Shown: one piece after another, positions 1 through 64,000 of the stretch | How positions within the stretch are numbered: position 1 is the first letter of the stretch | Layout of the letters: every line of letters starts with the position of its first letter | Sequence record: ON286972 | DNA length: 64,000 nt | Source of the DNA: Escherichia phage A4 | Direction: 5' to 3' (one strand) | Made by a program: the position numbers and the translations under genes | Notes under the pieces: model-generated | The model's database searches: none | The model's input: only the letters and a program-made list of their open reading frames with translations | Told to the model about the DNA's origin: nothing

Positions 1-48
1 ATTTCCTCCTTTATTCATTATACTATATTTAATCAAAAAAGAAAACCC

Positions 49-77
49 TTGACACCCTTTCAGTACTGATGTACTAT
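49..77 (+). promoter_or_regulatory. sigma70-like promoter ahead of family A array
   Basis: TTGACA 49-54, 17-bp spacer, TACTAT 72-77; AAGGAGA SD 89-95 before ATG 103. Confidence 0.5.
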
Positions 78-102
78 ATAAGAAATATAAGGAGAATCGT
101 AC

Positions 103-330
103 ATGCCATATGCTCTAAAGTACTACATCAATGAACTAAATGAACTAGAGTACGCAAAGGTTCTCTCTGACCAATCGTGGCTAATTGAACTAAAAAATAA
201 GAAGAGCACTGGGTGTAACCTTATGCTTGGTAGTGCACTGAACACCCTTACTGTGAGCATTGTACACAATACACTATTAGGGGATACCCGTAAACAATTT
301 TTAAACATCTTAGTACTAGTGGCTATATGA
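103..330 (+). CDS. hypothetical small protein, tandem paralog family A
   Basis: 75-aa ORF after strong SD; N-term ALKYYINEL resembles family A KE[YF]Y start. Confidence 0.6.
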   Translation: MPYALKYYINELNELEYAKVLSDQSWLIELKNKKSTGCNLMLGSALNTLTVSIVHNTLLGDTRKQFLNILVLVAI

Positions 331-527
331 ACATTAACCCGTACTACATCAATGCATTGCACCCTGGGCTACAAGATGCAATGAAGAACCAAAAAACAGT
401 ACTGAAAAATGCTAAACGCACTCCAGGACTCCTGAACTCAAACAGGAATAACCTCATCTGGAATGCAATAGAAGGTAACGAAAGTATGCAGTACTATTTC
501 ATCTTAACACTACTATTGGAGTACTAA
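327..527 (+). CDS. hypothetical small protein, family A
   Basis: 66-aa ORF, ATGA start/stop overlap with upstream gene; C-terminal Leu/Tyr tail. Confidence 0.6.
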   Translation: MNINPYYINALHPGLQDAMKNQKTVLKNAKRTPGLLNSNRNNLIWNAIEGNESMQYYFILTLLLEY

Positions 528-528
528 T

Positions 529-738
529 ATGAAAACTGAACATAAAGAATTCTACACCAAATATCTCAGCAACGAAGAACAAATGTTTCTAAGGAGTGTA
601 CCACCTGTAAGTATAGACACACCCAACACAAGGAATTGCTTTAATAATTGTATACGTAGTACTCTAGAAGCTATTGAATACAATAACAAAAATATGCAGT
701 ACTCAAGTTTAATCGGACTAATATACTTCTATGAATAA
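529..738 (+). CDS. hypothetical small protein, family A
   Basis: 69-aa ORF; N-term HKEFYTKYLS; starts 2 nt after previous stop. Confidence 0.65.
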   Translation: MKTEHKEFYTKYLSNEEQMFLRSVPPVSIDTPNTRNCFNNCIRSTLEAIEYNNKNMQYSSLIGLIYFYE

Positions 739-922
739 TCATAAAGATTTCTACTGTAGTAAACTACACGAACAATACAGGGACTCATTCCCTCAAGAAC
801 CTATGAGAAAGAATAGTCCCTTTTATAATTACGATTTCAGGTTGGAGACACGTTATGCAATAGAACAACCATTTACTTCAACTAAGTACCGCTCTATCCT
901 GAACCTCATCTTTAAGTTCTAA
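731..922 (+). CDS. hypothetical small protein, family A
   Basis: 63-aa ORF; N-term NNHKDFY; overlaps previous stop. Confidence 0.6.
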   Translation: MNNHKDFYCSKLHEQYRDSFPQEPMRKNSPFYNYDFRLETRYAIEQPFTSTKYRSILNLIFKF

Positions 923-933
923 AAAGGTACTAT

Positions 934-1143
934 ATGAAAATTACAAACATTCATCAGTACTACATAGATATTCTACCTAAAGATGTACAGTTCATCCTTA
1001 AACAAGAATTCAGTACTTTTAAAAAACTAAAAAGAACCGCACCTAATGTACTCATCCAGCACCAAAAAAATGTAGTTGATAATATTCTACAAGGTGCAAC
1101 AGGGACCGAGTACTTTAATATAGTAAGGCTAATTACATTATAA
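934..1143 (+). CDS. hypothetical small protein, family A
   Basis: 69-aa ORF; N-term IHQYYIDILP. Confidence 0.6.
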   Translation: MKITNIHQYYIDILPKDVQFILKQEFSTFKKLKRTAPNVLIQHQKNVVDNILQGATGTEYFNIVRLITL

Positions 1144-1328
1144 TGAATCATATAAGCTACTATTACCAACAACTATCCGACAGGGACAAGTACAGCCACA
1201 ACTCCCATGTATGGTACTACAAACGCGGTAGTATAAGGGACAAACAACATTACTTCTGTACTGCTATAAAAGAAGTACTAACAACTAAGTACACGTACAG
1301 AGCAGTACTTAAACTTATTGAAATGTAG
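1143..1328 (+). CDS. hypothetical small protein, family A
   Basis: 61-aa ORF; C-term YTYRAVLKLIEM shared with the next three members. Confidence 0.6.
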   Translation: MNHISYYYQQLSDRDKYSHNSHVWYYKRGSIRDKQHYFCTAIKEVLTTKYTYRAVLKLIEM

Positions 1329-1336
1329 AGAATACA

Positions 1337-1516
1337 ATGCTAGAATACTACCTAAGCGTAATTTACCCAGAAGATAGATACGGCTTCAATTACTTCTCAA
1401 TGAGCTATCATTGTAGTTCGCAAAGAAAACAAAGAAAATTACTCCTGAATTGTACTAAATTGGCACAGGACGAAATGTTCACATATAATGAAGTACTGAA
1501 ACTAATTTCTATCTAA
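1337..1516 (+). CDS. hypothetical small protein, family A
   Basis: 59-aa ORF translated by hand (MLEYYLSV...YNEVLKLISI); below the ORF-track length cut-off. Confidence 0.55.
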   Translation: MLEYYLSVIYPEDRYGFNYFSMSYHCSSQRKQRKLLLNCTKLAQDEMFTYNEVLKLISI

Positions 1517-1524
1517 GGTACACT

Positions 1525-1704
1525 ATGCAAGAATTCTATATCTATAAACTCCAGAACAAAGATAGATATATCTATAATCAATTCCAAAGGTACTACACAG
1601 TAGGGAACAAAAGAGATAAAAAACGATACCTGCTATCATGTACAGTAGAAGCACAAAACGAAAAGTACACGTACAGAGAAGTACTGAAACTAATCTCTAT
1701 ATAA
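1525..1704 (+). CDS. hypothetical small protein, family A
   Basis: 59-aa ORF translated by hand (MQEFYIYKL...YREVLKLISI). Confidence 0.55.
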   Translation: MQEFYIYKLQNKDRYIYNQFQRYYTVGNKRDKKRYLLSCTVEAQNEKYTYREVLKLISI

Positions 1705-1714
1705 GGAATAAACT

Positions 1715-1894
1715 ATGCTAGAGTACTACACCGATAATCTCAGTACTAAGGATCGTTTCATGTACGACACCTTCGTGAAGTACTACAACCTGGGAACAAA
1801 AAGTACTAAAACTATTAATCTCAATAGCTGTATTCATCACGTCCTGACAAAAAATAACCCATACAGAGAAATAATCTCGCTTGTAACAGTATAA
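1715..1894 (+). CDS. hypothetical small protein, family A
   Basis: 59-aa ORF translated by hand (MLEYYTDNL...YREIISLVTV). Confidence 0.55.
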   Translation: MLEYYTDNLSTKDRFMYDTFVKYYNLGTKSTKTINLNSCIHHVLTKNNPYREIISLVTV

Positions 1895-1913
1895 GCAATT
1901 TAAGGAGACTAAA

Positions 1914-2585
1914 ATGAAACTCAATCCACAAAGCAAACGATACCTACAGCACTTTAAGTACCTGCAATCAATCCAGGCTGAATCTACCACTAATGCATAT
2001 ACTTATCATCCTAATGTACTAAAGAACCTAAAGAAAAGTAAAAAAACCAGTACAAATGGAGTTAACGTATCAAAGAACCTTGAATTGTACATGAAGAAAA
2101 ATAATATAGCTGTTCATTATATGAATATCTATAATACTGATTTAAAAGTATTGAGTACTAATACGAGCATGAAGGTACTAAAGAACGCATCCTTCATCAT
2201 CCATATGCAGTTGGATAATACCCCGTGCACTTTAATGCTATACTTCGGGAATACATACTTCTTCGGGAATTGTAACACCTCCCACGATGTCAATACAGCA
2301 CAATTCCAAATGGGTGGCATATACAGTATGGGTTCAGAAGAAATACACGATAACATGCATTTCTTCCAACAGCAACGTACAGAAGAAACTAAATCAATTG
2401 TAGAATTCCTCAAAGAACTACAAGGCAAAGAATTATCAGAAGAAGAACTATTCATGTACAGTACTGTAATCAATAATCCTGTACTGTACAAAAACGCGTA
2501 CAATCTAACAAAACATGTACATGAACTTATCAGTACTAATAAGAAAATTCATCACCTCATTACGTATATTACAAACTATGTATAA
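1914..2585 (+). CDS. hypothetical protein with family C-like motif, inside family A array
   Basis: 223-aa ORF after TAAGGAGA SD; carries SEEELFMYSTV, a variant of the family C FQxS motif. Confidence 0.65.
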   Translation: MKLNPQSKRYLQHFKYLQSIQAESTTNAYTYHPNVLKNLKKSKKTSTNGVNVSKNLELYMKKNNIAVHYMNIYNTDLKVLSTNTSMKVLKNASFIIHMQLDNTPCTLMLYFGNTYFFGNCNTSHDVNTAQFQMGGIYSMGSEEIHDNMHFFQQQRTEETKSIVEFLKELQGKELSEEELFMYSTVINNPVLYKNAYNLTKHVHELISTNKKIHHLITYITNYV

Positions 2586-2760
2586 AGAATACTACATAAG
2601 TTTTCTTAGTATTGATCTACAAAAGCTTATTCCCCAAAAACCTGTAGATTTCAAAGATAAGAGCCAAACTATATTCTACCGATATCAAACAGAATCTGCA
2701 ATAAATGAAGATGATATCTATAACCTGTACAATGTACTAACACTTATATACAGGTACTAA
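2578..2760 (+). CDS. hypothetical small protein, family A
   Basis: Internal ATG 2578 gives MYKEYYISFLS start; ORF-track start 2515 judged an upstream extension. Confidence 0.6.
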   Translation: MYKEYYISFLSIDLQKLIPQKPVDFKDKSQTIFYRYQTESAINEDDIYNLYNVLTLIYRY

Positions 2761-2761
2761 T

Positions 2762-2950
2762 ATGCATAAAGAATACTACACAAAATATTTCCCAATGTAC
2801 CTCAGAACTAATCTATTAGATAAACCTCGCGGTATCAATACACAAAACGATAAAAAGTACTTTACTATGTGCACTAAAGCATGTATACAAGATTATGATA
2901 GCTATCATCGAGTACTGTACCACACCCTGTACCTCGCATTCGTGTACTAA
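2762..2950 (+). CDS. hypothetical small protein, family A
   Basis: 62-aa ORF, MHKEYYTKYFP...LYHTLYLAFVY. Confidence 0.65.
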   Translation: MHKEYYTKYFPMYLRTNLLDKPRGINTQNDKKYFTMCTKACIQDYDSYHRVLYHTLYLAFVY

Positions 2951-2959
2951 GGAAATCAT

Positions 2960-3160
2960 ATGCATAAAGAATACTACATAAAAGAACTACCAAAGTTTCT
3001 ACAAGGCAATCTATTAGATGATGAACCTCGCGACATTAACTGTATATACGAAGCTGATTACTTCCGTACATGTACTGAACAAGTACTTAATGAAGAAGTT
3101 AATGAAAACAATTCTCAAGTACAACTGTACCACACTCTGTATCTCGCGTTCCAGTACTAA
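2960..3160 (+). CDS. hypothetical small protein, family A
   Basis: 66-aa ORF, MHKEYYIKELP...LYHTLYLAFQY. Confidence 0.65.
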   Translation: MHKEYYIKELPKFLQGNLLDDEPRDINCIYEADYFRTCTEQVLNEEVNENNSQVQLYHTLYLAFQY

Positions 3161-3168
3161 GGACTAAT

Positions 3169-3351
3169 ATGTATAAAGAATTTTATAAAGATCATCTCCC
3201 AATGCATCTCCAACACCTTGTACCAACAGAACCAATAGGAATAAAAGATCACGCAAAGATAATGTTCCAACAATGTACTAAGTACACCCTAATATATGAT
3301 GACAATCCATATATGCTGTACTACATGGTAATGCTAACATTCAGGTACTAA
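3169..3351 (+). CDS. hypothetical small protein, family A
   Basis: 60-aa ORF, MYKEFYKDHLP...MVMLTFRY. Confidence 0.65.
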   Translation: MYKEFYKDHLPMHLQHLVPTEPIGIKDHAKIMFQQCTKYTLIYDDNPYMLYYMVMLTFRY

Positions 3352-3352
3352 T

Positions 3353-3553
3353 ATGTATAAAGAATACTATATGAGTAAACTATCAACCACCGAAAGAATC
3401 TGGTGCGGAGCCGCCGCCCCCGTTAATCCAAAAAGTGCATACGCAAAAATGTGCTTTAGGAAAGCTACAACGAACTCAATTGAAGCTCTAGAACAAGATA
3501 ACACTAAAGCACTATACTCTAACCTAATGTTGCTAGTATATATCTATGGATAA
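3353..3553 (+). CDS. hypothetical small protein, family A
   Basis: 66-aa ORF, MYKEYYMSKLS. Confidence 0.65.
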   Translation: MYKEYYMSKLSTTERIWCGAAAPVNPKSAYAKMCFRKATTNSIEALEQDNTKALYSNLMLLVYIYG

Positions 3554-3734
3554 TTATAAAGAATTCTACTTAAGTACTCTCCCTACAGTACTATCACTTA
3601 GTGCTCAATATAAAGTTCCCCTGGATAATGCATACTCCAAGTATAACTACTCCCTAACTGTTAAACGCTGTATAGAGAATCTTAGCAGTACTAATCAGTA
3701 CTATAACATCGTACTACTTATATTCAGGTACTAA
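3546..3734 (+). CDS. hypothetical small protein, family A
   Basis: 62-aa ORF, MDNYKEFYLSTLP...LLIFRY; 8-nt overlap with previous gene. Confidence 0.65.
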   Translation: MDNYKEFYLSTLPTVLSLSAQYKVPLDNAYSKYNYSLTVKRCIENLSSTNQYYNIVLLIFRY

Positions 3735-3735
3735 T

Positions 3736-3921
3736 ATGTATAAAGAATACTATAAACAATTTGTTAAAGAGAACTACAAACATGCCGTCCCCGTAATCCC
3801 TTTAAATTCCCATGACCCAAGTTCTATATTCTTGTTTAAGGACGCAATACGTACAGTACTCAATACTAAAGATGAACAGGTGCAGTACGTATTCTTACTA
3901 TTACTTATATACAGACACTAA
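3736..3921 (+). CDS. hypothetical small protein, family A
   Basis: 61-aa ORF, MYKEYYKQFV...LLLIYRH. Confidence 0.65.
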   Translation: MYKEYYKQFVKENYKHAVPVIPLNSHDPSSIFLFKDAIRTVLNTKDEQVQYVFLLLLIYRH

Positions 3922-3938
3922 AGCACTAAGGCACTAAT

Positions 3939-4139
3939 ATGAATAAAGAACATAAAGACTTCTATATAAGAGAACTCAAAGAGAATGAACAAGTATGGAT
4001 TAAATCTCTCATAGAACTACCCTTTAATAGATATGAATTGTATAGATGTACTAATATAGCAATAGACCCTCCTCCTTTTGAAGAGAATGTAGAGTACAAA
4101 CAGTACTACTATATCTTAATGCTTATATATAGGAAGTAA
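3939..4139 (+). CDS. hypothetical small protein, family A
   Basis: 66-aa ORF, MNKEHKDFYIREL...LMLIYRK; last member before the non-coding hub. Confidence 0.65.
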   Translation: MNKEHKDFYIRELKENEQVWIKSLIELPFNRYELYRCTNIAIDPPPFEENVEYKQYYYILMLIYRK

Positions 4140-4800
4140 TATAGCTAGGGGAAGCTCCATAGTGCAAGCATTATACAGGCTTTAACATATGTTGCATATG
4201 TTAAAATTCAGCCTGGACAAATGCGATCACTAGGATTCTCCCCAGGCTAAACCCCGTAATCATAGGTAGTCATAAGTAATCATATATAAACATTTAAGTA
4301 ATCATTTATAATCATGGTAGTGATTAGTATTGAGTACTAGAGTGTAATAGAGTACAGGAAAGTATTCAGTACTGAAGGATTACCCCTATATGATTCAGTA
4401 CTGATATCCCACTAAGTAGGCAAATGAAGTCGCCCAAAATTTACATAATTTTACAGTACTGAACAATTGCAAAACAAATCATTTCCAATCAAAAGTAATC
4501 ACGGAATGACCAGTACTGAAAACTCCCAATCACCTATTCAAAAAAGTTCAATTTACCCTTCGTCAAAAATCCCGAATACCCATTGGGGAAAATTCCGAAT
4601 ACCCCTTGAGGCTCCAGCAAAAAGTTGGTTAGTACTCCATCGTAAATCTGGATCGTAAAAATTTTGGAGTACCTATGAAATAAAAGTTGGATCTTCGAAA
4701 GTTGAAATTTACATTGGGACATATAGGATTAGTGGGATATAATGAGTTTTGAAGAGATACAGAGTATACGATTTCAGTACTGAATGGTGAAAGAAAGTTA

Positions 4801-4828
4801 TTGACTTTATGATTCAGTACTGTATAAT
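4801..4828 (+). promoter_or_regulatory. sigma70-like promoter with no downstream ORF
   Basis: TTGACT 4801-4806, 16-bp spacer, TATAAT 4823-4828; no ORF of 60 aa or more follows. Confidence 0.35.
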
Positions 4829-5204
4829 GTTCTACATAGAGTGATGGATTGCCGCAAACAATTCAGAGCCTTAACCCTCCTGTCGTGAGACAGTACAGAA
4901 GAGATTGAATCCTCCTATGCAGTGGTTCATCTTTGACAACCTCTTTTTTCGTAATATAAACAGTACTGTTATTAACAGAATGGTAGCAGTACTGATATTA
5001 ATCTAATATAATGTTACCATGCAATGTGGTGAATTCCCCTTAACAGTATTCAGTACTACATGATAGTCTTCATCCTCCTAGGGTAACATAGTGAGGGCTA
5101 TGATGGCAGTACTGAATACTCCCTTCTTAAAGATAGATCTATGGTATAGTACTGACGGATTTTGGGCGTAGTAACCCTGGGTGGATTTTGGACGTAGAGA
5201 TGTC

Positions 5205-5350
5205 TAGACCTCCAGATGGCTGGAAGTAAAGATGGCTATCCCTCTAGACGGCTAGACGGCTGGATGGCTAGATTTCTAGATGGCTGTACTGCTAGACGTT
5301 TGGACGGCTAAACGGCTAGATGGTTACACGTCTGGATGTATAGACGGCTA
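5205..5350. repeat. iteron-like array of about 14 contiguous 8-9-bp repeats (consensus RGAYGGCT)
   Basis: tagacggct / agatggct / ggatggct / ggacggct units run head to tail through 5205-5350. Confidence 0.7.
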
Positions 5351-5534
5351 AATCAAAATTTTATACTGTTTTTTTCCATTAGTTCCCCTACCGCGTGGGG
5401 ATGGTTTCCCCGCAGTATCTGGAGTTAGATTTTTCTGAATCTGGAATCATTATCTAATAAACTGGGGGCAATGTCAACCGCCTGGATGAATATTTTTAAA
5501 AAATAATCTAGTACTGAATTTTGGGCGTAACTAT

Positions 5535-5590
5535 GCACCCGGTGGGCTAGAGTCTTTCTCGACTTGATGAAATAATTATAGCAGTACTGG
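5535..5590. repeat. 56-bp dispersed repeat, copy 1
   Basis: gcacccggtgggctag...cttgatgaaataattatagcagtactgg; about 80 percent identical to copy at 9830-9885. Confidence 0.55.
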
Positions 5591-6053
5591 AAAAATAAAG
5601 CAATACCCTGGATGCAAAAAGTTTTAATTAATTTGCTTGCCATCCTGGGGCGTACTATGGTACTATGATTCAGTACTGAGAAAGTGCTTTGACCTGCTAG
5701 GGTGCGGGAGTGTATCCTTTTTAAATTTTATGAATTTTGGACGGATCTTCCCACCCCCTGGGGTATCCGCTTTCTCGCGTCTATGTAGTAATTATACGCT
5801 TTTTTAGTACTGAGTCAATAGCTAAAAACAAAATAATTGAAAATAATTTAACGCGTTTAAACGGCCCGTAAAGCCCTGGATTGGTGGGAGTGGTGCAAAT
5901 GTATAGCTTAGGTGTATTAATGCGTTAGAACGCGATTGAGGCCGTTTTAATGGTATAGTACTGAATAATTGTACTCACTGGATTGATTCAGTACTGAATG
6001 ATAGTACTCCTATATAGAAAGAAAACTATTTTAAAAGTATTTGTAGAAAGTAC

Positions 6054-6081
6054 TTGCATACTATGTTTAACGGCGTATAAT
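6054..6081 (+). promoter_or_regulatory. class A early promoter
   Basis: AGTACTTGCAT -35 region and TATAAT 6076-6081, 16-bp spacer; followed by G-rich leader and ATG 6138. Confidence 0.55.
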
Positions 6082-6137
6082 GTTTTACATCGAGACGGGG
6101 GAAACGCTCCTAACTCACTTTAATAGGAATTAAAACG

Positions 6138-6500
6138 ATGGCGACTCAAATCACTAAAATCATTGCTAACCTGGTTAACTTTCGCGAAGAGATGAAAGAT
6201 CTTCCGGCTGAGACTGTAAAGATTCATATTTCAGCTTATCGGGAATTGATTGCAATGTTGCCGCTTAAGCGTGAACAATACGCCGCTACTGTGATGCTTG
6301 ATGCGATGATCCACAAGATGATTGCCAGTGATTTAACGATGGCTTATCAGTACATGGGCGAACTATTTGCGGTGTATAGTAAACCAGTGCCTGGGATGGA
6401 AAGTACCGAAGTATTGCACGGCTTAAACTTAAAACAAGATGCATGGGATAATATGCCTCGTTTCCTGGTATGGGCTGACAGTGGCAAGATTTACGAATAA
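6138..6500 (+). CDS. hypothetical protein
   Basis: 120-aa ORF downstream of promoter and purine-rich SD. Confidence 0.7.
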   Translation: MATQITKIIANLVNFREEMKDLPAETVKIHISAYRELIAMLPLKREQYAATVMLDAMIHKMIASDLTMAYQYMGELFAVYSKPVPGMESTEVLHGLNLKQDAWDNMPRFLVWADSGKIYE

Positions 6501-6514
6501 GTTTTAAAAAGTAC

Positions 6515-6573
6515 TTGCATACTAAGTTTAAAAGCGTATAATACTTTCTATCAGGTGGGGAATAGTTCCCCAC
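6515..6573 (+). promoter_or_regulatory. class A promoter plus 5'-UTR hairpin
   Basis: TTGCAT 6515-6520, TATAAT 6537-6542; hairpin GTGGGGAA-tag-TTCCCCAC 6555-6573. Confidence 0.6.
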
Positions 6574-6594
6574 TATAATTAAGAGATTAATTTT

Positions 6595-6828
6595 ATGAGT
6601 ACTATCTTAACTGTTTCTCAATCCGTTGCACTGGCTGAATTGATGGAAGCTCTGAGCCGTTGCACTGAGGTTGGCTTGTTTGATGTGGTTGACGTTGCAC
6701 CGGACGTTATTAATCATTTTTGTGATGCAATGGAAGAGTGCAAGGAAGATGATAGCCGTATGATGGCGGCCACCTTTGAGGAAGTACAGCCAGGTGAGAT
6801 CAAAGGTTTACCAGTACTGAAAAAATAG
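6595..6828 (+). CDS. hypothetical acidic protein
   Basis: 77-aa ORF after promoter, hairpin and SD (AAGAGA). Confidence 0.7.
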   Translation: MSTILTVSQSVALAELMEALSRCTEVGLFDVVDVAPDVINHFCDAMEECKEDDSRMMAATFEEVQPGEIKGLPVLKK

Positions 6829-6831
6829 TAC

Positions 6832-6892
6832 TTGCAAACTAAGTTTAAAAGCGTATAATACTTTACATCGAGGCGGGGGAATGGTTCCCCGC
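6832..6892 (+). promoter_or_regulatory. class A promoter plus 5'-UTR hairpin
   Basis: TTGCAA 6832-6837, TATAAT 6854-6859; hairpin GCGGGGGAATGGTTCCCCGC 6873-6892. Confidence 0.6.
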
Positions 6893-6914
6893 TCAATCAA
6901 ACGAGGATTTAAAA

Positions 6915-7154
6915 ATGGCTAAATCAAAAATGTTCTTAGGTCACAAAAACAAAACTCAATGGAATGTAAGCCTTTGGATTAATAACGATGAATCATTATA
7001 CCGGTTGGCCCAGGACTTTATTGCCGCTAACACTAATCGCAATGATGCGGCCCGTCATATGATGCTATTTTTAGAACAGACTGGACAAGATAAAACGCCG
7101 GACGGATTCAAGTACAGTACTACGGCGATCCGTGCGGCGATGGTTGGAATGTAA
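6915..7154 (+). CDS. hypothetical protein
   Basis: 79-aa ORF; SD GAGGA 8 nt upstream. Confidence 0.7.
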   Translation: MAKSKMFLGHKNKTQWNVSLWINNDESLYRLAQDFIAANTNRNDAARHMMLFLEQTGQDKTPDGFKYSTTAIRAAMVGM

Positions 7155-7236
7155 TAGAATAGATTTAAAGTACTATTGCACGGTGATAGTACTTTATAAT
7201 AGGATTTTATTCATACATCAACGATGGGGTAACAGC

Positions 7237-7500
7237 ATGAATATTATATACTTTGCAACGCGTGAACAAGCTCGGATCGCCGCTCGCCAGGACGGGGCAA
7301 CGTTTAAAGATATGGGCGTGCAATCGGAACGTGGTAAACGTTGGGCGGTAGTAAAGCAAAGTACAGCCAGATCCTTACAGTACTGGTTAGCGGCGTTAAA
7401 AAGTCCTGCTAGTGTATCGCGTCGAGTGGTAGAAATAAAGCACGACCGCAAGGGCAACCGTGTTACTGTGTACAGTACTAAAAAGATAGCAGTACTATAA
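7237..7500 (+). CDS. hypothetical protein, paralog of gene at 19204
   Basis: Start MNIIYFATREQARIAARQ; C-term HDRKGNRVTVYS shared with 19204..19599; ORF-track start 7132 judged an extension. Confidence 0.65.
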   Translation: MNIIYFATREQARIAARQDGATFKDMGVQSERGKRWAVVKQSTARSLQYWLAALKSPASVSRRVVEIKHDRKGNRVTVYSTKKIAVL

Positions 7501-7509
7501 AAAAAGTAC

Positions 7510-7568
7510 TTGCAAAGTAATTAGATTAATGTATAATACTTTCTATCAGGTGGGGAATACTTCCCCAC
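7510..7568 (+). promoter_or_regulatory. class A promoter plus 5'-UTR hairpin
   Basis: TTGCAA 7510-7515, TATAAT 7532-7537; hairpin GTGGGGAATACTTCCCCAC 7550-7568. Confidence 0.6.
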
Positions 7569-7589
7569 TACAATGAAGAGGATTTTAAA

Positions 7590-7820
7590 ATGGCTATTAT
7601 GTATATGACCGAAGTTAAAACCGTAAAAGATACTACCACTAATAAAACTACTTACTTACAGCGGGTATGCGGTGTATGGCAACGTATTAGTAAAGCAAAG
7701 TACTATAAATTAACTTCATATGCTAATCGTTCGGATTCATTCAGTACTGAAATAAAAGGTAATAAATTACACCAATACGGCACTTATTATTATTATAGCC
7801 TGGACGCGATTGCAGTCTAA
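7590..7820 (+). CDS. hypothetical protein
   Basis: 76-aa ORF after promoter, hairpin and SD. Confidence 0.7.
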   Translation: MAIMYMTEVKTVKDTTTNKTTYLQRVCGVWQRISKAKYYKLTSYANRSDSFSTEIKGNKLHQYGTYYYYSLDAIAV

Positions 7821-8070
7821 GCAGTTTACAAATCTTTACAATTGCCAGTATTGACTTATTTTGTCAGTACTGGCATAATGTATCTATTGAAACGAACAAT
7901 TTGGCCCACGGGGTGCGGGAGTGTATCTATAGAAAAAGTAGTTTAGTACAGTTACAATTGTGCACCCTATGGGTTAGCTGTTGTCATGGGGTATATTATA
8001 CCAGTACTGGATAGTGCTGTCAATACCTTTTTTTTACTATTCAGTACTGAAAACTATTTTTAAAAAGTAC

Positions 8071-8098
8071 TTGCAAACTATGTTTAAAGGCGTATAAT
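8071..8098 (+). promoter_or_regulatory. class A promoter (first of a tandem pair)
   Basis: TTGCAA 8071-8076, TATAAT 8093-8098; exact TTCAGTACTGAA palindrome at 8040-8051 upstream. Confidence 0.55.
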
Positions 8099-8106
8099 GT
8101 TTTACA

Positions 8107-8185
8107 TCAGGACGGGGAACGAAATAAGTAACTCCCCATTAAGTAGCCCAGGAGTAAGGCACACGAAAAACTCCCCTGATAAAAT
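8107..8185 (+). other. conserved ~80-nt structured leader / candidate small RNA (copy 1)
   Basis: caggacggggaacgaaataagtaactcccc...ctcccctgat, near-identical to 18008-18085; internal GGGGA/UCCCC and AUCAGG/CCUGAU pairings. Confidence 0.4.
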
Positions 8186-8188
8186 AGT

Positions 8189-8216
8189 TTGAAAATTGTT
8201 TTTAAAAGCGTATAAT
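8189..8216 (+). promoter_or_regulatory. second promoter of tandem pair
   Basis: TTGAAA 8189-8194, 16-bp spacer, TATAAT 8211-8216; ATG 8249 follows. Confidence 0.5.
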
Positions 8217-8248
8217 ACTTACATCAACTACTGAATGAGGGTTACAAA

Positions 8249-8860
8249 ATGAAAACTATCACTACTACTACTTTCGTTATGGATTTTTCTGAATTGAACG
8301 CAGAACAAAAAACGTCAGCTATCGAACTGGTTCGGGAACGTGAAAAAAACTCAAACGACAATTATTTTTCTGAAAGTGAAATTGAATACTATAAAGAAAC
8401 AGTACTACCGGAATATGGCATTAATGACGCTGAAATACAATTCAGTGGTTTTTGGTCCCAGGGTGACGGTGCATCAATCAGTACTGACCACGTTGACGCA
8501 GTGAAGTTTTTACGCAAGGTAAGAGCATTAACTAAGTATCGCTCAATCCGTCACCTGCTGAATGAAGATGATTTGGCGATGAGTGTAAAGCGTTCGCACT
8601 CCCACTACTCGCATGAGAATACTGTAAGCGGGTACATTGAATCGGCTTACACTGATTTAACCGCAAAACAAGAAACGTTAGTTAATGAGCTTGAGGAACT
8701 ACTCACTGAAACTATTCGTGAATTATCCCGCAAGTTGTACCGTGATTTAGAGAATGCATATGAGGATCAATTCACTACTGAAAACATTACGGCACTGATT
8801 GAGGGTAACGAATATCAATTCAATGTTATTGATGGCGTAGTAGAATCAATCGAATATTAA
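8249..8860 (+). CDS. hypothetical acidic protein
   Basis: 203-aa ORF; SD GAGGG upstream; no family recognised by eye. Confidence 0.7.
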   Translation: MKTITTTTFVMDFSELNAEQKTSAIELVREREKNSNDNYFSESEIEYYKETVLPEYGINDAEIQFSGFWSQGDGASISTDHVDAVKFLRKVRALTKYRSIRHLLNEDDLAMSVKRSHSHYSHENTVSGYIESAYTDLTAKQETLVNELEELLTETIRELSRKLYRDLENAYEDQFTTENITALIEGNEYQFNVIDGVVESIEY

Positions 8861-8872
8861 TTTAAAAAGTAC

Positions 8873-8932
8873 TTGCATTGTAGTTAGATTAACGTATAAT
8901 ACTTTACATCGAGGCGGGGAATGGTTCCCGCC
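8873..8932 (+). promoter_or_regulatory. class A promoter plus 5'-UTR hairpin
   Basis: TTGCAT 8873-8878, TATAAT 8895-8900; hairpin GGCGGGGAATGGTTCCCGCC 8913-8932. Confidence 0.6.
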
Positions 8933-8950
8933 TTTACTGAGGGTTATCTA

Positions 8951-9232
8951 ATGAGCAAAGTAATTAACTATACAGTGTTAAGCAAGTCATTGTCTATTAG
9001 CCAATGTACTGATGGTTATTGGCTTTATGATGAAACGCGTGGCATGAATTTAGCTATGCAGGAGAAAACTACTGATGCGGCATATCTTAAAGCACTGGAA
9101 TACTACCAGAAGCGTTTAAAGGAAGTAGAAAACGATTATAATAACCTGAAAGCGAAAGTAGATAATTTCGTTGGTCAATTCGTTGACGATGACGAGGGGC
9201 ACTACTGCGACCGTTGCGGATCTTACAGTTAA
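8951..9232 (+). CDS. hypothetical protein
   Basis: ATG 8951 after GAGGG SD; ORF-track start 8921 lies in the leader hairpin. Confidence 0.65.
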   Translation: MSKVINYTVLSKSLSISQCTDGYWLYDETRGMNLAMQEKTTDAAYLKALEYYQKRLKEVENDYNNLKAKVDNFVGQFVDDDEGHYCDRCGSYS

Positions 9233-9249
9233 GTACTGAGGATTATCTA

Positions 9250-9453
9250 ATGAGTGATTTAATTGAACGTATCAAAGAGCTTGAAGAAAAAGAATTGCAG
9301 TTAATCGGCTTACAGAATAAAATCTATCATGATTTGGGGAGTTTTATCAATGCTTGGGATAGTGGCGATCCTGATGCGTTACCTGCTAACCGCCAGGCGA
9401 TGATCAATGATGTGCGTAGTGTCTTTGAGTATGTTTTAAAGCAATTAAATTAA
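9250..9453 (+). CDS. hypothetical protein
   Basis: ATG 9250 with GAGGA SD 8 nt upstream; no own promoter, likely co-transcribed. Confidence 0.6.
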   Translation: MSDLIERIKELEEKELQLIGLQNKIYHDLGSFINAWDSGDPDALPANRQAMINDVRSVFEYVLKQLN

Positions 9454-9462
9454 AAAAAGTAC

Positions 9463-9490
9463 TTGCAATTAGTTTTTAGTACTGTATAAT
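9463..9490 (+). promoter_or_regulatory. class A promoter
   Basis: TTGCAA 9463-9468, AGTACTG then TATAAT 9485-9490; G-rich hairpin follows. Confidence 0.55.
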
Positions 9491-9541
9491 GGTTTACATA
9501 GAGGGGGGGAAATGGTTCTCCCTGGTAATGAGGAAAATACA

Positions 9542-9763
9542 ATGGCTAATATCACTACTCTTTCCCAACTGGAAGCACTGGTTAAATCTATGCGGGAACA
9601 TGCCGACAATATCGGCGTAAAAGATCCAGCCGTTTGCTTCTGCGACGAATTGAATGATGATACCCTGGTAATAGCAGAAGTCCAGGACGTTTCTAACTAT
9701 TCCTCGCGTTACACTGGCGGTGTAGCAAATAAAGGTGACTTCTGTTTATACCTTACAAAATAA
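9542..9763 (+). CDS. hypothetical protein
   Basis: ATG 9542 after GAGGAAAA SD. Confidence 0.65.
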   Translation: MANITTLSQLEALVKSMREHADNIGVKDPAVCFCDELNDDTLVIAEVQDVSNYSSRYTGGVANKGDFCLYLTK

Positions 9764-9766
9764 CAA

Positions 9767-9798
9767 CGCGGGGAGATAATAACTCCCCGTTACTTTTT
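9767..9798 (+). terminator. rho-independent terminator
   Basis: Stem CGGGGAG/CTCCCCG with 7-nt loop, then TTTTT. Confidence 0.6.
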
Positions 9799-9829
9799 CA
9801 GTACTGAATCATTTAATAGACGGATCTCG

Positions 9830-9885
9830 GCACCCGGTGGGTTAGTGACTGTTTCGTCTTGATGTAGTAATTATGCCAGTACTGG
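9830..9885. repeat. 56-bp dispersed repeat, copy 2
   Basis: gcacccggtgggttag...cttgatgtagtaattatgccagtactgg; weaker relatives near 5745 and 7963. Confidence 0.55.
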
Positions 9886-9931
9886 ATGCACTTGTCAACA
9901 ATTATTTTTCAAATACTTTTTATTAAAATAC

Positions 9932-9959
9932 TTGCAATTAGTTTTTAAACGCGTATAAT
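9932..9959 (+). promoter_or_regulatory. class A promoter
   Basis: TTGCAA 9932-9937, TATAAT 9954-9959; GGGGGAGCGGTTCCCC hairpin follows. Confidence 0.55.
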
Positions 9960-10006
9960 GTTTTGCATAGGGGGAGCGGTTCCCCTGGTAACTAAGGAAT
10001 AAGAAA

Positions 10007-10243
10007 ATGGTCGAACAAATCAAATCAACGTCTTCGAATGTAACGGGAACGGTAGCACACTTTACTAGTGATGAATCGCGGGGCGTTCCCTATTGTGCTG
10101 TACATGTAAACACTGAGGGTAACTACTGGTTTACGGTTTACGGATCATATTCATTTGGACGGCCAGGGCATCAAAAAATTCTGGATAAAGTACAGCCAAC
10201 GGGTAAAAATATCACTGCTGAAATGTTTTATAAAAAATCATAA
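10007..10243 (+). CDS. hypothetical protein
   Basis: 78-aa ORF; SD TAAGGAA. Confidence 0.7.
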   Translation: MVEQIKSTSSNVTGTVAHFTSDESRGVPYCAVHVNTEGNYWFTVYGSYSFGRPGHQKILDKVQPTGKNITAEMFYKKS

Positions 10244-10328
10244 AGTACTTGATAATAGTTTTTAGTACTGTATAATATTTTACATCGCAAGGGGGGAGCG
10301 GTTCCCCCTGGTAACTAAGGATAATCAA

Positions 10329-10628
10329 ATGAAAATTGCAATCATCGCCCTGGCTTTATCTGTTTCCTCTTTCGCTGTTAATGCGTCGTTAGATGTAAGT
10401 AGTGAAAAATTCATTCAGTGCACCGTAGCAATGACAGATGAAAGTACTGGCGAGATTGTTTTAAAGGATTTAGAGATCCAGCCAGAAGCATTTAAAAACG
10501 GGCCGTTCCATGAAGAAGACGAAAAAGGTAGCACGACAATTTATTACGATGCAAGTACTAAACGCGGTTCGGTCACTGTTATGGATACTGAGAAAGTAAC
10601 TCATACTGGCGTTATTAATTGCCGTTGA
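10329..10628 (+). CDS. small secreted/periplasmic protein (predicted signal peptide)
   Basis: N-term MKIAIIALALSVSSFAVNA has positive-hydrophobic-AxA signal-peptide shape. Confidence 0.65.
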   Translation: MKIAIIALALSVSSFAVNASLDVSSEKFIQCTVAMTDESTGEIVLKDLEIQPEAFKNGPFHEEDEKGSTTIYYDASTKRGSVTVMDTEKVTHTGVINCR

Positions 10629-10649
10629 TAGATACTACGGGGTAACATC

Positions 10650-10880
10650 ATGACTAAGCGAATTGTTTTACTTAACGAAAGCAGTACTACACAACTACTT
10701 AACGCCGTGCATTATGATATTGAAACGAGCGTTAATCTTATCAGTACTGTAGTACTGTTGGACACTGGAAAGGTCGCCAATGATAAAGCGATTGCAGGTA
10801 TACTAACGGATCTTGAGCCTGGTAGCAGTGCACCAATAACGTTAAATGGTAAAGTGTTTAACATTTTACTTACTGATTAA
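10650..10880 (+). CDS. hypothetical protein
   Basis: 76-aa ORF 20 nt after previous stop. Confidence 0.6.
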   Translation: MTKRIVLLNESSTTQLLNAVHYDIETSVNLISTVVLLDTGKVANDKAIAGILTDLEPGSSAPITLNGKVFNILLTD

Positions 10881-10886
10881 GTACAT

Positions 10887-10909
10887 AGCCCACCTGGTGG
10901 GCTTTTTTG
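10887..10909 (+). terminator. rho-independent terminator
   Basis: Stem AGCCCAC/GTGGGCT, loop CTG, then TTTTTT. Confidence 0.7.
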
Positions 10910-10962
10910 TTTTTGTAGTATCGTAGTACTGAGATACTTTGAAAATAGTTTTAAAAAAGTAG

Positions 10963-10990
10963 TTGACATTACCGCAGAAAAGCGTAGAAT
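10963..10990 (+). promoter_or_regulatory. sigma70-like promoter
   Basis: TTGACA 10963-10968, 16-bp spacer, TAGAAT 10985-10990. Confidence 0.5.
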
Positions 10991-11113
10991 GTATTACATC
11001 AAGACGGGGAGCACTAAGTAGACCGCCAGTAAGTCGAACGAAAAACTGGACACGTCGAGAAAACTTTGATACACTAATAAACGTAAACTAAACTTTAATT
11101 GAGGATTTATAAA

Positions 11114-11596
11114 ATGGCTAATGTAAAATCATTCATCAAAGCACTGGTAGCAAATGAAACTAACGTAGCGGCAGAGATCCTGGCTGAACTGGATAACGAT
11201 ACCATGAAAGCGGTACGCAATAATTTTAACATCGCTTACAGTACTGCGAAAGAACTACAAGCAAATAAAGCGGCGGCACTTGAAGCTGAGAAGGCAGCAC
11301 GCGAAGCAGAATTGCAGAAAACGATTGAAGATATTAACGCCGCCGTCGCTGGGCTTGATCTGGAAGTAGTTACCGAAATGGCACGTAAAGCCCTGGCAGC
11401 GAAATACGGGGAAGACAAGCCAGAAGTAAAAGCTAAAAAATGGATTCAAGAACGTGTGACGGTTGTACTGGATAATGGCGAGGAATACACTGTACCAGTA
11501 CGCGGTAACTGCATTGCCGTAGTACTGGATGCTATCAAAGAAAGCGGTTTGACCCGTGAGGAATGGATCGAAGCTCATCGCAAAGTTGAAGCATAA
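11114..11596 (+). CDS. hypothetical Ala-rich protein
   Basis: ATG 11114 after GAGGA SD; 160 aa. Confidence 0.7.
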   Translation: MANVKSFIKALVANETNVAAEILAELDNDTMKAVRNNFNIAYSTAKELQANKAAALEAEKAAREAELQKTIEDINAAVAGLDLEVVTEMARKALAAKYGEDKPEVKAKKWIQERVTVVLDNGEEYTVPVRGNCIAVVLDAIKESGLTREEWIEAHRKVEA

Positions 11597-11617
11597 CAAT
11601 TAAAGTACTGAATCACT

Positions 11618-11645
11618 AGCCCACCTTAAACAGTGGGCTTTTTTG
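11618..11645 (+). terminator. rho-independent terminator
   Basis: Stem AGCCCAC/GTGGGCT, 8-nt loop, then TTTTT. Confidence 0.7.
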
Positions 11646-11798
11646 TGTCTATAGTATTCCAGTCCACTAGCACCGCCTAGAATCGATTCTAACGCATTAA
11701 ACTGATTATCTGATGTATCGCCCTAGCTGGTGGCGTTAAGGTCGTTAGAACGCGATTGAGGGCGATTAAAGTATTTTATAAAAACTAATAAAAAGTAC

Positions 11799-11826
11799 TT
11801 GCACGATTAAGAGATTAGCGTATAAT
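11799..11826 (+). promoter_or_regulatory. class A promoter
   Basis: AGTACTTGCAC -35 region, TATAAT 11821-11826. Confidence 0.5.
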
Positions 11827-11871
11827 TAATTACATCAAGGCGAGACACCTTAACTAACTGAGGATATAAAG

Positions 11872-12024
11872 ATGAATACTTATGAACTGGATTGTTTCAC
11901 TTTACAAGTAATGTCAGTATGCAGCAAGAAAGATTGGTCATCAAAGGAATTTAAAGCAGTTATCGCGTGTGCAAAACACGGCAAGACTATCAATGAAACG
12001 GCATCAATCATTGATAAACTTTAA
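11872..12024 (+). CDS. hypothetical small protein (50 aa)
   Basis: Hand-translated MNTYELDCFTLQV...; SD TGAGGA upstream. Confidence 0.5.
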   Translation: MNTYELDCFTLQVMSVCSKKDWSSKEFKAVIACAKHGKTINETASIIDKL

Positions 12025-12032
12025 AAAATAGT

Positions 12033-12061
12033 TTGACAATAGTTTTAAGTACTGACATAAT
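12033..12061 (+). promoter_or_regulatory. sigma70-like promoter
   Basis: TTGACA 12033-12038, 17-bp spacer with AGTACTG, CATAAT 12056-12061. Confidence 0.55.
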
Positions 12062-12094
12062 ACATACATCAACTACTGAATAGGAATCAAAACA

Positions 12095-12322
12095 ATGGCT
12101 ATCGTAATCACTCGCGTAACTGGTACTACTGGCACTGCTTCAACTGTTGCTGTAATTACTAATAAGAAAGGTGCGGAATTACATTTTGCAATGAATACCT
12201 GGGCGGTGAATGAGTTCGGTCAGTGGGCAAGTGTAGAATACATTGAAACCTATCAAGTGCCATCGATTAGCTTAACTGATTTAGGTGTAGAACGTATCCT
12301 TTGCCTGGATGAATTAAATTAA
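12095..12322 (+). CDS. hypothetical protein
   Basis: 75-aa ORF; SD AGGAA. Confidence 0.7.
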   Translation: MAIVITRVTGTTGTASTVAVITNKKGAELHFAMNTWAVNEFGQWASVEYIETYQVPSISLTDLGVERILCLDELN

Positions 12323-12330
12323 AAAAGTAC

Positions 12331-12358
12331 TTGCAAAGTAAATCGGATAAAGTATAAT
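12331..12358 (+). promoter_or_regulatory. class A promoter plus hairpin
   Basis: TTGCAA 12331-12336, TATAAT 12353-12358; hairpin GGGGAGAAATGATTCTCCCC follows. Confidence 0.55.
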
Positions 12359-12408
12359 ACATTACATCAAGGGGAGAAATGATTCTCCCCACTAAGAGGA
12401 AACTAAAA

Positions 12409-12552
12409 ATGAAAACTTGTCAATGTGGTAAAAAATCTATTACTGGTTTAAAGCGGGGCGTTGCTCTTTGCCAGTATCATTATAATGCTCAAGTATGGGG
12501 TAAAGAGTGGGCCGACCAGGTTGAAGCATCAAAGAAAGCAAAAAGTAAGTAA
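12409..12552 (+). CDS. small Cys-rich protein (47 aa), possible zinc ribbon
   Basis: Hand-translated MKTCQCGKK...CQYHYNAQ; CxC...CxxH spacing. Confidence 0.5.
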   Translation: MKTCQCGKKSITGLKRGVALCQYHYNAQVWGKEWADQVEASKKAKSK

Positions 12553-12571
12553 AAATATTATCACAGTACTA

Positions 12572-12600
12572 TTGACATAGTTTGATAGTACTGGCATAAT
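12572..12600 (+). promoter_or_regulatory. class B promoter flanked by inverted AGTACT half-sites
   Basis: CAGTACTAT-TTGACA-17 bp-CATAAT, with ATAGTACTG inside the spacer. Confidence 0.6.
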
Positions 12601-12633
12601 AGATTTTATCAAGACAACTAAGAGGAAACAAAA

Positions 12634-12846
12634 ATGGCTATCATTACTAAAATCAAAGTAAACAAAACACTGGTTAAGCTGGAACAAGTGAAAGCAGGTT
12701 ATAAAGTATCTTGGTGCGGTATGTATCGGACGTTCGCAGAGGTTGACGATGCAATCAAGTACTACACTGATACGGTTGCTAACTTTGTTCGTGCTGATGT
12801 AGTAATGGCAGTGGCAACACATAAAGCAGCGAAAGAAAGTAAGTAA
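12634..12846 (+). CDS. hypothetical protein
   Basis: 70-aa ORF; SD AGAGGAAA. Confidence 0.7.
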   Translation: MAIITKIKVNKTLVKLEQVKAGYKVSWCGMYRTFAEVDDAIKYYTDTVANFVRADVVMAVATHKAAKESK

Positions 12847-12865
12847 AATTATTATCACAGTACTA

Positions 12866-12894
12866 TTGACATAGATTGATAGTACTGGCATAAT
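12866..12894 (+). promoter_or_regulatory. class B promoter
   Basis: Near-identical copy of the 12572 cassette. Confidence 0.6.
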
Positions 12895-12937
12895 AGATTT
12901 TATCAAAACAACACATATTAATTTAAGGAATACTAAA

Positions 12938-13282
12938 ATGGCTAACATCAACACTATCGCATCACAAAATATCAACCTGTCTTCTGTTGAAGTTGTACAT
13001 ATTGCCGCTCGGCGTTGGTTCCAGGCTTCATATGGTAACACTTATTTCTCTTTAAGTGTAGACGTTGAAATTGATGGTAATTTTATTGAAGTAGTAAACG
13101 TGCCGTTCCAATATGGATACGGGGATCACTTTGACACTGTAGCAATGGAAGAATTTAGCAAGGTTATTAATATGGAAGGTAAAGAGTTTTTACGCGGTTC
13201 TTATCTTTCCCGTTTTTGCCGTGACAATAATATCACTGTTTACAGTTCGGTAACTGATGTTAAACGCAAAAAAGATCTTTAA
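12938..13282 (+). CDS. hypothetical protein, paralog of gene at 18785
   Basis: 114 aa; shares GNTY...YGYG and C-terminal DVKRKKD with 18785..19108. Confidence 0.7.
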   Translation: MANINTIASQNINLSSVEVVHIAARRWFQASYGNTYFSLSVDVEIDGNFIEVVNVPFQYGYGDHFDTVAMEEFSKVINMEGKEFLRGSYLSRFCRDNNITVYSSVTDVKRKKDL

Positions 13283-13362
13283 TTAGCTTTACTTTATGCA
13301 GATACTTTGATATAGTGTCTGCATAGGGGAAAGAAATTAAATTAACTTAAGAGGATAGTATA

Positions 13363-13632
13363 ATGAAAAATATCAGTACTTTAATCGATGCAGGTACGCA
13401 TGTTCGTCGGTCTATGGTTGCAACCAGCACTACAAAACAAGTAGCAAGCGGTTATCTTGTATTTGTACACGATGGAAAACTCCTGGAACGTTCAATCAAT
13501 TTTGATGTTAAGAACAATTGTCGTTTTATTATCTTTAAGCGTGAGCAATATAAAATTGATTTACCAGCGAAGCCCATTAGCGGGGCGTACAACGTGCAAT
13601 CATTGTTTGAGCGTCAACCATACACCTATTAA
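13363..13632 (+). CDS. hypothetical protein
   Basis: 89-aa ORF; SD AAGAGGA. Confidence 0.65.
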   Translation: MKNISTLIDAGTHVRRSMVATSTTKQVASGYLVFVHDGKLLERSINFDVKNNCRFIIFKREQYKIDLPAKPISGAYNVQSLFERQPYTY

Positions 13633-13683
13633 TCAAAACAACGTTAGCGGTTGATTTGGGCCGCTAATTTTGAGGATAATACT

Positions 13684-13854
13684 ATGAATGTTAATCAAGT
13701 ACTAAATGAAGTTGAAAGCATCATTAAACCAATGAAACGTATTGATGCTATTCCTACGCCGGAAGAATGCAGACTATACGAACAATACAGCGTAGAACAA
13801 GCCCAGGCGATGGCCCGTATCCGTCCGGTTGCTAGTACTGATAAGGCGGCGTAA
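13684..13854 (+). CDS. hypothetical small protein
   Basis: ATG 13684 after GAGGA SD. Confidence 0.55.
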   Translation: MNVNQVLNEVESIIKPMKRIDAIPTPEECRLYEQYSVEQAQAMARIRPVASTDKAA

Positions 13855-13897
13855 TATTCTTACTGTACAGGATAAGATCGACATCTTAAAGGTTAAT

Positions 13898-14065
13898 ATG
13901 TATGTGATTGATGCCGTACCTGGTAAAGTATTTGCATACGATGATTCTAATCGCAGTCCTTTCTATTGTAGTCATGTAGTTGGATACGTGCCGTTAGCGT
14001 ATGTTATTGAAAGAGTGGTTGATGCAGCATACAATCATTTTTTAGAAAATAATACTTGCAATTAG
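13898..14065 (+). CDS. hypothetical small protein
   Basis: ATG 13898 after AAAGG. Confidence 0.5.
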   Translation: MYVIDAVPGKVFAYDDSNRSPFYCSHVVGYVPLAYVIERVVDAAYNHFLENNTCN

Positions 14066-14083
14066 TTTTTAGTACTGTATAAT
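14056..14083 (+). promoter_or_regulatory. class A promoter
   Basis: TTGCAA 14056-14061, TATAAT 14078-14083. Confidence 0.55.
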
Positions 14084-14137
14084 GTTTTACATCGAGGGGG
14101 GGGGAAATGGTTCTCCCCACTAATTAAGGAATATGAA

Positions 14138-14284
14138 ATGAAAGCATCAAAAAAGAGTAATACTAAGAAAGCATGTTCACCTTTCGCTGGGGTATTCCCT
14201 TTACGTTTCGTTGATGAAGTGGTTTCCTACCCGCCGGGCCTTACTCCTGAGATGGTAGAAAGTTTGCGTAAATCTAAAAAATAG
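14138..14284 (+). CDS. hypothetical small basic protein (48 aa)
   Basis: Hand-translated MKASKKSNTKKACSPFAG...; SD TAAGGAA. Confidence 0.5.
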   Translation: MKASKKSNTKKACSPFAGVFPLRFVDEVVSYPPGLTPEMVESLRKSKK

Positions 14285-14287
14285 TAC

Positions 14288-14315
14288 TTGCAATTAGTTT
14301 TTAGTACTGTATAAT
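14288..14315 (+). promoter_or_regulatory. class A promoter
   Basis: TTGCAA 14288-14293, TATAAT 14310-14315; GCGGGAACTATTCCCGC hairpin follows. Confidence 0.55.
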
Positions 14316-14369
14316 GTTTTACATCGAGTGCGGGAACTATTCCCGCCTAACTCAAAGAGAGAAAATATA

Positions 14370-14612
14370 ATGGAAACCATTTTAATCAAAGACACTGCTA
14401 CTACTGTAACTTATGATAATGATTGTATTATCCCTGGCACTGATTACGGCGAACGTGTACCCGTTCAAGTCGAGATTGATACTACATACATTGACCAGGC
14501 TGAAAAGTGTATCACTATTGTTATTGGTGAATATCGTTTTCTACCAGAAGAGATCCAAAAATGGCAGTATATGATTGACCGTGCGAAATTAGTCGCACAA
14601 AGTTTAAAATAA
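14370..14612 (+). CDS. hypothetical protein
   Basis: ATG 14370 after AAAGAGAGA SD. Confidence 0.65.
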   Translation: METILIKDTATTVTYDNDCIIPGTDYGERVPVQVEIDTTYIDQAEKCITIVIGEYRFLPEEIQKWQYMIDRAKLVAQSLK

Positions 14613-14693
14613 TACTTGCAATTAGTTTTCAGTACTGTATAATGTTTTACATAGAGGGGGGAAATGGTTCTCCCCGATACTAGGAGAATCAAA

Positions 14694-14846
14694 ATGAAAC
14701 AATATAATGCTCGGTTTGATGTTACTATCGGCAACGGCAAAGGTCAATTTTCTTTCAGTACTCGCCGCAGTTATACAGAAAACTTCCTGCGTAATTGTGC
14801 ATTGACCGCCGCACAAATTAAACATTACTTCCAGGCTAAAAAATGA
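14694..14846 (+). CDS. hypothetical small protein
   Basis: ATG 14694 after TAGGAGA SD. Confidence 0.6.
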   Translation: MKQYNARFDVTIGNGKGQFSFSTRRSYTENFLRNCALTAAQIKHYFQAKK

Positions 14847-14932
14847 AATCATTGGCTTATTACAGTTCGGCGGTGATCGGTGCATTGATCGCGGCATTGT
14901 TAGTAACCTATCTATTCTTTATGGTGATTTAA
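14843..14932 (+). CDS. 29-aa hydrophobic peptide (single predicted TM helix)
   Basis: ATGA overlap with upstream stop; MKSLAYYSSAVIGALIAALLVTYLFFMVI. Confidence 0.45.
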   Translation: MKSLAYYSSAVIGALIAALLVTYLFFMVI

Positions 14933-15070
14933 ATGAATCCTAACGGTTTAATTTACAGTACTCCTAAAACGAAAGCAGATAAAGCGAAAGCACGTAAAGC
15001 GAAAGTAAAGGAGTACATCAAGCAAGGCATGACGCGAAAAGCAGCAGTACTAAAAGCTAAAAATAAATGA
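14933..15070 (+). CDS. hypothetical small Lys-rich protein (45 aa)
   Basis: ATG immediately after TAA of the upstream peptide; MNPNGLIYSTPKTKADKAKARKAK... Confidence 0.45.
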   Translation: MNPNGLIYSTPKTKADKAKARKAKVKEYIKQGMTRKAAVLKAKNK

Positions 15071-15155
15071 AAAAAGTGGTTGACTTCGGTCAGCCATTTT
15101 GCTATTATATATTCATTGAGAGATAGCTCACTAGCCCACAGGGTGCGGAAGTGTA
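15071..15155 (+). repeat. composite hairpin/promoter/conserved-box module, copy 1
   Basis: A-run, hairpin with TTGACT -35 in its arm, 17 bp, TATTAT; then box AGCCCACAGGGTGCGGAAGTGTA. Confidence 0.55.
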
Positions 15156-15189
15156 AATAAAATATATCAATCTAATAAGGAGTACTACA

Positions 15190-15372
15190 ATGTTTAAACC
15201 AATCGAACTAGCGGCATCACATATCATCGGTAAACCTGCCGTTATCATACGCCAGGAAGACGTAAACCTATGGATCATCTATCTAGACATGAAAGAGATT
15301 GAGCGTCACGATGATTTCAAATCAGCGTCAATTGCGTATGATATGGCGTTATGTGAGTATCAAAGAGATTAA
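15190..15372 (+). CDS. hypothetical protein
   Basis: 60-aa ORF; SD TAAGGAG. Confidence 0.65.
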   Translation: MFKPIELAASHIIGKPAVIIRQEDVNLWIIYLDMKEIERHDDFKSASIAYDMALCEYQRD

Positions 15373-15392
15373 AAGTATTTTGCAAAAAGTAC

Positions 15393-15420
15393 TTGCATTG
15401 TACTTAGAATCAAGTATAAT
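15393..15420 (+). promoter_or_regulatory. class A promoter
   Basis: TTGCAT 15393-15398, TATAAT 15415-15420; GGGGAAACGGTTTCCCC hairpin follows. Confidence 0.55.
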
Positions 15421-15472
15421 GTTTTACATAGCAAGGGGAAACGGTTTCCCCTGGTAACTAAGGAAACATATC

Positions 15473-15814
15473 ATGACTATTGCAATTGCTCAATCTAACT
15501 TTGAAAACGAATTCATCGCTCAGGCACTGCGTTTAAATGATGGTCGGGCCGAAATCAATTACGGTTTCAATTCAGGCGGTTGTGAAAACTATCAGTACTT
15601 TATAACTGCTGATGGCGGTGTCCTGGGTATCAATACAGTTATTGTAAACATTCAGAAAATTAATTTCAATGATCCAGACGATAGCCAGTTTTACATTGTA
15701 GGCGTTGACGTGAACTATGAGGATGACTCACTAACTGATGATTGCACTGGAGAGAAGTTAGAAAGTGCATACGGTGAAGATGATTATCAGTCCGGTCCAG
15801 AAGATTTCGAATAA
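15473..15814 (+). CDS. hypothetical acidic protein
   Basis: 113-aa ORF; SD TAAGGAAA. Confidence 0.7.
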   Translation: MTIAIAQSNFENEFIAQALRLNDGRAEINYGFNSGGCENYQYFITADGGVLGINTVIVNIQKINFNDPDDSQFYIVGVDVNYEDDSLTDDCTGEKLESAYGEDDYQSGPEDFE

Positions 15815-15827
15815 TATTAAAAAATAG

Positions 15828-15855
15828 TTTGACAATAGATTATAGTACTGTATAA
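15828..15855 (+). promoter_or_regulatory. sigma70-like promoter
   Basis: TTGACA 15828-15833, TATAAT 15850-15855; hairpin GGGAAGTACCAGTACTTCCC follows. Confidence 0.55.
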
Positions 15856-15916
15856 TAGTTTACATCAAGGCACGGGAAGTACCAGTACTTCCCTACTAAC
15901 AAAGAGAGAAAACAAA

Positions 15917-16129
15917 ATGGCTAATATCCGCACTGTACTGAAAAATGCAAAACAAGTTTTATTTTCTGATCATGAAAATTTCAACAAGGATATCACAGGC
16001 GTTCGGAATATCAAAGATGTAAAAAATGTTATGGGTATCTATTGCAATATGAAACGTGTTGGTACTTTCGGCGACAAGGTACTATACCAGGCAGGGGATT
16101 ACAATTTTACACTGACTATCATTAACTAA
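15917..16129 (+). CDS. hypothetical protein
   Basis: 70-aa ORF; SD AAGAGAGA. Confidence 0.7.
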   Translation: MANIRTVLKNAKQVLFSDHENFNKDITGVRNIKDVKNVMGIYCNMKRVGTFGDKVLYQAGDYNFTLTIIN

Positions 16130-16148
16130 AAATATTATCACAGTACTA

Positions 16149-16177
16149 TTGACAAAGATTGATAGTACTGACATAAT
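16149..16177 (+). promoter_or_regulatory. class B promoter
   Basis: CAGTACTAT-TTGACA 16149-16154, CATAAT 16172-16177. Confidence 0.6.
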
Positions 16178-16220
16178 AACTTTTATCAAGACAACGCATA
16201 TTAACTTAAGGAATACTAAA

Positions 16221-16400
16221 ATGGCTATTATCGCAAAAACTGAAATCATCGGTCTGGATTCTATCATCATGACGTTTGAAGAACAAAAAGGTATGTATGT
16301 AGTTTCCTATGGTGATTATGTTCGGGAGTATGAAACGGTAGACGAAGCCTTTGAAAGTTACATTCGCCAGGTGAATAAAGCATACGACGACTACCGCTAA
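16221..16400 (+). CDS. hypothetical small protein
   Basis: ATG 16221 after TAAGGAA SD; weak resemblance to 12634 gene (MAII...). Confidence 0.6.
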   Translation: MAIIAKTEIIGLDSIIMTFEEQKGMYVVSYGDYVREYETVDEAFESYIRQVNKAYDDYR

Positions 16401-16427
16401 AATATATTACCAGTACTATTAAAGATA

Positions 16428-16455
16428 TTGACAACGTTTGATAGTACTGTATAAT
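16428..16455 (+). promoter_or_regulatory. class B-like promoter
   Basis: TTGACA 16428-16433, 16-bp spacer, TATAAT 16450-16455. Confidence 0.5.
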
Positions 16456-16499
16456 AAGTTTTATAAACAGTAGTTAACTTAACCTAAGAGAGAAACAAA

Positions 16500-16643
16500 A
16501 TGATCGCACTGGATTCATTCATCGACGCAGTACTGGCAAAAACTGGCGAAGATCTGACCGCAGAACAATACGCAATGATCGAACAATGCCAGCAAGACGG
16601 TAAATCGGTGAAAGATACTGTTAAGATTATCCGCAAGATGTAA
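16500..16643 (+). CDS. hypothetical small protein (47 aa)
   Basis: Hand-translated MIALDSFIDAVLAKTGEDL...; SD AAGAGAGA. Confidence 0.5.
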   Translation: MIALDSFIDAVLAKTGEDLTAEQYAMIEQCQQDGKSVKDTVKIIRKM

Positions 16644-16649
16644 GATTAT

Positions 16650-16680
16650 AGCCCACTGGTTAACGCTGGTGGGCTTTTTA
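16650..16680 (+). terminator. rho-independent terminator
   Basis: Stem AGCCCAC/GTGGGCT then TTTTT. Confidence 0.65.
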
Positions 16681-16763
16681 GTATATACCTATCCGATAGT
16701 ACTACAAAATAGATTAGCTCGTTAGAATGCGATTGAGAGCGTTTAAATAAGTACTAAAAAGTA

Positions 16764-16791
16764 TTGACAGTACTGAAAGATAGTGTATAAT
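16764..16791 (+). promoter_or_regulatory. sigma70-like promoter
   Basis: TTGACA 16764-16769, TATAAT 16786-16791. Confidence 0.55.
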
Positions 16792-16840
16792 GTTTTATAT
16801 CAAGGGGAGGATAACCCTTCCCAGTACTGAGGAAAACAAA

Positions 16841-17029
16841 ATGGAACAATTATCAAGTATTTTAGTACAAGATGAATACGGCAATCCAGGAAGTGCTATC
16901 ATTGTTCGGGGTAATAAGGCAACATTTGTTATTGCTGGTGGACCTGTACAGCGTAGCATTAAAAACAATGCCGTTACTATTAATAATGTACGCTATCGTT
17001 TAGATAAAGAATTAATTCATAAACTTTAA
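16841..17029 (+). CDS. hypothetical protein
   Basis: ATG 16841 after TGAGGAAAA SD. Confidence 0.65.
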   Translation: MEQLSSILVQDEYGNPGSAIIVRGNKATFVIAGGPVQRSIKNNAVTINNVRYRLDKELIHKL

Positions 17030-17115
17030 AAAAGTACTGGACAATAGATTATAGTACTGTATAATAGTTTACATGAAGGGGAGAAATGATTCTCCCCAGT
17101 ACTGAGGAAAGAAAA

Positions 17116-17328
17116 ATGCAAGGTCAACTAATCGTTCGTAAATGGTCTGATACTAACGAAAAACCGTGGGATGTACAATACATCGCCCCCAATGGTGAAT
17201 CCAGATATCAACCTGGCGTAACGCATAGTACTGAGCAATTCGCCGCTGCTCACCGTGAACGCCTGTTACAATCCATGCAGCAAGGCTTCGGTGAAAAATT
17301 CATCCAAGATCATTGGCTGAAAGATTAA
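17116..17328 (+). CDS. hypothetical protein
   Basis: ATG 17116 after TGAGGAAAGAAAA. Confidence 0.65.
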   Translation: MQGQLIVRKWSDTNEKPWDVQYIAPNGESRYQPGVTHSTEQFAAAHRERLLQSMQQGFGEKFIQDHWLKD

Positions 17329-17336
17329 AAAAGTAT

Positions 17337-17364
17337 TTGACAAAGTATCACAGTACTGTATAAT
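17337..17364 (+). promoter_or_regulatory. sigma70-like promoter
   Basis: TTGACA 17337-17342, TATAAT 17359-17364; hairpin GGGGAGAAGTTTTCTCCCC follows. Confidence 0.55.
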
Positions 17365-17415
17365 TAATTACATCAAGGGGAGAAGTTTTCTCCCCACCAT
17401 ATAAGGGTAACAGTT

Positions 17416-17505
17416 ATGCACATGAATCCGTTCATAGTAGTAATTGCAATCATTATGGCAGTACAGGCCGTATTAGTTTACTTAAGCAAAGCAGGAGTTA
17501 TCTAA
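17416..17505 (+). CDS. 29-aa hydrophobic peptide (single predicted TM helix)
   Basis: MHMNPFIVVIAIIMAVQAVLVYLSKAGVI; SD TAAGGG upstream. Confidence 0.45.
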   Translation: MHMNPFIVVIAIIMAVQAVLVYLSKAGVI

Positions 17506-17506
17506 A

Positions 17507-17680
17507 ATGATCCATGTAGAATTGTCAGTACTGAAAGATCTGTTTTATCGGATGGGTACTACTGGCGAATATCCGAAGGGTGATACCGCAAAACTTTTTG
17601 TATCACTCGACTTATGGCAACGCGAACAATTAGTAACGTCCTGGCGTAAAGGTAAAGCCGACAAGGGGGTCGTAGCATGA
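17507..17680 (+). CDS. hypothetical small protein (57 aa)
   Basis: ATG 1 nt after upstream stop; MIHVELSVLKDLFYRMG... Confidence 0.45.
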   Translation: MIHVELSVLKDLFYRMGTTGEYPKGDTAKLFVSLDLWQREQLVTSWRKGKADKGVVA

Positions 17681-17826
17681 AAGAATACATTTTCGAAGTT
17701 ACGTTTTTGGGTAAAGGTATGCATCAACTGATACGGTCCAGCGGATACAGTGTTAACCAGGCGTGGAATAACTTAAAACAAATGTACCCGAACGCTATCA
17801 CATATCGCAACCCTCGCGAGGCATAA
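17677..17826 (+). CDS. hypothetical small protein (49 aa)
   Basis: ATGA overlap; MKEYIFEVTFLGKGMHQL... Confidence 0.45.
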   Translation: MKEYIFEVTFLGKGMHQLIRSSGYSVNQAWNNLKQMYPNAITYRNPREA

Positions 17827-17835
17827 AATAAATTG

Positions 17836-17918
17836 AAAAAAGGGATTGACTCCGGTCAGTCCCTTTGCTATTATATACGCATAGACAAAAACTAGCCCAC
17901 CGGGTGCATAAATGTATC
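17836..17918 (+). repeat. composite hairpin/promoter/conserved-box module, copy 2
   Basis: Hairpin GGGATTGACTCCGGTCAGTCCC 17842-17863 (TTGACT 17846-17851), TATTAT 17869-17874, box AGCCCACCGGGTGC. Confidence 0.55.
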
Positions 17919-17974
17919 TATTGTTTGCTGGTGGCCTGTATTGTCTAGTACTGAAAACTATTTTAAAAAAGTAC

Positions 17975-18002
17975 TTGCATTGTACTTAGAATCAAGTATA
18001 AT
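17975..18002 (+). promoter_or_regulatory. class A promoter (first of tandem pair)
   Basis: TTGCAT 17975-17980, TATAAT 17997-18002. Confidence 0.55.
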
Positions 18003-18007
18003 GTTTT

Positions 18008-18085
18008 ACATCAGGACGGGGAATGAAACAAGTAACCCCGTTAAGTAGTCCAGGAGTAAGACATACGAAAACCTCCCCTGATAAA
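18008..18085 (+). other. conserved ~80-nt structured leader / candidate small RNA (copy 2)
   Basis: Near-identical to 8107-8185, with compensatory-looking changes. Confidence 0.4.
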
Positions 18086-18090
18086 ATAGT

Positions 18091-18118
18091 TTGACAATAG
18101 AAAGTAAACGAGTATAAT
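18091..18118 (+). promoter_or_regulatory. second promoter of tandem pair
   Basis: TTGACA 18091-18096, TATAAT 18113-18118. Confidence 0.55.
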
Positions 18119-18150
18119 ACTTACATCAACCACTGATAAGGAAACATAAA

Positions 18151-18426
18151 ATGCGGATTCTACTGACAGCTAACGAAATCGAACAAGTACTGACTACTAA
18201 CCTGCAAGACTGGAAACGTGAAGCAGATATCCAGGCGGTTCAATGGCTTAACGATAAGTTAACGCCGGATGACTTAAGCAAGATTGTAGATCCTCAATTC
18301 TACGAAGATATTCACGACACCGCGTTAAGCGTCGAGGATGTACTTGATAAGCACTACATTGATACTGATTTACAGGTTTACGGTCGTAAAAACTTTATCA
18401 CTATTCACGACATTTACAATACTTAA
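18151..18426 (+). CDS. hypothetical acidic protein
   Basis: 91-aa ORF; SD TAAGGAAA. Confidence 0.7.
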   Translation: MRILLTANEIEQVLTTNLQDWKREADIQAVQWLNDKLTPDDLSKIVDPQFYEDIHDTALSVEDVLDKHYIDTDLQVYGRKNFITIHDIYNT

Positions 18427-18513
18427 GTATTGACAAAGTATCTTAGTACTGTATAATAGTTTACATCAAGGCGGGGAAATGGTTCCCCTCCTAACTAAAA
18501 GAGAGAAATTAAA

Positions 18514-18696
18514 ATGGCTAAGTGCACTATCTGTAAGAAAGAAATCGTATTAGTTCCAAGTGCCCGTGAACGTGCCGCTCGGTTCGGTGGCAAAGCGTCA
18601 GACTATACAAAAATGTTTACTGCCCATGCAGATTGCCAGGTAGCAAAACGTTCACAAGAAAGCGTAGAATTAATGCGTAAACTTTCCAAAAAATAA
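18514..18696 (+). CDS. small Cys-containing protein, possible zinc ribbon
   Basis: MAKCTICKK...HADCQ; own promoter and GGCGGGGAAATGGTTCCCC hairpin upstream. Confidence 0.65.
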   Translation: MAKCTICKKEIVLVPSARERAARFGGKASDYTKMFTAHADCQVAKRSQESVELMRKLSKK

Positions 18697-18784
18697 GTAT
18701 TGACAAAGTATCTTAGTACTGTATAATAGTTTACATCGAGTGAGGGGAAACGGTTCCCCTCCTAACAAAGAGAGAGAAATAAAA

Positions 18785-19108
18785 ATGGCTATGATCCTTA
18801 CCCAGAAAGTAGAACTGAAAATTGTAACCTCCTTTGACATTAAAGTTAATCGGTGGACTGATTCACACGGCAATACTTACCACTCTTGCTACGTGTCTGC
18901 TTTGATTGGTGATCGCTGGGAGGATTTAGGACATGAAACCTTTACTTACGGTTACGGCACACAAGGCGAATACACGGGCTTGGAGATCATTAAAGAAACG
19001 GTTATAGGTTTCAACCCGAAAGAAAAAGTTATTCATCAAATAGAAAAAGAGATCAACAAAGAAATAACAGTTCGCTACAACGATGTAAAACGTAAGAAAG
19101 ATATGTAA
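18785..19108 (+). CDS. hypothetical protein, paralog of gene at 12938
   Basis: ATG 18785; shares GNTY, YGYG and terminal DVKRKKD with 12938..13282. Confidence 0.65.
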   Translation: MAMILTQKVELKIVTSFDIKVNRWTDSHGNTYHSCYVSALIGDRWEDLGHETFTYGYGTQGEYTGLEIIKETVIGFNPKEKVIHQIEKEINKEITVRYNDVKRKKDM

Positions 19109-19130
19109 TAGAATCCATTTAAAGTACTAT

Positions 19131-19159
19131 TTGACATTGCCCAGATAGTACTTTATAAT
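19131..19159 (+). promoter_or_regulatory. class B promoter
   Basis: AGTACTAT-TTGACA 19131-19136, 17 bp, TATAAT 19154-19159; the paralogous site near 7176 has a 13-bp spacer. Confidence 0.5.
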
Positions 19160-19203
19160 AGACTCTCGCTTGTAGTACTAACTTAACTAATAGGATGTAT
19201 ACC

Positions 19204-19599
19204 ATGATTACTAAATTCTACGCTACCCGTGAAGCTGCCCGTATTGTTGCACGCGAGGAAGGAGCAGCATTTAAAGACATGGGCACGACCGCACCGAAAG
19301 GTCAACGCTGGGCCGTACAGTTCAAAGAAATCTCTGATATTGTGAATTCACCTGAGCCAGTACTGACAGCAGCAGAACAGAAGAAAGCTGATGAACTGTC
19401 AGCAGTACTTAACGCTCAAGATGAATTTATCGCTGGTTCTGATATTAAAGTACAGGTAAATTCGAATGCATGGACTCACGCGGATCACCTGGCTAACCTG
19501 AAGCGTCCAAGTGAACTGATTCGCAACAAACGAGAGATCCGTCATGACCGCAAGGGAAACCGTGTTACCGTATACAGTAAACGCCGCCAGGTTATCTAA
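19204..19599 (+). CDS. hypothetical protein, paralog of gene at 7237
   Basis: MITKFYATREAARIVAREEGAAFKDMG...HDRKGNRVTVYS. Confidence 0.65.
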   Translation: MITKFYATREAARIVAREEGAAFKDMGTTAPKGQRWAVQFKEISDIVNSPEPVLTAAEQKKADELSAVLNAQDEFIAGSDIKVQVNSNAWTHADHLANLKRPSELIRNKREIRHDRKGNRVTVYSKRRQVI

Positions 19600-19621
19600 T
19601 AACTTGCAGTACTAACAACAC

Positions 19622-19646
19622 GGCGGGATCAGTTCCCGCCTTTTTT
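19622..19646 (+). terminator. rho-independent terminator
   Basis: Stem GGCGGGA/TCCCGCC, loop TCAGT, then TTTTTT. Confidence 0.7.
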
Positions 19647-19661
19647 ATAGGATAAACTAAA

Positions 19662-19916
19662 ATGATTAAGGTACAACTATCTAAAGATAATATCTTGCGG
19701 GTACACTATAAAGCCCCACAGAGAATCATCACAAAGGCCGTACAGCTTGCTAATGAGTTTATTAATGGTAATCTATTACCGAGGAAGTTAAGCAACGGAA
19801 AACTGCGTGTAATCGACGTGGACACCAACAACAGAATAGTAATCGAGAATACCGGAAAGATAAACCTATATGAACACCAACAATATAATAAGAAAATAAA
19901 ACTAATATCACGTTGA
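19662..19916 (+). CDS. hypothetical protein
   Basis: 84-aa ORF; SD TAGGA. Confidence 0.65.
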   Translation: MIKVQLSKDNILRVHYKAPQRIITKAVQLANEFINGNLLPRKLSNGKLRVIDVDTNNRIVIENTGKINLYEHQQYNKKIKLISR

Positions 19917-19970
19917 CAGTACTCAAATGTTTTAGTACTATGTATCTATACCAACACGGGGAGTAACAAA

Positions 19971-20189
19971 ATGAATTTATCTAAAGTCGAAAAGAAAACT
20001 ATTGATGTAGCTATCCAACATGGTTACACCTTTCGTAATGATTCACATTTTACCAATTTTCAACAAGGCCAACGAACTATTAAAAAACTAATTGACAAAG
20101 GTTTATTAGTTAAAGTAGATAACGGTAACGGCGTGGAGTATCAGCCAACACAAGACGCATTATCTTTAAAGAAATATGCAATTATCTAA
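19971..20189 (+). CDS. hypothetical protein
   Basis: 72-aa ORF; TTGACAGTACT promoter element and SD GGGGAG upstream. Confidence 0.65.
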   Translation: MNLSKVEKKTIDVAIQHGYTFRNDSHFTNFQQGQRTIKKLIDKGLLVKVDNGNGVEYQPTQDALSLKKYAII

Positions 20190-20254
20190 TTGACAGTACT
20201 CAAATGTTTTAGTACTATATGTACATACCAACACGGAATAACTGGAGAAACAAA

Positions 20255-20482
20255 ATGATTAATATCTTAGAACGCATCAAAGAAACTACTACGCTGGTGG
20301 ATCTACTCAATGTACTGACTTTTAAAGTAACTCGGTTTAGTACTCCTGAATTTATCAACCTCATTGATAGTAAAGGTGAATACCGCATCACTATTGAAAA
20401 TGGTCGTGCTAATGTATTCAGTACTAAATCAGGTAAAACCGCAATTCATTCAGTAATTGCAAATAAAACTGTTGCAATCTAA
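20255..20482 (+). CDS. hypothetical protein
   Basis: ATG 20255 after TGGAGAAA SD; upstream region duplicates that of 19971. Confidence 0.6.
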   Translation: MINILERIKETTTLVDLLNVLTFKVTRFSTPEFINLIDSKGEYRITIENGRANVFSTKSGKTAIHSVIANKTVAI

Positions 20483-20551
20483 TTAGTACTAACATATAAT
20501 AGTCACATCAAGGCAGGGAATACCTCCCTGCTATCTTAAAGAGTAAATGCA

Positions 20552-21136
20552 ATGCGTAATTATACTAAATTCATCCGTACACTGGGAGAAATGGAAACTA
20601 ACAAAGAGATCCTTACAGCTTGTCGGTTGGCTGGTCTGGAGATCATCGGGGCCGGATCATCCCGTATCGTATTCGCTTTAAATGATCGGTTAGTGATTAA
20701 GGTCGCTAATTGTGACGCTGGCGTAGAACAAAATGAAACAGAATGTAAGGTATGGAATTTTTTAGATTATGACCGCCCTCACCTTAAACAGTACTTTGCA
20801 AAGGTGCATATGCATTTATGCGATCCTGATAATATGTTTATCGTTATGGATCGGTTGAGTACTGCAAGTAAAGGCAGTGTAAAGCACGTAAACGCGTGCA
20901 ATGAATTAAAGTACAATATTAAACGTAATGCCATTGAACGCCAGCACCGCTTTGCTGATGCACTACAACACGTTGATGATACATTATCAACACTAACGAT
21001 AAGAGATATCAGAAAACAGAATATCGGCCAGGATCGTAATGGCCTTATTAAAGTACTTGATTACGGTTTAACCCGCAATATCTGGAATCAGTACTATAAA
21101 AAGCGTGATGTAGAAGCAAGTAAGGTAACACGATAA
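20552..21136 (+). CDS. putative protein kinase-like protein (minimal kinase fold)
   Basis: IGAGSSRIVF (Gly loop), VIKV (Lys), DIRKQN (catalytic-loop-like), DYG (DFG-like) in kinase order. Confidence 0.45.
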   Translation: MRNYTKFIRTLGEMETNKEILTACRLAGLEIIGAGSSRIVFALNDRLVIKVANCDAGVEQNETECKVWNFLDYDRPHLKQYFAKVHMHLCDPDNMFIVMDRLSTASKGSVKHVNACNELKYNIKRNAIERQHRFADALQHVDDTLSTLTIRDIRKQNIGQDRNGLIKVLDYGLTRNIWNQYYKKRDVEASKVTR

Positions 21137-21145
21137 AAAAGATTA

Positions 21146-21231
21146 AAAAAGGGATTGACTCCGGTCAGTCCCTTTGCTATTATATATTCATTGAGAGATA
21201 ACTCACTGACCCATAGGGTGCGGAAGTGTAT
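21146..21231 (+). repeat. composite hairpin/promoter/conserved-box module, copy 3
   Basis: Hairpin GGGATTGACTCCGGTCAGTCCC 21151-21172, TATTAT, box CCCATAGGGTGCGGAAGTGTATC. Confidence 0.55.
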
Positions 21232-21359
21232 CTATTATATAAGTATTCAGTACTGAAAACTATTTGATAAAAAGTACTTGCATTGTACTTAGAATCAAGT
21301 ATAATGTTTTATATCGAGAGGGGGAAATGGTTCTCCCTGGTACATTAAGGAATAAAATC

Positions 21360-21581
21360 ATGACTACAATGACTTGCATTCACGCTTCAAACCTGCTTAA
21401 TGATGCGGCCTTTAATGTTGATTCAGAATATCAATGTTATCGGGATGAAAATAAAAAAGTTTTTGTAGTTGATAATAATGGTTTCCATATTGAATTACAA
21501 TCCGGTTTCACTGGTGTTGATGGTAAATCAGTGTGGGGCGTACAGGATGATAAAGGCACATATCATTTTAAACGTAATTAA
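21360..21581 (+). CDS. hypothetical protein
   Basis: ATG 21360 after TAAGGAATAAA; class A promoter and hairpin upstream. Confidence 0.65.
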   Translation: MTTMTCIHASNLLNDAAFNVDSEYQCYRDENKKVFVVDNNGFHIELQSGFTGVDGKSVWGVQDDKGTYHFKRN

Positions 21582-21667
21582 GTATTGACAAAGTATATCA
21601 TCAGTACTGTATAATAGTTTACATCAAGGGGAGAATAGTTCTCCCCAATACAATAAGGAATAAAATC

Positions 21668-22075
21668 ATGTCTACTACTACTAATCTCGCTCGGAACATC
21701 ACTAACGATAAAAATCATGCTGCAATGGTTGTAGCTTACATTGAAGCTATGCAATTCAGTACTGTACATAATGATAACGGCGATTACCTGGAAGATTATG
21801 AGTTATCTGATGAAGCACGTCAAGCGGCGGTGATTGCATGTTCTCGCTTCATTGAGAAACACGGTAATGATCTGGAAGTAGTTCGCGGTATGTTTATTGA
21901 TTACGGTTATGAGCAAGCTGGTCATGATCTGTTCCTTACCCGCGAAGGTCACGGAACTGGTTTTTGGGATCGTGGTTTAGGTCACTATGGCGATGTATTC
22001 ACGAAGTACTGCGAAGAAATCAACGTTTGCGATCCCTATGTAGGCGATGATAACTTAATCTATATGGGCGAATAA
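21668..22075 (+). CDS. hypothetical protein
   Basis: 135-aa ORF; promoter and GGGGAGAATAGTTCTCCCC hairpin upstream. Confidence 0.7.
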   Translation: MSTTTNLARNITNDKNHAAMVVAYIEAMQFSTVHNDNGDYLEDYELSDEARQAAVIACSRFIEKHGNDLEVVRGMFIDYGYEQAGHDLFLTREGHGTGFWDRGLGHYGDVFTKYCEEINVCDPYVGDDNLIYMGE

Positions 22076-22164
22076 AAGTATTTGACAAAGTATATCAGTA
22101 CTGTATAATAGTTTACATCAAGGGGAGAATAGTTCTCCCCACACCAATAAAAGGAAACAAAATT

Positions 22165-22437
22165 ATGTCCAGCTACTCCGCTACTATGATCATTAAAGAT
22201 ATGAACGGTAATCCTACTTCTGCTGGTGGATCATTTGGAAACATTAATTTAGATGGTCGGTTATCCATGCAATCAGCCATCGATGCAGCGAAAGAAGTTT
22301 TTAAGAATGAATGTACTGTTAGTAAGCTGGATTATATGGGATTCGCTATCGAGAAAACTAATCGTTTTGTGAACTACAAAAATCCACTGATGATTGATAC
22401 TAACCTGAAAGCTAACGAAGTGGGGTACTTATTATGA
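22165..22437 (+). CDS. hypothetical protein
   Basis: 90-aa ORF; SD AAAGGAAA. Confidence 0.7.
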   Translation: MSSYSATMIIKDMNGNPTSAGGSFGNINLDGRLSMQSAIDAAKEVFKNECTVSKLDYMGFAIEKTNRFVNYKNPLMIDTNLKANEVGYLL

Positions 22438-22625
22438 CAGTAGAAGAAGTTAAAAAAGTACTGGCAGTACTACGCTATCATAATCATTGCAAGGTGAAGA
22501 ATGATCCTGATTATGTTGATTCATCCCTGGAGGAAGACACATTAAACGCAATAAGCCATATGCAAACATTAGCAAAGCGTATGACCGAAAAGAATAGACC
22601 GGACTATATCGGAAATAAAATTTAA
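22434..22625 (+). CDS. hypothetical protein
   Basis: ATGA overlap with upstream gene; 63 aa. Confidence 0.6.
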   Translation: MTVEEVKKVLAVLRYHNHCKVKNDPDYVDSSLEEDTLNAISHMQTLAKRMTEKNRPDYIGNKI

Positions 22626-22711
22626 AAAGTACTTGCATTGTAGTTAGATTAACGTATAATGTTTTACATAGAGCGGGGGAATAGTTCTCCCGCCAGTCCA
22701 GGAGATACACC

Positions 22712-22975
22712 ATGAACACTATCGAAATCACTATCAATGCACACGTATACGACAACGTAGCACTGCAAACTACTATGACCGCTAATGATACCAGTACTTT
22801 GCGGAATACTGTTATTAGTGCCGTATGTGCTGCAATCGGTGATGTCGCCCTGGAAAATGCAAAACACGTAAACGATGGTTTCACTATGTGCAAACGTGAT
22901 AACGCAAAACATATCATCGTGGAAGGTTACGGCGGTGTAGAATTTAATGTTTATATGAAAAAAGTACTTGCATAA
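22712..22975 (+). CDS. hypothetical protein
   Basis: 87-aa ORF; promoter and GCGGGGGAATAGTTCTCCCGC hairpin upstream. Confidence 0.7.
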   Translation: MNTIEITINAHVYDNVALQTTMTANDTSTLRNTVISAVCAAIGDVALENAKHVNDGFTMCKRDNAKHIIVEGYGGVEFNVYMKKVLA

Positions 22976-23042
22976 TAACTAAAACAAAGTATAATGTTTT
23001 GCATAGGGGGAGATATCCTCCCCCACTAAAAGGAGTAATAAA

Positions 23043-23267
23043 ATGGCTAACTTTGATGAACTGATGCGGGAAGTAGCTAACCTGGCAGAAGAGAAGAAAT
23101 CATTCGATTCTATCTATAACACCGCTCACCGTGATTCAGTACTGGCATGTAACCAGGATCAAAAAGATGAACTAATCGCCACCTATCATGAAGCATGGAA
23201 GTACTACCGACAATGGGAGAAAGAAGAAAGAGAGTCTACCATTGACGGCCTCAATAATCTAATCTAA
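23043..23267 (+). CDS. hypothetical protein
   Basis: 74-aa ORF; hairpin GGGGGAGATATCCTCCCCC upstream. Confidence 0.7.
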   Translation: MANFDELMREVANLAEEKKSFDSIYNTAHRDSVLACNQDQKDELIATYHEAWKYYRQWEKEERESTIDGLNNLI

Positions 23268-23343
23268 AAGTTTTATTTCAGTACTATTGACATAGCTTGA
23301 TAGTACTGATGTAATAACTTTACTAACTACAAGGGGAAACATA

Positions 23344-23601
23344 ATGGATCAATTCACACAATATCGGGTAAATCCTCAAGCTATGGCCTACGTAGAAGAC
23401 CATAAAACGTTACCAGTACTGCAACCAGTTAAAGGCCATATCTATCGTGCAATGTCGTGGAGTGCGGCCCAGGATGGCTATAAAACCGTAGCCGTGGGTA
23501 TGTATTGCGGTAATGGTGAATGGTTTGATCCAAATAATCCGGTAGCCATTGACAGTACTGAAAAAATGAAATGGGCCGACTACATCGAAGATATTTCATA
23601 A
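23344..23601 (+). CDS. hypothetical protein
   Basis: 85-aa ORF; class B-type promoter at 23287-23315. Confidence 0.65.
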   Translation: MDQFTQYRVNPQAMAYVEDHKTLPVLQPVKGHIYRAMSWSAAQDGYKTVAVGMYCGNGEWFDPNNPVAIDSTEKMKWADYIEDIS

Positions 23602-23691
23602 AAACTATTTGACAGTACTACAAGATAATGTATAATGTTTTACATAGAGCGGGGGAATAGTTCTCCCGCCAATAGTTTGGAGTTAAACATT

Positions 23692-23892
23692 ATGTCTATC
23701 GCTATCGCCCTGGTTGAAGTACTGAAAGAAGCTAAAGCCAACCTTATCGATGTACAGATTAAGGAATTGCAAAACGGCTTAATCGGCTGTACTTGTACCG
23801 CTGGTGGAGCGGCAGACTATCGAGAACACGAATCACTCGAATCACTGGTTCGGTATCTTACCATGATCGTTGATGATTGGAGAATCATCTAA
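23692..23892 (+). CDS. hypothetical protein
   Basis: ATG 23692 after TGGAG SD. Confidence 0.6.
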   Translation: MSIAIALVEVLKEAKANLIDVQIKELQNGLIGCTCTAGGAADYREHESLESLVRYLTMIVDDWRII

Positions 23893-23904
23893 CAAAAAAG
23901 AATA

Positions 23905-23986
23905 AAAAAGGGATTGACTCCGGTCAGTCCCTTTGCTATTATATACGCATAGACAAAAACTAGCCCACAGGGTGCATAGGTGTATC
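23905..23986 (+). repeat. composite hairpin/promoter/conserved-box module, copy 4
   Basis: Hairpin GGGATTGACTCCGGTCAGTCCC 23910-23931, TATTAT, box AGCCCACAGGGTGCATAGGTGTATC. Confidence 0.55.
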
Positions 23987-24137
23987 CAAAATATATAGTT
24001 AATAACGGTGAGTAACTATCTGCTGGTGGGGTGAAAACTATTAATAAAAAAAGTATTGACAAAGTATATCAGTACTGCAATAATGTATCTCGTAGGGCGG
24101 CAATGGTGCGACGGCCCACAAAGTTAGGAGATTCAAA

Positions 24138-24470
24138 ATGACTACTTCAATCGCTATCGTTAAAGCTTTCATCCGTACTAATGTTTCCTCTGTATTCATC
24201 GACGGCCTCGACCGTAACGTAGAATACTCAATCATTATCGCACAAACGGCAAACGGTTCTCGGTACATCCTGAATGATAGTGAAGCAAATCACTACTACT
24301 TCACTAAAGCCACTGGCTTTAAACGCATCGATGCTGATGTAGTATACGCTAAGATGAATAAGCTGGTAGATAAGATTAACGCTAAAGGTACTATAGATTT
24401 ACAGTACTGGACCGAAACCGATCCAGAATATGGATCTCACCGCTACCTGAATCCAGGTGTTAAAATGTAA
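24138..24470 (+). CDS. hypothetical protein
   Basis: 110-aa ORF; SD TAGGAGA. Confidence 0.7.
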   Translation: MTTSIAIVKAFIRTNVSSVFIDGLDRNVEYSIIIAQTANGSRYILNDSEANHYYFTKATGFKRIDADVVYAKMNKLVDKINAKGTIDLQYWTETDPEYGSHRYLNPGVKM

Positions 24471-24559
24471 AAAGTACTTGCATAGTACTTAGATTCAAGT
24501 ATAATGTTTTTCATAGAGAGGGGGAAATGGTTCTCCCTCCTAAATTAAGGAGTTTTATC

Positions 24560-24961
24560 ATGACCTTCTCAATCACTTCCTTCGCTGACGTTTTAGTACT
24601 GGCTCGGACTTTTGGTAAAGATGCACTGGAGTACGCTGTAAGTAATGGCACTATCCAACCGGAACAGTGCCGCATCATTGGAAACTGCAAACGTTGGGCG
24701 GTATCCAATACTATTGCACTGGAAAACTTCAACGATGGTAACAATGAGTATTCAGTTGATGCAGTATTCGAAGCCGTTGATCTTGGCGGTATCTATAACA
24801 CTAACCTAAATGATGTGCGTATCGTTCGCACGGGGTTCGGTGCTTATGATGTATCTATCCGTGAAGCTATGAACACCGGATACATTAGTAAGGACTTACT
24901 TGCTCACATCATGCAGCTATGGACGGAACGTAACGAAGCACGCACTATCTTAGGGCTGTAA
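24560..24961 (+). CDS. hypothetical protein
   Basis: ATG 24560 after TAAGGAG. Confidence 0.65.
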   Translation: MTFSITSFADVLVLARTFGKDALEYAVSNGTIQPEQCRIIGNCKRWAVSNTIALENFNDGNNEYSVDAVFEAVDLGGIYNTNLNDVRIVRTGFGAYDVSIREAMNTGYISKDLLAHIMQLWTERNEARTILGL

Positions 24962-25029
24962 GCAATACACATCACCAAACATCATAGGCCGCTCTCTAGC
25001 GGCCTTAACTATATCAGGAGTACACACAC

Positions 25030-25239
25030 ATGATCTATACAGTATACAGCGTTCTAGGTACTATTGCAGGCGTACACGATAACGTCGATGATGCTATGCG
25101 TACAGTACTGCAACAGGTTCCACTAAAGCCTAAGACTATTAAGCAGATGACAGCACGACTAACCAGGGCAAAGGCTGGCGGTGAAGTCTGGCAGGACTAC
25201 GCGGATACGCAGATTATCATTGCAGTAAGTAATGATTAA
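25030..25239 (+). CDS. hypothetical protein
   Basis: 69-aa ORF; SD CAGGAG. Confidence 0.65.
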   Translation: MIYTVYSVLGTIAGVHDNVDDAMRTVLQQVPLKPKTIKQMTARLTRAKAGGEVWQDYADTQIIIAVSND

Positions 25240-25278
25240 TGAATTAAATGATTCAGTACTAAAACTATTAGTCAGAAA

Positions 25279-25309
25279 ATAATTGAGTCAAAAAATAATT
25301 GACTCAATT
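25279..25309. promoter_or_regulatory. 11-bp perfect inverted repeat, operator-like
   Basis: TAATTGAGTCA-9 nt-TGACTCAATTA, about 130 bp upstream of a TATAAT at 25444-25449. Confidence 0.45.
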
Positions 25310-25479
25310 AAAAAATGAACCAATACCTTATAACCCCAGTGATAATAACGACCTGTTATTATAACTTAGGGCAACTAGGGGCGGGTAATTGCTTAGCTCG
25401 TGTGAAGGGGTTCGTGGGTGGGACAAAAATGTTTCGTATGCTATAATCATATCGAATATGAACATAGCTAGGAGACACT

Positions 25480-26298
25480 ATGCAGATTACCCGTTGTGGA
25501 AGAACCTTCCACTACATGGAGCCTAAAGATGTACAGATGATATACACTGTTCATAATAAGAAAACTCCAAACTTTTATATAAATGAAATTAAGAATAAAC
25601 ATAAAGATTTAAAAATATACGGTTATAACATAACATCATCTAATGAGTTCAACGGTAACAAAACACTTGTTCTTTATGAATTAAAAGGTGTATTACTTAC
25701 AGCTTCAGCAAATCAATTGATGAAGTCAAAGGATATATCAAGAATTCGTTACCGAGATGATGATATCGTTTACGTCACTAATTGTATATTGTTAAACGAA
25801 GGAAAAAATATTAGGTGTACTGGTTTTACACCAGGAAAACAAACTAAAAATACAACATATGGAAATCATGAATGTCATTTGGTGTGTGATGATTGTAATA
25901 GGGAATGGTCAAAACTTATTACAAATATTGTATCAGATGACAGAGAAACCTTTTGTTATTGTGCACAAAGAATATCTTTTAAGGGTAAATGTGCAGCTTA
26001 CTTTTATGTTAATAAATTCACTTATAATGGTGAAACTGTTTACAAATATGGAATAGCTCACAACACAATCAAAAGACGCACACTGTTCAAAAACAATAAT
26101 GGATTAGACTCTGAAGAAATCATAGCTGTACTGTTTGAAAACTCATTGGAAGCTGCTGATCTTGAAGACATGTTGAAGTATACTAATTTAATTAATCATA
26201 TGCGTCATGTTAAAATAAAAGATGGCTGTACTGAACTCACCGATGAAGCTGGACTAAAATTTATTATGGAAGAACTTACTTACATGGGTAAGCTTTAA
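25480..26298 (+). CDS. hypothetical protein with Cys/His cluster and possible GIY-YIG-like segment
   Basis: 272 aa; HECHLVCDDC...FCYC cluster; FYVNK...YKYGIAHNTIKRR loosely resembles GIY-(10-11)-YIG...R. Confidence 0.6.
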   Translation: MQITRCGRTFHYMEPKDVQMIYTVHNKKTPNFYINEIKNKHKDLKIYGYNITSSNEFNGNKTLVLYELKGVLLTASANQLMKSKDISRIRYRDDDIVYVTNCILLNEGKNIRCTGFTPGKQTKNTTYGNHECHLVCDDCNREWSKLITNIVSDDRETFCYCAQRISFKGKCAAYFYVNKFTYNGETVYKYGIAHNTIKRRTLFKNNNGLDSEEIIAVLFENSLEAADLEDMLKYTNLINHMRHVKIKDGCTELTDEAGLKFIMEELTYMGKL

Positions 26299-26301
26299 CA
26301 C

Positions 26302-26330
26302 TTGACATCATGCCTCGTATGGGGTATGAT
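26302..26330 (+). promoter_or_regulatory. sigma70-like promoter at head of family B array
   Basis: TTGACA 26302-26307, 17 bp, TATGAT 26325-26330. Confidence 0.6.
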
Positions 26331-26364
26331 GTTTTTTCATATATGAACCTATGGAATTTGCCCT

Positions 26365-26562
26365 ATGCGTATTTTAACACAAGAAGAGCATCACGAAAGA
26401 CTTATCAATAACATGGCTATGATAATGTATAAGTCTCATAAACGTGGTAATGCCTATAAACGTGAATTAGTTATGGAACTATTCTTAGGAACTAACTTAC
26501 AAAATGAATATGTTAAACTATATGTAAAAGAGTTATGTTTAGAGATAAATGGTAAACTATGA
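26365..26562 (+). CDS. hypothetical small protein, paralog family B
   Basis: motif FLGTNLQNEY. Confidence 0.65.
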   Translation: MRILTQEEHHERLINNMAMIMYKSHKRGNAYKRELVMELFLGTNLQNEYVKLYVKELCLEINGKL

Positions 26563-26759
26563 AAATGCGTACATTAACCCAAGATGAATATCATCATATA
26601 CTACGTAAAAACACGGCAAGGATTTACCAAAGCAATGTGCATTTAGAAAGAGTTGAGTTGTACCTGTTGATTACGATGGGAACCAACTATCAGGAAGTGT
26701 GGGTAACTCACTATTTGGAATCTTTGAAAGCTGACATACGAGCGAGGTGCAAACATTGA
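26559..26759 (+). CDS. hypothetical small protein, family B
   Basis: ATGA overlap; motif TMGTNYQEVW. Confidence 0.65.
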   Translation: MKMRTLTQDEYHHILRKNTARIYQSNVHLERVELYLLITMGTNYQEVWVTHYLESLKADIRARCKH

Positions 26760-26965
26760 AAATCATAACACAGACACAAGCATTTGGTCGTATATTGAAA
26801 TACCTTGATGACATGATAGATATACATAGTGACCTCCCTAAAACTGTAATCTACGCCAAAAGAGCAGAATATCGCATGATGGCTGTACTGAACACAAACT
26901 TTCAGGAAGAGTATGTAAATGATTGGATTGGATTTTTAATTGAAGATATAAAGAGTAAACTATGA
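26756..26965 (+). CDS. hypothetical small protein, family B
   Basis: Probable TTG start (GTG at 26747 possible); motif VLNTNFQEEY. Confidence 0.5.
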   Translation: MKIITQTQAFGRILKYLDDMIDIHSDLPKTVIYAKRAEYRMMAVLNTNFQEEYVNDWIGFLIEDIKSKL

Positions 26966-27174
26966 TTATATTAACACCAGAGCAATATAGGAAACGTTAC
27001 AATTCTAAGCAGATTGAAATCTTGCTGATATATGCAGACAGGGATGATGTATACTTATCAAAAGTTATGGAAAAAGAATTACTTATGGGTGTCTTCTTAG
27101 GAACTGACCACCAGAAATCTTATGTCCAAGAGTATCTAATAGCTCTTGAGAAATACATCAGGAGTAAACTATGA
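26962..27174 (+). CDS. hypothetical small protein, family B
   Basis: ATGA overlap; motif FLGTDHQKSY. Confidence 0.65.
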   Translation: MIILTPEQYRKRYNSKQIEILLIYADRDDVYLSKVMEKELLMGVFLGTDHQKSYVQEYLIALEKYIRSKL

Positions 27175-27395
27175 ACTGCATTAATAACTTTGAATACGAG
27201 GCTCGCTCAAGGTGTGCATCTCAAAAAGAGAACCACATTTACTTCACTATGATGTACTTATCTTGGAATGAAATTGAAGAAATGGTTGCTGAAGTATGGC
27301 TGTTTGAATTCATGGGGACGCAGTATCAGAATAGGTTTGTGGGTGAGTATCTTAATGTTCTTATGAAACATATAGAAAGAAAGGGAATGAACTAA
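27171..27395 (+). CDS. hypothetical small protein, family B
   Basis: ATGA overlap; motif FMGTQYQNRF. Confidence 0.65.
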   Translation: MNCINNFEYEARSRCASQKENHIYFTMMYLSWNEIEEMVAEVWLFEFMGTQYQNRFVGEYLNVLMKHIERKGMN

Positions 27396-27646
27396 TGAAA
27401 GTATTATCAAGCACTGAGTATCAATCTGCCCTATTCTCTTTACTAAACACCCTTCGCAAGAACAATGAACTTTATCCTTCCCCTGAGAATGATGTAGTTA
27501 ATGGTGACGTGTTTCTTCTTAAATTCATTGGAACTAATAAACAAGATACCTTTACTGATCGTTATATCAATGCACTAAGAAACCTTGTAGCGTATAAAAC
27601 CCGCCAGGCCAAAAGAGAATGGAAGAGACAATGCGATCCAGAATAA
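27395..27646 (+). CDS. hypothetical small protein, family B
   Basis: motif FIGTNKQDTF. Confidence 0.65.
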   Translation: MKVLSSTEYQSALFSLLNTLRKNNELYPSPENDVVNGDVFLLKFIGTNKQDTFTDRYINALRNLVAYKTRQAKREWKRQCDPE

Positions 27647-27879
27647 ATCACATTATGTACGTTAAACTATTTCAGAAACTAATCCACAAACACTATGATA
27701 CAGTATCTGATAAACTCACTAATGATATCAGCAGACTTATACACTGTGAAGCAGAGATGCTTGTACTGATGACGGGAGACGATACACAAACAATCTCTAA
27801 GGCAATAGAGAACTATCTGGAAGCATATCAACAACATATAAGAACGGAAGTCTGGAGACGAGAGAATGAAAATCCTTAG
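27631..27879 (+). CDS. hypothetical small protein, divergent family B member
   Basis: ATG 27631 after GGAAGAG; motif degraded to LMTGDDTQ. Confidence 0.5.
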   Translation: MRSRINHIMYVKLFQKLIHKHYDTVSDKLTNDISRLIHCEAEMLVLMTGDDTQTISKAIENYLEAYQQHIRTEVWRRENENP

Positions 27880-28081
27880 TGGGTATGAATATTACAGTCT
27901 GTTGCGAACTATACAAGCAAAAGTTTCTAGTATTTCTTTAGACAAATCTATTGCACAAGTGGACAAATGTGTTATAATAACTGAAATGAAGCTATCTATC
28001 TTCATTGGGACAAACTATCAAAGCATCTACACTGACGCATGGTTAGCAAGTCTACGTAACAAGGTGATATCCAGAGAATGA
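27866..28081 (+). CDS. hypothetical small protein, family B
   Basis: motif FIGTNYQSIY. Confidence 0.65.
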   Translation: MKILSGYEYYSLLRTIQAKVSSISLDKSIAQVDKCVIITEMKLSIFIGTNYQSIYTDAWLASLRNKVISRE

Positions 28082-28296
28082 AAAAATTACAAGGTTTTGA
28101 ATATATTAAGCTTCTTCAAACCTGTGAAATCCAAAGAAGAAAGATTCAAAAGGCTAAAAGAATTACCGCAGAACGAAAGTTTACACTGATAACTGAAGTC
28201 TATGTATTAAAACTCTTAGGCACAAACCATCAACACAAGTATGTAGACCTATGGATTGATGCACTCCAGAAAGAGGTTAAAAGTAAATGCAAATGA
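28078..28296 (+). CDS. hypothetical small protein, family B
   Basis: ATGA overlap; motif LLGTNHQHKY. Confidence 0.65.
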   Translation: MKKLQGFEYIKLLQTCEIQRRKIQKAKRITAERKFTLITEVYVLKLLGTNHQHKYVDLWIDALQKEVKSKCK

Positions 28297-28511
28297 TTAA
28301 TTTAAGTAAAGATGAATATTATGTACGTCTTGCAAAAACTTATTCATTACGCAAGGCCATTTATGAAAGTCACATTATTGAACAATCAAATAAGTGGATT
28401 GTAGTAAATGAGATCAAGATGCTTTCAGTCTTAGGAACAAACTATCAAGCGAGTGCTGTACTGAAGGTCATTAATGCACTTCAAAATGAGGTCCAAAGTA
28501 AATGCAAATGA
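28293..28511 (+). CDS. hypothetical small protein, family B
   Basis: ATGA overlap (alternative ATG 28287); motif VLGTNYQASA. Confidence 0.6.
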   Translation: MINLSKDEYYVRLAKTYSLRKAIYESHIIEQSNKWIVVNEIKMLSVLGTNYQASAVLKVINALQNEVQSKCK

Positions 28512-28765
28512 TTAATTTAAGTAAAGATGAATATAACGAGCGACTAGCAAAAATCTCACCTAAACGTAATGCAATCTATCACAGCCAAGAAATTCAACAC
28601 AGTAAGAAGATGATTATGTTTCGTGAGTTAAAGATGGGTGTCTTCTTAGGAACAAACTATCAAGAGACAGAAGTAAATCGCGTCATAACCGAGTTACTCA
28701 TGGAAATCAGAGGTAAGCTGTACTTTCATCAAATGACCCAACCACTGAGGTGTAATGAGAAATGA
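28508..28765 (+). CDS. hypothetical small protein, family B
   Basis: Start junction identical to that of gene 28293 (recent duplication); motif FLGTNYQETE. Confidence 0.6.
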   Translation: MINLSKDEYNERLAKISPKRNAIYHSQEIQHSKKMIMFRELKMGVFLGTNYQETEVNRVITELLMEIRGKLYFHQMTQPLRCNEK

Positions 28766-28998
28766 ATAAAATTAATAACATCAACTTAGCAGAAAGATTT
28801 GATAGAATTGGGGAAGCTCTGAGAAGATACGATAAAGCATATGGTCATTTAAGCTTTACCATAGAAACGAGATATGCCCTTGAAGAAGAGTTTAAAATGC
28901 ATAGTCTCTTAGGCACACAGTATCAAAAACAATATGTTCAAAAATGGATTGAATGTTTAATCCAAACAATTCATGTGAGGAACATAAAATGCAAATGA
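28762..28998 (+). CDS. hypothetical small protein, family B
   Basis: ATGA overlap; motif LLGTQYQKQY. Confidence 0.65.
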   Translation: MNKINNINLAERFDRIGEALRRYDKAYGHLSFTIETRYALEEEFKMHSLLGTQYQKQYVQKWIECLIQTIHVRNIKCK

Positions 28999-29243
28999 TA
29001 TACTTAACAGACGATGAAATAAAAGAAAGAATAATTAAATCCAGAAAACATACAAATCAACTTCCAAAAGACCCAAACCAAACCCCTGCTGCAAGGAGTG
29101 CAGAAGTATTATATCAACAACTCCTGTACTTTCTTGGAACTGATAGACAGGATTATTATGTTCGATCGATTCTTAGATATCTTAAAATGACTATTCAGGA
29201 AAAGATACATGACCAAATATATAAAAATCTTAACAGTCAATGA
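28995..29243 (+). CDS. hypothetical small protein, family B
   Basis: ATGA overlap (alternative ATG 28989); motif FLGTDRQDYY. Confidence 0.6.
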   Translation: MIYLTDDEIKERIIKSRKHTNQLPKDPNQTPAARSAEVLYQQLLYFLGTDRQDYYVRSILRYLKMTIQEKIHDQIYKNLNSQ

Positions 29244-29460
29244 ATATCATAAGATTATCATGAAGACTAATAGTGCAATTTCTAAAAAATCAAACCCCAA
29301 GTACATTCTGGAACACACATTTGAAGAACGACAATTAGCTTTAGTTGAAGCAAAACTTCTTGCACTATTAGGGACTAACTATCAAGACGAGTACGTAAGA
29401 AAACTAATATACCTTTTAACTAAACACATCAGGAAAAGAAATGCTGCACTTGACAAATGA
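29209..29460 (+). CDS. hypothetical small protein, family B
   Basis: motif LLGTNYQDEY. Confidence 0.6.
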   Translation: MTKYIKILTVNEYHKIIMKTNSAISKKSNPKYILEHTFEERQLALVEAKLLALLGTNYQDEYVRKLIYLLTKHIRKRNAALDK

Positions 29461-29671
29461 CGAATACGGTGTTATCATCCTTGATGTTATCAATAAAGAA
29501 TACCATAGGAAACAACGATACGCTTGTTATGAAGATAAACAGCTTTCTATAGCTGAACAACAATTAGTTCATTTATTAGGAACAAACTATCAAGAACAAT
29601 GCACTGAACGTTACCTGTACCTACTGTCGAGGAAAGCAAAAAGAGATTATGAAAATTTTAAACGAAGGTGA
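29441..29671 (+). CDS. hypothetical small protein, family B
   Basis: motif LLGTNYQEQC. Confidence 0.6.
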   Translation: MLHLTNDEYGVIILDVINKEYHRKQRYACYEDKQLSIAEQQLVHLLGTNYQEQCTERYLYLLSRKAKRDYENFKRR

Positions 29672-29864
29672 TGAAGTAATATTACTTATAGAGAATTCAA
29701 GTAAATTCTTAAACATATCACTGTCTGATATAGATGAAGATGACAAAGAAGTACTGAGAGCAGATTTAAGAGTACTGTTACATCTCGGAACAAACCTACA
29801 AGAACAATTTGTTGAGGACTACATCGATGAACTTAAAGAATCAGTACTGAGAAGATGTAAATGA
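29649..29864 (+). CDS. hypothetical small protein, family B
   Basis: motif HLGTNLQEQF. Confidence 0.6.
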   Translation: MKILNEGDEVILLIENSSKFLNISLSDIDEDDKEVLRADLRVLLHLGTNLQEQFVEDYIDELKESVLRRCK

Positions 29865-30103
29865 AAATGAAAATCCTTTCAAGCACAGAATACAACCAAC
29901 TATTAAGTAGTTTAATTCCAAAGTTGCATCGTAGCTGGTCAGCAGAATTATCACAGGATGAAAAAAATATTCTAATAAGTGAAATCTATGTTCTAGCTAC
30001 TATAGGAACTAACTATCAAGAACACATCATAGTGGATTATATTAATACACTCAAAAGGGTAATACAATTAAAATGCACAGACAGCACATACACAAACCCC
30101 TAG
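29861..30103 (+). CDS. hypothetical small protein, family B
   Basis: ATGA overlap; motif TIGTNYQEHI. Confidence 0.65.
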   Translation: MKMKILSSTEYNQLLSSLIPKLHRSWSAELSQDEKNILISEIYVLATIGTNYQEHIIVDYINTLKRVIQLKCTDSTYTNP

Positions 30104-30303
30104 GAACAGCAGAATACATTGAACTAATGGCAGCAAACTTCTCATCCTTTCAGAAACTGAGGCAAGAATCAAATAATGATTTAGAATATCATATCAAAAG
30201 TTCAGATTTAAGATTGTTACTCACTCTAGGAACAGACAGTCAGTACAAATTCGTACAGGAGCATATTAGAGCACTTTTAAATGGCATCAGGAATAAACTA
30301 TGA
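30073..30303 (+). CDS. hypothetical small protein, family B
   Basis: motif TLGTDSQYKF. Confidence 0.6.
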   Translation: MHRQHIHKPLGTAEYIELMAANFSSFQKLRQESNNDLEYHIKSSDLRLLLTLGTDSQYKFVQEHIRALLNGIRNKL

Positions 30304-30515
30304 AGGAAATATCAAACCAAGAGTACTTAGAACTATTCAGAAAAAATAAGAACGAATATATGGCACTTGATACAAGAACTGATATAGGGGAACTTGAAAA
30401 AAATCTTTTGCGTTCAGAGATGATAGTACTGACACTCTTAGGAACACAGCACCAAGAGAGAACTGTTAATTCACACATAGAAATACTTAAGAAGCTTATA
30501 CAGGAAAAGATATGA
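30300..30515 (+). CDS. hypothetical small protein, family B
   Basis: ATGA overlap; motif LLGTQHQERT. Confidence 0.65.
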   Translation: MKEISNQEYLELFRKNKNEYMALDTRTDIGELEKNLLRSEMIVLTLLGTQHQERTVNSHIEILKKLIQEKI

Positions 30516-30733
30516 GAATCATAACACAACAAGATATTCTTAAGTTCACAAGGGTTCATGCATCTGAATTTGATGCTATATTATCAAAAAGTTACAACAA
30601 CCCTTATACAGAAGATGTACACTACAGTGAATTATGGGTGTATATACTTTTAGGTACAGATCATCAAGAGCAAGCAGTACAGAAGTATTTGTTAGCTTTA
30701 CGTGATGCTACTGCTAATGGAGTAGGTGTTTAA
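30512..30733 (+). CDS. hypothetical small protein, family B
   Basis: ATGA overlap; motif LLGTDHQEQA. Confidence 0.65.
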   Translation: MRIITQQDILKFTRVHASEFDAILSKSYNNPYTEDVHYSELWVYILLGTDHQEQAVQKYLLALRDATANGVGV

Positions 30734-30735
30734 AA

Positions 30736-31077
30736 ATGAAAACTAATATTCAACTCAAGGTATACATATCGTATGAAAATATATACATCAAAAGTAGTCT
30801 ATGTAAAGATGTAATGGACTACAAAGGTAAGCCATTCACAGTTACTTACAGTTCTACAGGAGGTTTATATATATCTTTTGCTAATTACGAAAATAATATG
30901 TACGAACACATTGACATTGAAGATTTAAGTACTTTATCAGAAGAGGAATACTTTCAGGAATCATTAGTCTGGGATTTAGAGTTTCCTATGCCATTAGTAC
31001 ATAAAATGATAGTACTAATAAAAGAAACTAAACAGGAGCCTCGTGATAATTATGAAGAACACATTATTGAGTATTAA
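30736..31077 (+). CDS. hypothetical acidic protein, paralog family C
   Basis: motif EEEYFQESLVWD. Confidence 0.65.
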   Translation: MKTNIQLKVYISYENIYIKSSLCKDVMDYKGKPFTVTYSSTGGLYISFANYENNMYEHIDIEDLSTLSEEEYFQESLVWDLEFPMPLVHKMIVLIKETKQEPRDNYEEHIIEY

Positions 31078-31089
31078 GAGTACTGAACC

Positions 31090-31320
31090 ATGAAAAGATT
31101 ATCATTCGAAGAGTACTGCAAGCTTATTAATACTTTACAACCACAAATACAACAAATAAATTCTCTTCCTATACCCCAAGAAGAACGTGCAGTACTGAAA
31201 GATGAGTTAATTTTAAAATGCACAGTAGGTACTAACTATCAAGCTGATAGTGTTCGTTATCTAATTTGGGGTTTAATGTGCATAATAGAGAACAAAGCAG
31301 TTGACAGTACTCTAATGTAG
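31090..31320 (+). CDS. hypothetical small protein, family B
   Basis: motif TVGTNYQADS. Confidence 0.65.
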   Translation: MKRLSFEEYCKLINTLQPQIQQINSLPIPQEERAVLKDELILKCTVGTNYQADSVRYLIWGLMCIIENKAVDSTLM

Positions 31321-31359
31321 TGCTATAGTACTTCTACGTTCTAATATAGGGTACAGATT

Positions 31360-31605
31360 ATGTTAAAATTTTTAAATTTCCTTATCGTCTTGTGTATTGT
31401 TCTTGGGATTGCACCGTTTGTATTAGCGTATCTGGATTCAGATGAAATGCACAAGATGAATTGCACAAAGACAGGACAGAGTAGAAAAGAGACGGTTATG
31501 ATGCCCGTAACGGTTATTGTGAATAATATGCCGATTACGAACATGATTCCTACCCTAACGACAACGTATCAGTACTCTTGCGATGACGGAGAGAGGTGGA
31601 GATGA
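31360..31605 (+). CDS. small predicted membrane protein
   Basis: N-term LKFLNFLIVLCIVLGIAPFVLAYL hydrophobic helix; 81 aa. Confidence 0.55.
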   Translation: MLKFLNFLIVLCIVLGIAPFVLAYLDSDEMHKMNCTKTGQSRKETVMMPVTVIVNNMPITNMIPTLTTTYQYSCDDGERWR

Positions 31606-31931
31606 CACGTAAATTCAATTGTATTGTCAGAGATAAAATCTGTTTCATTGCGTTGTCCAATTTCCAGAGCAATTCTGGGGTTAAGGTATTTGAGTACAAT
31701 AAAGTTGATAATTGTTTCTATTGGGTAGACGGTGTAAAATCCACAGGAAACAAGATTGCAGTACCGAATCTAGTTGATATCTCTGAAGAAGAAGAGTTTC
31801 AGTACAGTTTAGTACATGATGATTCTTTTGGATTTACGTTCAATGAAATGAAGGAAGTACAAAGGCAGATGATATCGTATAGTAATCTTCCAAAGCATTT
31901 CATACAAGATGTGCATAGAATTGTAATATAG
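31596..31931 (+). CDS. hypothetical acidic protein, family C
   Basis: motif EEEEFQYSLVHD. Confidence 0.65.
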   Translation: MEMTRKFNCIVRDKICFIALSNFQSNSGVKVFEYNKVDNCFYWVDGVKSTGNKIAVPNLVDISEEEEFQYSLVHDDSFGFTFNEMKEVQRQMISYSNLPKHFIQDVHRIVI

Positions 31932-31938
31932 GGGATAT

Positions 31939-32274
31939 ATGAAATTCAACATTCACCGAATTAATTCCGGTTGTATATTTGCTTATACGCATGAGAATTA
32001 CAAGAAGTACATGAATCATGAAGTACATTATGTTTTCGAGGACGGTAAAGAATATTTTGCTTATTTGAGTCCCAGGAGTTTAGGTAAGTACGAGTTGCTT
32101 CAGGATCTTTCTCTTATGCAGGAAGATGAATTATTTCAGTACAGTCTAATTCATGACCCTTATATGTTTGATATAGATATTATGTGCAGTTTACAGAAGA
32201 GGATGAAAGAAGTTTGGGATTCGATTAAAAGAGGTGATTGTATAGAATATGATAGTATACAAGAAGATGCCTAA
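31939..32274 (+). CDS. hypothetical acidic protein, family C
   Basis: motif EDELFQYSLIHD. Confidence 0.65.
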   Translation: MKFNIHRINSGCIFAYTHENYKKYMNHEVHYVFEDGKEYFAYLSPRSLGKYELLQDLSLMQEDELFQYSLIHDPYMFDIDIMCSLQKRMKEVWDSIKRGDCIEYDSIQEDA

Positions 32275-32467
32275 CGGATATGAATTGAAGTACAGACATT
32301 TTATTCGAAATGTAGAATCAGATCCTTTTAATGTTAAAATGGCAGAGTTCGATTTATTATTTTATCTAGGAACGAGAGCACAGCCACAATTCGTTGATGC
32401 ATACATAAGGGCTTTACGAACAGAGATAGTATGCACACCAAAGGAGTCTAAATGTACAAAAATGTAA
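32249..32467 (+). CDS. hypothetical small protein, family B
   Basis: motif YLGTRAQPQF. Confidence 0.6.
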   Translation: MIVYKKMPNGYELKYRHFIRNVESDPFNVKMAEFDLLFYLGTRAQPQFVDAYIRALRTEIVCTPKESKCTKM

Positions 32468-32709
32468 ACCATCATTTGTACGCATCAAAGTACAGGGATT
32501 TTTGTTTACAAGGGGGCGATGAAGATTTTGCTTTGCGATTATCGGAATTTAATATGTTATTTTATCTTGGTACATCAGTACAAGAAGAAATGGTACAGAA
32601 ATTTATCAAGCACCTTGAACGAAAAATTCATACGCAAATTTTGGTTGTTAAGTTACAGAATGAGATAAATGAATACAATGCAGAATCTAACAGTAGTACA
32701 GGATCTTAG
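32452..32709 (+). CDS. hypothetical small protein, family B
   Basis: motif YLGTSVQEEM. Confidence 0.6.
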   Translation: MYKNVNHHLYASKYRDFCLQGGDEDFALRLSEFNMLFYLGTSVQEEMVQKFIKHLERKIHTQILVVKLQNEINEYNAESNSSTGS

Positions 32710-33070
32710 ACCAGTAATAATGATGTTAAATGCAAGACGAGATTTATGGCACGAAATGCATAACAACAAGGATTCATTTGCACAAATCAATTTAGTCTTT
32801 CAGGAGTTAATCCAGAGTGCATTGGATGTTATAGTACCAAAATACAAAGATGGTATATTCTGTGTAAAGAATGCAGTTCGTCCTCATGCAATTCCAAGGA
32901 AAATTAAGTTAGCCAGATTAACATTTGACGAGAGGGATTTCTTCAGTTATAATCCCAGTACAGCTTTATATTTTATTCCTGATTCAGACAAATATCATCC
33001 TATCCATTACGGATGGATTATGTCGTATGTAGTGAATGAAACGGAATACCCTATTAAATGGGAAAGATGA
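32669..33070 (+). CDS. hypothetical protein
   Basis: 133-aa ORF; only weak LVFQELIQS resemblance to family C. Confidence 0.5.
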   Translation: MNTMQNLTVVQDLRPVIMMLNARRDLWHEMHNNKDSFAQINLVFQELIQSALDVIVPKYKDGIFCVKNAVRPHAIPRKIKLARLTFDERDFFSYNPSTALYFIPDSDKYHPIHYGWIMSYVVNETEYPIKWER

Positions 33071-33255
33071 TGATAGATGCAAAGACATTAAATGCATTAA
33101 ATGCATTACAGGATTCATTATTAGATAGTATTAAGCTGTATTACAATATGCATTTGAGGGGTGGTATCAATGATTACAATTATTATTTGAGTGTAATTAT
33201 ATTTGAGCATCTTTCAGTACAGGATAGAATTTTACACAAGTACAAACATTATTGA
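33067..33255 (+). CDS. hypothetical small protein
   Basis: ATGA overlap; 62 aa. Confidence 0.5.
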   Translation: MMIDAKTLNALNALQDSLLDSIKLYYNMHLRGGINDYNYYLSVIIFEHLSVQDRILHKYKHY

Positions 33256-33266
33256 GGAAACAAAAT

Positions 33267-33617
33267 ATGTTCAATAAAATCATGTTCATTTTAACATTTG
33301 TGTTTTTATCATTTATAAACACCGCACATACAGCACAGGCATCATCGGATGTACCGTTATATGAAACATACAAATTTGATTGCAGATTACAGAATAATGA
33401 AATAATCAATATCTTTTTACACAATACAGAAGTACCTTATTTGCAGATTGAAGCAACGAAGTACATGTATTATGGTACGAATTCAGTACAGGAATTTTTA
33501 TTCAAACACACCAATCAGGATGTAATTATATCATTGCAGTACGTTGATAGTTCATTGTCTTTAATGCATTTCAAGAATGCAGAGGGATTAGTTACAGTGC
33601 TCAAATGCTATAGGTAA
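33267..33617 (+). CDS. predicted secreted protein (signal peptide) with family B-like GTNxxQ segment
   Basis: MFNKIMFILTFVFLSFINTAHTAQA signal-like N-term; YYGTNSVQEF echoes family B motif. Confidence 0.6.
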   Translation: MFNKIMFILTFVFLSFINTAHTAQASSDVPLYETYKFDCRLQNNEIINIFLHNTEVPYLQIEATKYMYYGTNSVQEFLFKHTNQDVIISLQYVDSSLSLMHFKNAEGLVTVLKCYR

Positions 33618-33623
33618 TAATAT

Positions 33624-34139
33624 ATGAATGAAATTGAATTATTAACGCACAAGATTAGTACAATAATGCTTATGCTCAAAAATAATCATCCTATACATAA
33701 GTACATTGATATAGATGAATTACGCATAGAAGATAGGCATGGTAAATTATCGTTTATGTTTCACAATGCAAATAATGCAGGGAATGTTAACGTTTGTATT
33801 GCAGCATTTACCCAAGCCAATCCAGTACAAACATCTCCTGTTGTATACGAAAATAAAGAAGGGTATTTGTGGGTAAACACAAACGATTATTTCTTTTATG
33901 ATTTGAAACAAGATGATGAAGTAGAAGAACGAATTGATTTAATTGATATTAGTACAGATTGTAGTGCTGAATTATTTCAGAAATCGTTATTATATAGTCC
34001 TCGTCAAATGCATTATCTAAAGTTATTCAGTTCATTGTACGCGAATCCTTTAATTAAGGGTTTTAAATTTTATATAAAAGTTCCTGACATTCAAGCAGTT
34101 TATGATATTTTGATGCAAGGATATAGTTATGAAGTATAA
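33624..34139 (+). CDS. hypothetical acidic protein, family C
   Basis: motif AELFQKSLLY. Confidence 0.65.
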   Translation: MNEIELLTHKISTIMLMLKNNHPIHKYIDIDELRIEDRHGKLSFMFHNANNAGNVNVCIAAFTQANPVQTSPVVYENKEGYLWVNTNDYFFYDLKQDDEVEERIDLIDISTDCSAELFQKSLLYSPRQMHYLKLFSSLYANPLIKGFKFYIKVPDIQAVYDILMQGYSYEV

Positions 34140-34437
34140 AATGCTTTATACAAAAGATATGATTTATGTTGAATTAGAAGGCGATGAAGACGGTTGGAAT
34201 TTGATTTATTCAAGTAGTTCAGGTTGGTACATGGCACATTTAAATGATAACGAAGTTACAGATTATTTTGTAGATTTCAATACATTATCAGACGAAGAAT
34301 TGTTTCAACAGCAATTAGTGATTGACACGGGTGGTTATGATGTGTTATTATTAAAAAAGATACAGAAAGCTGTTATGAATTTTAATGCCCAAGTATCCGA
34401 ATGGGAAAGGAAATATTATGACCTCGAAGTACAATAA
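34129..34437 (+). CDS. hypothetical acidic protein, family C
   Basis: motif DEELFQQQLVID. Confidence 0.6.
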   Translation: MKYKMLYTKDMIYVELEGDEDGWNLIYSSSSGWYMAHLNDNEVTDYFVDFNTLSDEELFQQQLVIDTGGYDVLLLKKIQKAVMNFNAQVSEWERKYYDLEVQ

Positions 34438-34786
34438 TACATTTGATATTAATAAGTTAACAGAATGGTTTTATAATATTGAAATTGAAGCTATTCCGTA
34501 TCACAAGTACGAACAACGTGATTTGCGTAGTATAGATATTCGTGAGTTGTACGAGTATTATCAGAGTGCATTAGAGATGCATAAGATATTTTTGAGTACA
34601 GAATACATGACACGTTGTAATGATGCGTTTGATGAATTCAAGAAGAATGATAATTTAGTACAGAAATATGTAATAGCAAAGTACATGTACCTTCAGGGAA
34701 TTACAAGTATAGTGGAATTCAATACAGTTCTTGCTTTAGTTGAGATTATTTTATTATGCAAAAATGTAAAGTGGAATTTAGTTTAG
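34418..34786 (+). CDS. hypothetical protein
   Basis: ATG 34418 after AAAGGAAA SD; no family motif. Confidence 0.55.
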   Translation: MTSKYNNTFDINKLTEWFYNIEIEAIPYHKYEQRDLRSIDIRELYEYYQSALEMHKIFLSTEYMTRCNDAFDEFKKNDNLVQKYVIAKYMYLQGITSIVEFNTVLALVEIILLCKNVKWNLV

Positions 34787-35253
34787 AGAGTGCTGTACAG
34801 TACGTTAAGTACATTGAAGGTGTATACAATATAATGAAAGCATATGAAGGAAAAGGATATGCTTCAATAAATCACAAATATGATTACATCAACAATCAGT
34901 TAGAAGAATCAAATTCAGGTAAAGTGCTTTTTAGTTTTTTATATTTTGCTCCTGACAATGTATATCCTGATGAAGATGATCTTCGTCTGGATAGAGATGA
35001 CCTGTGGTATATGTATCCAGGACGTGATAAGCCAATGGATGATGCTTTGTTGGAAATCAAATACAGTACAGAACCATTGACACCGGAGTTGTGGTTCCAG
35101 TACAGTACAATACATGAAGAAATTGATATCTTTTTCTACGCAATATACAAGATGCTTTATGAGAATGGTGTGCTTAAGAATCATGTATATTTTTATTTCC
35201 AGCAAATGAAAAATGTATATGAGTCCTTTTACCCAACCGAGCCTGTATCGTAA
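34756..35253 (+). CDS. hypothetical acidic protein, family C
   Basis: motif PELWFQYSTIHEE. Confidence 0.6.
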   Translation: MQKCKVEFSLESAVQYVKYIEGVYNIMKAYEGKGYASINHKYDYINNQLEESNSGKVLFSFLYFAPDNVYPDEDDLRLDRDDLWYMYPGRDKPMDDALLEIKYSTEPLTPELWFQYSTIHEEIDIFFYAIYKMLYENGVLKNHVYFYFQQMKNVYESFYPTEPVS

Positions 35254-35278
35254 GATATGGGCTTTTTTCGTTTTGGTA

Positions 35279-35307
35279 TTGACATAGAAGACCAAAGCTG
35301 TTATCAT
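35279..35307 (+). promoter_or_regulatory. sigma70-like internal promoter in family C array
   Basis: TTGACA 35279-35284, 17 bp, TATCAT 35302-35307; AAAGGAGA SD then ATG 35334. Confidence 0.55.
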
Positions 35308-35333
35308 GTGTATTCATTTTAAAGGAGACATTT

Positions 35334-35858
35334 ATGGCGAGTTTCATGATCCCAAGTACATACGAAGATGCATCAAGTGCAGTGTATAAGGTTCATTATA
35401 TTTTTAATTTAATTATTAGTGCATCAAAAAATAAAATGTATGCACCTCTTGTGAAATATGATAAAAATGAGGAAATTTTTGTTAGCACAGAACAAACGAT
35501 TTTTCCATATTTCAAAGAAGATAGATTGTGGTTCATGCATTCAGTCGTATTACAAAGATATAATATAACAAGGTCCAATGAGCATGATTATTTGGATATA
35601 CAATTAGATCAACCCGATATTGGAGAGGATGAATATTTTCAGTACAGCACAGTACACCACCATGAAGATATCTTTGCTGCTATGCTTATTGCTAAATTGA
35701 ACACCGTTGATTTGGAGCAGCACAAATACAATAATAAATCATGTAAGATCATAATCCCTGCATTCATTGCTCTTTATGATTACATTGTGCATAACAAAAA
35801 AGATGATACCTATGCTTTCAATGAAGAGTATTTGGATTTTTTTAAGGAGAACATATGA
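35334..35858 (+). CDS. hypothetical acidic protein, family C
   Basis: motif EDEYFQYSTVHHHED. Confidence 0.7.
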   Translation: MASFMIPSTYEDASSAVYKVHYIFNLIISASKNKMYAPLVKYDKNEEIFVSTEQTIFPYFKEDRLWFMHSVVLQRYNITRSNEHDYLDIQLDQPDIGEDEYFQYSTVHHHEDIFAAMLIAKLNTVDLEQHKYNNKSCKIIIPAFIALYDYIVHNKKDDTYAFNEEYLDFFKENI

Positions 35859-36379
35859 GCAGTTCAACAATACAGAAAGCAATGACATTCAATGAAATTG
35901 GTGCATTTAAAGATAAGATTATTGATTGTATTGAATACGCGATTTGTAGTAATATCAAAAGTATAGAGGTATTTAACAAGTCAAATCGCTCTTACCATAT
36001 GATGTACATTGCAAACAATAATGGTATCATTCCATTTGTTTCGGATAGTACAATATGGTTCGCTTGCGATGTGAAAAAATACACAATAGGTTCATATGTC
36101 TTCGGTAAACATGGTGATCTAATTATTCCTGAGCATTGTATGCAAGAAGAAGAATATTTTCAAAAGCAATGTGTACATGAACCATTAGAGATGGTTGCTT
36201 TATATATGATACCTTATATCTCTAAATGTGTTCATGAGAATAAAGCTCCGTGGAATCATGAATTTGTATCGTTGAAGTTATTGTATAATGTTTTAGTACA
36301 ATATTATGATTACAGGCACAATGGTACAATCAGTGATGTATGGGATTTCGAAAATTTAAGGGTAAGTACATATGCATAA
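35855..36379 (+). CDS. hypothetical acidic protein, family C
   Basis: ATGA overlap; motif EEEYFQKQCVHE. Confidence 0.65.
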   Translation: MSSSTIQKAMTFNEIGAFKDKIIDCIEYAICSNIKSIEVFNKSNRSYHMMYIANNNGIIPFVSDSTIWFACDVKKYTIGSYVFGKHGDLIIPEHCMQEEEYFQKQCVHEPLEMVALYMIPYISKCVHENKAPWNHEFVSLKLLYNVLVQYYDYRHNGTISDVWDFENLRVSTYA

Positions 36380-37010
36380 TTTTCCCAGAAATGCTTCACC
36401 GTATGAGGTGATGAAGTTCATGGAGCCTCATGTTCCTTATATGTTTGAAATGCTAAAGAAGTTCAATGCTATTTTCCCTGAGAATTCAAAATTGGAGATT
36501 CCATTTGATTCCGCATCCAGATACAGTGCATCCTGTGGTAAATTAGTTTTAGTTATCGGTAGTGACAGAATTGGTTTCAGGGAAGTATTTGACACGTCAT
36601 TAGCATTTGGTATATTCGATAACAACAATAACATCACATACATTGACAAGTACATTTGCGACATAGCAGGTTCCTCTAAGCCTGATTCCTTTGTGGATTC
36701 AGTTGCAGATTATGGTGTTTCAAAAGATGGTAATGTAATAAGTACAAAGACGTTCATATCATTATCGTTAGAAGATGACATATGTTACATTGCAGGTCAA
36801 GAGTACGAGGGTGTAGAGGAAGTGCTTTTTCAAATGTCCTTAGTACAGAAGGATATGGTGGACCCTACCGAAATCCTGAAGTTGTGCAAATATGCGAATG
36901 AGTACAAGAAATTGATTGAACCTGGGTTTAGTTTCAGTGCACAGAGTCCACATTTTCAGATAAAAGTATATGAAGATTTCATTTTGAAGTTAAAAGAGAT
37001 TGTGTTATAA
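36372..37010 (+). CDS. hypothetical acidic protein, family C
   Basis: motif EEVLFQMSLVQKD. Confidence 0.65.
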   Translation: MHNFPRNASPYEVMKFMEPHVPYMFEMLKKFNAIFPENSKLEIPFDSASRYSASCGKLVLVIGSDRIGFREVFDTSLAFGIFDNNNNITYIDKYICDIAGSSKPDSFVDSVADYGVSKDGNVISTKTFISLSLEDDICYIAGQEYEGVEEVLFQMSLVQKDMVDPTEILKLCKYANEYKKLIEPGFSFSAQSPHFQIKVYEDFILKLKEIVL

Positions 37011-37062
37011 TACGCTATAACATGCAATAACACACAATACAACAAAGACGGGAGTGATTGAT

Positions 37063-37599
37063 ATGATCCAGCACAAACATTTTGAGTACGAGTTCGCTGA
37101 CAATTTAGTAAAAATCGTACAGGCGTTTGAGGCTGGGGATTTTGACCACATCTATCCTAAGCACAAGGAAGGATGGCTTGAGCCTAAGAGCGATATTGAA
37201 CAGTATCCCTCTATTGTGTATTACAGGAGAGATACGGTAATGCACGCTGTAGGTGAGAAGATGCAGTTAGAGTATTGTCTTTTGTTCAATGCTATTACAT
37301 CGGCTACATCAGCATCTGAAGAGTTCGCTCCAGTGAATTGGATTCGTTATTTGGATATGAGCAAGAGAGAGGAAGAAACCTTTTTTGGTTTAACAAAGCA
37401 CGTTGATATTGCAACCTTAAATCCTAACATCCTGAGTCCTGAAGAATATTTTCAGGAGTCCTTAGTACAAGATCCTTATGTTTTACAGGTGCAGCAAGTA
37501 TATAATGTATTACGTGCTAATGTGAAAACGAATTTCTTTTTAGCTTTAACGTGGTACGATAGGTTAGTAAAAGATCTCAAAGAGATTAAGGGGGAGTAA
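37063..37599 (+). CDS. hypothetical acidic protein, family C
   Basis: ATG 37063 after GGGAG SD (GTG 37054 alternative); motif PEEYFQESLVQD. Confidence 0.6.
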   Translation: MIQHKHFEYEFADNLVKIVQAFEAGDFDHIYPKHKEGWLEPKSDIEQYPSIVYYRRDTVMHAVGEKMQLEYCLLFNAITSATSASEEFAPVNWIRYLDMSKREEETFFGLTKHVDIATLNPNILSPEEYFQESLVQDPYVLQVQQVYNVLRANVKTNFFLALTWYDRLVKDLKEIKGE

Positions 37600-38165
37600 T
37601 GCTGGACCTTCAGGACATAGAAAGTACATGCAAAGTGATAGAAGATGATTTAGAATACATCAAGGGGTTGTATTTAATTGTAGATAGGATTTACAAAAAT
37701 CCGAATGCGTTTCAGGAAACGTACCAGCATGATAAATTTCGTCACGATGCAATCATTACGCTTATGTCGGATTTATCGATTTACGAAAGAAAATCCAACA
37801 AATCACATAGTGTATTATTTGTGAGTACAGATAGATTTTACAGTACAACATCAATTTGTTCAGATGTATCATGTGCATGGTTCAGTTCAAATGAATATAT
37901 AACAGTTAAAAATAATGGCGAAAATGAGAAATTAAAAGTAAGTGAGCTTATTGATTTGATGCCATATAGTCCTGATGTAGTGTTTCAGTACAGTACATTG
38001 CACGATTATAATTCAATACGATATCGTTATTTTGTTAAGCATTATTATGATACCTTCGGGGAGTTAACGGAGAAGTTAACGTTGAGATTTGACAGAGATA
38101 TCGATCTCGTTGCATTGAATCAGTACCTTCAGGAAGTGTTTGATATAAACGCGGAAAAGGGGTAA
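37599..38165 (+). CDS. hypothetical acidic protein, family C
   Basis: motif PDVVFQYSTLHD. Confidence 0.65.
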   Translation: MLDLQDIESTCKVIEDDLEYIKGLYLIVDRIYKNPNAFQETYQHDKFRHDAIITLMSDLSIYERKSNKSHSVLFVSTDRFYSTTSICSDVSCAWFSSNEYITVKNNGENEKLKVSELIDLMPYSPDVVFQYSTLHDYNSIRYRYFVKHYYDTFGELTEKLTLRFDRDIDLVALNQYLQEVFDINAEKG

Positions 38166-38379
38166 TTTTAAAATGATAAATATAGGCTTGTTTTTGGGGG
38201 CGTTTTGGGGGGTCAAAAAAATTTTCGCTGAAAAACATGTTAAGGTATATGTTTAATATAAAATTTTATATTGTGTTTTTCAGAGTACAGTTCATGTTTC
38301 CTTAAACAAAAAATACCCCCCGCCGCCGAACGTGCTCCTTATATTGGAGTTTACCTTATTAATTATAGTAGAGGTTATT

Positions 38380-38736
38380 ATGAGCAATGATTTTGCTATT
38401 CACAGTTTTTTCTACAAAAAGGTTGAGTTCTATTGTAATCTCGTTAAGGGTGATACCAATCATTCGTTGGACCAATATATTAAGTACACCTCAAATGGAT
38501 TTTCTTTTGTTGATTACGGTCGAGTTGGTGGTGGTGTTAATGAACCTATGCTGGACTATACAGAAATGGATGAGGCTACTCTATTTCAGGAATCATTAGT
38601 GTTCGATAAGAAATATATTTGTACACTAGATGAAGTTATTGGTATTCAGAATATCATGAAAGAATACTCTGCGAAGTGCATGATGGAATTAACTCAAGAT
38701 AAGCACAAGACTGTTCAGTGCTATTTCAATCTTTAG
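38380..38736 (+). CDS. hypothetical acidic protein, family C
   Basis: ATG 38380 after AGAGG; motif EATLFQESLVFD. Confidence 0.6.
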   Translation: MSNDFAIHSFFYKKVEFYCNLVKGDTNHSLDQYIKYTSNGFSFVDYGRVGGGVNEPMLDYTEMDEATLFQESLVFDKKYICTLDEVIGIQNIMKEYSAKCMMELTQDKHKTVQCYFNL

Positions 38737-38747
38737 GGGTCTTAACT

Positions 38748-39092
38748 ATGACATACAATGAATACCGTGAAATAGATCTTCTCCAGAATACATTATATGA
38801 AATTGAAGATTTAATGCACGGATGGACAAGTCTTTCTTTCTTTAATGAAATGTTCGAAGAAATAAAAGTAGTACTACAGAAAAAACATAATGGTACTAAA
38901 ATTAAAATAAAGACTTTCACTGGAGAAGTCTGGTGCGGAGAAATTGTGAAATACATTATAACTCGCAATAACGCATCATTCTGTTTGAATACTGGTCATT
39001 ACAGAAATCATTTCAACAATAGCAGTACTCAAGTTATTTCCGAGGAAGAATACAATGAGCACTGTAATAAACTTCTTAAGAGTAGATTCTAA
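38748..39092 (+). CDS. hypothetical protein, divergent family C-like
   Basis: Acidic EEEY stretch present but the FQ dyad is missing. Confidence 0.5.
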   Translation: MTYNEYREIDLLQNTLYEIEDLMHGWTSLSFFNEMFEEIKVVLQKKHNGTKIKIKTFTGEVWCGEIVKYIITRNNASFCLNTGHYRNHFNNSSTQVISEEEYNEHCNKLLKSRF

Positions 39093-39418
39093 TGAATACT
39101 AAAATATATGTTTCTTCAAGTACAATGGGAAGTGGTTTTACTTATACGTGCTTTTTTACTACATTGAATAAAACACCTATATTGATTATTCGTGATTTCA
39201 ATGAATGTAATATTGAGTACGTATCCAAAACAGATAAGCTTCCTAATTACATCGAATGTGAATACATGGAGAACTATGAAAGTTTTATATTTCAGGAATC
39301 ATTAGTATGGGATAAAGAAATCGATTTCTTTATGTACCTTGCATTACAAAAGTACTACAGAGATAACAAGGACAAAATAGTTCGTTCTTGCATTTATTCT
39401 ATTAATCTGGAGTACTGA
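39092..39418 (+). CDS. hypothetical acidic protein, family C
   Basis: motif ESFIFQESLVWD. Confidence 0.65.
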   Translation: MNTKIYVSSSTMGSGFTYTCFFTTLNKTPILIIRDFNECNIEYVSKTDKLPNYIECEYMENYESFIFQESLVWDKEIDFFMYLALQKYYRDNKDKIVRSCIYSINLEY

Positions 39419-39588
39419 TGCTTAAAAAAGAACAAATGGAATCATTAATGAATGCAGTTATTCGTCGTTTTGTTAAAGACATTAGTCATAAAAACTGTAT
39501 TACAAATGACAGGTACGGTATAGAATTGTATATAGCTAATATTCACATGGCGTACAGAGAATATATTAAGACACGTCACAGGGGTTGA
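39418..39588 (+). CDS. hypothetical small protein (56 aa)
   Basis: ATGA overlap; hand-translated MLKKEQMESLMNAVIRRF...TRHRG. Confidence 0.45.
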   Translation: MLKKEQMESLMNAVIRRFVKDISHKNCITNDRYGIELYIANIHMAYREYIKTRHRG

Positions 39589-39589
39589 A

Positions 39590-40072
39590 ATGAGTTTAGA
39601 AAGTGCATTGAAAGAAGCAAAGAAGATTCATGAGTACATGAATATGGCAAAAGAAGGTTCAGTTTACGGTATTTTCAAAGACACAAGTACTCAATATTAT
39701 GTCTCTGATAACCTCATTGATAATGACTTCCCAGATACAGAAACGTGCGTACTAGATACCGACCCTAATGATTATGAATGTTTCATTGATATGCATAATG
39801 AGTACATGGTCTATGTTAATGATGGAGATATTACCATCTACAGTACTGTCCACGATACCGATGACATTATAATTCCGTGTGCAGTACTGGATGGTCCTTG
39901 GGATAGTGAAGAGTATTACTTCCAACAAAGTACTGTATACAATGAAGAAGAACTTGATTGTATTGTAATTATGTGGTACTTTAAAAGTATTGGTTCTGAG
40001 AACTTCTATTTCGATTACAGATACGTAAAGAAAACTGTAGATAACGGTATTAATAAACTTCACAGGGGTTGA
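39590..40072 (+). CDS. hypothetical acidic protein, family C (subfamily MSLxSAL, copy 1)
   Basis: motif SEEYYFQQSTVYNEEE; closely related to next three genes. Confidence 0.7.
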   Translation: MSLESALKEAKKIHEYMNMAKEGSVYGIFKDTSTQYYVSDNLIDNDFPDTETCVLDTDPNDYECFIDMHNEYMVYVNDGDITIYSTVHDTDDIIIPCAVLDGPWDSEEYYFQQSTVYNEEELDCIVIMWYFKSIGSENFYFDYRYVKKTVDNGINKLHRG

Positions 40073-40073
40073 A

Positions 40074-40544
40074 ATGAGTTTAGAAAGAGCATTAGAGATT
40101 GCGAAGTTAATTGATTTATGCAGCAAAGAAATTGTATCAAATTGTCTCAATGGATATCTATTCAAGGAAGGTAAATCATATTGTCGAATGATATACGATG
40201 ACAGTAGTGAATATATTCATATGTATGAAGAAAATTTAGATTCTTCTGAAACAACACTCATTGGATGTGATGTTAATTTGGAAGATAATTACATGTACTT
40301 CTGTCGTGATGCTGATATTTTAATCCAAGATTCATTTATTCAAACAGGTGCACCAGAGGTATATATTCCGTATTCAGTACTGGATAATGACTGGGGAAGT
40401 GAAGAGTTCTACTTCCAGCAGAATACTATCTACGAGGAAGATGTGCTTGACAAGCTTGTCATTCTGTGGTACTTTAACAACACTGATTGTCCTAGCTTCT
40501 ATATGGACTTGGATCTATTACGAGTTATAAAAGAGGATATATGA
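40074..40544 (+). CDS. hypothetical acidic protein, family C (copy 2)
   Basis: motif SEEFYFQQNTIYEED; upstream junction cacaggggttgaaatgagtttagaa duplicated. Confidence 0.7.
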   Translation: MSLERALEIAKLIDLCSKEIVSNCLNGYLFKEGKSYCRMIYDDSSEYIHMYEENLDSSETTLIGCDVNLEDNYMYFCRDADILIQDSFIQTGAPEVYIPYSVLDNDWGSEEFYFQQNTIYEEDVLDKLVILWYFNNTDCPSFYMDLDLLRVIKEDI

Positions 40545-40984
40545 GTTTAGTAAGTGCACTTGAACTGGCACACAAAATACATCACTTCCACGATAACATA
40601 AAAAGTGGGTTCTATGGTGATAAAGTAAGTGCTTTTGGTAATGAGTATTATCTATCAGGTATAAAGACATACTCTGCTGATATTTTACTTATGGGTCATG
40701 ATAAAGACAATACTATACAGTACTCTTCATGTAGTCAATATACTAGTTTTATGGTATATATTCCAGGTACTAAGATTACTTTTGACACATCAAATTCACC
40801 TGTTGACTTCGGGGTACTTGATGGCCCGTGGGGTACTGAAGAGTATTACTTCCAACAGAGTCTCATTTTTAACCAAGAAATGCTTGATTCCTTGGTTGTG
40901 TTGTGGTACTTTAAGGAATTGAATTTTGAACCATTCTTTCTTGACTGGGGAGCATGTGAATATTTAAGTACAGGGGATTTGTAA
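40541..40984 (+). CDS. hypothetical acidic protein, family C (copy 3)
   Basis: motif TEEYYFQQSLIFNQE. Confidence 0.7.
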   Translation: MSLVSALELAHKIHHFHDNIKSGFYGDKVSAFGNEYYLSGIKTYSADILLMGHDKDNTIQYSSCSQYTSFMVYIPGTKITFDTSNSPVDFGVLDGPWGTEEYYFQQSLIFNQEMLDSLVVLWYFKELNFEPFFLDWGACEYLSTGDL

Positions 40985-41439
40985 TGTCGTTACAAAGTGC
41001 ATTGAAAGAAGCAAAGAAGATTCATGAGTACATGATTAAGGTCAAAGGTGGAGAAATTCCAGGTATCTTCAAAATGTCAGAGACTGAATATTGCACGAAG
41101 AATATTGAGGATTTTGATGGTTCTGATACATTAGTACTGCAATGTGATGATTATGATCATGATAATTGTGGTTATAACCCTTTGTACTACTTTATCAATT
41201 ACTACCCAGGGTCAGATATAACCGTATACAACCCTGATTATTATGCTAAAGATTTGACAATTCCGTTTTCAGTACTGGATGGTCCGTGGGATAGTGAAGA
41301 GTATTACTTTCAGCAAAGTACTGTATATACTGAACATGAACTCGATACTCTGGTCATTATGTGGTACTTTAAAAGTATAGATTCAACATGTTTCTATATG
41401 GATTATGAATACATAGAGACACAGAAATATAAGAGGTAA
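40984..41439 (+). CDS. hypothetical acidic protein, family C (copy 4)
   Basis: motif SEEYYFQQSTVYTEHE. Confidence 0.7.
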   Translation: MSLQSALKEAKKIHEYMIKVKGGEIPGIFKMSETEYCTKNIEDFDGSDTLVLQCDDYDHDNCGYNPLYYFINYYPGSDITVYNPDYYAKDLTIPFSVLDGPWDSEEYYFQQSTVYTEHELDTLVIMWYFKSIDSTCFYMDYEYIETQKYKR

Positions 41440-41444
41440 TTGTA

Positions 41445-41891
41445 ATGTTTTTTTATTATTATGAAGTAAATGATAAGTTGGTTCAGGATATTGTACAAAT
41501 AATCAAGTACTTCAATGATAATCCTAACGTATTGGGTAGTGAGCTTGAATACGAGAAAGGTGGGTGTGTATATTTTACTTTCTGTGGTGGGTGCTCGGAA
41601 GAGCAATCATTTTTCAATTCTTATTCAAATTACATCTCCTATAATGCACTTGCAGACGAGTTGATTGTGGTACGTGACAGTAGTGATGACCGTACAGTGT
41701 ATACCAGAGAGACAATACAAAGTGTAGGTAATGAAGAAGGATACTTTCAATTGAGTACAGTACTGAATCATGAAGAACTACATGTATTACGTTTGTTTTA
41801 TCTTATTAGTACTATGAACTTGAAGCACGATCAGGTATACATTGATTTAGATTACTTTGAGTACTTACGTAAGATTAGTTCTAAAAAATAA
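41445..41891 (+). CDS. hypothetical acidic protein, family C
   Basis: motif EEGYFQLSTVLNHEE. Confidence 0.65.
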   Translation: MFFYYYEVNDKLVQDIVQIIKYFNDNPNVLGSELEYEKGGCVYFTFCGGCSEEQSFFNSYSNYISYNALADELIVVRDSSDDRTVYTRETIQSVGNEEGYFQLSTVLNHEELHVLRLFYLISTMNLKHDQVYIDLDYFEYLRKISSKK

Positions 41892-41901
41892 GTTCATGCT
41901 A

Positions 41902-41929
41902 TTGACAAGAGCCTGTACTGTGTTACAAT
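41902..41929 (+). promoter_or_regulatory. sigma70-like internal promoter
   Basis: TTGACA 41902-41907, 16 bp, TACAAT 41924-41929. Confidence 0.5.
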
Positions 41930-41963
41930 GCACAGTAATATTAATTAAAAAGGTGCACATGAA

Positions 41964-42497
41964 ATGATTATTAATGCTTACAATGCTGAGGAAATGCAGG
42001 AATTATCTCGTAAAATCAACATTATAGTTCCTTTGCTTAAGGATTGCAGTACTGGTTTGATTCCATCACGAGACATTATTAAAGAAGGATACTACCTACA
42101 GGCAGTCTATAAGGGTGGTACATTTCATCGTTGTCGTGTATTACGTGATGGCCTTCCTGCACTTACACTCATTGGTATTGGTATTGCCGTATGCGGTACG
42201 AACCGTTTGTACTTGAATGAAAAAAATCAAATCATGAATTTGTTTTATACAGGAAAAAGTACTGAATTATATTTTGGTATTCAGAACTGGTGGGATACCG
42301 TAAAGAGTAGTACTATTGAAATCCCGAAATACAATTACAACTCATTTGAAGAGCAGATGTTTCAATTGTCATGTACTGATGACATGTACATGATTCTACG
42401 TCTCTATATGGAGATGCAAATGAACTTCAGAAGTAATTTATACATTGATACTTCAACATTTGAATTCGAAGATGTATTCGTTGATGGTATATTATGA
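41964..42497 (+). CDS. hypothetical protein, family C
   Basis: motif EEQMFQLSCTDD. Confidence 0.65.
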   Translation: MIINAYNAEEMQELSRKINIIVPLLKDCSTGLIPSRDIIKEGYYLQAVYKGGTFHRCRVLRDGLPALTLIGIGIAVCGTNRLYLNEKNQIMNLFYTGKSTELYFGIQNWWDTVKSSTIEIPKYNYNSFEEQMFQLSCTDDMYMILRLYMEMQMNFRSNLYIDTSTFEFEDVFVDGIL

Positions 42498-42721
42498 AGT
42501 ATATTCCAAAACACCAGTACTACAGGATGTGTTCTGACATTTACACAAAATGGAATACATTTCATCCCCTTTTGAAGAAGAGGCGTCCATATCATGATTA
42601 TAAGTTGAATCATTTTCTTGGAACTAATTATCAAGAGGTTGTAATGAAAGATTACATTTTTAACCTTCAGAAATTAATTCAGAATAAAGTTCAAGGAAAG
42701 GGGGAGTCCACGTGGGTATAA
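42494..42721 (+). CDS. hypothetical small protein, family B (inside family C array)
   Basis: ATGA overlap; motif FLGTNYQEVV. Confidence 0.65.
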   Translation: MKYIPKHQYYRMCSDIYTKWNTFHPLLKKRRPYHDYKLNHFLGTNYQEVVMKDYIFNLQKLIQNKVQGKGESTWV

Positions 42722-42918
42722 GACACAGAGACATGCAAGATATTCTTAACCAATACAGTGCTCAAATGTTCACTGCAATCAGGTCTTCCAATCAAAATGA
42801 CGTGTCGGAATTACAGTTACTGATGTACATAGGGACACAATACCAGGAGGCTTCAGTTGAGACGTATATTAAGTACCTATTGGGTATTATAAGGATGAAA
42901 AATGGACAATACTTTTGA
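42712..42918 (+). CDS. hypothetical small protein, family B
   Basis: motif YIGTQYQEAS. Confidence 0.6.
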   Translation: MGIRHRDMQDILNQYSAQMFTAIRSSNQNDVSELQLLMYIGTQYQEASVETYIKYLLGIIRMKNGQYF

Positions 42919-43138
42919 ACAAGCACCAGCATCGGATTTTAGTTATGGGTTTATTATAGATATATTTTCTGGTACTGAAGCATCTGATATACCTCTTTAT
43001 ATCTTTGCTAATATGCGTTATATTTTTCGTATTGCAGAGGACAGTGATAAATCTGATATGTCTTTTATGATTAAAAAAATCATATACTTATCGTGCTATG
43101 AATATATGAATGAAATGAGCGAACACTATGACCTATGA
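42902..43138 (+). CDS. hypothetical protein
   Basis: 78-aa ORF; no family motif. Confidence 0.5.
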   Translation: MDNTFEQAPASDFSYGFIIDIFSGTEASDIPLYIFANMRYIFRIAEDSDKSDMSFMIKKIIYLSCYEYMNEMSEHYDL

Positions 43139-43676
43139 TGAGATAATTTCTTTTGCAAATAAGTTAAGTACACTAACCAAATTGACGGAAGTAGTACTGC
43201 AAGATGAGCGTATACTTTCTAGGAGTGAGCTAATTGTTTCACAAAACGATTCCATGACGTATATGTCTTTCAGATCGTCAGGCCGAACAATTATTAAGTT
43301 CGGTTCTGTTCCTGAAACAAATGGAAAATTATCTATGTGCACACATAATAATGGGGAATTGTATGGATTAGTGTACAGAAAAGATTCGACAGTACTGAAT
43401 ACTTTCAATGCAGGTGCGAGTGCAGTTGATGTTACATCATTGAGTGATGTTGACAAATACATAGATTTACCACACCTTGAAATTAATGAAGAAAGTGTTT
43501 TTCAGTTAAGTACAGTGCACAATGATATTGAAGTGTTTGGTATTTCTTTATGGAATATCCTTCGTTTAAGGGATGATGCTCCTGTATTTGTATATGCAAA
43601 TTATGAAGACATTGATACTTGTATTGATGAAATGGAGAAATACATTGATCAATTTAAACAAAACTTCCACATTTGA
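43128..43676 (+). CDS. hypothetical acidic protein, family C
   Basis: motif EESVFQLSTVHND. Confidence 0.65.
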   Translation: MTYDEIISFANKLSTLTKLTEVVLQDERILSRSELIVSQNDSMTYMSFRSSGRTIIKFGSVPETNGKLSMCTHNNGELYGLVYRKDSTVLNTFNAGASAVDVTSLSDVDKYIDLPHLEINEESVFQLSTVHNDIEVFGISLWNILRLRDDAPVFVYANYEDIDTCIDEMEKYIDQFKQNFHI

Positions 43677-44223
43677 TATTCACGAGAAAGCTAAGCTACT
43701 TATCAGTACTGCTGAATATTATTACGATACAGTACTGAGTCAATCACCTTCTACATTTCGTGATTTAGTTAAATCATTTAATAAAACACAAAAAGATTGT
43801 GAGCTTTCATATAATGGTGTGAACTTTATGTATATTAAACCATATATGTCAAAGCGTGATTTGATTAAATGCAATGATGATTTCAAGATTGATCGTGATT
43901 TAAATCGTTTCTTCTACGATGTAAGAAGCAATCTGTATCAACTTACATTAAATTCCAGTACTTCTTTCATTATTGGATTGGGTAAGAATTTAGGTACTGG
44001 TACTTCATTTTATAATAAAGGTGAAGTACAAGATGTGGATCTCAATCCAAGTACTGATGTTGCATTCCAACAGGATTTGATTATGGATGTGGATTCAGCA
44101 GCTACATACAGTTCTAATGTTCTGTGCAAGGAATTTCAGAATTCCAAAATTCTTGAGTTATTGTACATTGCGGATTGCAATATACTGTACAAATTTTGTA
44201 CTCATCTGAAGGAGATTTTATGA
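43645..44223 (+). CDS. hypothetical protein, family C
   Basis: Probable TTG start 43645 after GGAGA (ORF-track start 43573); motif TDVAFQQDLIMD. Confidence 0.5.
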   Translation: MINLNKTSTFDIHEKAKLLISTAEYYYDTVLSQSPSTFRDLVKSFNKTQKDCELSYNGVNFMYIKPYMSKRDLIKCNDDFKIDRDLNRFFYDVRSNLYQLTLNSSTSFIIGLGKNLGTGTSFYNKGEVQDVDLNPSTDVAFQQDLIMDVDSAATYSSNVLCKEFQNSKILELLYIADCNILYKFCTHLKEIL

Positions 44224-44588
44224 AAAAAGAAATTAGAATCCAATTCGGTATGAGGAAAAAAGAGGTCATTTGCACACTGAATCATGCGGTCGTGGAAAGG
44301 TTTGATGCATTACAAAAATTCTCCCATTTTGTTCTTGTACTATATGAAAATGGGTCTTTTAAAATCTTCACTTATGATGATTCAAAAAATTATCGTAATG
44401 ATTTTGTAAATCTTACAGTACTGTCAGAAGAGGAATTCTTTCAGGAAAGTACAGTCTGGGATTTACCAGGAGCACCAATTGAATACGTCCGTGCTACACA
44501 GGCAGAAATGATCAAAGCAATGCAGAACTATCCAGAAGATCATATGACTAAGTTTCCTGAATCTATTCATGTAGAGGTTGAGTACTGA
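44220..44588 (+). CDS. hypothetical acidic protein, family C
   Basis: ATG 44220 after GGAG, ATGA overlap; motif SEEEFFQESTVWD. Confidence 0.65.
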   Translation: MKKEIRIQFGMRKKEVICTLNHAVVERFDALQKFSHFVLVLYENGSFKIFTYDDSKNYRNDFVNLTVLSEEEFFQESTVWDLPGAPIEYVRATQAEMIKAMQNYPEDHMTKFPESIHVEVEY

Positions 44589-44926
44589 TGGATTTAGTAA
44601 AAGTTACTATAGCCAAACATCAGTACTATGTAATGATTGAGTTAGGTTATAACCACAAGAAAGAACATTTTTATTATCTTACATATGAAAAGAATATGTT
44701 CAAGATAATCACTAATAATTTAGCACGAGATGTATTTCATATTTTTGATTACAGTGATTATAGTGAGGAAGAGTTATTTCAGGAATCATTAGTATGGGAG
44801 TACAATAGAATTGTAGATATTGAAAAGTTAATTAAGTATCAACAACTAATGAAAGATATAATGAATAACTATCCATGTGAACTACAAAGAGAACTGGAAT
44901 TTATTGTCCAATACAAAGAGGTTTAA
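44588..44926 (+). CDS. hypothetical acidic protein, family C
   Basis: motif SEEELFQESLVWEY. Confidence 0.65.
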   Translation: MDLVKVTIAKHQYYVMIELGYNHKKEHFYYLTYEKNMFKIITNNLARDVFHIFDYSDYSEEELFQESLVWEYNRIVDIEKLIKYQQLMKDIMNNYPCELQRELEFIVQYKEV

Positions 44927-44928
44927 TT

Positions 44929-45465
44929 ATGTTAGATTATGACAGAATAGAGAAAGATGATTGGGACGGTACTCACCATTTAAAGGTTGACACTTTTGAA
45001 CACGCTCGCAGTACTGCTCAAGATCTTATGCAAATCCATGAGTTCATTTGTAATAACAGAGAGACTTCTATTTGGGTAAAATCTGACAGATTTATTGATT
45101 CAAGTTATGATTACTTCAGTATTCGTTCAAGAGGTCTGGATGATGACGGGTACAGTGTTGATATGTTCAATATCAACAAATTTAATGACCCTGAATATGA
45201 TCCAAAATACAGCGGTGGCTTTTTAAGTTATTCACCTGACTATGACAGAATAAAGTTCTTTTATGAAGAGGCAGACATTGTTATACCATTTATAGAAGAA
45301 GAACTTACCGAAGAACTGTTCTTTCAGATGAGTACTGTTGACGACCCGTACATAGTTGGTGTACAATTCATGTTCTCTTGGCTTAAACAGAATAACTTCC
45401 CTCCTTTTTATGTTGACCTTACTTTTTACGATCTAATTTGGAATTTTGTTCGTAATCCATCTTGA
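44929..45465 (+). CDS. hypothetical acidic protein, family C
   Basis: motif TEELFFQMSTVDDP. Confidence 0.65.
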   Translation: MLDYDRIEKDDWDGTHHLKVDTFEHARSTAQDLMQIHEFICNNRETSIWVKSDRFIDSSYDYFSIRSRGLDDDGYSVDMFNINKFNDPEYDPKYSGGFLSYSPDYDRIKFFYEEADIVIPFIEEELTEELFFQMSTVDDPYIVGVQFMFSWLKQNNFPPFYVDLTFYDLIWNFVRNPS

Positions 45466-45490
45466 CACCTCCTTCTGTGCATGATATAAT
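45462..45490 (+). promoter_or_regulatory. sigma70-like internal promoter
   Basis: TTGACA 45462-45467, 17 bp, TATAAT 45485-45490. Confidence 0.6.
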
Positions 45491-45521
45491 CTTTTTCATC
45501 TAATACGAAAAGGATCATATC

Positions 45522-46019
45522 ATGCAATTCAATCCTGAACTCTCATACAGTAATGCTATAACTTTTGCAGACAATTTAATTCGCATTCATAACTTTTTAA
45601 GAGATGTTGAAACTAATTTTGACGTTACATATGTGGACCCCAAAAGTGGAGAGATGTTTACCGATACAGTACAGGTATCCAGTATTCTGTCATTTCGTAT
45701 GCATATGCTATACAGCAAAGTTGAAGCACATAATAATGTAAGAATTCTTGGTTCGTCATTCTTTGGATTCAATGCGAAAGCGAAAGGTACACTTCGTTTT
45801 TATAAAGAATTTTTGGAGTGCGAAGAGATAGATCTCATTGATATCAATGATGAGTGTGAATACTTTCAGTACTGCACAATCTATTCAGAAGATGTGGTTT
45901 TTGCATTAACTGCAATATCTGAATTGCATAAAAAATTACCACCAGATGCCCAATTTTACTTTGACCTTAGTGATTATGATATCATGTTGGATCATATTAA
46001 TCGTGTAGGAGAATTGTAA
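45522..46019 (+). CDS. hypothetical acidic protein, family C
   Basis: motif ECEYFQYCTIYSED. Confidence 0.7.
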   Translation: MQFNPELSYSNAITFADNLIRIHNFLRDVETNFDVTYVDPKSGEMFTDTVQVSSILSFRMHMLYSKVEAHNNVRILGSSFFGFNAKAKGTLRFYKEFLECEEIDLIDINDECEYFQYCTIYSEDVVFALTAISELHKKLPPDAQFYFDLSDYDIMLDHINRVGEL

Positions 46020-46522
46020 TGCCTGATATTAGCAAACTTAATTACGATGAGATTGAACAGTACGCAAAAGATATCTACGAAATCTATGATGAATTCAAGA
46101 ACAATACTACAGCATTTGGTTCAATGTATTCTCGAAAAAAGAGTCTTAACAGGGATAGGAAAAGTTGTTTAACATATACACAGAAATCAGGCGAAATGAT
46201 GGAAATCTTCTGTGAATCATTTGATGATAGTGAATATAGTGTAGGCATGAATTACCTATCTTACTCAAAAGAAGGTGAAGTTGTAGTAGATTTACGTGAT
46301 GAAAAGGGTCGTAATAAAAAGAGTAGTATCAAGGAAGAAGATGTAAAACTAATTTCTGAAGAAGATTACTTTCAGTTAAGTACTACTATGAATATGTTGG
46401 TATTGAATGTCATAACACTCTACGGTTTCCTCCGATATAAGCATGAAATTGAAACTGACTTCTATTTTGATTTGAATGATTTTGAAGTATGCAAGGGATA
46501 TCTAAATGGGAAAAGTAGTTGA
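46019..46522 (+). CDS. hypothetical protein, family C
   Basis: motif EEDYFQLSTTMN. Confidence 0.65.
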   Translation: MPDISKLNYDEIEQYAKDIYEIYDEFKNNTTAFGSMYSRKKSLNRDRKSCLTYTQKSGEMMEIFCESFDDSEYSVGMNYLSYSKEGEVVVDLRDEKGRNKKSSIKEEDVKLISEEDYFQLSTTMNMLVLNVITLYGFLRYKHEIETDFYFDLNDFEVCKGYLNGKSS

Positions 46523-46844
46523 TATTGAGTACATGCACGATGGTGATGAAATTTTTATTGTCCAAAAAGAATGCAAGGCTGGACATTGGGTTATCTTCTC
46601 TGTAGAAGAGGATGAATCCATTGTATCTTTTATTTCTACTAAACATAAAGATACGAATTTGGAACTTCTTTACAATTTAAGTGAAGAAGAACTATTTCAA
46701 ATGAGCACTACATTTGAATATGATGTATACGAATTATTAGATGTACAGAATATTTTGTTGGAGTCTCTTCAGAAACTAAAACACAAAGATTTATTTCTGG
46801 TTAAATCATTTATGATGCACAAATTTACACTTGAGGTGGATTAA
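46506..46844 (+). CDS. hypothetical acidic protein, family C
   Basis: motif EEELFQMSTTFEYD. Confidence 0.6.
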   Translation: MGKVVDIEYMHDGDEIFIVQKECKAGHWVIFSVEEDESIVSFISTKHKDTNLELLYNLSEEELFQMSTTFEYDVYELLDVQNILLESLQKLKHKDLFLVKSFMMHKFTLEVD

Positions 46845-47275
46845 TGTATTTTGAAATTATAAAAGTTAAATCAAAGGCTTTACTTAATACAAGATTTCAA
46901 ACGTATGGTTGCACTCATAGTGTAATGCTGGATGATAATAACGAATTGTATTATTCTAAAGTAACACAACCAGTACCGGAGAATAAATTCTATATCTATT
47001 CTCACAAAGATAACTCACAATATGACATTGAGAATCTCGCTGTAATGCCACCTGACGAGCTATTTCAGTACAGCTTAGTATGTCCTTACCGTGGTGATAT
47101 TGACCTTCTCAAGAAGATTCAGGAGGGTTTAATGGACTTTGTGCCTAAGTCTAACCCTGAATATTTTTCAACTAATGTAGAGTTTTTAAAGATCGAAAGA
47201 GAAATTCCTGATTATATGCTTAGTGATGATGAGTTCTACGATAAGCATTTCCCAGGAAAAAAATGGAGAGATTAA
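46844..47275 (+). CDS. hypothetical protein, family C
   Basis: motif PDELFQYSLVCPY. Confidence 0.65.
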   Translation: MYFEIIKVKSKALLNTRFQTYGCTHSVMLDDNNELYYSKVTQPVPENKFYIYSHKDNSQYDIENLAVMPPDELFQYSLVCPYRGDIDLLKKIQEGLMDFVPKSNPEYFSTNVEFLKIEREIPDYMLSDDEFYDKHFPGKKWRD

Positions 47276-47745
47276 TGACATTCCAGGAAGATATTGATTT
47301 TGCAAAAAAGATTTACAAAATTCATCTTATAATGGAAAGTACTGAGTTCCAAAAGCGTTCATATGTCGATAAGATTAAAAGCTGTGATAAAAGTTCATTT
47401 GTCATAAAACTACCCACATTCAAATCCAAAAGAGAGGCCATCTACGCTACGATTTATGATGATTCAGAATACAATCTAATGGATTTGTACATGACCTTTA
47501 CCCCTGGGAATACACTTGTATGTTACTTCCAATGGGAGGAAGAGACAATTGTACTTGATAATATAGGTTCTTATAAGCCTACTGAAGAGACGCACTTTCA
47601 GTTATCTTTGATCTATACAGAAGAAACAGTTCGTGCTATAATGTTGTATTCATATCTCAATAGTGTAAATGCCAGTGCTTTCTATCTGGATTTAGTACAT
47701 CTTGAACTTATTGAGGAATTACTTGCAGAGGAACTTTCTCTATGA
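47263..47745 (+). CDS. hypothetical protein, family C
   Basis: motif EETHFQLSLIYTEE. Confidence 0.6.
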   Translation: MERLMTFQEDIDFAKKIYKIHLIMESTEFQKRSYVDKIKSCDKSSFVIKLPTFKSKREAIYATIYDDSEYNLMDLYMTFTPGNTLVCYFQWEEETIVLDNIGSYKPTEETHFQLSLIYTEETVRAIMLYSYLNSVNASAFYLDLVHLELIEELLAEELSL

Positions 47746-48212
47746 TAGAATCCGAAGAGTTAGTACTGGATGGTCACGTTATCCGATACGATTCATATGC
47801 GGCGTGTATTGATTTTGCAAAGATTTTGATGAAGATTTATCATGCTGGTAATAATGGTAAATTTGACAAAGTGTTTGGAAAATCATTTACTCATAATGCA
47901 TGGTATTACGCTGGTACTGAAGTTTTAAACATAGGGGAATCAGTGTGTGATGATGAATCATTCATGAGCTTTGATTACTATTATATTCAGTACCATTCAT
48001 ACCTTGATAAAATTTGTGTTCATGACAGTGATTTTAAAGTATTACCTTCATATATTGAAATATGTAATGAAGAGATGTACTTTCAAAACTCATTATTATA
48101 TACAAGTAATATACTTTTACTATCTGTGATTGTGACATACTTAAGAAGCGAAGGACTTAATTCCTTTTATATTGATTTGGATTTCTTTAATACATTTTTG
48201 GAACATTTATAA
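47742..48212 (+). CDS. hypothetical protein, family C
   Basis: ATGA overlap; motif NEEMYFQNSLLYTS. Confidence 0.65.
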   Translation: MIESEELVLDGHVIRYDSYAACIDFAKILMKIYHAGNNGKFDKVFGKSFTHNAWYYAGTEVLNIGESVCDDESFMSFDYYYIQYHSYLDKICVHDSDFKVLPSYIEICNEEMYFQNSLLYTSNILLLSVIVTYLRSEGLNSFYIDLDFFNTFLEHL

Positions 48213-48221
48213 AGGTGCTAT

Positions 48222-48728
48222 ATGTCGAGGAAACTATCAGAACTAATAAAGTTCGCAAAGGATTGTCTTGATACAATAACTTATTTGTACGTTAATGAAG
48301 TTAATTTGCATAGATATTTCGCTATCCATCACAGTACTGAATCGTCTTTCAATATTCGTCACGGTGCTCATAGTATATATTTTCATACTAAAGCTGAAGA
48401 TCGTCTGGCTCATTCTATGTTTGAGAAAGGTAAAACAGACTATATTCTATTTCGTTCAGATGGTTCTGATATAAAATATATTTCACACCAAAGAGGAAAA
48501 GCACAATTTATTAATCATATACTTCCGTACATTACGGATTTAACGGATGAAAATTATTTCCAAAATTCATTAATTTACAATGACTCTGAACTTAAAGCTA
48601 TGTTTATTCTATCGTACTTTAAAAAATATAGTGAGTTTCAGAGAATTAGTTTTGAATTTGCTTCAATGAAGCACTTTATTAAACAGGTAAGGATTTTAAA
48701 AAATGCTGACAAACGAAACAATAGATAA
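48222..48728 (+). CDS. hypothetical protein, family C
   Basis: motif DENYFQNSLIYNDS. Confidence 0.65.
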   Translation: MSRKLSELIKFAKDCLDTITYLYVNEVNLHRYFAIHHSTESSFNIRHGAHSIYFHTKAEDRLAHSMFEKGKTDYILFRSDGSDIKYISHQRGKAQFINHILPYITDLTDENYFQNSLIYNDSELKAMFILSYFKKYSEFQRISFEFASMKHFIKQVRILKNADKRNNR

Positions 48729-49317
48729 AATTAGTCAGATAAGTTTAGAACTAATTCGTATTCATGAATTTGCATGGCGTCTAACAAATCGTGTTATTTC
48801 ATTTCATACCAGTACTGAACAAAATTCTACATACAAATTTGACCGTGGTGACAAATGGTTTGATTTAATGGATGAAAATGATAAATGTATCATCTGCGTA
48901 AGAACTGAATTGACCGACCGCAACAGTGCAAGAGATTTAGATATATATATGCCCGGTTCTTATATTTGTATCTCAAGAAGCGATGGTATTTTTATTAGTT
49001 CATCTGGACTTAATTATCTTAATAAAGTCTACATTGATATGGATGAAGAAGAAGAATACTATGTTACAACACATGAACCTGAATTTCTGGATATTCCAGA
49101 TGATGATGTACTCGACGAAACATTGTTTCAGTACTCATTAATTCACAATGCCTGTGTTATTGATGCTATTAAATTTTGTAAAAATCTATCCCCTAAATTA
49201 CCATTAACAAAGTATATCAAATTAGAACCTGAAATATTCAAAGAACAGGACTGGGATGGGTTATTACTTAAATTAAAAAGTATTACTGAAGAAAACATAT
49301 GTACAATTGAGGATTAA
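48703..49317 (+). CDS. hypothetical acidic protein, family C
   Basis: motif DETLFQYSLIHNAC; 26-nt overlap with upstream gene. Confidence 0.55.
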   Translation: MLTNETIDKISQISLELIRIHEFAWRLTNRVISFHTSTEQNSTYKFDRGDKWFDLMDENDKCIICVRTELTDRNSARDLDIYMPGSYICISRSDGIFISSSGLNYLNKVYIDMDEEEEYYVTTHEPEFLDIPDDDVLDETLFQYSLIHNACVIDAIKFCKNLSPKLPLTKYIKLEPEIFKEQDWDGLLLKLKSITEENICTIED

Positions 49318-49321
49318 TTGA

Positions 49322-49954
49322 ATGAGTTCAAAAAGAAAACCAATTTCAAAGTACGTTTTTCATCGCCTAGAATATAAGCACTGCATTGCGTATGCACGAG
49401 CCTTAACGGACATATTACCACGTCTGAAAGATGATAAGTTCCTTGAATGTTATGACATGCGTTTTCATAACAATGTTCTTGAGTACATAGAATCAGATGA
49501 TAGTGAGTTGAATGAAGTATGGCTTGATTTCAGTCCTAGTGGTTTAGATAAAAATAGAGTTGGTAATTTGGGACCATTTTTTACGCACTGCTTGAACTTC
49601 GATTTGTCAGATAAAACATTAGTACTGGACAGTAATGAGGTACTTAGATTAAACCTCAATGATATGGATTATTCAGAAGAATCATTCTTTCAATATAGTT
49701 TATTATATGAACCGAATGATTTATTATATACTATTGTTTTCCCATATCTACATGAGCACCTTAAAGGTACTAAAGTTCAAAGAGCAGACATTGCCTTTAG
49801 TTTAGTAAATTTATTCAAGTACAGTGATGTGTTCAAAGAAATATGTATTGAAGGTGGTTACTTCGATGACCTTGCTGATTTGAATAACATGGCGTTTGAA
49901 AATGATAATTATTTTAACGATACCTATATAGGCGGTTCGAGGATAATGAAATGA
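49322..49954 (+). CDS. hypothetical acidic protein, family C
   Basis: motif SEESFFQYSLLYEPN. Confidence 0.65.
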   Translation: MSSKRKPISKYVFHRLEYKHCIAYARALTDILPRLKDDKFLECYDMRFHNNVLEYIESDDSELNEVWLDFSPSGLDKNRVGNLGPFFTHCLNFDLSDKTLVLDSNEVLRLNLNDMDYSEESFFQYSLLYEPNDLLYTIVFPYLHEHLKGTKVQRADIAFSLVNLFKYSDVFKEICIEGGYFDDLADLNNMAFENDNYFNDTYIGGSRIMK

Positions 49955-50502
49955 GTCTCCCATTAACAATAAACCCAGTACTAAAAGATCTATCTAAAGT
50001 TATTATGAACTTTTTTCCTATTGTACTACAAGATATAAAACCTATATCAAATCTTGGTTCATGTTATATTCGACACAGTAATAATAAAAACGGTTCTATA
50101 GGTACTTTGTACATTAGTGATAGTTCATTGTTTCTTTTGCACCCTGAGTTATCAGATGAAGAAATACAAGATGGATGCTCGGAGGCACAGAATCGTGTAC
50201 TCACACGTTATCCATATGTGTACATAAGCAGCATTAAACATAAAAATCTTGCTAATAACTTTTGCCAATGCAATCACGGTGATAACTTAATAGATTTAAA
50301 TGTTGACGATGGGGTGCTTTTCCAGTACAGTACTCTATATGATCAGTTAACAATGGATATCATTGAGTTGGATAAGTTAGTGCGTGATTACATCCCTGAT
50401 GGTTTCTATCTTACAATGGATCTTAATGTACTGAATTCCGTAATGGAACAAGGCACTCTACCAAACATTCTGAGAGACTTACGAGCATTTAAAAGACCCT
50501 GA
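49951..50502 (+). CDS. hypothetical protein, family C
   Basis: ATGA overlap; motif DGVLFQYSTLYDQL. Confidence 0.65.
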   Translation: MSLPLTINPVLKDLSKVIMNFFPIVLQDIKPISNLGSCYIRHSNNKNGSIGTLYISDSSLFLLHPELSDEEIQDGCSEAQNRVLTRYPYVYISSIKHKNLANNFCQCNHGDNLIDLNVDDGVLFQYSTLYDQLTMDIIELDKLVRDYIPDGFYLTMDLNVLNSVMEQGTLPNILRDLRAFKRP

Positions 50503-50515
50503 TGGGTCTTTTTTC
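50494..50515 (+). terminator. rho-independent terminator
   Basis: Stem AGACCC/GGGTCT, loop TGAT, then TTTTT. Confidence 0.65.
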
Positions 50516-50524
50516 GTTTATAGG

Positions 50525-50553
50525 TTGACATTAGTAATGTAGAATGTTAGAAT
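50525..50553 (+). promoter_or_regulatory. sigma70-like promoter upstream of the chemoreceptor-like gene pair
   Basis: TTGACA 50525-50530, 17 bp, TAGAAT 50548-50553. Confidence 0.55.
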
Positions 50554-50584
50554 ATTGTAACCTATTTAAAAGAGAGCGTATTTT

Positions 50585-51133
50585 ATGGACAGCATTGTAA
50601 ATATTATTGAATGCATGATTTATATTTTTAAAAACAGTCCTGATAATGAGACTGTTAATTTTGAGTTAGGTGAATTAAATATCAACCCAAAAGAATCTCC
50701 ATCAGTATATTCTAATATTACATTGTTCATTAGTGGTTTAGGTTATGTCGTAAAGATCATTAATGCAACACAACGTAGACAAGAATACAAGATGGAAATT
50801 CTACGCGGAGATAGTGAAATTCGTCTATATAATGTATCACGCTACACTAAGATACTGGTAAAACATTCTTATGAAGATGACGAGAAGTTAGCTGTAGCTA
50901 AAATTGATTCAAACACTTTCAAAGAACAAATGTTCATGGCTGCTATGTCATATGATCAATTAACTTATAATAAGCTAGAAATGGGTTATAAATTACTTAG
51001 GTTATTAGAAGATCATTATGAAATTACAATTATGGACAAATTGCTTACCAAAAGCCAAGAGGAACTAGAGAAAATGCATTTGTTATTAAAAAAATATATT
51101 GATGATAATTTAAATTATGGAGAAGTACGTTGA
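50585..51133 (+). CDS. hypothetical protein, divergent family C member
   Basis: 182 aa; motif degraded to [15 protein letters not shown]. Confidence 0.6.
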
Positions 51134-52542
51134 AAAGTAATTTAGAAAATATACGCAAAAAAGCCGATAATTTAGTACTATGTTGTATAGGGGCTTTATT
51201 TGCTGTTACTTTAGTTTCCGGTGTTGTTCATGGTAGTTTTATTATTGCACTTATCGGTGCAGTTTTATTATTAGTAATGCTAACTCCTTTACTATTTGTT
51301 GAAAGTAATGCATTCACTCGAACGTTATTAAGTATAAATGTGATGTGCTGGAGTGCGTTACTAATACATCTTGGCTTAGGGATGGTGGAATGGCACTTTA
51401 CAGTTTTTGTCTTTTTAAGTTTATTGATTGTATGGCGTGACTGGCGTTGTGTATTAGCAGGTTCAGTACTGATAGCAATACATCATTTATTATTTGGATT
51501 GTTGCAGGGTGCTGGAATTCCAATATTATTCGTGTTTTCTTTTCACCATATTTCGTTATGGCACATTATAGAGCACGCAATATATGTAGTAGTACAGGCA
51601 ATAGTTCTGATGTACGTTGCGTACATTATGGAGAAAGATGCAAATGAAGCAGATGAAATTCAACGAATTGCAAGATCAGTGAATTCTGAAGACGGCAATA
51701 TTACTTTAGAAATACAAAATAATCATTTCAACTCCGAATTTGCACAGACTTTTAGTAAAACAATATCAGCTATGCGTGAGGCAATTGAACAAGTACAAAT
51801 TACAGTTCAGTCAATGAAAAGCAACTCCTATCATCTCGAAAGTAAAAGTAATGATTTAGCTTTCAGAACTGAAACACAAGGACAGGCACTCACTCAAATC
51901 GCTGCTGCTATGGAAGAATTAAGTGCTACATCTGCAAATACATCTGATAACTCCAATACTGCAAAAAGTATGGTTAAAACTACAAAAGAATCCAGTACTA
52001 ATGCAATTGAAAGTATTAATAATTGCAAAGAGCAGATGAATAGAATTAAGGAAGATTCTAATGCTATAGTTGCTATACTCAAAAATATAGAAACTATTGC
52101 TTTCCAGACTAATATTCTTTCTTTAAATGCAAGCATTGAGGCTGCTAAAGCGGGTGAACATGGACGTGGATTCTCTGTTGTTGCACAGGAAGTTCGTAAC
52201 TTAGCAATGAAATGTGATACATGTAGTAAAGAAATTAAAGAAATCGTTGATAACTCCGTAAAAAACAACAACCAAGGAATTGAACAAATCAACGAGACAG
52301 CAAGTGATATTGATTCTATTGTAAAAAATGTTGATTCTCTCTTGCAGTTCATTGATGATTTAGCTATAATGGCTGAACAACAAAGTATTGCAATCCTTCA
52401 GGTCACTGAGAGTGTTAATATGATGGACCGTTCAGTACAGCAAAATGCGGAGCATGTCAAGGACACAATGCTGATGGTAGACAATCAACAGTCTGAAGTA
52501 CATGCTTTACAAAAAGCCACTTCGATTTTTAACGTGAAATAA
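51130..52542 (+). CDS. methyl-accepting chemotaxis protein-like polytopic membrane protein
   Basis: About 6 hydrophobic helices N-terminally; C-terminal [37 protein letters not shown] (nt ~52096-52206) matches the MCP signalling-domain core; TTG start with GGAGA SD. Confidence 0.8.
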
Positions 52543-52549
52543 TTTTAAA

Positions 52550-52576
52550 GCCAGGGTATTGACTCTGGCTTTTTTC
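52550..52576 (+). terminator. terminator hairpin overlapping next promoter
   Basis: Stem GCCAGGG/CTCTGGC then TTTTTT; TTGACT 52559-52564 lies in the hairpin. Confidence 0.55.
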
Positions 52577-52587
52577 TTTGCTATTAT
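52559..52587 (+). promoter_or_regulatory. sigma70-like promoter embedded in terminator hairpin
   Basis: TTGACT 52559-52564, 17 bp, TATTAT 52582-52587; same architecture as the four composite modules. Confidence 0.5.
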
Positions 52588-52615
52588 TTTAATATTATTT
52601 AACCGAGGATATCAT

Positions 52616-53170
52616 ATGGACAATTACCTATTAATCTTACAAATTTACAACGAACTGGGAAAACTTCTTGAAACGTGTAATTCACCGGGACGTAAATTAA
52701 GAATCGGTTTCGATTATGAAATTGAATACACAGGAGAGGGTATTGCAACGCAGCAGATGTTCACAGAAGAAAATAAAACTATTCTGTGCATTTACCCACA
52801 TGAAGGTGATGAGGAAGACTGTGTTGTTGATTTTTCATATGACAGTTCTTGGGCTTTTATTTCACGTAATCCTCGAATGAAAGAGGCAGTGGATTACAAA
52901 GAACCATCATATGATCCTATTGCGTTGTTCAGTACTGAGAATTTAGAAGAACAAAATTTCCAGAGTTCTGTAACTCACGATAAATTAATCACTGATGCAC
53001 TTACGATTGAAGCTTTAGCACGTAACTATAAATTTGATTTCAATCTCAATAATTATTATATGTCATATAGTGCAACAGCATCATTACTCACTGATGATCA
53101 ATTAGTAGTATTACTCAAGGACTTGAAAAACTACGCACAAACGAGAAAAGAACATGAAAACACTAATTGA
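52616..53170 (+). CDS. hypothetical acidic protein, family C
   Basis: ATG 52616 after GAGGAT; motif EEQNFQSSVTHDKL. Confidence 0.65.
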   Translation: MDNYLLILQIYNELGKLLETCNSPGRKLRIGFDYEIEYTGEGIATQQMFTEENKTILCIYPHEGDEEDCVVDFSYDSSWAFISRNPRMKEAVDYKEPSYDPIALFSTENLEEQNFQSSVTHDKLITDALTIEALARNYKFDFNLNNYYMSYSATASLLTDDQLVVLLKDLKNYAQTRKEHENTN

Positions 53171-53726
53171 TATTTTTAAAGTACTAGAAGAACTTACTCA
53201 TAAGTTAGATGAACAAAAAAGAACTGAGAATATTTTTCATTACTTCAACAATCCAATGTACCGATTAGTTTTTGATTGCAGTACTTTGTATCGTTATGCT
53301 AATATCCAAATACAACACTGCATTCAACATAAAACCAAAAATATATGGTCAGTTGATGCTTCTTATGTGGCATCAGGCAGAGAGAGTAAATTTCTGGGTT
53401 CAGTTTCTGATTGTAGTCTTACGGTTAATAAACTTAAAGAAACTAACGAATTAATCGTCAGAAATTTGTACGATGATTATTATGATGATGAAGAATATCT
53501 TCATATTGCACCTGAGCTACAAAATCCAGAAGAGCGAGAAGCATATCTTTTCCAGTTGTCGTTGCTTCCTGGTTATGATATGATAGCTAAAGCTGATTTT
53601 GTATATCAACTATCAATGCAACTTGGTAGTGGGGAGTGTTCTGCTTTCAATAATCTATACAATGAAAGTACTGAAACACAAGAAGAATTATTGGAGGAAT
53701 TAAATGCATTTCTCAAATCTTTATAA
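53154..53726 (+). CDS. hypothetical protein, family C
   Basis: motif EAYLFQLSLLPGYD. Confidence 0.6.
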   Translation: MKTLIDIFKVLEELTHKLDEQKRTENIFHYFNNPMYRLVFDCSTLYRYANIQIQHCIQHKTKNIWSVDASYVASGRESKFLGSVSDCSLTVNKLKETNELIVRNLYDDYYDDEEYLHIAPELQNPEEREAYLFQLSLLPGYDMIAKADFVYQLSMQLGSGECSAFNNLYNESTETQEELLEELNAFLKSL

Positions 53727-54282
53727 TTACATGTCCGAAGAGTATCAATATTACACTAAGATGGTTTTGAAAGTGAATGCTATTCTTAATAGTGATTTAT
53801 GTAAAACTAAAAAGACATTTAATCTCCCATATATGCGTTTGGCGATTACTAAAGACCAGGAAGGTATGTATGATCATGCAGTAGTTTTGATGAATGATCT
53901 ACGTGTCTTTCTGATAATTAAGTACAATAAAGAAGATTTAACCAATAACGATGGGTACATTAACTACGATTATATTATTGGAGGAAATGCTGAAGTTCCA
54001 GGGACAAGTGAATTTGCAGGGATTGTTATTTCAGGTAAAAAAATTCCAAAGATTAATCTTAACAGTAGTACTATAGAAGAAGAACTATTCCAGTTAAGTA
54101 CTATGTACAGTACTAACGAATTGGATTTATTACTTTTCAGTACAATCGTCAATCATGAACTGGATAAGAAAGACAAATACTGTCCATTACAACAAATTGT
54201 TCATCGTTTTAAACGTAGTGAATTTAAAAGAATTCATGAAGGTCTGGACAGTCTTATCAACAATACTGGGGAGTTCTCATGA
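53704..54282 (+). CDS. hypothetical protein, family C
   Basis: motif EEELFQLSTMYSTNE. Confidence 0.6.
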   Translation: MHFSNLYNYMSEEYQYYTKMVLKVNAILNSDLCKTKKTFNLPYMRLAITKDQEGMYDHAVVLMNDLRVFLIIKYNKEDLTNNDGYINYDYIIGGNAEVPGTSEFAGIVISGKKIPKINLNSSTIEEELFQLSTMYSTNELDLLLFSTIVNHELDKKDKYCPLQQIVHRFKRSEFKRIHEGLDSLINNTGEFS

Positions 54283-54839
54283 AATATAGTCTTTACAGTA
54301 GAGGAAAGTTTCTTGAGAAGTTCATTGAAGATTGTGTAGCTGCACTGAGTTTAATTCGTGAAGGTGAATACATTAAAGTCAATCACACTGTACTAAGAGA
54401 TCTTAATTTTTTTCTGAGTGGTGATTTGAATAATGATATGCACTTCACAATAACGTACAACCACAAAGATATCATTGAAATCAATACACAACAACGACAC
54501 ATAAAAGAATACACCCGATTACGCAATACCAAGACAAAGCGTGTAGTAATCAAAAAAGGTGATGTAGAGTTGATGTGTAAAGATAGTACTGCAATAGATA
54601 TCAGTACTTACTTCGATAATGAAGAAGATATGGATTGTGATTGCTTCCAGAAGAGTTTAATTATTGATGATCCGTATGTACTGTACGGTGCAGTACTGGC
54701 TCCGTTCTGTCAGAAGAACTTACCAGATGGATGTACGGTTGAATTGAACTTGACAGAACTCATGAATGATGATATATTTGAGTACATGAGTACTAACTCC
54801 AAGGCAATGATTGAACATATTAAGGCAATCCAATGTTAA
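54279..54839 (+). CDS. hypothetical protein, family C
   Basis: ATGA overlap; motif DCDCFQKSLIIDDP. Confidence 0.65.
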   Translation: MKYSLYSRGKFLEKFIEDCVAALSLIREGEYIKVNHTVLRDLNFFLSGDLNNDMHFTITYNHKDIIEINTQQRHIKEYTRLRNTKTKRVVIKKGDVELMCKDSTAIDISTYFDNEEDMDCDCFQKSLIIDDPYVLYGAVLAPFCQKNLPDGCTVELNLTELMNDDIFEYMSTNSKAMIEHIKAIQC

Positions 54840-55318
54840 ATCCAGCAGACGTTATTAAATTTTGTAAAATTCTTGAGAAGTATTCTCATAAATTTGTGCA
54901 CGAAGTACAGATAATGATTGATGGCATTCCCTTTAACTTCGTGAAAAACAACGACATTATATCTGTGTTCTGTGGCTCATGGACATTTTGTGAACTCAAC
55001 TGTCAAGAATCTCAAAATGTTATTGTGAAACGAAACATGATCCTATCAAGGGAAAGTTCAGTATTCATTGAACCAAGTGGTGAAATCATATACGAGAAAA
55101 AGAACGGCGACAGAACTTTAGATGATTTTATGGCTGAATTGAGCCTTGATAATGAGTTTCATAGAAATGCAGTTCTGATACATAGTGCTATGGTGCATGA
55201 AACTAATTTAAATTCTATATCAATTAATTTCGGTGTTTATTCTTATTACAAATTTACATTTGATATGATATTTCAAACACTTAACAAACATCCTATATTC
55301 TGGAAATGCAATGAATAA
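54833..55318 (+). CDS. hypothetical protein
   Basis: 161-aa ORF; family motif not recognisable. Confidence 0.55.
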   Translation: MLNPADVIKFCKILEKYSHKFVHEVQIMIDGIPFNFVKNNDIISVFCGSWTFCELNCQESQNVIVKRNMILSRESSVFIEPSGEIIYEKKNGDRTLDDFMAELSLDNEFHRNAVLIHSAMVHETNLNSISINFGVYSYYKFTFDMIFQTLNKHPIFWKCNE

Positions 55319-55769
55319 AGACGATTACGAATTACTGAAAAAGTTAATCCAGTACTGCCTCAATGAACTGGATAATGGTAAAGCTCGAAAATCAGGTTCA
55401 TGGTTTGATGTAAGCTATCCATCAGACGGCGATGATATGATGACATTATGGTCAAATGAAAGATACATTGATTATAGTGTAATGGATAATACTACTATAG
55501 ATTATGTCAATGACAATGTATGGTATTTCAATACACAGTTAATCATTGATATTAAAAGTATAGATTTAAGTACTGAGATTGATGAAGCAACCATATTTCA
55601 ATTAAGTACTTTGTATTCTGATGAAGTGATATATCCGTTATTACTTCTCCTACAGTTGAGAGCCATTGCAGCGGAACGTGGTTTCACATCCATATCATTT
55701 GCTCATGACATTGATGTACGAAGAGCAGAAATTACAAAATTAGTTGAGGGATATGATGGAACACTTTAG
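55311..55769 (+). CDS. hypothetical acidic protein, family C
   Basis: motif DEATIFQLSTLYSDE. Confidence 0.65.
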   Translation: MNKDDYELLKKLIQYCLNELDNGKARKSGSWFDVSYPSDGDDMMTLWSNERYIDYSVMDNTTIDYVNDNVWYFNTQLIIDIKSIDLSTEIDEATIFQLSTLYSDEVIYPLLLLLQLRAIAAERGFTSISFAHDIDVRRAEITKLVEGYDGTL

Positions 55770-56247
55770 TACTAAAGACTTTGTGGAATTGCATAAAATT
55801 CTTGAAGAAAAATATATCAATGAACAATATGGTCGATTCGAACTGGCTCCAGATATTATTCTTAAAATACAAAAAGATGGTATGATCAGAGTTGTATTTG
55901 AGCAGAAAAGAGGTTTAGACCATGACATTTTCATGCTCTTTGATAGCAATAGTCCTATCTATGATGCACCAAGTTTCGATACAAGCACCATTGGTTCACA
56001 ATCCGCAGTCTTTCATCCAGGAACTACTGTTGTAAAAATCGATGGTGTAGATTGCAACATGCGACCTGTATCATTGGGTGAAATTGATGAAGTTGAATTT
56101 CAGAACAGTACTGTGAATAATTATAGTGCAATGTTCACCTACATGTGCTATCTTAACAGTACTTGTTGCAAATTTCTTATGTACACATCGTATGTAAATG
56201 AAGATGAAGTACTACACTATGTATTGAAAAAACTAAGAGAATTATGA
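55756..56247 (+). CDS. hypothetical protein, family C
   Basis: ATG 55756 after GAGGG; motif DEVEFQNSTVNNYS. Confidence 0.6.
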   Translation: MEHFSTKDFVELHKILEEKYINEQYGRFELAPDIILKIQKDGMIRVVFEQKRGLDHDIFMLFDSNSPIYDAPSFDTSTIGSQSAVFHPGTTVVKIDGVDCNMRPVSLGEIDEVEFQNSTVNNYSAMFTYMCYLNSTCCKFLMYTSYVNEDEVLHYVLKKLREL

Positions 56248-56248
56248 T

Positions 56249-56851
56249 ATGATCATTGACATGCCTATTCTTAATAAAATGCTTAACCCTGTCATTACGT
56301 TAGCTAAAAGTATTTCTAATAATGAAAAGTTGCATCTCCCATACTCTATGTTAACGTATGCAACTGATTTTTACAGGATTGAAATCTCGGCATGTGAACA
56401 ACGAATTACACTAGCATTCAAACGCCTTGGTGCTGGACTTGCAAATGATTTTGATATTTCACTGATACTTCATGGTGAATTAGAAGATAGTAAAATTCTG
56501 TCCTATGAAAGAATTCTTCGCAGTACAAATGAAATAAAATTATTCAAAACATTTTCACATTATAATGGTTCTGATGTTTCATATTATTTTGATAAGGATT
56601 CATTTAAGAATATCAAAAGTGTTGAAGTGAAAGATTTCAGCGAAGAATGGTATTTTCAAAATACATTAATTCATTCTTTACCTTCATATGAAGAAATGAA
56701 GATGAACATTGATCTTTATGAAAAATTAAAATCAGAACTGAAATGTAATTTTCTATTATCAATGAACTACAAAAAGATCAGTACTGATGTGGTATTAGAA
56801 GATGAACTAATGAAACGAATTTGGTCTGCTATACCAGTTATTAAGGAATAA
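56249..56851 (+). CDS. hypothetical protein, family C
   Basis: motif SEEWYFQNTLIHSLP. Confidence 0.65.
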   Translation: MIIDMPILNKMLNPVITLAKSISNNEKLHLPYSMLTYATDFYRIEISACEQRITLAFKRLGAGLANDFDISLILHGELEDSKILSYERILRSTNEIKLFKTFSHYNGSDVSYYFDKDSFKNIKSVEVKDFSEEWYFQNTLIHSLPSYEEMKMNIDLYEKLKSELKCNFLLSMNYKKISTDVVLEDELMKRIWSAIPVIKE

Positions 56852-56853
56852 TA

Positions 56854-57393
56854 ATGCACATTGCAACATTATCAAATACTAAAGAATTTGAGCTATGGCC
56901 TGAGAAAGTTAACAGCTTACGTCAGCGTTATGTTAATTTCTGCCGTGGCATCAGGAAAGCCAGTAGAATGTCACATTCACTAAGCATGTCAATTGATGGT
57001 TGTGTTATGAATGCAGATAAGAACCGTTTGTACGTTGAATCATACAGTTCGCAAGCTCTGTACATTATGCTTCATGCTGGTACACAAATCCCACAGAATT
57101 CGATTGGTTGTTATTCAATTACATGGTCTGGACGAAAGTCTACTAAATTATATCCGTGCAAAAGAAACGACCAATCGTTCAGTGTTGATATTAATTACTG
57201 TGAGTACACTGAAGAAGAACACTTTCAGCACAGTACTCTTCATGATATCATTGAGTACAATGAATGCATCAATGTACTGGATAAATGTTATGATTTAGAA
57301 CATAATACTGGTATCGTTGTAGTTAATAATTGCTTTTTTGATAGTGATGTACTTGATACATTAGATTATTTTTTAGAGGGTTACAATGACTAA
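56854..57393 (+). CDS. hypothetical protein, family C
   Basis: motif TEEEHFQHSTLHDII. Confidence 0.65.
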   Translation: MHIATLSNTKEFELWPEKVNSLRQRYVNFCRGIRKASRMSHSLSMSIDGCVMNADKNRLYVESYSSQALYIMLHAGTQIPQNSIGCYSITWSGRKSTKLYPCKRNDQSFSVDINYCEYTEEEHFQHSTLHDIIEYNECINVLDKCYDLEHNTGIVVVNNCFFDSDVLDTLDYFLEGYND

Positions 57394-58003
57394 CATTAGA
57401 ACAGAGTATGTTAAGTACGAGAAAGCACTACGTGATTTACTAAACATTGCACCGGATTTAATTAGAGCTAAACAAACACTATTTGACAAGTACGGTCCGA
57501 AAAGTGAACTCAAGCTATCAAAAAAGGGAAAACCCACACAATATACAACGCTGTATAATAGATATAGCGTTGGGATTTGTAATATCTATACAGATGAATT
57601 AGTACTGGAATTAACCCAAGACGATGATGAAGAAGCACATGATTTATTTCCTGAATTTGAAGAGTGCATGTTTAGTCCAGGTAATCCAGTGTTTTTAACC
57701 TTAAATGATGGAAGAAAAACGCTAAAAGAATCGTTCATCACATATGATGCCAAAACTAAAACACTAATGGATATTGAATCTGGGTATAAGACTGATCTGA
57801 AATCACTTGAAGATTGTAAGGGTGCATTGTTTCAGATGGGTGTAATCACAGAGGTTACCACTACACCAGAAGAATTATGGCTTATGGTTTCAGTACTGAA
57901 TGATTGGTACAAAGTGAAGAGTCTACGAAATATGTTCATTTATATCAAGCCTGATTGCATCAAGAAAGAAACACTAATTAACAATATGGTAATACCTGAA
58001 TGA
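57386..58003 (+). CDS. hypothetical protein, family C
   Basis: motif KGALFQMGVITEV. Confidence 0.6.
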   Translation: MTNIRTEYVKYEKALRDLLNIAPDLIRAKQTLFDKYGPKSELKLSKKGKPTQYTTLYNRYSVGICNIYTDELVLELTQDDDEEAHDLFPEFEECMFSPGNPVFLTLNDGRKTLKESFITYDAKTKTLMDIESGYKTDLKSLEDCKGALFQMGVITEVTTTPEELWLMVSVLNDWYKVKSLRNMFIYIKPDCIKKETLINNMVIPE

Positions 58004-58599
58004 AAAAAGATCCCAATGAAGACTTAATCAATTCTTTAAGTACTATCAAAGATTTGTGGTTACGATATCGTGGATTGTATAGTGTTAAAGATACAGAAAA
58101 TAACATACTCCAAAGTCTTAAAATCACGATTCGAATGCAATTCAAAAATGGAATGGCAGTTGATGTTGAGATGAACAAAACTGGAGTTTATGTATATGAT
58201 GGTTCTCGAACTGCAATCTTTATGGCAGAATTCATAGATGAAGACTGTAATCTATATTGTTCATACGACATTGAAAGTGGTGATATCGAAATGTTCGCTA
58301 ATGAACCTATCCTGCTCCGTTTCACTAAATCATGGAATGAAGATTACATTATATATCAAAATGGAGGCTTCTTAAATTCCGATGAGGAACCCATCGATAA
58401 CATAGAAGAAATGGCATTCCAGAGCAGTACTGTTAACGATGATGCATTATCTTATCAAGAAATCCTTGACACAGTGAATGGTTATGATAAAATACAGGCT
58501 GCAATGAAAGAGAACGGTATCTGTTATCTTACAGTACTGGACAAACTCTTCTACGATGAACTGTGTTCGTACCTGAACTGTATTCTCACTGAGGATTGA
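58000..58599 (+). CDS. hypothetical acidic protein, family C
   Basis: ATGA overlap; motif IEEMAFQSSTVNDD. Confidence 0.65.
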   Translation: MKKDPNEDLINSLSTIKDLWLRYRGLYSVKDTENNILQSLKITIRMQFKNGMAVDVEMNKTGVYVYDGSRTAIFMAEFIDEDCNLYCSYDIESGDIEMFANEPILLRFTKSWNEDYIIYQNGGFLNSDEEPIDNIEEMAFQSSTVNDDALSYQEILDTVNGYDKIQAAMKENGICYLTVLDKLFYDELCSYLNCILTED

Positions 58600-59015
58600 T
58601 GATGATTCTATACCATGCAAGTACTGTTAAAATTGACAACTTCTACATTCCTTATGGTGGTTTACATATGGGAGGGAAGCATAGTGCTCTTGAGGCTGCG
58701 TTACGCAAGCTGAGAAGCCCACTGAACGTTGTTGATGCTGACATGGTGTACTTGCATACCTTAGAAGTTGACGTTGATAACGTGCTTCTGTGTGAGGATA
58801 TGGGTAGTGATGACGAATGGCGTTCACTTATTGAGTATTGTGATACTGAAGGTTACGATGCAGTTCAGTACAAGAATGAATACGAGCCGGACAATGTTCC
58901 TAGTTATATGATTTGGGATACATCTAAAGTTCGTATTGTTGAAGTTGATACTATGCATATGGATGAAGCTGAAATGATTATCGAAGATTTTCTTGATGAA
59001 TATGAAGGTGTATAA
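58596..59015 (+). CDS. hypothetical acidic protein, not family C
   Basis: 139 aa; ILYHASTVKIDNFYIPYGGLHMGG N-term; no FQxS motif. Confidence 0.6.
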   Translation: MMMILYHASTVKIDNFYIPYGGLHMGGKHSALEAALRKLRSPLNVVDADMVYLHTLEVDVDNVLLCEDMGSDDEWRSLIEYCDTEGYDAVQYKNEYEPDNVPSYMIWDTSKVRIVEVDTMHMDEAEMIIEDFLDEYEGV

Positions 59016-59539
59016 TGACTGATCCAATGACAGTACTGGTACGTACTAAGTTACTATTGAAGATTGGTGAGATTTTCACAGATCTTATGCACAATCAAAT
59101 TGATATTACAGAACTAGATATTAAGCAACCGTGGGAAATTACAAGGTTCTCGGCGTTCCACCGATTGTCATATAAAGGTGAAACTGTTCTTGATTTTAAT
59201 CACAAAGCACAATTCCTGGATTATGCCGCGTTGTACCGAAATAATTATTCAGGTTGTATAACCAATAACTTCAAAGAAATAAAAGTACAGATTGAATCAA
59301 TTGAATTTAACGAATTACTATATCCAGAATTTAAGTTAACTGAAGAATCTATGTTTCAGTACTCACTAATTCTAAAAGATCTAGAAACTCTAGAGTACTA
59401 CAGAGAGTTAGTAGATATTTTTATGAATGTTCGTCTTTCAAAAGATATTGTGATATTCTGGTATACAGAGCGTATTACAGAGGAAGTACTTGAAGAATTT
59501 CTCGTAAATATGACAGCTATTAAGGAGAATTTATGTTAG
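59015..59539 (+). CDS. hypothetical protein, family C
   Basis: motif TEESMFQYSLILKD. Confidence 0.65.
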   Translation: MTDPMTVLVRTKLLLKIGEIFTDLMHNQIDITELDIKQPWEITRFSAFHRLSYKGETVLDFNHKAQFLDYAALYRNNYSGCITNNFKEIKVQIESIEFNELLYPEFKLTEESMFQYSLILKDLETLEYYRELVDIFMNVRLSKDIVIFWYTERITEEVLEEFLVNMTAIKENLC

Positions 59540-59997
59540 ACATTTTAGGAAACATTGATACGGTAAACTTTTTTATTCAAGACGCTATTATCAATATCAC
59601 ATCAAAGCCAATCCAAGTTAGAAGTAACTTTTATAGTGGTGATGGTTATATGGTTGATATTGTTGAAGTTAAGAAAAATGTTTTCCAAATCAATATTCTC
59701 ACCCAAACGAGAACACAGATTTCTCGTATCATCATTAATAAAGATGAAGCCGTCATTCGTTATAATTCAAAATTTATGATGTTCTTTAAAAAGAAAACTG
59801 GTATGTTCAGTACTAATCTCTTTGATGAATCATTTTATTCAACCGATGTGGAATCTACCTTCTTCACACAAAGTACATTTATCAAATTTGATAGTATTGA
59901 GTTCGATTCAAATATCATGTCAGAAACATTACAATGCCTAAAGGTATTACATAATGAATTTACCAACTTTATCGATAGCCGAAACAAGATTAACTAA
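59533..59997 (+). CDS. hypothetical protein, divergent family C
   Basis: AAGGAGA SD; motif ESTFFTQSTFIKFD. Confidence 0.6.
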   Translation: MLDILGNIDTVNFFIQDAIINITSKPIQVRSNFYSGDGYMVDIVEVKKNVFQINILTQTRTQISRIIINKDEAVIRYNSKFMMFFKKKTGMFSTNLFDESFYSTDVESTFFTQSTFIKFDSIEFDSNIMSETLQCLKVLHNEFTNFIDSRNKIN

Positions 59998-60412
59998 TAT
60001 AAATGAATTAGTTAATGCTATCTTATCATGCAAATTAAAAATTGATACCAAATGTAAGTACAATGGTATTAATTTATACAAATTAAAATATTCACGAATA
60101 CATAATTCAGTAAAATACATTTACGGTACTAGTCAAATCATCTTTGAAACGGTTACAGTGAACAGTAAATTACTTATTGATGTTTATATCAGTAATAAGA
60201 TTAAAAATTCACAAAAAGTGTTGACAGTTTCTTCTGATAATGTTACTATGTTTGATACCAACAATAAGAAGTTAGATATTGATTTAGATGTTATTCTTGA
60301 TGGTGACTTATTCCAGTACGAGTGTATTGGTCTAAATAATCCATTTGATAAATCAGTACTAGTCAATTTAATCAAACATATTAAGGGTATTTTAGATGAA
60401 ACTAACAACTGA
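59954..60412 (+). CDS. hypothetical protein, family C
   Basis: motif GDLFQYECIGLNNP; 44-nt overlap with upstream gene. Confidence 0.55.
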   Translation: MNLPTLSIAETRLTNINELVNAILSCKLKIDTKCKYNGINLYKLKYSRIHNSVKYIYGTSQIIFETVTVNSKLLIDVYISNKIKNSQKVLTVSSDNVTMFDTNNKKLDIDLDVILDGDLFQYECIGLNNPFDKSVLVNLIKHIKGILDETNN

Positions 60413-60896
60413 TATGAAACTTTGCATTTCTTTGATTATGCGTTCATTCGATGACAAAAGGACAAGTAAAGTTACTATCACCAATGACCATTTACAATGC
60501 AGTACACTCAATAGTACTGTAGTTTTCGGATTACATAGCCTCCGTTTGACGATAGTAAATAATATTGACAATACGGCGATGTGTATTACCCCCTGCCACG
60601 TTCAGGATGAACATGGTGTTTATCTTCACCACATGGGGACTTCGTATTTCATTTTCAATGAAGAAAAGGGAGTACAAAAAGACTTTAACACGTTGTGCGT
60701 AGACGGCGGTGAATTGTTCCAGATGGGAACTTTATATCAGTGTGATTTTACTGATACATCTGAAGTACTTCCATTATTTCTTGATCTCATTAAGAATTTA
60801 GGTTCATTTACTGGTCGCTATAACAAATCATTAAAGGCACAGGCAATTCAAAATATCTCGGAAGCAATAGAATATTACGAAAACGCTGTGTCGTAA
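60396..60896 (+). CDS. hypothetical protein, family C
   Basis: motif GELFQMGTLYQCDF. Confidence 0.6.
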   Translation: MKLTTDMKLCISLIMRSFDDKRTSKVTITNDHLQCSTLNSTVVFGLHSLRLTIVNNIDNTAMCITPCHVQDEHGVYLHHMGTSYFIFNEEKGVQKDFNTLCVDGGELFQMGTLYQCDFTDTSEVLPLFLDLIKNLGSFTGRYNKSLKAQAIQNISEAIEYYENAVS

Positions 60897-60936
60897 CACC
60901 AGCACATGGATGTGCGATGACGATCAAGGATAGATC

Positions 60937-61410
60937 ATGGAGATTAAAACTGTTGAAAACGGAAAGATTGATGACATTTTAGAGTTGGACGCTTTCAAAG
61001 TGCATGATATAATGTTTAACGTAAGAGACATTATCCAATGCCTTTTCTTGTGCAGCAAGTCAATGTATGAACATTTCCATTGCCCACGTACTAATATTTT
61101 TATACTAACTATCAGTACTGAAAACTCATTTATCATGGGTATTCCAATGAATACAAATGAAGAATATATTGATTGTGTTGTTCGTAATGATCCTTCTATC
61201 ACACCACAGAGTGAAGTGCATAAGAAGAAAAATACATATACTATTAAAGACGATAAAATTATGTTGTGCGTGACCAAGGGTTTTCTACTTGACAACTTCA
61301 TAATCAAAGATAGTTATCATGACTTTAAAGTATCTGAGAAGCAAGTCAATGTAGTTCTATATGCAAGTGATATCGAGAGCCTTACAGTGAAAGATCCAGA
61401 CCTGGAGTAA
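60937..61410 (+). CDS. hypothetical protein
   Basis: 157-aa ORF; SD AAGGA. Confidence 0.6.
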   Translation: MEIKTVENGKIDDILELDAFKVHDIMFNVRDIIQCLFLCSKSMYEHFHCPRTNIFILTISTENSFIMGIPMNTNEEYIDCVVRNDPSITPQSEVHKKKNTYTIKDDKIMLCVTKGFLLDNFIIKDSYHDFKVSEKQVNVVLYASDIESLTVKDPDLE

Positions 61411-61412
61411 TT

Positions 61413-61550
61413 ATGGCTAAGAAATCTAAAGTAAACAACTTTGTTGCAAAGCACTGTAATGAGTTTAATAAGGCTCAAGTGCACGTGGACCGCAAGAAAG
61501 CTGCAAAAAATGGAAAAATTAAACACCAGTCGAGATTTTATCTCGACTAA
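61413..61550 (+). CDS. hypothetical small basic protein (45 aa)
   Basis: Hand-translated MAKKSKVNNFVAKHCNEFNKAQVHVDRKK... Confidence 0.45.
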   Translation: MAKKSKVNNFVAKHCNEFNKAQVHVDRKKAAKNGKIKHQSRFYLD

Positions 61551-61557
61551 TTTTTTT
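61529..61557 (+). terminator. putative rho-independent terminator
   Basis: Stem GTCGAGA/TCTCGAC, loop TTTTA, then TAATTTTTTT. Confidence 0.5.
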
Positions 61558-61567
61558 GAGGTAAAAT

Positions 61568-62214
61568 ATGGTATTCAATTTTGGAATAAATGATTCTAAT
61601 GGTGATTCTTCAAGAAAACATAAAGATAACAATATCTATAATTCATGGTATAATATGTTAAAACGATGCTATTCACCATCATTTCACAAAATTGAACCAT
61701 CGTATATTGATATAACCGTTTGTGATGATTGGAAACATTATTCTAATTACAAACAATGGTTCAAGGAAAATTACATACAAGGATATGAAATTGACAAAGA
61801 TATAGCACATGGATATTCAAAAATATATTCACCAAGAACTTGTTTTTTTGTTCCCAAATTAATTAACAATTGTATTTTAGAAGGTACGAAAAAATATCAA
61901 AATATCCCATTGGTGTATCGTATAAAAATAAAAGTTCAAGTATGATTAATGAATACAAAAAACCATATTCTTCACATATTACACGTTATGGTAAACTAAA
62001 AAATAATGGCTATTATCATACACCTGAAGAAGCACATAAAGTTTGGCAAATGTCAAAAAAAGAATATATAGAAGAACTTATAGATATATACAAAAATGAT
62101 GTTTCTATACAAATCATATCAGGTTTACAAAACATAGTTGATATGTTAGATTATGATATACAAAATAATTTAATCACAAAATCGTTAAAATTTAATATAT
62201 GGTGTTCAAAATGA
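61568..62214 (+). pseudogene. HNH-type homing endonuclease, split by a frameshift near 61865-61872
   Basis: Frame 2 has NSWYNMLKRCYSP...ITVCDDW...YSPRTCFFVP nuclease module; frame 1 continues with the IGVSYKNK...GYYHTPEEAHKVWQ AP2-like module. Confidence 0.55.
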
Positions 62215-63050
62215 TGTTCTTAAACTTCAAAGAGTATTCAGTACTTGATCATATCAAGATTCTATCTGAGAATCCTGAAACATTTGGTGCAGTAAAAACA
62301 GCAAATGGAGAATCTTATGATGTTTATAACATTACAGGACATACTGTTTCTGTAAAAAACAATATCCGTCCTTCGACACTAGATATTAATATTCGTAATA
62401 ATGAAACTTATGAAACTTCACTATCATACGAATATGATTCAGATCTTAAGTCTGAAATATTCAACACACCATCAGTCCATTATTACAAGTCAGAAGATAC
62501 AATTCGTTACCGAGATACCACGATTAATGATATAGTTTTTAATCGTAGAATTAATGCCAGTGGTATAGTTTCAGTTCGTAGTACTGATAGATTTGCAAAA
62601 TATACTGTCGAAAATAATGTACGATCATTTGAAACAACTTTCCGTCTAACACAAGGTACAGAAGAAAGCAACATCACACTCCAAGAACGTTTGTCATCAG
62701 ACGGGATTATTATGCGTAGTGTTGCTTTTTTCAGATATAACACCGAAGATGGGCGTCCAGTGATGTGTGATTTGGATATCACTCGTACAGGTGATAAAAC
62801 AATCGCCACTATAACCTCTGGATACCGACATTCGTTTACATTAGAACTGGATGTACCTGATGCATCATTACTTGGTATTTTTGATCCGCTGGCAGCATTT
62901 CAAGCAGAGTTAGTGCTGAACCCTAAGCAGTACGAGATTCTTGATATCTTACGTAAAGGCATAGTTAATAAGTTGAAAACTTACCAACAGTTAGGTGGTA
63001 AGATGAGTATAGTTAATACTATTCTCGAAAATATTGAAAGAGTAAGTTAA
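62211..63050 (+). CDS. hypothetical protein
   Basis: About 280-aa ORF; start taken at ATG overlapping the endonuclease stop. Confidence 0.6.
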   Translation: MMFLNFKEYSVLDHIKILSENPETFGAVKTANGESYDVYNITGHTVSVKNNIRPSTLDINIRNNETYETSLSYEYDSDLKSEIFNTPSVHYYKSEDTIRYRDTTINDIVFNRRINASGIVSVRSTDRFAKYTVENNVRSFETTFRLTQGTEESNITLQERLSSDGIIMRSVAFFRYNTEDGRPVMCDLDITRTGDKTIATITSGYRHSFTLELDVPDASLLGIFDPLAAFQAELVLNPKQYEILDILRKGIVNKLKTYQQLGGKMSIVNTILENIERVS

Positions 63051-63070
63051 TACATGGAGATAGATTTAGT

Positions 63071-63373
63071 ATGGATACTAAATTTGAAATTAAATTCTTG
63101 ACACAACCATATACTCCTAATACTGGGAAACGTTTTATTCCTGAAGGAGCAGTAGAGGTTGTTCACCCTGATGGTACTAAATTGTATTTGAATCCATGTT
63201 CATATGAGCGTGCTGTTGAAATGCTTATCATGAACTGCAAGCACAATACAAAGACAGAGGACAGTAAGTACATCAGTTATCTATATAGCGAGCACATCCT
63301 CGACTTCCAAGACGAGAATATGTTCATTCTTGCAATTCAAGACTTTGAAAATTGGATTGAAAATATTGTCTAA
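63071..63373 (+). CDS. hypothetical protein
   Basis: 100-aa ORF. Confidence 0.6.
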   Translation: MDTKFEIKFLTQPYTPNTGKRFIPEGAVEVVHPDGTKLYLNPCSYERAVEMLIMNCKHNTKTEDSKYISYLYSEHILDFQDENMFILAIQDFENWIENIV

Positions 63374-63439
63374 AATCATCTGGACATATGACAATTCAAT
63401 GATATAATGTTCGCATCTTTTTGATAAACGGAGATAAAG

Positions 63440-63826
63440 ATGAATACAAGTTCTATTCTAAAAGCAATTGGTGGTGTACTTCTCATCGAAGTACAAGGTG
63501 AACCAAAACTATGTTGTTTAGAAGATATGAAACAAACTAAATTCTTTGGTACTGGTCAGATTTTCAATGCAATTCGCGTTTTGAATGATAAAACAGTAGG
63601 TGACTACGGTCGTGCATGGCCTAACTATCGCAATGACGAAGGTGAAATCAGTACTGACTGGAAAACAATTGAAGCTGTTCGTCAGAATTGTGATTCAGAT
63701 TGGGATTTCATTGTTGAAGTGTGTAATCAACTTCAAGAAGAAGTACCAGAGATTGTTGAACGTAAAGAAGTACTATCACAGCTAGAGAAGTTCCGTCACG
63801 GAACACTACAATACGAAGTACTGTAA
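63440..63826 (+). CDS. hypothetical protein
   Basis: 128-aa ORF; TGGACA-17-TATAAT promoter and GGAGA SD upstream. Confidence 0.65.
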   Translation: MNTSSILKAIGGVLLIEVQGEPKLCCLEDMKQTKFFGTGQIFNAIRVLNDKTVGDYGRAWPNYRNDEGEISTDWKTIEAVRQNCDSDWDFIVEVCNQLQEEVPEIVERKEVLSQLEKFRHGTLQYEVL

Positions 63827-63880
63827 TATCTCCGATTATTAAAACAAACTAATTAAACATTATATAAAAAGGAATTTAAA

Positions 63881-64000
63881 ATGGAAGACAACGGAATGAA
63901 ATTTGATATGTTTGAAGGTGTACCAGAGTTTGATTTCAACAAGCTTGAAAATGGCGAAGAAGCAGAACTCGTAAGTGTTACCTTAAAATCGGATACTAAG
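63881..64000 (+). CDS. hypothetical protein, 5' fragment (runs off window end)
   Basis: ATG 63881 after AAAGGAA; MEDNGMKFDMFEGVPEF... with no stop before base 64000. Confidence 0.5.
   Translation, partial: MEDNGMKFDMFEGVPEFDFNKLENGEEAELVSVTLKSDTK

Follow-up and report, generated by a model that had tools for sequence, protein, structure and literature searches.

An array of PeSL-like promoter–hairpin cassettes in the terminal repeat of a jumbo coliphage

Promoter-early stem-loop (PeSL) cassettes are known from the T4-type phages RB49/phi1, PST/T4 and nt-1/KVP40 (Arbiol et al. 2010, PMC2839356; Comeau et al. 2014, PMC4122927). The cassette array of phage A4 described here is a real and moderately new feature, and a relative of those cassettes. 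Neither the PeSL precedent (PMC2839356, PMC4122927) nor the swapping of genes at cassettes figured in the preliminary description of this DNA.

The window, that is the whole 64-kb stretch analysed, comes from an Asteriusvirus jumbo coliphage of the 121Q/PBECO4/fEgEco12 group, and Asteriusvirus genomes match it at 88-95% identity. The ~21 kb direct terminal repeat of the phage corresponds to window positions ~4414-25390: fEgEco12 54-20865 aligns to window 4467-25263, and the fEgEco12 terminal repeat measures 20,993 bp (PMC13070987). In fEgEco12, the cassette organisation ends where the terminal repeat ends. The array region holds ~53 small genes in a row; the promoter–hairpin–Shine-Dalgarno–gene cassette noticed earlier is real, but it does not precede "most" early genes, since cassettes stand before only about half of them.

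We found 26 standard cassettes, all on the + strand and all built as AAAAAGTAC-TTGCAA/TTGACA-N16-TATAAT, 12±2 nt, a G-run/C-run hairpin of 7-10 bp, ~20 nt and ATG, with a few variant cassettes in addition. The standard cassettes are:

6515-6597, +, cassette: -35 at 6515, hairpin 6554-6574 (GGTGGGGAA-TAG-TTCCCCACT), ATG 6595
6832-6917, +, cassette: -35 at 6832, hairpin 6872-6893, ATG 6915
7510-7592, +, cassette: -35 at 7510, hairpin 7549-7569, ATG 7590
8873-8953, +, cassette: -35 at 8873, hairpin 8911-8934, ATG 8951
9463-9544, +, cassette: -35 at 9463, hairpin 9504-9523 (internal G·U), ATG 9542
9932-10009, +, cassette: -35 at 9932, hairpin 9968-9987, ATG 10007
10249-10331, +, cassette: -35 at 10249, hairpin 10291-10309, ATG 10329
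12331-12411, +, cassette: -35 at 12331, hairpin 12371-12390 (GGGGAGAA-ATGA-TTCTCCCC), ATG 12409
14056-14140, +, cassette: -35 at 14056, hairpin 14099-14118, ATG 14138
14288-14372, +, cassette: -35 at 14288, hairpin 14330-14346 (GCGGGAA-CTA-TTCCCGC), ATG 14370
14616-14696, +, cassette: -35 at 14616, hairpin 14656-14675 (G·U), ATG 14694
15393-15475, +, cassette: -35 at 15393, hairpin 15434-15452, ATG 15473
15829-15919, +, cassette: -35 at 15829, hairpin 15874-15893 (GGGAAGTA-CCAG-TACTTCCC, atypical stem), ATG 15917
16764-16843, +, cassette: -35 at 16764, hairpin 16804-16822, ATG 16841
17038-17118, +, cassette: -35 at 17038, hairpin 17078-17097, ATG 17116
17337-17418, +, cassette: -35 at 17337, hairpin 17377-17395, ATG 17416 (29-aa ORF)
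18430-18516, +, cassette: -35 at 18430, hairpin 18473-18488, ATG 18514
18700-18787, +, cassette: -35 at 18700, hairpin 18742-18761, ATG 18785
20472-20554, +, cassette: -35 at 20472, hairpin 20512-20532 (GGCAGGGA-ATACC-TCCCTGCT), ATG 20552
21278-21362, +, cassette: -35 at 21278, hairpin 21319-21338 (G·U), ATG 21360
21585-21670, +, cassette with 19-nt spacer: -35 at 21585, -10 at 21610, hairpin 21628-21646, ATG 21668
22082-22167, +, cassette: -35 at 22082, hairpin 22122-22140, ATG 22165
22633-22714, +, cassette: -35 at 22633, hairpin 22673-22693 (GCGGGGGAA-TAG-TTCTCCCGC), ATG 22712
22968-23045, +, cassette: -35 at 22968, hairpin 23006-23024 (GGGGGAG-ATATC-CTCCCCC), ATG 23043
23609-23694, +, cassette: -35 at 23609, hairpin 23649-23669, ATG 23692
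24478-24562, +, last cassette in the array: -35 at 24478, hairpin 24518-24539, ATG 24560

A scan for strict sigma70-like sites on the + strand between 5990 and 24600 returned 52 sites, 25 of which have a leader hairpin (at least 6 bp, at least 4 G-C pairs, starting 8-17 nt past the -10); random positions in the same region gave a mean of 0.98 such hairpins and a maximum of 5 in 200 trials, and no hairpin of this kind accompanies any of the 73 promoter-like sites on the - strand or in the rest of the window. A covariance model trained on 12 copies matched the window 29 times, on the + strand only (4823-24542), so that the earlier figure of about 30 copies is right if variants are counted; the four example hairpins given with it were found in place (6554-6574, 6872-6893, 7549-7569 and 8911-8934). 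The model detected the cassette at 21585-21670, which the promoter scan overlooked owing to its 19-nt spacer, and gave no match at E<=0.01 for the cassette at 20472-20554. The hairpin follows the -10 by 12.4±1.8 nt and precedes the ATG by a median of 20 nt (range 16-25); because it always starts 12±2 nt past the -10, it is part of the 5'UTR. These data show that the array exists and that its geometry is fixed.

In our reading, each cassette serves a single small early gene autonomously. Its 5' portion comprises an A-rich/AGTAC upstream element, near-consensus sigma70 -35 and -10 elements and a conserved start region, ACAUnnAG; the hairpin of 7-10 bp, whose 5' arm has a G run at its base and whose 3' arm has a C run there, starts ~5 nt from the predicted 5' end and is followed by ~10 unstructured nt, the Shine-Dalgarno sequence and the ATG.

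Four further elements depart from this plan:

6054-6140, +, first cassette, degenerate hairpin: weak covariance-model match 6076-6112
8071-8251, +, long-loop variant: promoter, GGGGAAC, loop of 13-15 nt, CTCCCC (model match 8093-8141), ~50 nt, second promoter 8189, ATG 8249
17975-18153, +, second long-loop variant, built as 8071-8251: model match 17997-18043, second promoter 18091, ATG 18151
5383-5413, +, orphan three-arm element: TTCCCC..GTGGGGA..TTTCCCCGC, located in non-coding DNA at the left end of the terminal repeat

The hairpin of the first cassette is stronger in 121Q (GACGGGGGAAACGCTCCCGTT) and full in fEgEco12 (AGCGGGAA-CAC-TTCCCGCT). The orphan element had been described as a copy without a gene at about 5380-5405; it is indeed a real G4A/TC4 hairpin-like element, kept in five relatives, but it has no promoter upstream and no covariance-model match. 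The array also contains a second promoter class, ~10 more promoters with an extended -10 (TGnCATAAT) and no hairpin; the two leaders of this class that we folded were unstructured (dG 0). The motif AGTACT occurs at two fixed positions within promoters.

Our analysis shows that selection preserves the structure of the hairpin on the sense strand and not its sequence. Across 105 distinct copies, 98.2% of cells are paired vs 87.0% in shuffles, and both-side changes occupy 85 cells vs 22.8±5, a value attained in 0 of 500 shuffles, although common descent and gene conversion link the copies, so that such counts overstate the independent events. The covariation score is 0.311 vs 0.138 in shuffles and at most 0.108 with partners slid, in an alignment fitted to the covariance model's own structure; an independent RNAalifold run retained five pairs, each with compensatory changes. 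Compensatory changes occur in five of the eight stem pairs. Pair 27-53 is GC in 52 copies, AU in 23, GU in 23 and CG in 1, with 0 non-pairs and never A·C; pairs 29-51 and 30-50 are almost exclusively A-U or G·U; and unique hairpins hold 18 G·U pairs vs 5 A·C mismatches, the latter mostly in the outermost stem extension. About one-fifth of distinct copies are imperfect palindromes of the kind that RNA tolerates.

Orthologues in related phages point the same way. The arms diverge by 0.095-0.129 per site and the loop by 0.216, vs 0.044 for coding sequence and 0.006-0.017 for the -10 and -35; of 50 variant segments, 48 nevertheless fold with dG <= -8, and the mean dG of the variants is -12.7 vs -8.3 after an equal number of random mutations. 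The fEgEco12 orthologue of hairpin 22673-22693, GAGGGGGAA-ATGG-TTTCCCCTC, carries a compensatory C-G to A-U change, and orthologues of the cassette at 15829-15919 have GGGGAGAA-type stems in place of its atypical one. The loop, of 3-7 nt and many sequences, is the cassette's most variable part, contrary to the fixed AA(T)NGTT loop first reported. Polarity is never inverted: the G run forms the 5' arm in every phage examined. The preliminary description had offered an RNA hairpin among its readings and had named a stem free of compensatory changes as part of what would count against it; such changes are present, and with the G·U-but-not-A·C pattern they bear the RNA reading out, or at least establish a sense-strand structure. 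We conclude that the element is very probably a sense-strand RNA hairpin.

As to its role, we tentatively propose 5' protection of mRNA. Presumably transcribed from its own promoter, with a start site deduced from promoter geometry, the hairpin would cap the RNA structurally near its 5' end and slow 5'-end-dependent decay (RppH/RNase E), shielding both primary transcripts and fragments cut from read-through RNA. RNase E cleavage is over ten times faster when the 5'-monophosphate end of an RNA is accessible than when the end is base-paired (PMC3997798, a review whose reference list includes work on the 5'-terminal stem-loop stabilisers of ompA and papA). The predicted start, 6-8 nt past the -10, leaves some 4-7 nt unpaired ahead of the hairpin. 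Stabilising hairpins reportedly have to lie no more than a few nt from the 5' end (Belasco laboratory), and protection may therefore be partial. The roughly ten promoters of the same array that lack a hairpin count against the proposal. The idea of an "insulator" finds no support, because the hairpin left ribosome-binding-site accessibility unchanged in folding calculations.

The function originally claimed for PeSLs, that of an attenuator or 3'-end element for upstream transcription, we consider unlikely for A4. The hairpin would then act on read-through RNA of the preceding cassette, stopping or slowing polymerase or blocking 3' exonucleases after processing, and would keep transcription from ~26 tandem strong promoters from piling up. 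An RB49/phi1 stem-loop placed between promoter and lacZ lowered expression about as much as rrnB T1 (Arbiol et al., PMC2839356), a result that fits effects on mRNA or translation equally well. The RB49 hairpins contain sense-strand G·T pairs even though they precede the start site of their own promoter, which suggests a role exerted on read-through RNA and not at the 5' end; in the window, the hairpins lie a median of 47 nt past the upstream stop codon, and just ~nine terminators serve the ~53 genes of the array region. However, the A4 hairpins lie within the cassette's own transcript, where efficient termination would silence the gene served; they lack a U tract (mean T content of 1.9 in the 8 nt past the stem); and the phage has canonical terminators and terminator/-35 composites elsewhere in the array region, where they are needed. 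The missing U tract and the separate canonical terminators rule out an intrinsic terminator, and none of the leader hairpins was flagged as terminator-like.

It is improbable that the hairpin is instead a site for a phage or host RNA-binding factor that controls all early genes jointly, by shut-off, selective translation or processing. The same element does occupy a fixed position in ~26 co-expressed leaders, with constant polarity and, in most copies, a stem whose base carries the G run and whose top pairs are A-U. However, the high variability of the loop (0.216 substitutions per site) weakly disfavours a specific binder; unlike stems (GGCGGCA/TGCCGCC, GGCGGTGG/CCCACCGCC and GGGAAGTA/TACTTCCC) fill the same slot; an unrelated phage family that uses the cassette would also need the factor; and we identified no candidate protein. 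Even less probable is a hairpin without a function of its own, a passenger of a promoter module propagated through duplication and gene conversion: the cassettes are clearly paralogous and exchanged as blocks, and some array promoters lack the hairpin, but the hairpin outlasts replacement of its sequence even between phage families, its pairing is far above shuffled and slid controls, and substitutions avoid the A·C state.

Genome comparisons show that the cassettes are breakpoints of gene insertion, loss and replacement, both between related phages and between phage families. Against fEgEco12, 11 of 17 synteny block ends fall inside cassettes, which make up 28% of the sequence (p=0.0015), and single-gene indels have a cassette at each boundary; the gene of the cassette at 14288-14372, for instance, is an insertion with cassettes on both flanks. 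The gene of the cassette at 7510-7592 is 96% identical to its counterpart in Justusliebigvirus JLBYU50, whereas the cassette is ~55% identical, with a different stem in the same place. The conserved promoter-plus-hairpin block may serve as a portable homology patch for gene shuffling. For the overall picture, in which PeSL-type cassettes are packed into the ~21 kb terminal repeat, the hairpin shields the 5' end and the block is a homology patch, our confidence is about even.

The least probable reading has the palindrome acting as DNA, as the operator of a dimeric repressor or the target of a recombination protein or cruciform-cutting enzyme: GGGGAA/TTCCCC is palindromic, cassettes are clusters of synteny breakpoints, and Arbiol et al. 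speculated on such a role for GGGG...CCCC (PMC2839356), but plain homologous recombination between ~80 bp repeats explains the breakpoints equally well. The operator suggested in the preliminary description is rejected because the half-sites are too variable: they differ among copies and phages (GGGGAA, GCGGGAA, GGGAGAA, GGCGGCA, GGCGGTGG) and covary, which a single DNA-binding protein could not tolerate, ~1/5 of copies are imperfect palindromes, and the arms diverge faster than neighbouring genes. Moreover, a G·T-but-not-A·C asymmetry is meaningless in duplex DNA or a two-armed cruciform, at 7-10 bp the stems are short for extrusion as cruciforms, and the promoter AGTACT is a better operator candidate.

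Several known systems share parts of this design. Like the ompA and papA stabilisers, the A4 element is a short G/C-clamped hairpin near the mRNA 5' end, followed by an unstructured ribosome-binding site; those stabilisers lie at or a few nt from +1 and have a measured effect on half-life, whereas the A4 start is predicted. The T7 class III/gene 10 leader also forms a 5' stabiliser hairpin, beginning GGGAGA...UUUCCC. In T5, small host-takeover pre-early genes lie in a long direct terminal repeat (first-step-transfer DNA) and are the first to enter the cell; by analogy, strong host-type promoters would drive small genes within a long direct terminal repeat in both phages. To our knowledge, the T5 pre-early region has no stereotyped leader hairpin and no sequence relationship to the Asteriusvirus array. 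The morons of lambdoid phages (Hendrix), discussed in PMC2839356, are likewise single accessory genes with their own promoter, insertable as a unit, but each brings its own terminator and lacks a conserved repeat at its flanks; morons are scattered and not arrayed, and are thought to move by illegitimate recombination.

The closest likeness is to PeSLs. Both have a near-consensus sigma70 promoter with an A/T-rich stretch upstream, an adjoining G-run–loop–C-run stem-loop with G·T pairs, and a 3' end formed by the Shine-Dalgarno sequence and ATG of a small ORFan; both occur in dozens of copies, which cluster where the genome is most plastic; and in both, indels and replacements between close relatives end in cassettes, the breaks resembling PeSL modular shuffling. 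There are differences: the RB49 PeSLs that we read from the genome have the same G-run/C-run hairpins, G·T pairs included, but carry them inside the promoter (over the hexamers or in the gap between them), ahead of its start site, and have unstructured leaders, whereas the A4 hairpin lies in the 5'UTR; the published terminator role does not fit A4, because the U tract is lacking; the carriers here are Rak2-like jumbo phages and Stephanstirmvirinae, not Straboviridae; and the A4-type array fills a direct terminal repeat. No similarity to the RB49 cassettes was detected at the nucleotide level, and no Krischvirus was among the matches listed. Other PeSL positional classes are present as well, with a stem over the -35 at 15073, 17839, 21148 and 23907 in the window and a stem over the -10 in the relative fENko-Kae01. 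We are therefore confident that the cassettes of phage A4 are PeSL-like.

The early region of the window is built from a repeated cassette, in which a promoter is followed by a leader hairpin with a G run in its 5′ arm and a C run in its 3′ arm, and then by the SD and ATG of one small gene. A strict scan of the plus strand at 5990-24600 (a −35 of TTGACA or TTGCAA and a −10 of TATAAT, each with one mismatch at most, and a spacer of 16-18 nt) found 52 sigma70-like sites. A hairpin of at least six pairs, at least four of them G-C, starting 8-17 nt past the −10 element stands behind 25 of these 52, compared with a mean of 0.98 at random positions in the same region, and behind 0 of 73 promoter-like sites on the other strand or elsewhere in the window. 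A covariance model built from 12 copies matched the window 29 times, on the plus strand in every case; among these matches are two long-loop variants and, at 21585-21670, one cassette whose spacer measures 19 nt. The preliminary description had counted about 30 repeats, in agreement with the model, and its example hairpins are right to within 1-2 nt; it had also placed the hairpin cassette before most early genes, a share that falls to about half given that the region holds ~53 genes.

The geometry of the cassette is rigid: the hairpin begins 12.4±1.8 nt past the −10 element, the ATG follows at a median of 20 nt, and the upstream stop codon precedes the hairpin by a median of 47 nt. The cassette shares the promoter, the stem-loop and the intergenic setting, before a small gene of unknown function in a hyperplastic region, of promoter-early stem-loop (PeSL) cassettes, the closest known kind: TTGCAA/TTGACA-N16-TATAAT with an upstream A/T-rich element, AAAAAGTAC; stems of 7-10 bp with a 5′ arm G run and a 3′ arm C run; and 26 copies, plus variants, in intergenic positions before the ~53 small genes at 6-25 kb, with the SD and start codon at the 3′ end. 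Predicted stem energies are −11 to −16 kcal/mol; leaders folded one by one reach −12 to −16 kcal/mol, and their z-scores relative to dinucleotide-shuffled sequence are −1.6 to −4.4.

The segment 6000-12000 matches 164 phage records by megablast, the top ones being the Asteriusvirus phages ECO103 4-12-1, WPEC5, 121Q, PBECO4 and fEgEco12 at 88-95% identity, and the region of the array is a mosaic between relatives. Positions 54-20865 of fEgEco12 align with 4467-25263 of the window, and the direct terminal repeat of fEgEco12 measures 20,993 bp, as confirmed by PhageTerm and restriction digests (PMC13070987). Genes in that repeat are spaced by ~85 bp, a spacing that ceases at the repeat end; beyond it, genes overlap and have no individual promoters. 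As cassette-type spacing ends with the repeat, the array is a terminal-repeat gene array, at ~4414-25390 in the window. The elements discussed below are as follows.

Elements within and around the cassette array
4414-6050: non-coding left end of the terminal repeat
5383-5413: orphan three-arm G4/C4 element in that left end
12572, 12866, 16149, 16428, 12033, 8189, 18091, 23287: extended −10 promoters, interspersed with the hairpin class
8071-8190, 10963-11113, 17975-18090: long structured leaders
9768, 10887, 11618, 16650, 19622: ordinary terminators flagged by a consensus scan
15073-15108, 17839-17874, 21148-21183, 23907-23942, also 52547-52590: composite terminator-plus-promoter elements
8921, 9512, 12379, 14664, 17086, 21327, 24527: ATGs in hairpin loops
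After 7851, 15080, 17846, 21155, 23914 (plus strand) and after 5818, 8023, 9898 (minus strand): promoter-linked repeat of ~40-60 nt
6595-6826 and 14370-14612: one-gene indels relative to fEgEco12, each bounded by two cassettes

The extended −10 promoters form a second early class without a hairpin (TTGACA, a 17-nt spacer and TGnCATAAT), with the flank ATCACAGTACTATTGACA in many copies; their leaders are very short (28-44 nt from −10 to ATG) and unstructured, with a dG of 0 in both leaders folded. Each of the long structured leaders runs for ~100-120 nt after an early promoter of the standard kind. Two of the three open with the hairpin in its long-loop form and close at a second promoter, and all three are candidates for non-coding RNAs or for leaders under regulation. 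About eight copies of the promoter-linked repeat, ...tagcccacNgggtgc(a/g)nnagtgtatc..., occur on both strands behind a promoter with no ORF after them; the repeat has no Rfam match and is a candidate small-RNA family. Besides the orphan, the left end of the terminal repeat contains tandem CTAGACGG/CTGGATGG-like repeats at ~5200-5350, many CAGTACTG sites and divergent promoter-like sites, and the GC skew changes sign near 4400.

Because GGGGAA..TTCCCC is identical on both strands, strand polarity cannot separate an RNA structure from a DNA site, and we used the balance of G·U against A·C instead. The covariance model was run against the window together with nine loci from relatives (four Asteriusvirus genomes, fEgEco12, fENko-Kae01, Hallingskeid, fHe-Yen9-03 and JLBYU50), the best 150 of 179 matches were aligned, and 105 distinct sequences were analysed. 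Standard pairs fill 98.2% of the cells, compared with 87.0% when the 3′ partners were shuffled and 60-82% when they were slid; five of eight pairs have changes on both sides; and 85 cells carry double changes versus 22.8±5 after shuffling, with 0 of 500 shuffles reaching 85, counts to be read with the caveat that the alignment was fitted to the model and that its cells are not independent events, because the copies are related and exchanged by recombination. One mid-stem pair is G-C 52 times, A-U 23 times, G·U 23 times, C-G once and never a non-pair; A·C, expected equally often under a neutral or duplex-DNA process, is absent there. With a strand-symmetric hairpin definition, 50 unique hairpins contain 18 G·U and 5 A·C, the latter mostly in the outermost stem extension, and an independent RNAalifold run on the alignment kept five pairs, with compensatory changes in all. 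The compensatory stem changes and the G·U-over-A·C pattern support the RNA-hairpin reading of the preliminary description.

Orthologous cassettes were paired across five Asteriusvirus genomes on two anchors, the promoter and the gene's first ~60 nt. The −35 and −10 elements are the most conserved columns of the cassette, and the sequence of the hairpin evolves faster than the gene downstream.

Changes per site in orthologous cassettes
−10 element: 0.006
−35 element: 0.017
Coding sequence: 0.044
Hairpin arms: 0.095-0.129
Loop: 0.216

An entire hairpin is often swapped for another family member, as at 15874, where GGGAAGTA-CCAG-TACTTCCC stands against GGGGAGAA-type stems in all relatives. Since such replacements differ in length, column-wise comparison gave many false “broken” pairs, and refolding of each orthologue was used instead. 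Variant segments with 1-18 differences fold to −8 kcal/mol or lower in 48 of 50 distinct cases, with a mean of −12.7 versus −8.3 after an equal number of random substitutions. This pattern of divergence with folding agrees with selection for structure, and not with a sequence-specific operator or a loop-reading protein.

The analysis thus shows an array of fixed geometry, selection for pairing on the sense strand, a lack of terminator features, and an association of cassettes with recombination breakpoints. The role that we find best-fitting is that of a 5′-proximal cap against 5′-end-dependent decay. With a start predicted from sigma70 geometry at 6-8 nt past the −10 element, the hairpin would lie about 5 nt from the 5′ end and would slow decay that begins there; it would also shield downstream fragments cut from the A/U-rich, promoter-derived RNA of read-through transcripts. 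RNase E cuts RNA more than ten times as fast when the 5′ monophosphate is accessible as when the end is base-paired, and work on 5′-terminal stem-loop stabilisers is cited in the same review (PMC3997798). Such stabilisers lie at or a few nt from the 5′ end, whereas the geometry in the window, counted from the predicted start, puts 4-7 unpaired nt first, which may be too many for full protection.

Among the rivals of the cap, attenuation or 3′ protection of upstream transcripts ranks first. One reporter experiment on PeSL was interpreted as terminator activity (PMC2839356), and the sequence of the hairpins in the window argues against a terminator or attenuator role: in 113 distinct leaders, a mean of 1.9 and a maximum of 4 of the 8 nt that follow the stem are T, so that an intrinsic (Rho-independent) terminator is rejected for want of a U tract, and the leader hairpins are absent from the terminator-like elements found by the consensus scan. 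Moreover, as the hairpin falls within the predicted transcript of its own cassette, efficient termination at that point would switch off the gene behind it. In the composite elements (AAAGGGATTGACTCCGGTCAGTCCCTTTGCTATTAT), of which the same scan flagged the four at 15073, 17839, 21148 and 23907, the terminator-like stem includes the −35 hexamer.

The next rival makes the hairpin a binding site for a regulator. It is conceivable, but in our judgement quite improbable, that the hairpin defines a regulon, in which a dedicated factor of the phage or the host recognises the G-clamped stem in some 30 pre-early leaders and silences or favours these mRNAs jointly, or that the abundant hairpin RNAs sponge a host RNA-binding or RNA-degrading component in takeover; if true, this would be the first 5′UTR “address label” of a whole phage temporal class, exchanged between families with the genes. 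Antiterminator hairpins of the boxB/nut type have a conserved loop sequence and one site per operon; here the loop is the most variable part and each gene has its own hairpin, and this candidate was rejected.

A DNA-level target, third in order, draws on the palindromic look of the stem, which the preliminary description had offered as an operator for a dimeric repressor; that proposal is not supported, as the half-sites vary and covary, and G·T at one position in 23 of 105 distinct copies breaks the symmetry. N4-type (virion RNA polymerase) promoters form a hairpin on the template strand upstream of the start site; this type was also rejected, given that the wobbles occur in the non-template (sense) strand and would be A·C mismatches on the template. 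The AGTACT palindrome (often CAGTACTG) is a better operator candidate than the leader hairpin. It occurs 140 times in 4414-25390 versus 6.8 expected (about 20-fold), 35 times in 1-4413 versus 1.4 and 98 times in 25391-64000 versus 13. In early promoters it takes two fixed places about 20 bp apart (14051-14056 and 14072-14077, for example): AGTAC runs into the −35 element (AGTAC/TTGCAA) in 18 of 52 promoters, and AGTACT directly precedes the −10 element (AGTACTG/TATAAT) in 20 of 52. It is common within genes too, and may be a protein-binding, modification or nicking signal. The last rival, mere hitch-hiking of the hairpin with the cassette, sits poorly with stems that keep pairing while their sequence changes.

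Several narrower ideas were also dropped. Predicted accessibility of the ribosome-binding site (RBS) on the cassette's own transcript is 0.64 with the hairpin and 0.62/0.64 with it deleted or scrambled, and on read-through RNA 0.585 with the hairpin versus 0.57; as accessibility is thus unchanged, the hairpin is not retained as an RBS insulator. Many loops contain an ATG (AAATGG or AAATGA) right after the SD-like G-rich arm. These ATGs are in frame and open in 7 of 10 cases in the window and in frame in 19 of 42 distinct leaders (p=0.07), and were rejected as true starts; they mislead gene callers, and at least one deposited annotation, that of fEgEco12 g08, starts at such a loop ATG. By inspection, the E. 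coli type I-E CRISPR repeat, with its C arm first, has the reverse arm order of the cassettes and the orphan, and a mimic of it (an RNA anti-CRISPR), considered for both, was set aside. Rfam gave no relevant match in 4000-26000 at E≤1.

Cassettes are also where gene order breaks. Alignment of the window with fEgEco12 gives collinear blocks with 17 internal ends. Of these ends, 11 fall within cassettes, whose intervals cover 28% of the region (p=0.0015), and a further two fall 1-5 nt outside cassettes; ends of indels and replacements in cassettes are the modular shuffling of the PeSL type. At the one-gene indels, a single fEgEco12 cassette aligns to both flanking cassettes, the signature of recombination between repeats. 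JLBYU50 (Justusliebigvirus), an unrelated myovirus of 141 kb, has the same cassette type, with stems that include GGCGGGAA/TTCCCGCC, GGCGGCA/TGCCGCC and GGCGGTGG/CCCACCGCC. The gene at 7590-7820 and its counterpart at JLBYU50 5763-5993 are 96% identical over the first 70 nt; the cassette upstream is ~55% identical and carries another hairpin in the same place, with homology from the ATG onward. A further product is shared between 6138-6500 and JLBYU50 3482-3844 (61% protein identity). These shared genes show that early genes have been exchanged between unrelated E. coli myoviruses; genes cross phage families while the cassettes before them get exchanged.

PeSL cassettes were described in 2010 in the T4-type phages RB49 and phi1, as a sigma70 promoter of consensus type that carries an A/T-rich stretch upstream, in about 50 copies in hyperplastic regions, with five positional classes of stem-loop, all around or before the start site, and with evidence of recombination between cassettes in which genes are inserted, deleted or replaced and mini-circles are formed (PMC2839356); they were later extended to PST/T4 and nt-1/KVP40 (PMC4122927). 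Literature searches on Asteriusvirus, 121Q, PBECO4 and RaK2 (hairpins, promoters, transcriptomes) turned up neither an account of the element nor any mapped start, and none of the papers in the collection searched mentions PeSLs or hairpins in leaders for Asteriusvirus or its Rak2-like kin. A scan of IMG/VR for the strict promoter-plus-hairpin pattern gave multiple matches only on the 121Q contig, the 28 others being singletons, and a protein-based search of viral contigs returned essentially 121Q alone.

The stem-loop position differs from that of PeSL. Read directly, the RB49 genome has hairpins between or over the promoter hexamers, with G·T pairs and unstructured leaders, and such hairpins cannot act as a 5′ cap; in the window, the stem-loop begins beyond the predicted start, about 25 nt further downstream, in the 5′UTR. 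Other PeSL positional classes coexist in this phage group: stems lie over the −35 element in the window, fHe-Yen9-03 and Hallingskeid, and over the −10 element in fENko-Kae01. The PeSL class with the stem-loop over the −35 element dominates the Yersinia phage fHe-Yen9-03, and the composite elements of the window match it.

In conclusion, the cassettes are the same kind of object as PeSL and not a new kind of system; the novelty lies in the fixed 5′UTR position, in the host lineages and in how strong the structural evidence is. The ~100 distinct natural copies provide direct evidence of selection on sense-strand structure, which bears on the debate over whether the PeSL stem-loop is an mRNA element, a terminator or a signal for recombination. 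As strong, compact expression units that are complete in themselves, the cassettes have practical use, and PeSL-type mobile regulatory cassettes now reach from the classical T4-type phages to jumbo Rak2-like phages and Stephanstirmvirinae.

Follow-up and report, generated by a model that had tools for sequence, protein, structure and literature searches.

The window, that is the whole stretch of 64,000 nt analysed from Escherichia phage A4 (ON286972), is that of an Asteriusvirus-type jumbo coliphage, and the region studied here consists of a dense array of similar promoter cassettes. A preliminary description had reported a structured leader of about 80 nt present in two near-identical copies, each lying between an upstream promoter and a second promoter that drives an unrelated gene. 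By using a 29-nt degenerate probe of the element, we found exactly two sites, at 8104-8132 and 18008-18036 (0.00 expected from 100 shuffles), and pairwise alignment of these copies, E1 and E2, gave 89% identity over the element. All four promoters could be located, and the downstream ATGs at 8249 (E1) and 18151 (E2) open unrelated genes. The promoter block upstream of the element is likewise duplicated (8043-8075 and 17947-17979), and the conserved E1/E2 module of about 220 bp holds both flanking promoters. Searching for further copies revealed a third, diverged one (E3), which the preliminary description had missed. The three copies, all on the + strand of the window, and their surroundings are the following:

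8043..8098, + strand: E1 upstream early promoter, with an A/T-rich UP-like block, -35 TTGCAA (8071-8076) and -10 TATAAT (8093-8098); TTGCAA-16-TATAAT at 8071-8098
8106..8180, + strand: E1 RNA element, 75 nt (folding; T7-family model 13 bits)
8189..8216, + strand: E1 downstream promoter, TTGAAA-16-TATAAT, driving gene 8249-8860 (203 aa, phrog_5162)
10887..10990, + strand: E3 context, with the intrinsic terminator of the preceding unit (10887-10903 plus T-run) and the promoter TTGACA (10963-10968) / TAGAAT (10985-10990)
10998..11070, + strand: E3, diverged third copy (T7-like-only model 30 bits, E 3.5e-7)
17947..18002, + strand: E2 upstream early promoter, with a UP-like block, -35 TTGCAT (17975-17980) and -10 TATAAT (17997-18002); TTGCAT-16-TATAAT at 17975-18002
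18010..18082, + strand: E2 RNA element, 73 nt (folding; T7-family model 19.4 bits, E 1.4e-3)
18091..18118, + strand: E2 downstream promoter, TTGACA-16-TATAAT (12/12), driving gene 18151-18426 (91 aa, phrog_14947)

From the 7-nt spacing and from the homology of the -10 and initial transcript to the annotated T7 A1 start, we infer that the E1 RNA starts at A8106 and the E2 RNA at A18010; the structured part extends to 8180 and to 18082, respectively. On the + strand the element contains many stop codons and no ATG. E3, which has neither a second promoter nor the P2 hairpin described below, is simply the 5' portion of an mRNA leader, followed by a Shine-Dalgarno sequence (11101-11105) and the ATG (11114) of gene 11114-11596 (phrog_27871).

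The two pairings proposed earlier, AUCAGG with CCUGAU and GGGGA with UCCCC, are both present in the minimum-free-energy folds of E1 and E2, single-sequence folding being weakly better than that of shuffles (z -2.1 and -1.5). However, neither of them is the most conserved part of the element. That is the core (E1 8140-8174, E2 18042-18076), an H-type pseudoknot in which one loop is A-rich; an outer helix, P1, encloses it. The core comprises an internal-loop UAAGUAG-G-N-C, a P3 helix of 4-5 bp, an apical loop of about 16 nt and an A-rich third loop. The apical loop reads (A)UAAG-N'-C-NN-ACGAAAAA, and its G-N'-C pairs with the upstream G-N-C. P2 is an extra hairpin inserted in E1 and E2. Neither this pseudoknot core nor the homology to the T7 A1-A2 interval (see below) had been noticed in the preliminary description. 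The parts of the fold are, by copy:

8106-8111 with 8175-8180, + strand: E1 P1 (AUCAGG/CCUGAU)
8114-8118 with 8133-8137, + strand: E1 hairpin P2
8140-8146, + strand: E1 internal loop UAAGUAG
8146-8148 with 8158-8160, + strand: E1 pseudoknot, GCC with GGC
8151-8154 with 8171-8174, + strand: E1 P3 (GGAG/CUCC), apical loop 8155-8170
10998-11002 with 11066-11070, + strand: E3 outer pairing, AUCAA with UUGAU
11003-11006 with 11053-11056, + strand: E3 P1, GACG with CGUC
11015-11021, + strand: E3 UAAGUAG
11021-11023 with 11033-11035, + strand: E3 pseudoknot, GAC with GUC
11026-11029 with 11046-11049, + strand: E3 P3, CCAG with CUGG, loop 11030-11045
18010-18015 with 18077-18082, + strand: E2 P1
18017-18021 with 18036-18040, + strand: E2 P2, CGGGG with CCCCG
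18042-18048, + strand: E2 internal loop UAAGUAG
18048-18050 with 18060-18062, + strand: E2 pseudoknot, GUC with GAC
18053-18056 with 18073-18076, + strand: E2 P3, loop 18057-18072

The preliminary description had named differences that break the pairings as one of the points on which its reading could fail. E1 and E2 differ at nine aligned positions (seven substitutions and a 2-nt indel), two of which make up a compensatory change in the tertiary pair (C8147/G8159 versus U18049/A18061) while the others fall in loops or at the base of the P2 hairpin, so that pairing is preserved. Since nested helices never vary within the E1/E2 subgroup, P1 and P2 rest there on analogy and thermodynamics. The covariation analysis was carried across many phages, where helices and a tertiary pair covary. 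In the T7-like alignment, 95% of the P1 and P3 cells are paired, compared to 16-33% with the partner slid; five of the six P1 pairs change on both sides, and RNAalifold finds P1 and P3 unaided. Across all lineages, P3 is found as GGAG:CUCC, CCAG:CUGG, CCUG:CAGG or ACUUG:CAAGU, and the variable pair of the 3-bp loop contact GNC:GN'C is A-U 16 times, U-A 7 times, C-G 3 times and C.A once. Taking P3 and the pseudoknot pair over all lineages, 95.8% of cells are paired versus 19-40% when slid, and in an unbiased mutual-information scan these pairs rank top. G.U pairs (six at the base of P3, and others in CR8 and 121Q) are compatible with the + strand transcript alone, which points to an RNA of that strand. 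About 25 unpaired nucleotides are invariant and, with the covarying tertiary pair, are kept across phage families.

A covariance model was built from 11 T7-like phages only and the window was searched with filters off. The top three of all window matches were E3 (30 bits), E2 (19.4 bits) and E1 (13 bits), and the same model recovers copies in Justusliebigvirus, Vequintavirinae, Munch-like and Erwinia jumbo phages. Matches to the 55-nt core occur in 587 phage records, most of them of Autographiviridae. In the 14 members of this family that were examined, the element follows the first early promoter, which in T7 corresponds to the A1-A2 interval. The family to which the A4 copies belong is thus present in this interval of T7 and in that of other Autographiviridae, and we found no description of the element or of its function in the searchable literature. 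Every carrier seen is a virulent phage, with hundreds of enterobacterial ones besides A4, and in all copies examined a sigma-70-type early promoter lies directly upstream. In most contexts the element is followed, 0 to about 35 nt away, by a complete second promoter, and the downstream genes vary from copy to copy and from phage to phage. In three phage lineages the E1-type copies share about 90% identity or more, with different flanks, which is consistent with a promoter-plus-RNA unit that moves on its own. The element was absent from 5,426 E. coli genomes, 72,556 plasmids and bacterial species representatives; neither complementarity nor similarity to it was found in host sequence, and no Rfam family (riboswitches included, E up to 10) and no tRNA matches it.

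Together these data make it very probable that E1-E3 represent one conserved RNA domain, non-coding and of the + strand, which the sigma-70 RNA polymerase of the host transcribes starting at the +1 of strong early promoters or no more than a few bases from it. A non-coding structured RNA expressed from the first promoter, as proposed in the preliminary description, is supported by the covariation, the strand of the G.U pairs and the stop codons. Its attenuator-like alternative fared worse. Such a leader, in which GGGGA would pair with either UCCCC to decide transcription or translation into the downstream gene, could draw on the two UCCCC segments competing for GGGGA in E1 and E2, and on the frequent occurrence of H-type pseudoknots with A-rich loops among aptamers. 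However, the second UCCCC is missing from E3 and all T7-like copies, and between element and downstream ATG there is no terminator hairpin with U-tract and no alternative pairing that reaches or sequesters the Shine-Dalgarno sequence or the ATG, which leaves the term attenuator unsupported. In E1, E2 and most homologues a full promoter intervenes, making the downstream gene independent of read-through. With no Rfam riboswitch match either, we regard this reading as very improbable. We give equally little credence to a role at the DNA level only, in which a repeated promoter cassette, much like the promoter-stem-loop ones of T4-type phages, serves as recombination substrate to shuffle small early genes and the spacer has no RNA function. 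The 220-bp module including both promoters, the array of similar cassettes and copies that flank different genes in different phages would fit it, with chimeric flanks in L011/L013 (different promoter spacer and an E2-type gene) and another gene downstream of the 121Q_b copy. But in A7_1 and the T7-like phages the transcribed core is retained between completely divergent flanking promoters, stems change sequence yet stay complementary, the tertiary Watson-Crick pair covaries and the G.U pairs fit one strand only. None of these features follows from recombination homology alone, and recombination may be a by-product of the repeats.

The main rival, which we hold to be unlikely, is that the nascent RNA acts like put of phage HK022, the pseudoknot binding the elongating host RNA polymerase and rendering it faster, pause-resistant or Rho-resistant. 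First-promoter transcripts would then cross a long untranslated leader and a multi-gene early unit, and might help to draw the genome into the cell, a task that transcription by the host polymerase performs in T7. Like putL, the element sits at or near the +1 of an early promoter, in virulent carriers throughout; it is always read through into downstream genes, intrinsic terminators (9768, 11618, 19622) lie downstream of the window copies, and conserved single-stranded nucleotides on a compact tertiary fold suit a protein surface. The -10 element found soon after most copies also has a parallel in putL, whose folding is reported to be aided by a sigma-dependent pause (PMC9378689). However, in T7-like phages the pseudoknot follows the first promoter only, so that A2/A3 or P2 transcripts lack it, whereas boxA, a bona fide cis signal, sits after the last early promoter. 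Moreover, of the roughly 35 early units in the window only 3 have the element, its variable distance to the next promoter gives no fixed pause geometry, and on the early region of HK022 the T7-like model does not exceed 8 bits (E about 1), with no similarity to put. TE, the early terminator of T7, stops A1 transcripts efficiently in purified systems, which speaks against a put-like suppression of intrinsic terminators. Protection of the 5' end seems to us rather improbable. The outer helix, from +1, would hide the 5' end from RppH and from RNase E sensing or scanning, as an elaborate version of the simple 5' hairpin seen after nearly every other early promoter here, and would stabilise the long transcript isoform. 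Some 30 further early leaders in the window do begin with such a 5'-terminal hairpin (ACAUCGAGG-GGGGAA..UUCCCC); E1 and E2 share the first bases of these ACAUCGAGG-type leaders and their P2 resembles that hairpin, whose usual position is taken by the pseudoknot in E3, LTH01, Hallingskeid and Munch, and leaders initiated at the second promoters of E1 and E2 have no 5' hairpin. Nevertheless, a stable helix would suffice for protection, making the invariant unpaired nucleotides and the covarying tertiary pair superfluous. In T7, another 5' hairpin precedes the motif, whose start is at about +43, and RNase III cleavage at R0.3 severs the leader from the mRNAs, so that it cannot stabilise them.

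We tentatively favour the possibility that the folded immediate-early RNA is a putative ligand or decoy for a conserved enterobacterial component, a function suggested by its position and conservation. A self-contained RNA domain, presumably made in large amounts in the first seconds of infection, would bind a host component, possibly a protein that serves in transcription, RNA decay or defence. In the lineages examined, neither a terminator of its own nor a recognisable 3'-processing signal accompanies any copy; the RNA might act as the 5' domain of a long transcript, or after endonucleolytic release, and would have no part in controlling its downstream gene.

Among known systems, T4-type promoter-early stem-loop (PeSL) cassettes, reportedly described by Arbiol, Comeau and Krisch in 2010, are similar as repeated regulatory cassettes among small early genes of a hyperplastic region, with gene shuffling between phages. 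In PeSL, a terminator ahead of the promoter forms the stem-loop and DNA homology is what matters, whereas the conserved part of our element is transcribed downstream of the promoter and displays RNA-type covariation, including a pseudoknot. The lambda nut and rrn-type boxA/boxB are also short RNA signals in phage early leaders, and T7-like phages have a consensus boxA in the same leader region, after the last promoter and not after the first as the pseudoknot. The element itself contains no boxA, none is found above chance in the window, and its loop ACGAAAAA is not carried on a boxB-like 5-bp hairpin. With preQ1-I, SAM-II and the T4 gene 32 leader pseudoknot it shares two short stems, a first loop of 1-2 nt, an A-rich third loop able to lie in the minor groove, a size of 35-55 nt and the location in a 5' leader; it differs in having no Rfam match and no expression platform. 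HK022 putL and putR are comparable as structured RNAs of about 70 nt just past a phage early promoter used by the host polymerase, needing no adjacent-encoded protein, with a -10-like element nearby and a tertiary structure, a triplex in put and a pseudoknot here (PMC9378689). They differ in sequence and structure, put forming two long stem-loops in a V and the element one stacked helix with a pseudoknot, and put lies upstream of all that it antiterminates, whereas the element precedes a second promoter whose transcripts lack it. Finally, phage decoy RNAs mimic host RNA (ToxI repeats, CRISPR repeats), whereas no host counterpart of the element could be detected and its copies do not stand in tandem; still, pseudo-ToxI mimics and CRISPR-repeat-like anti-CRISPR RNAs are, like it, small non-coding RNAs of virulent phages that spread horizontally, and the role proposed here would be the same, the early neutralising of a bound host component.

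By probing the window with a 29-nt degenerate pattern of the element, we could confirm the duplication proposed in the preliminary description: the pattern matched only at 8104-8132 and 18008-18036 (both + strand), compared to 0.00 matches expected from shuffles. The two copies, E1 (8106-8180) and E2 (18010-18082), are 89% identical, and the promoter block upstream of E1 is also duplicated upstream of E2. The aligned conserved module covers about 220 bp and comprises the upstream promoter, the element and the downstream promoter, the similarity stopping at the unrelated start codons 8249 and 18151. A promoter scan combined with a regular-expression listing found the four promoters between which the copies had been described to lie.

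Promoters flanking E1 and E2 (promoter scan and regular expression)
8071-8098, + strand: upstream promoter of E1, TTGCAA-16-TATAAT
8189-8216, + strand: downstream promoter of E1, TTGAAA-16-TATAAT
17975-18002, + strand: upstream promoter of E2, TTGCAT-16-TATAAT
18091-18118, + strand: downstream promoter of E2, TTGACA-16-TATAAT

Both pairings put forward for these copies, AUCAGG with CCUGAU and GGGGA with UCCCC, were seen in the minimum-free-energy folds, whose stability was modestly above that of shuffles (z of -2.1 and -1.5). Single-sequence thermodynamics (z of -0.5 to -2.1) is weak evidence, and the case stands on covariation. E1 and E2 are unlike at nine aligned positions. Two of these form a compensatory change of a pseudoknot pair from C-G to U-A, the rest being located in loops or at the base of an extra hairpin (P2). 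The pairings are thus preserved, contrary to the refuting case set in the preliminary description, in which the differences would break them.

Searching for further copies revealed a diverged third one, E3 (10998-11070, + strand), downstream of a promoter at 10963-10990. It has in common ACAUCA-GACGGGGA, UAAGUAG, AGUAAG and ACGAAAAACU, lacks a second promoter and leads directly to the Shine-Dalgarno (SD) sequence and ATG of gene 11114-11596. The window copies are single, 2.9 and 7 kb apart. The gene behind E3 (+ strand, 160 aa, phrog_27871) matched the papain-fold toxin family Tox-PL-2 of Pfam below threshold (19 bits for a cutoff of 25, E 0.0016); this possible assignment is the sole functional hint among the neighbours and is not reliable. 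Neither Pfam nor PHROG gave an informative function for the neighbouring genes.

Phage A4 is an Asteriusvirus-type jumbo coliphage, 95-98% identical here to slurp01, PBECO4, phAPEC6 and others. From position 1 to about 24,500, the window is densely packed with about 35 strong, near-consensus sigma-70 promoters on the + strand, nearly all followed by a leader ACAUCGAGG-GGGGAA..UUCCCC forming a 5' hairpin and then by an SD and ATG. In vB_Ec-M-J, whose ends have been determined, the annotated direct terminal repeat covers the E1 and E3 orthologues, which are a few kb away from the left end. In their -10 and initial transcribed sequence, the window promoters resemble T7 A1 (GATACTTACAGCC then ATCGAGAGGGA), for which the start site is annotated. 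By this homology the RNAs probably start at A8106, A18010 and A10998, so that the outer closing helix (P1) would start at +1. With the hairpin included, the likeness to T7 A1 remains close (GATACTTACAGCC then ATCGAGAGGGA..TCCC), which suggests, at the level of sequence, a promoter-plus-5'-hairpin cassette common to jumbo phages and T7.

Two other features were observed in the same region. A second repeat family, GCCCACNGGGTGC(N5)TGTATCTAT, is present in five copies for 0 expected and may be another small non-coding unit.

Copies of the second repeat family
7904-7930, + strand
15134-15160, + strand
17895-17921, + strand
21209-21235, + strand
23963-23989, + strand

For four of the five, the -35 (TTGACT) of a promoter about 45 nt upstream falls within a terminator-like hairpin (AAAGGGATTGACTCCGGTCAGTCCCTTT, then GCTATTATAT), while the 7904 copy follows an ordinary promoter at 7851-7879; two copies immediately precede the first promoter of E1 and that of E2. 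Also, two promoters converge across about 140 bp free of ORFs directly before E1, namely 7851-7879 (+ strand) and a perfect (12/12) extended -10 promoter at 8023-7995 (- strand), and this pair could produce sense and antisense RNAs.

As an independent check of homology, the whole window was scanned, with filters off, with a covariance model built from 11 T7-like phages only. The three best matches were E3 (30 bits, E 3.5e-7), E2 (19.4 bits, E 1.4e-3) and E1 (13 bits, E 0.18), and no other credible match was found in the window. The E1 score is low, and weak alone, because the inserted P2 breaks the P1 alignment; E1 is still 89% identical to E2. With E1 as blastn query, copies about 90% or more identical were found in Asteriusvirus, and also in unrelated phages of about 145 kb belonging to Justusliebigvirus (outra, muut, EmilieFrey) and Vequintavirinae (A7_1, A73, W70, A5-4), where the E1-type layout is always promoter-element-promoter-gene even when the flanking promoter sequences are different. 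E3 retrieved T7-like Yersinia phages, the jumbo phages Munch, 7t3 and fENko-Kae01, Erwinia phage Hallingskeid and Vequintavirinae LTH01. A search with the T7-like stretch reached 587 phage records, for the most part from a wide range of Autographiviridae genera (Teseptimavirus, Teetrevirus, Kayfunavirus, Drulisvirus, Limelightvirus, Elunavirus, Caroctavirus and others). In 14/14 Autographiviridae loci examined, the core comes after the first host-polymerase promoter and before the following one; in T7 these are A1 (start 498) and A2 (start 626), and the core is at about 540-595. All copies examined follow a sigma-70-type early promoter within about 100 nt, on the same strand, in virulent enterobacterial phages.

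Larger collections were scanned as well. Three exact-pattern scans of IMG/VR returned 121Q only, and a fourth, less strict one yielded in addition phiA1122 and two more real copies (loci L023 and L027); one metagenome scan gave two real and three chance matches. A genome-collection scan yielded five chance matches and one real match, a phage-like MAG contig, which is the single real match among bacterial species representatives. No copy was found in 72,556 plasmids (one chance match), nor by blastn with the E1 and T7-like forms in 5,426 complete E. coli genomes, and on these searches we rejected a host origin or mimicry. A 17-nt match to the apical-loop consensus (ATAAGGCATACGAAGAA) inside hypothetical-protein genes of outra (L001 1925-1941, outra_150) and muut (L002 2200-2216, muut_141) is probably due to chance.

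Across lineages the stems change in sequence, keep their complementarity and frame conserved unpaired sequence. P1 of the T7-likes changes on both sides in five of its six pairs. The inner stem P3 (4-5 bp) is 93.9% paired, with both sides changing in four of five pairs, and encloses a loop of about 16 nt, (A)UAAG-N'-C-NN-ACGAAAAA, that is kept in all copies.

Sequences of P1 and P3 by lineage
P1, GUCAA:UUGAC, T7
P1, GUCAUC:GAUGAC, K1F
P1, GUCAGA:UCUGAC, SalP_792
P1, GUCGGU:ACCGAC, locus L023
P1, GAUUAG:CUAAUC, LIMElight
P1, GACG:CGUC, E3, as aligned to P1 of the T7-like model
P1, GACGG:CCGUC, LTH01
P1, AUCAGG:CCUGAU, E1 and E2
P3, GGAG:CUCC, E1 and E2
P3, CCAG:CUGG, E3 and Munch
P3, CCUG:CAGG, T7-likes and Hallingskeid
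P3, ACUUG:CAAGU, LTH01

The invariant P1 of E1 and E2 is predicted from folding and from comparison with AUCAA:UUGAU of E3 only. RNAalifold found no covariation in the E1/E2 subgroup alone because its sequences are too alike. In the alignment of T7-like copies (A5), RNAalifold unaided recovered P1 and P3, and 95% of cells are paired, whereas sliding the partner leaves 16-33%. E1, E2 and Munch-type copies have P2 in addition, located in the 5' junction.

The motif UAAGUAG followed by G-N-C is found in E1 (8140-8148), E2 (18042-18050), E3 (11015-11023) and all 27 distinct homologues. The base following UAAGUAG covaries with the base following UAAG in the apical loop, each flanked on both sides by invariant G and C. 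This N:N' pair is C-G in E1, U-A in E2 and A-U in E3, and over 27 distinct sequences A-U in 16, U-A in 7, C-G in 3 and C.A in 1. The sole C.A, in EmilieFrey (L009, 437-467), is a plausible and expected intermediate between C-G and U-A, the U-A state having two separate origins, one in a Kayfunavirus subgroup and one in the E2 type. In the model-guided alignment across lineages (A6), the pseudoknot and P3 are 95.8% paired compared to 19-40% when slid, and a blind mutual-information scan put their pairs on top. As read from the sequences, the order G-N-C, 1-2 nt, P3 5' strand, (A)UAA, G-N'-C, 10-nt A-rich loop and P3 3' strand is that of an H-type pseudoknot closed by P1. An inner hairpin of the apical loop given by RNAalifold (U32-A39 and C33-G38 of A5) was discarded in favour of the pseudoknot, since it is broken in two sequences where the pseudoknot pair has switched to U-A.

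Variants include muut (L002, 3009-3084), with one additional G in the 5' G-run and one additional C in the 3' C-run, and CMSTMSU (L006, 401-485; record flagged UNVERIFIED), in which CAG ahead of P3 and one C behind it are missing, so that P3 is symmetrically shorter. We also noticed a Watson-Crick-compatible correlation in A6 between column 9, the spacer base 5' of UAAGUAG, and column 26, the third base of the P3 5' strand (G-C 13, C-G 7, A-U 1, U-G 1, C-C 1). That P3 base is already paired within P3, and the correlation reflects lineage or else an alternative pairing.

The G.U pairs, six at the P3 base together with those of CR8 in P1 and 121Q in P2, are compatible with the + strand only, indicating that RNA and not duplex DNA is concerned. 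Under strong purifying selection, the element is a strand-specific feature of the RNA with tertiary structure; it is restricted to phages, horizontally mobile and transcribed first in infection, by the host polymerase. Several GenBank records carry "hypothetical protein" CDSs over it, among them A71_225 of A7_1 (opposite strand), gp0.1 of K1F and 0.01 of CR44b; in view of the many stops and of the RNA covariation, these calls are probably wrong, and the element merits annotation as a non-coding feature in place of such spurious proteins. A mini-ORF (AGGAG, 8 nt, then ACG AAA AAC UCC CCU GAU AAA AUA GUU UGA) was also rejected: its start is ACG in every copy, its frame is not kept, and its "SD" is the covarying P3 5' strand, which reads CCAG, CCUG or ACUUG in other lineages.

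Searches for known classes gave no assignment. Rfam 15 had no match in the whole window at gathering thresholds, a local search with E up to 10 returned noise only (best 17 bits for a cutoff of 40), and at E up to 1 nothing fell on the element in the T7-like, Erwinia and Vequintavirinae loci. ARAGORN found no tRNA or tmRNA gene in the window. Hammerhead, pistol and other ribozyme cores were rejected by eye and with Rfam, the CUGAUAA and CGAAA strings not being around a three-way junction. The boxA consensus GCTCTTTAACAA had eight matches in the window with up to two mismatches, for 8.5 expected, and none near the elements. In the T7-like leaders of T7 (L028), K1F (L029), Kc166A (L032) and phiA1122 (L016), a consensus rrn-type boxA (GCTCTTTAACAA) is located past the last host-polymerase promoter.

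Regarding function, the preliminary description had suggested a short non-coding RNA or an attenuator-like element. Its first half is supported, as regards a non-coding structured RNA, by the covariation and the + strand G.U pairs, while attenuation is unsupported, since neither a terminator nor an SD-sequestering structure follows any copy: we found no terminator-like site in 8180-8249, 18082-18151 or 11070-11114, and full-leader folds gave no stable SD pairing (z -0.8 to +0.5). We regard an attenuator or riboswitch-like leader as very improbable. A self-contained RNA function is favoured over control of the adjacent gene because each context has a different downstream gene, a complete promoter usually comes next with a spacing that varies from 0 to about 35 nt, in T7-like phages the pseudoknot comes after the first promoter only while boxA, the known cis signal, comes after the last, and the element occurs in only three of the about 35 early units of the window. 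The model we prefer, tentatively and at less than even confidence, is that of an immediate-early RNA serving as ligand or decoy for a conserved enterobacterial factor. Such an RNA would work as the 5' domain of a transcript or after processing; in T7 the leader is released by RNase III cleavage at R0.3.

A role in protecting the 5' end would account for the +1 position and for the kinship with the common 5' hairpins, but it leaves the invariant loops and the T7 arrangement unexplained, and we regard it as distinctly improbable. The main rival to the ligand or decoy model, unlikely in our estimate, is an action in cis on the host RNA polymerase similar to that of the HK022 put RNAs (putL and putR), which suppress pausing and termination by binding the zinc-binding domain of the polymerase beta' subunit. 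It would fit with the position downstream of an early promoter and with an element that has no terminator of its own while terminators do follow in the window. Against it, the element is usually followed by a second promoter, from which transcripts without it are made, and T7 A1 transcripts terminate efficiently at TE in purified systems. The T7-like model gave at best 8 bits (E about 1) on HK022 24,000-31,000, which should span the PL/PR region, and put is not represented by a model in Rfam.

Among the templates of transcription biochemistry, the T7 A1 promoter region is one of those used most, and the early expression of T7 is a textbook example. In the open literature, as distinct from older subscription-only T7 papers, exact-sequence and keyword searches found the T7 A1-A3 fragment only as template or reporter, and related jumbo-phage genome papers make no mention of the element. 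As far as could be tested, this is an undescribed RNA family within the scope of Rfam 15 and the open literature, an early description of a hairpin at this place in older T7 papers being possible. A covariation-supported pseudoknot lies about 45-100 nt downstream of T7 A1, is nearly unchanged across many Autographiviridae genera and is common to these and to jumbo, rV5-like and phAPEC8-like phages; this conservation implies a selected RNA function at the onset of infection. A more speculative and rather doubtful proposal is that an overlooked functional RNA in the T7 A1 leader and in the early leaders of several unrelated virulent enterobacterial phages reprograms the host RNA polymerase, or neutralises a conserved host factor or immune sensor. 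The pseudoknot would be made within seconds of DNA entry, before any phage protein, and the polymerase concerned would be the one that transcribes, and perhaps pulls in, the incoming genome. If so, infection would have this RNA as its first product, and phages would exchange it horizontally as an RNA "gene". Should it act on RNA polymerase, the factor-free RNA regulators of elongation would gain a second class, independent of put; as a decoy, it would mark a host factor that many virulent phages must handle before translation begins. Either reading is directly testable in T7.

Compared with known systems, ToxI-like type III antitoxins are tandem short-repeat arrays beside a toxin gene, in contrast to the single window copies, whose neighbour genes have no assigned function. 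The T4-type promoter-early stem-loop cassettes (PeSL) are repeated promoter-plus-stem-loop units that flank shuffled early ORFs. In the window a repeated cassette and shuffled flanks are seen; however, the conserved core here shows RNA-type covariation that DNA homology leaves unexplained, and a pure DNA cassette is hardly credible. The put RNAs consist of two long stem-loops with a triplex in stem I (PMC9378689), an architecture that differs from that of the window element. The general kind, a structured phage leader RNA, is familiar, while the architecture is its own and the distribution unexpectedly wide, T7 included.
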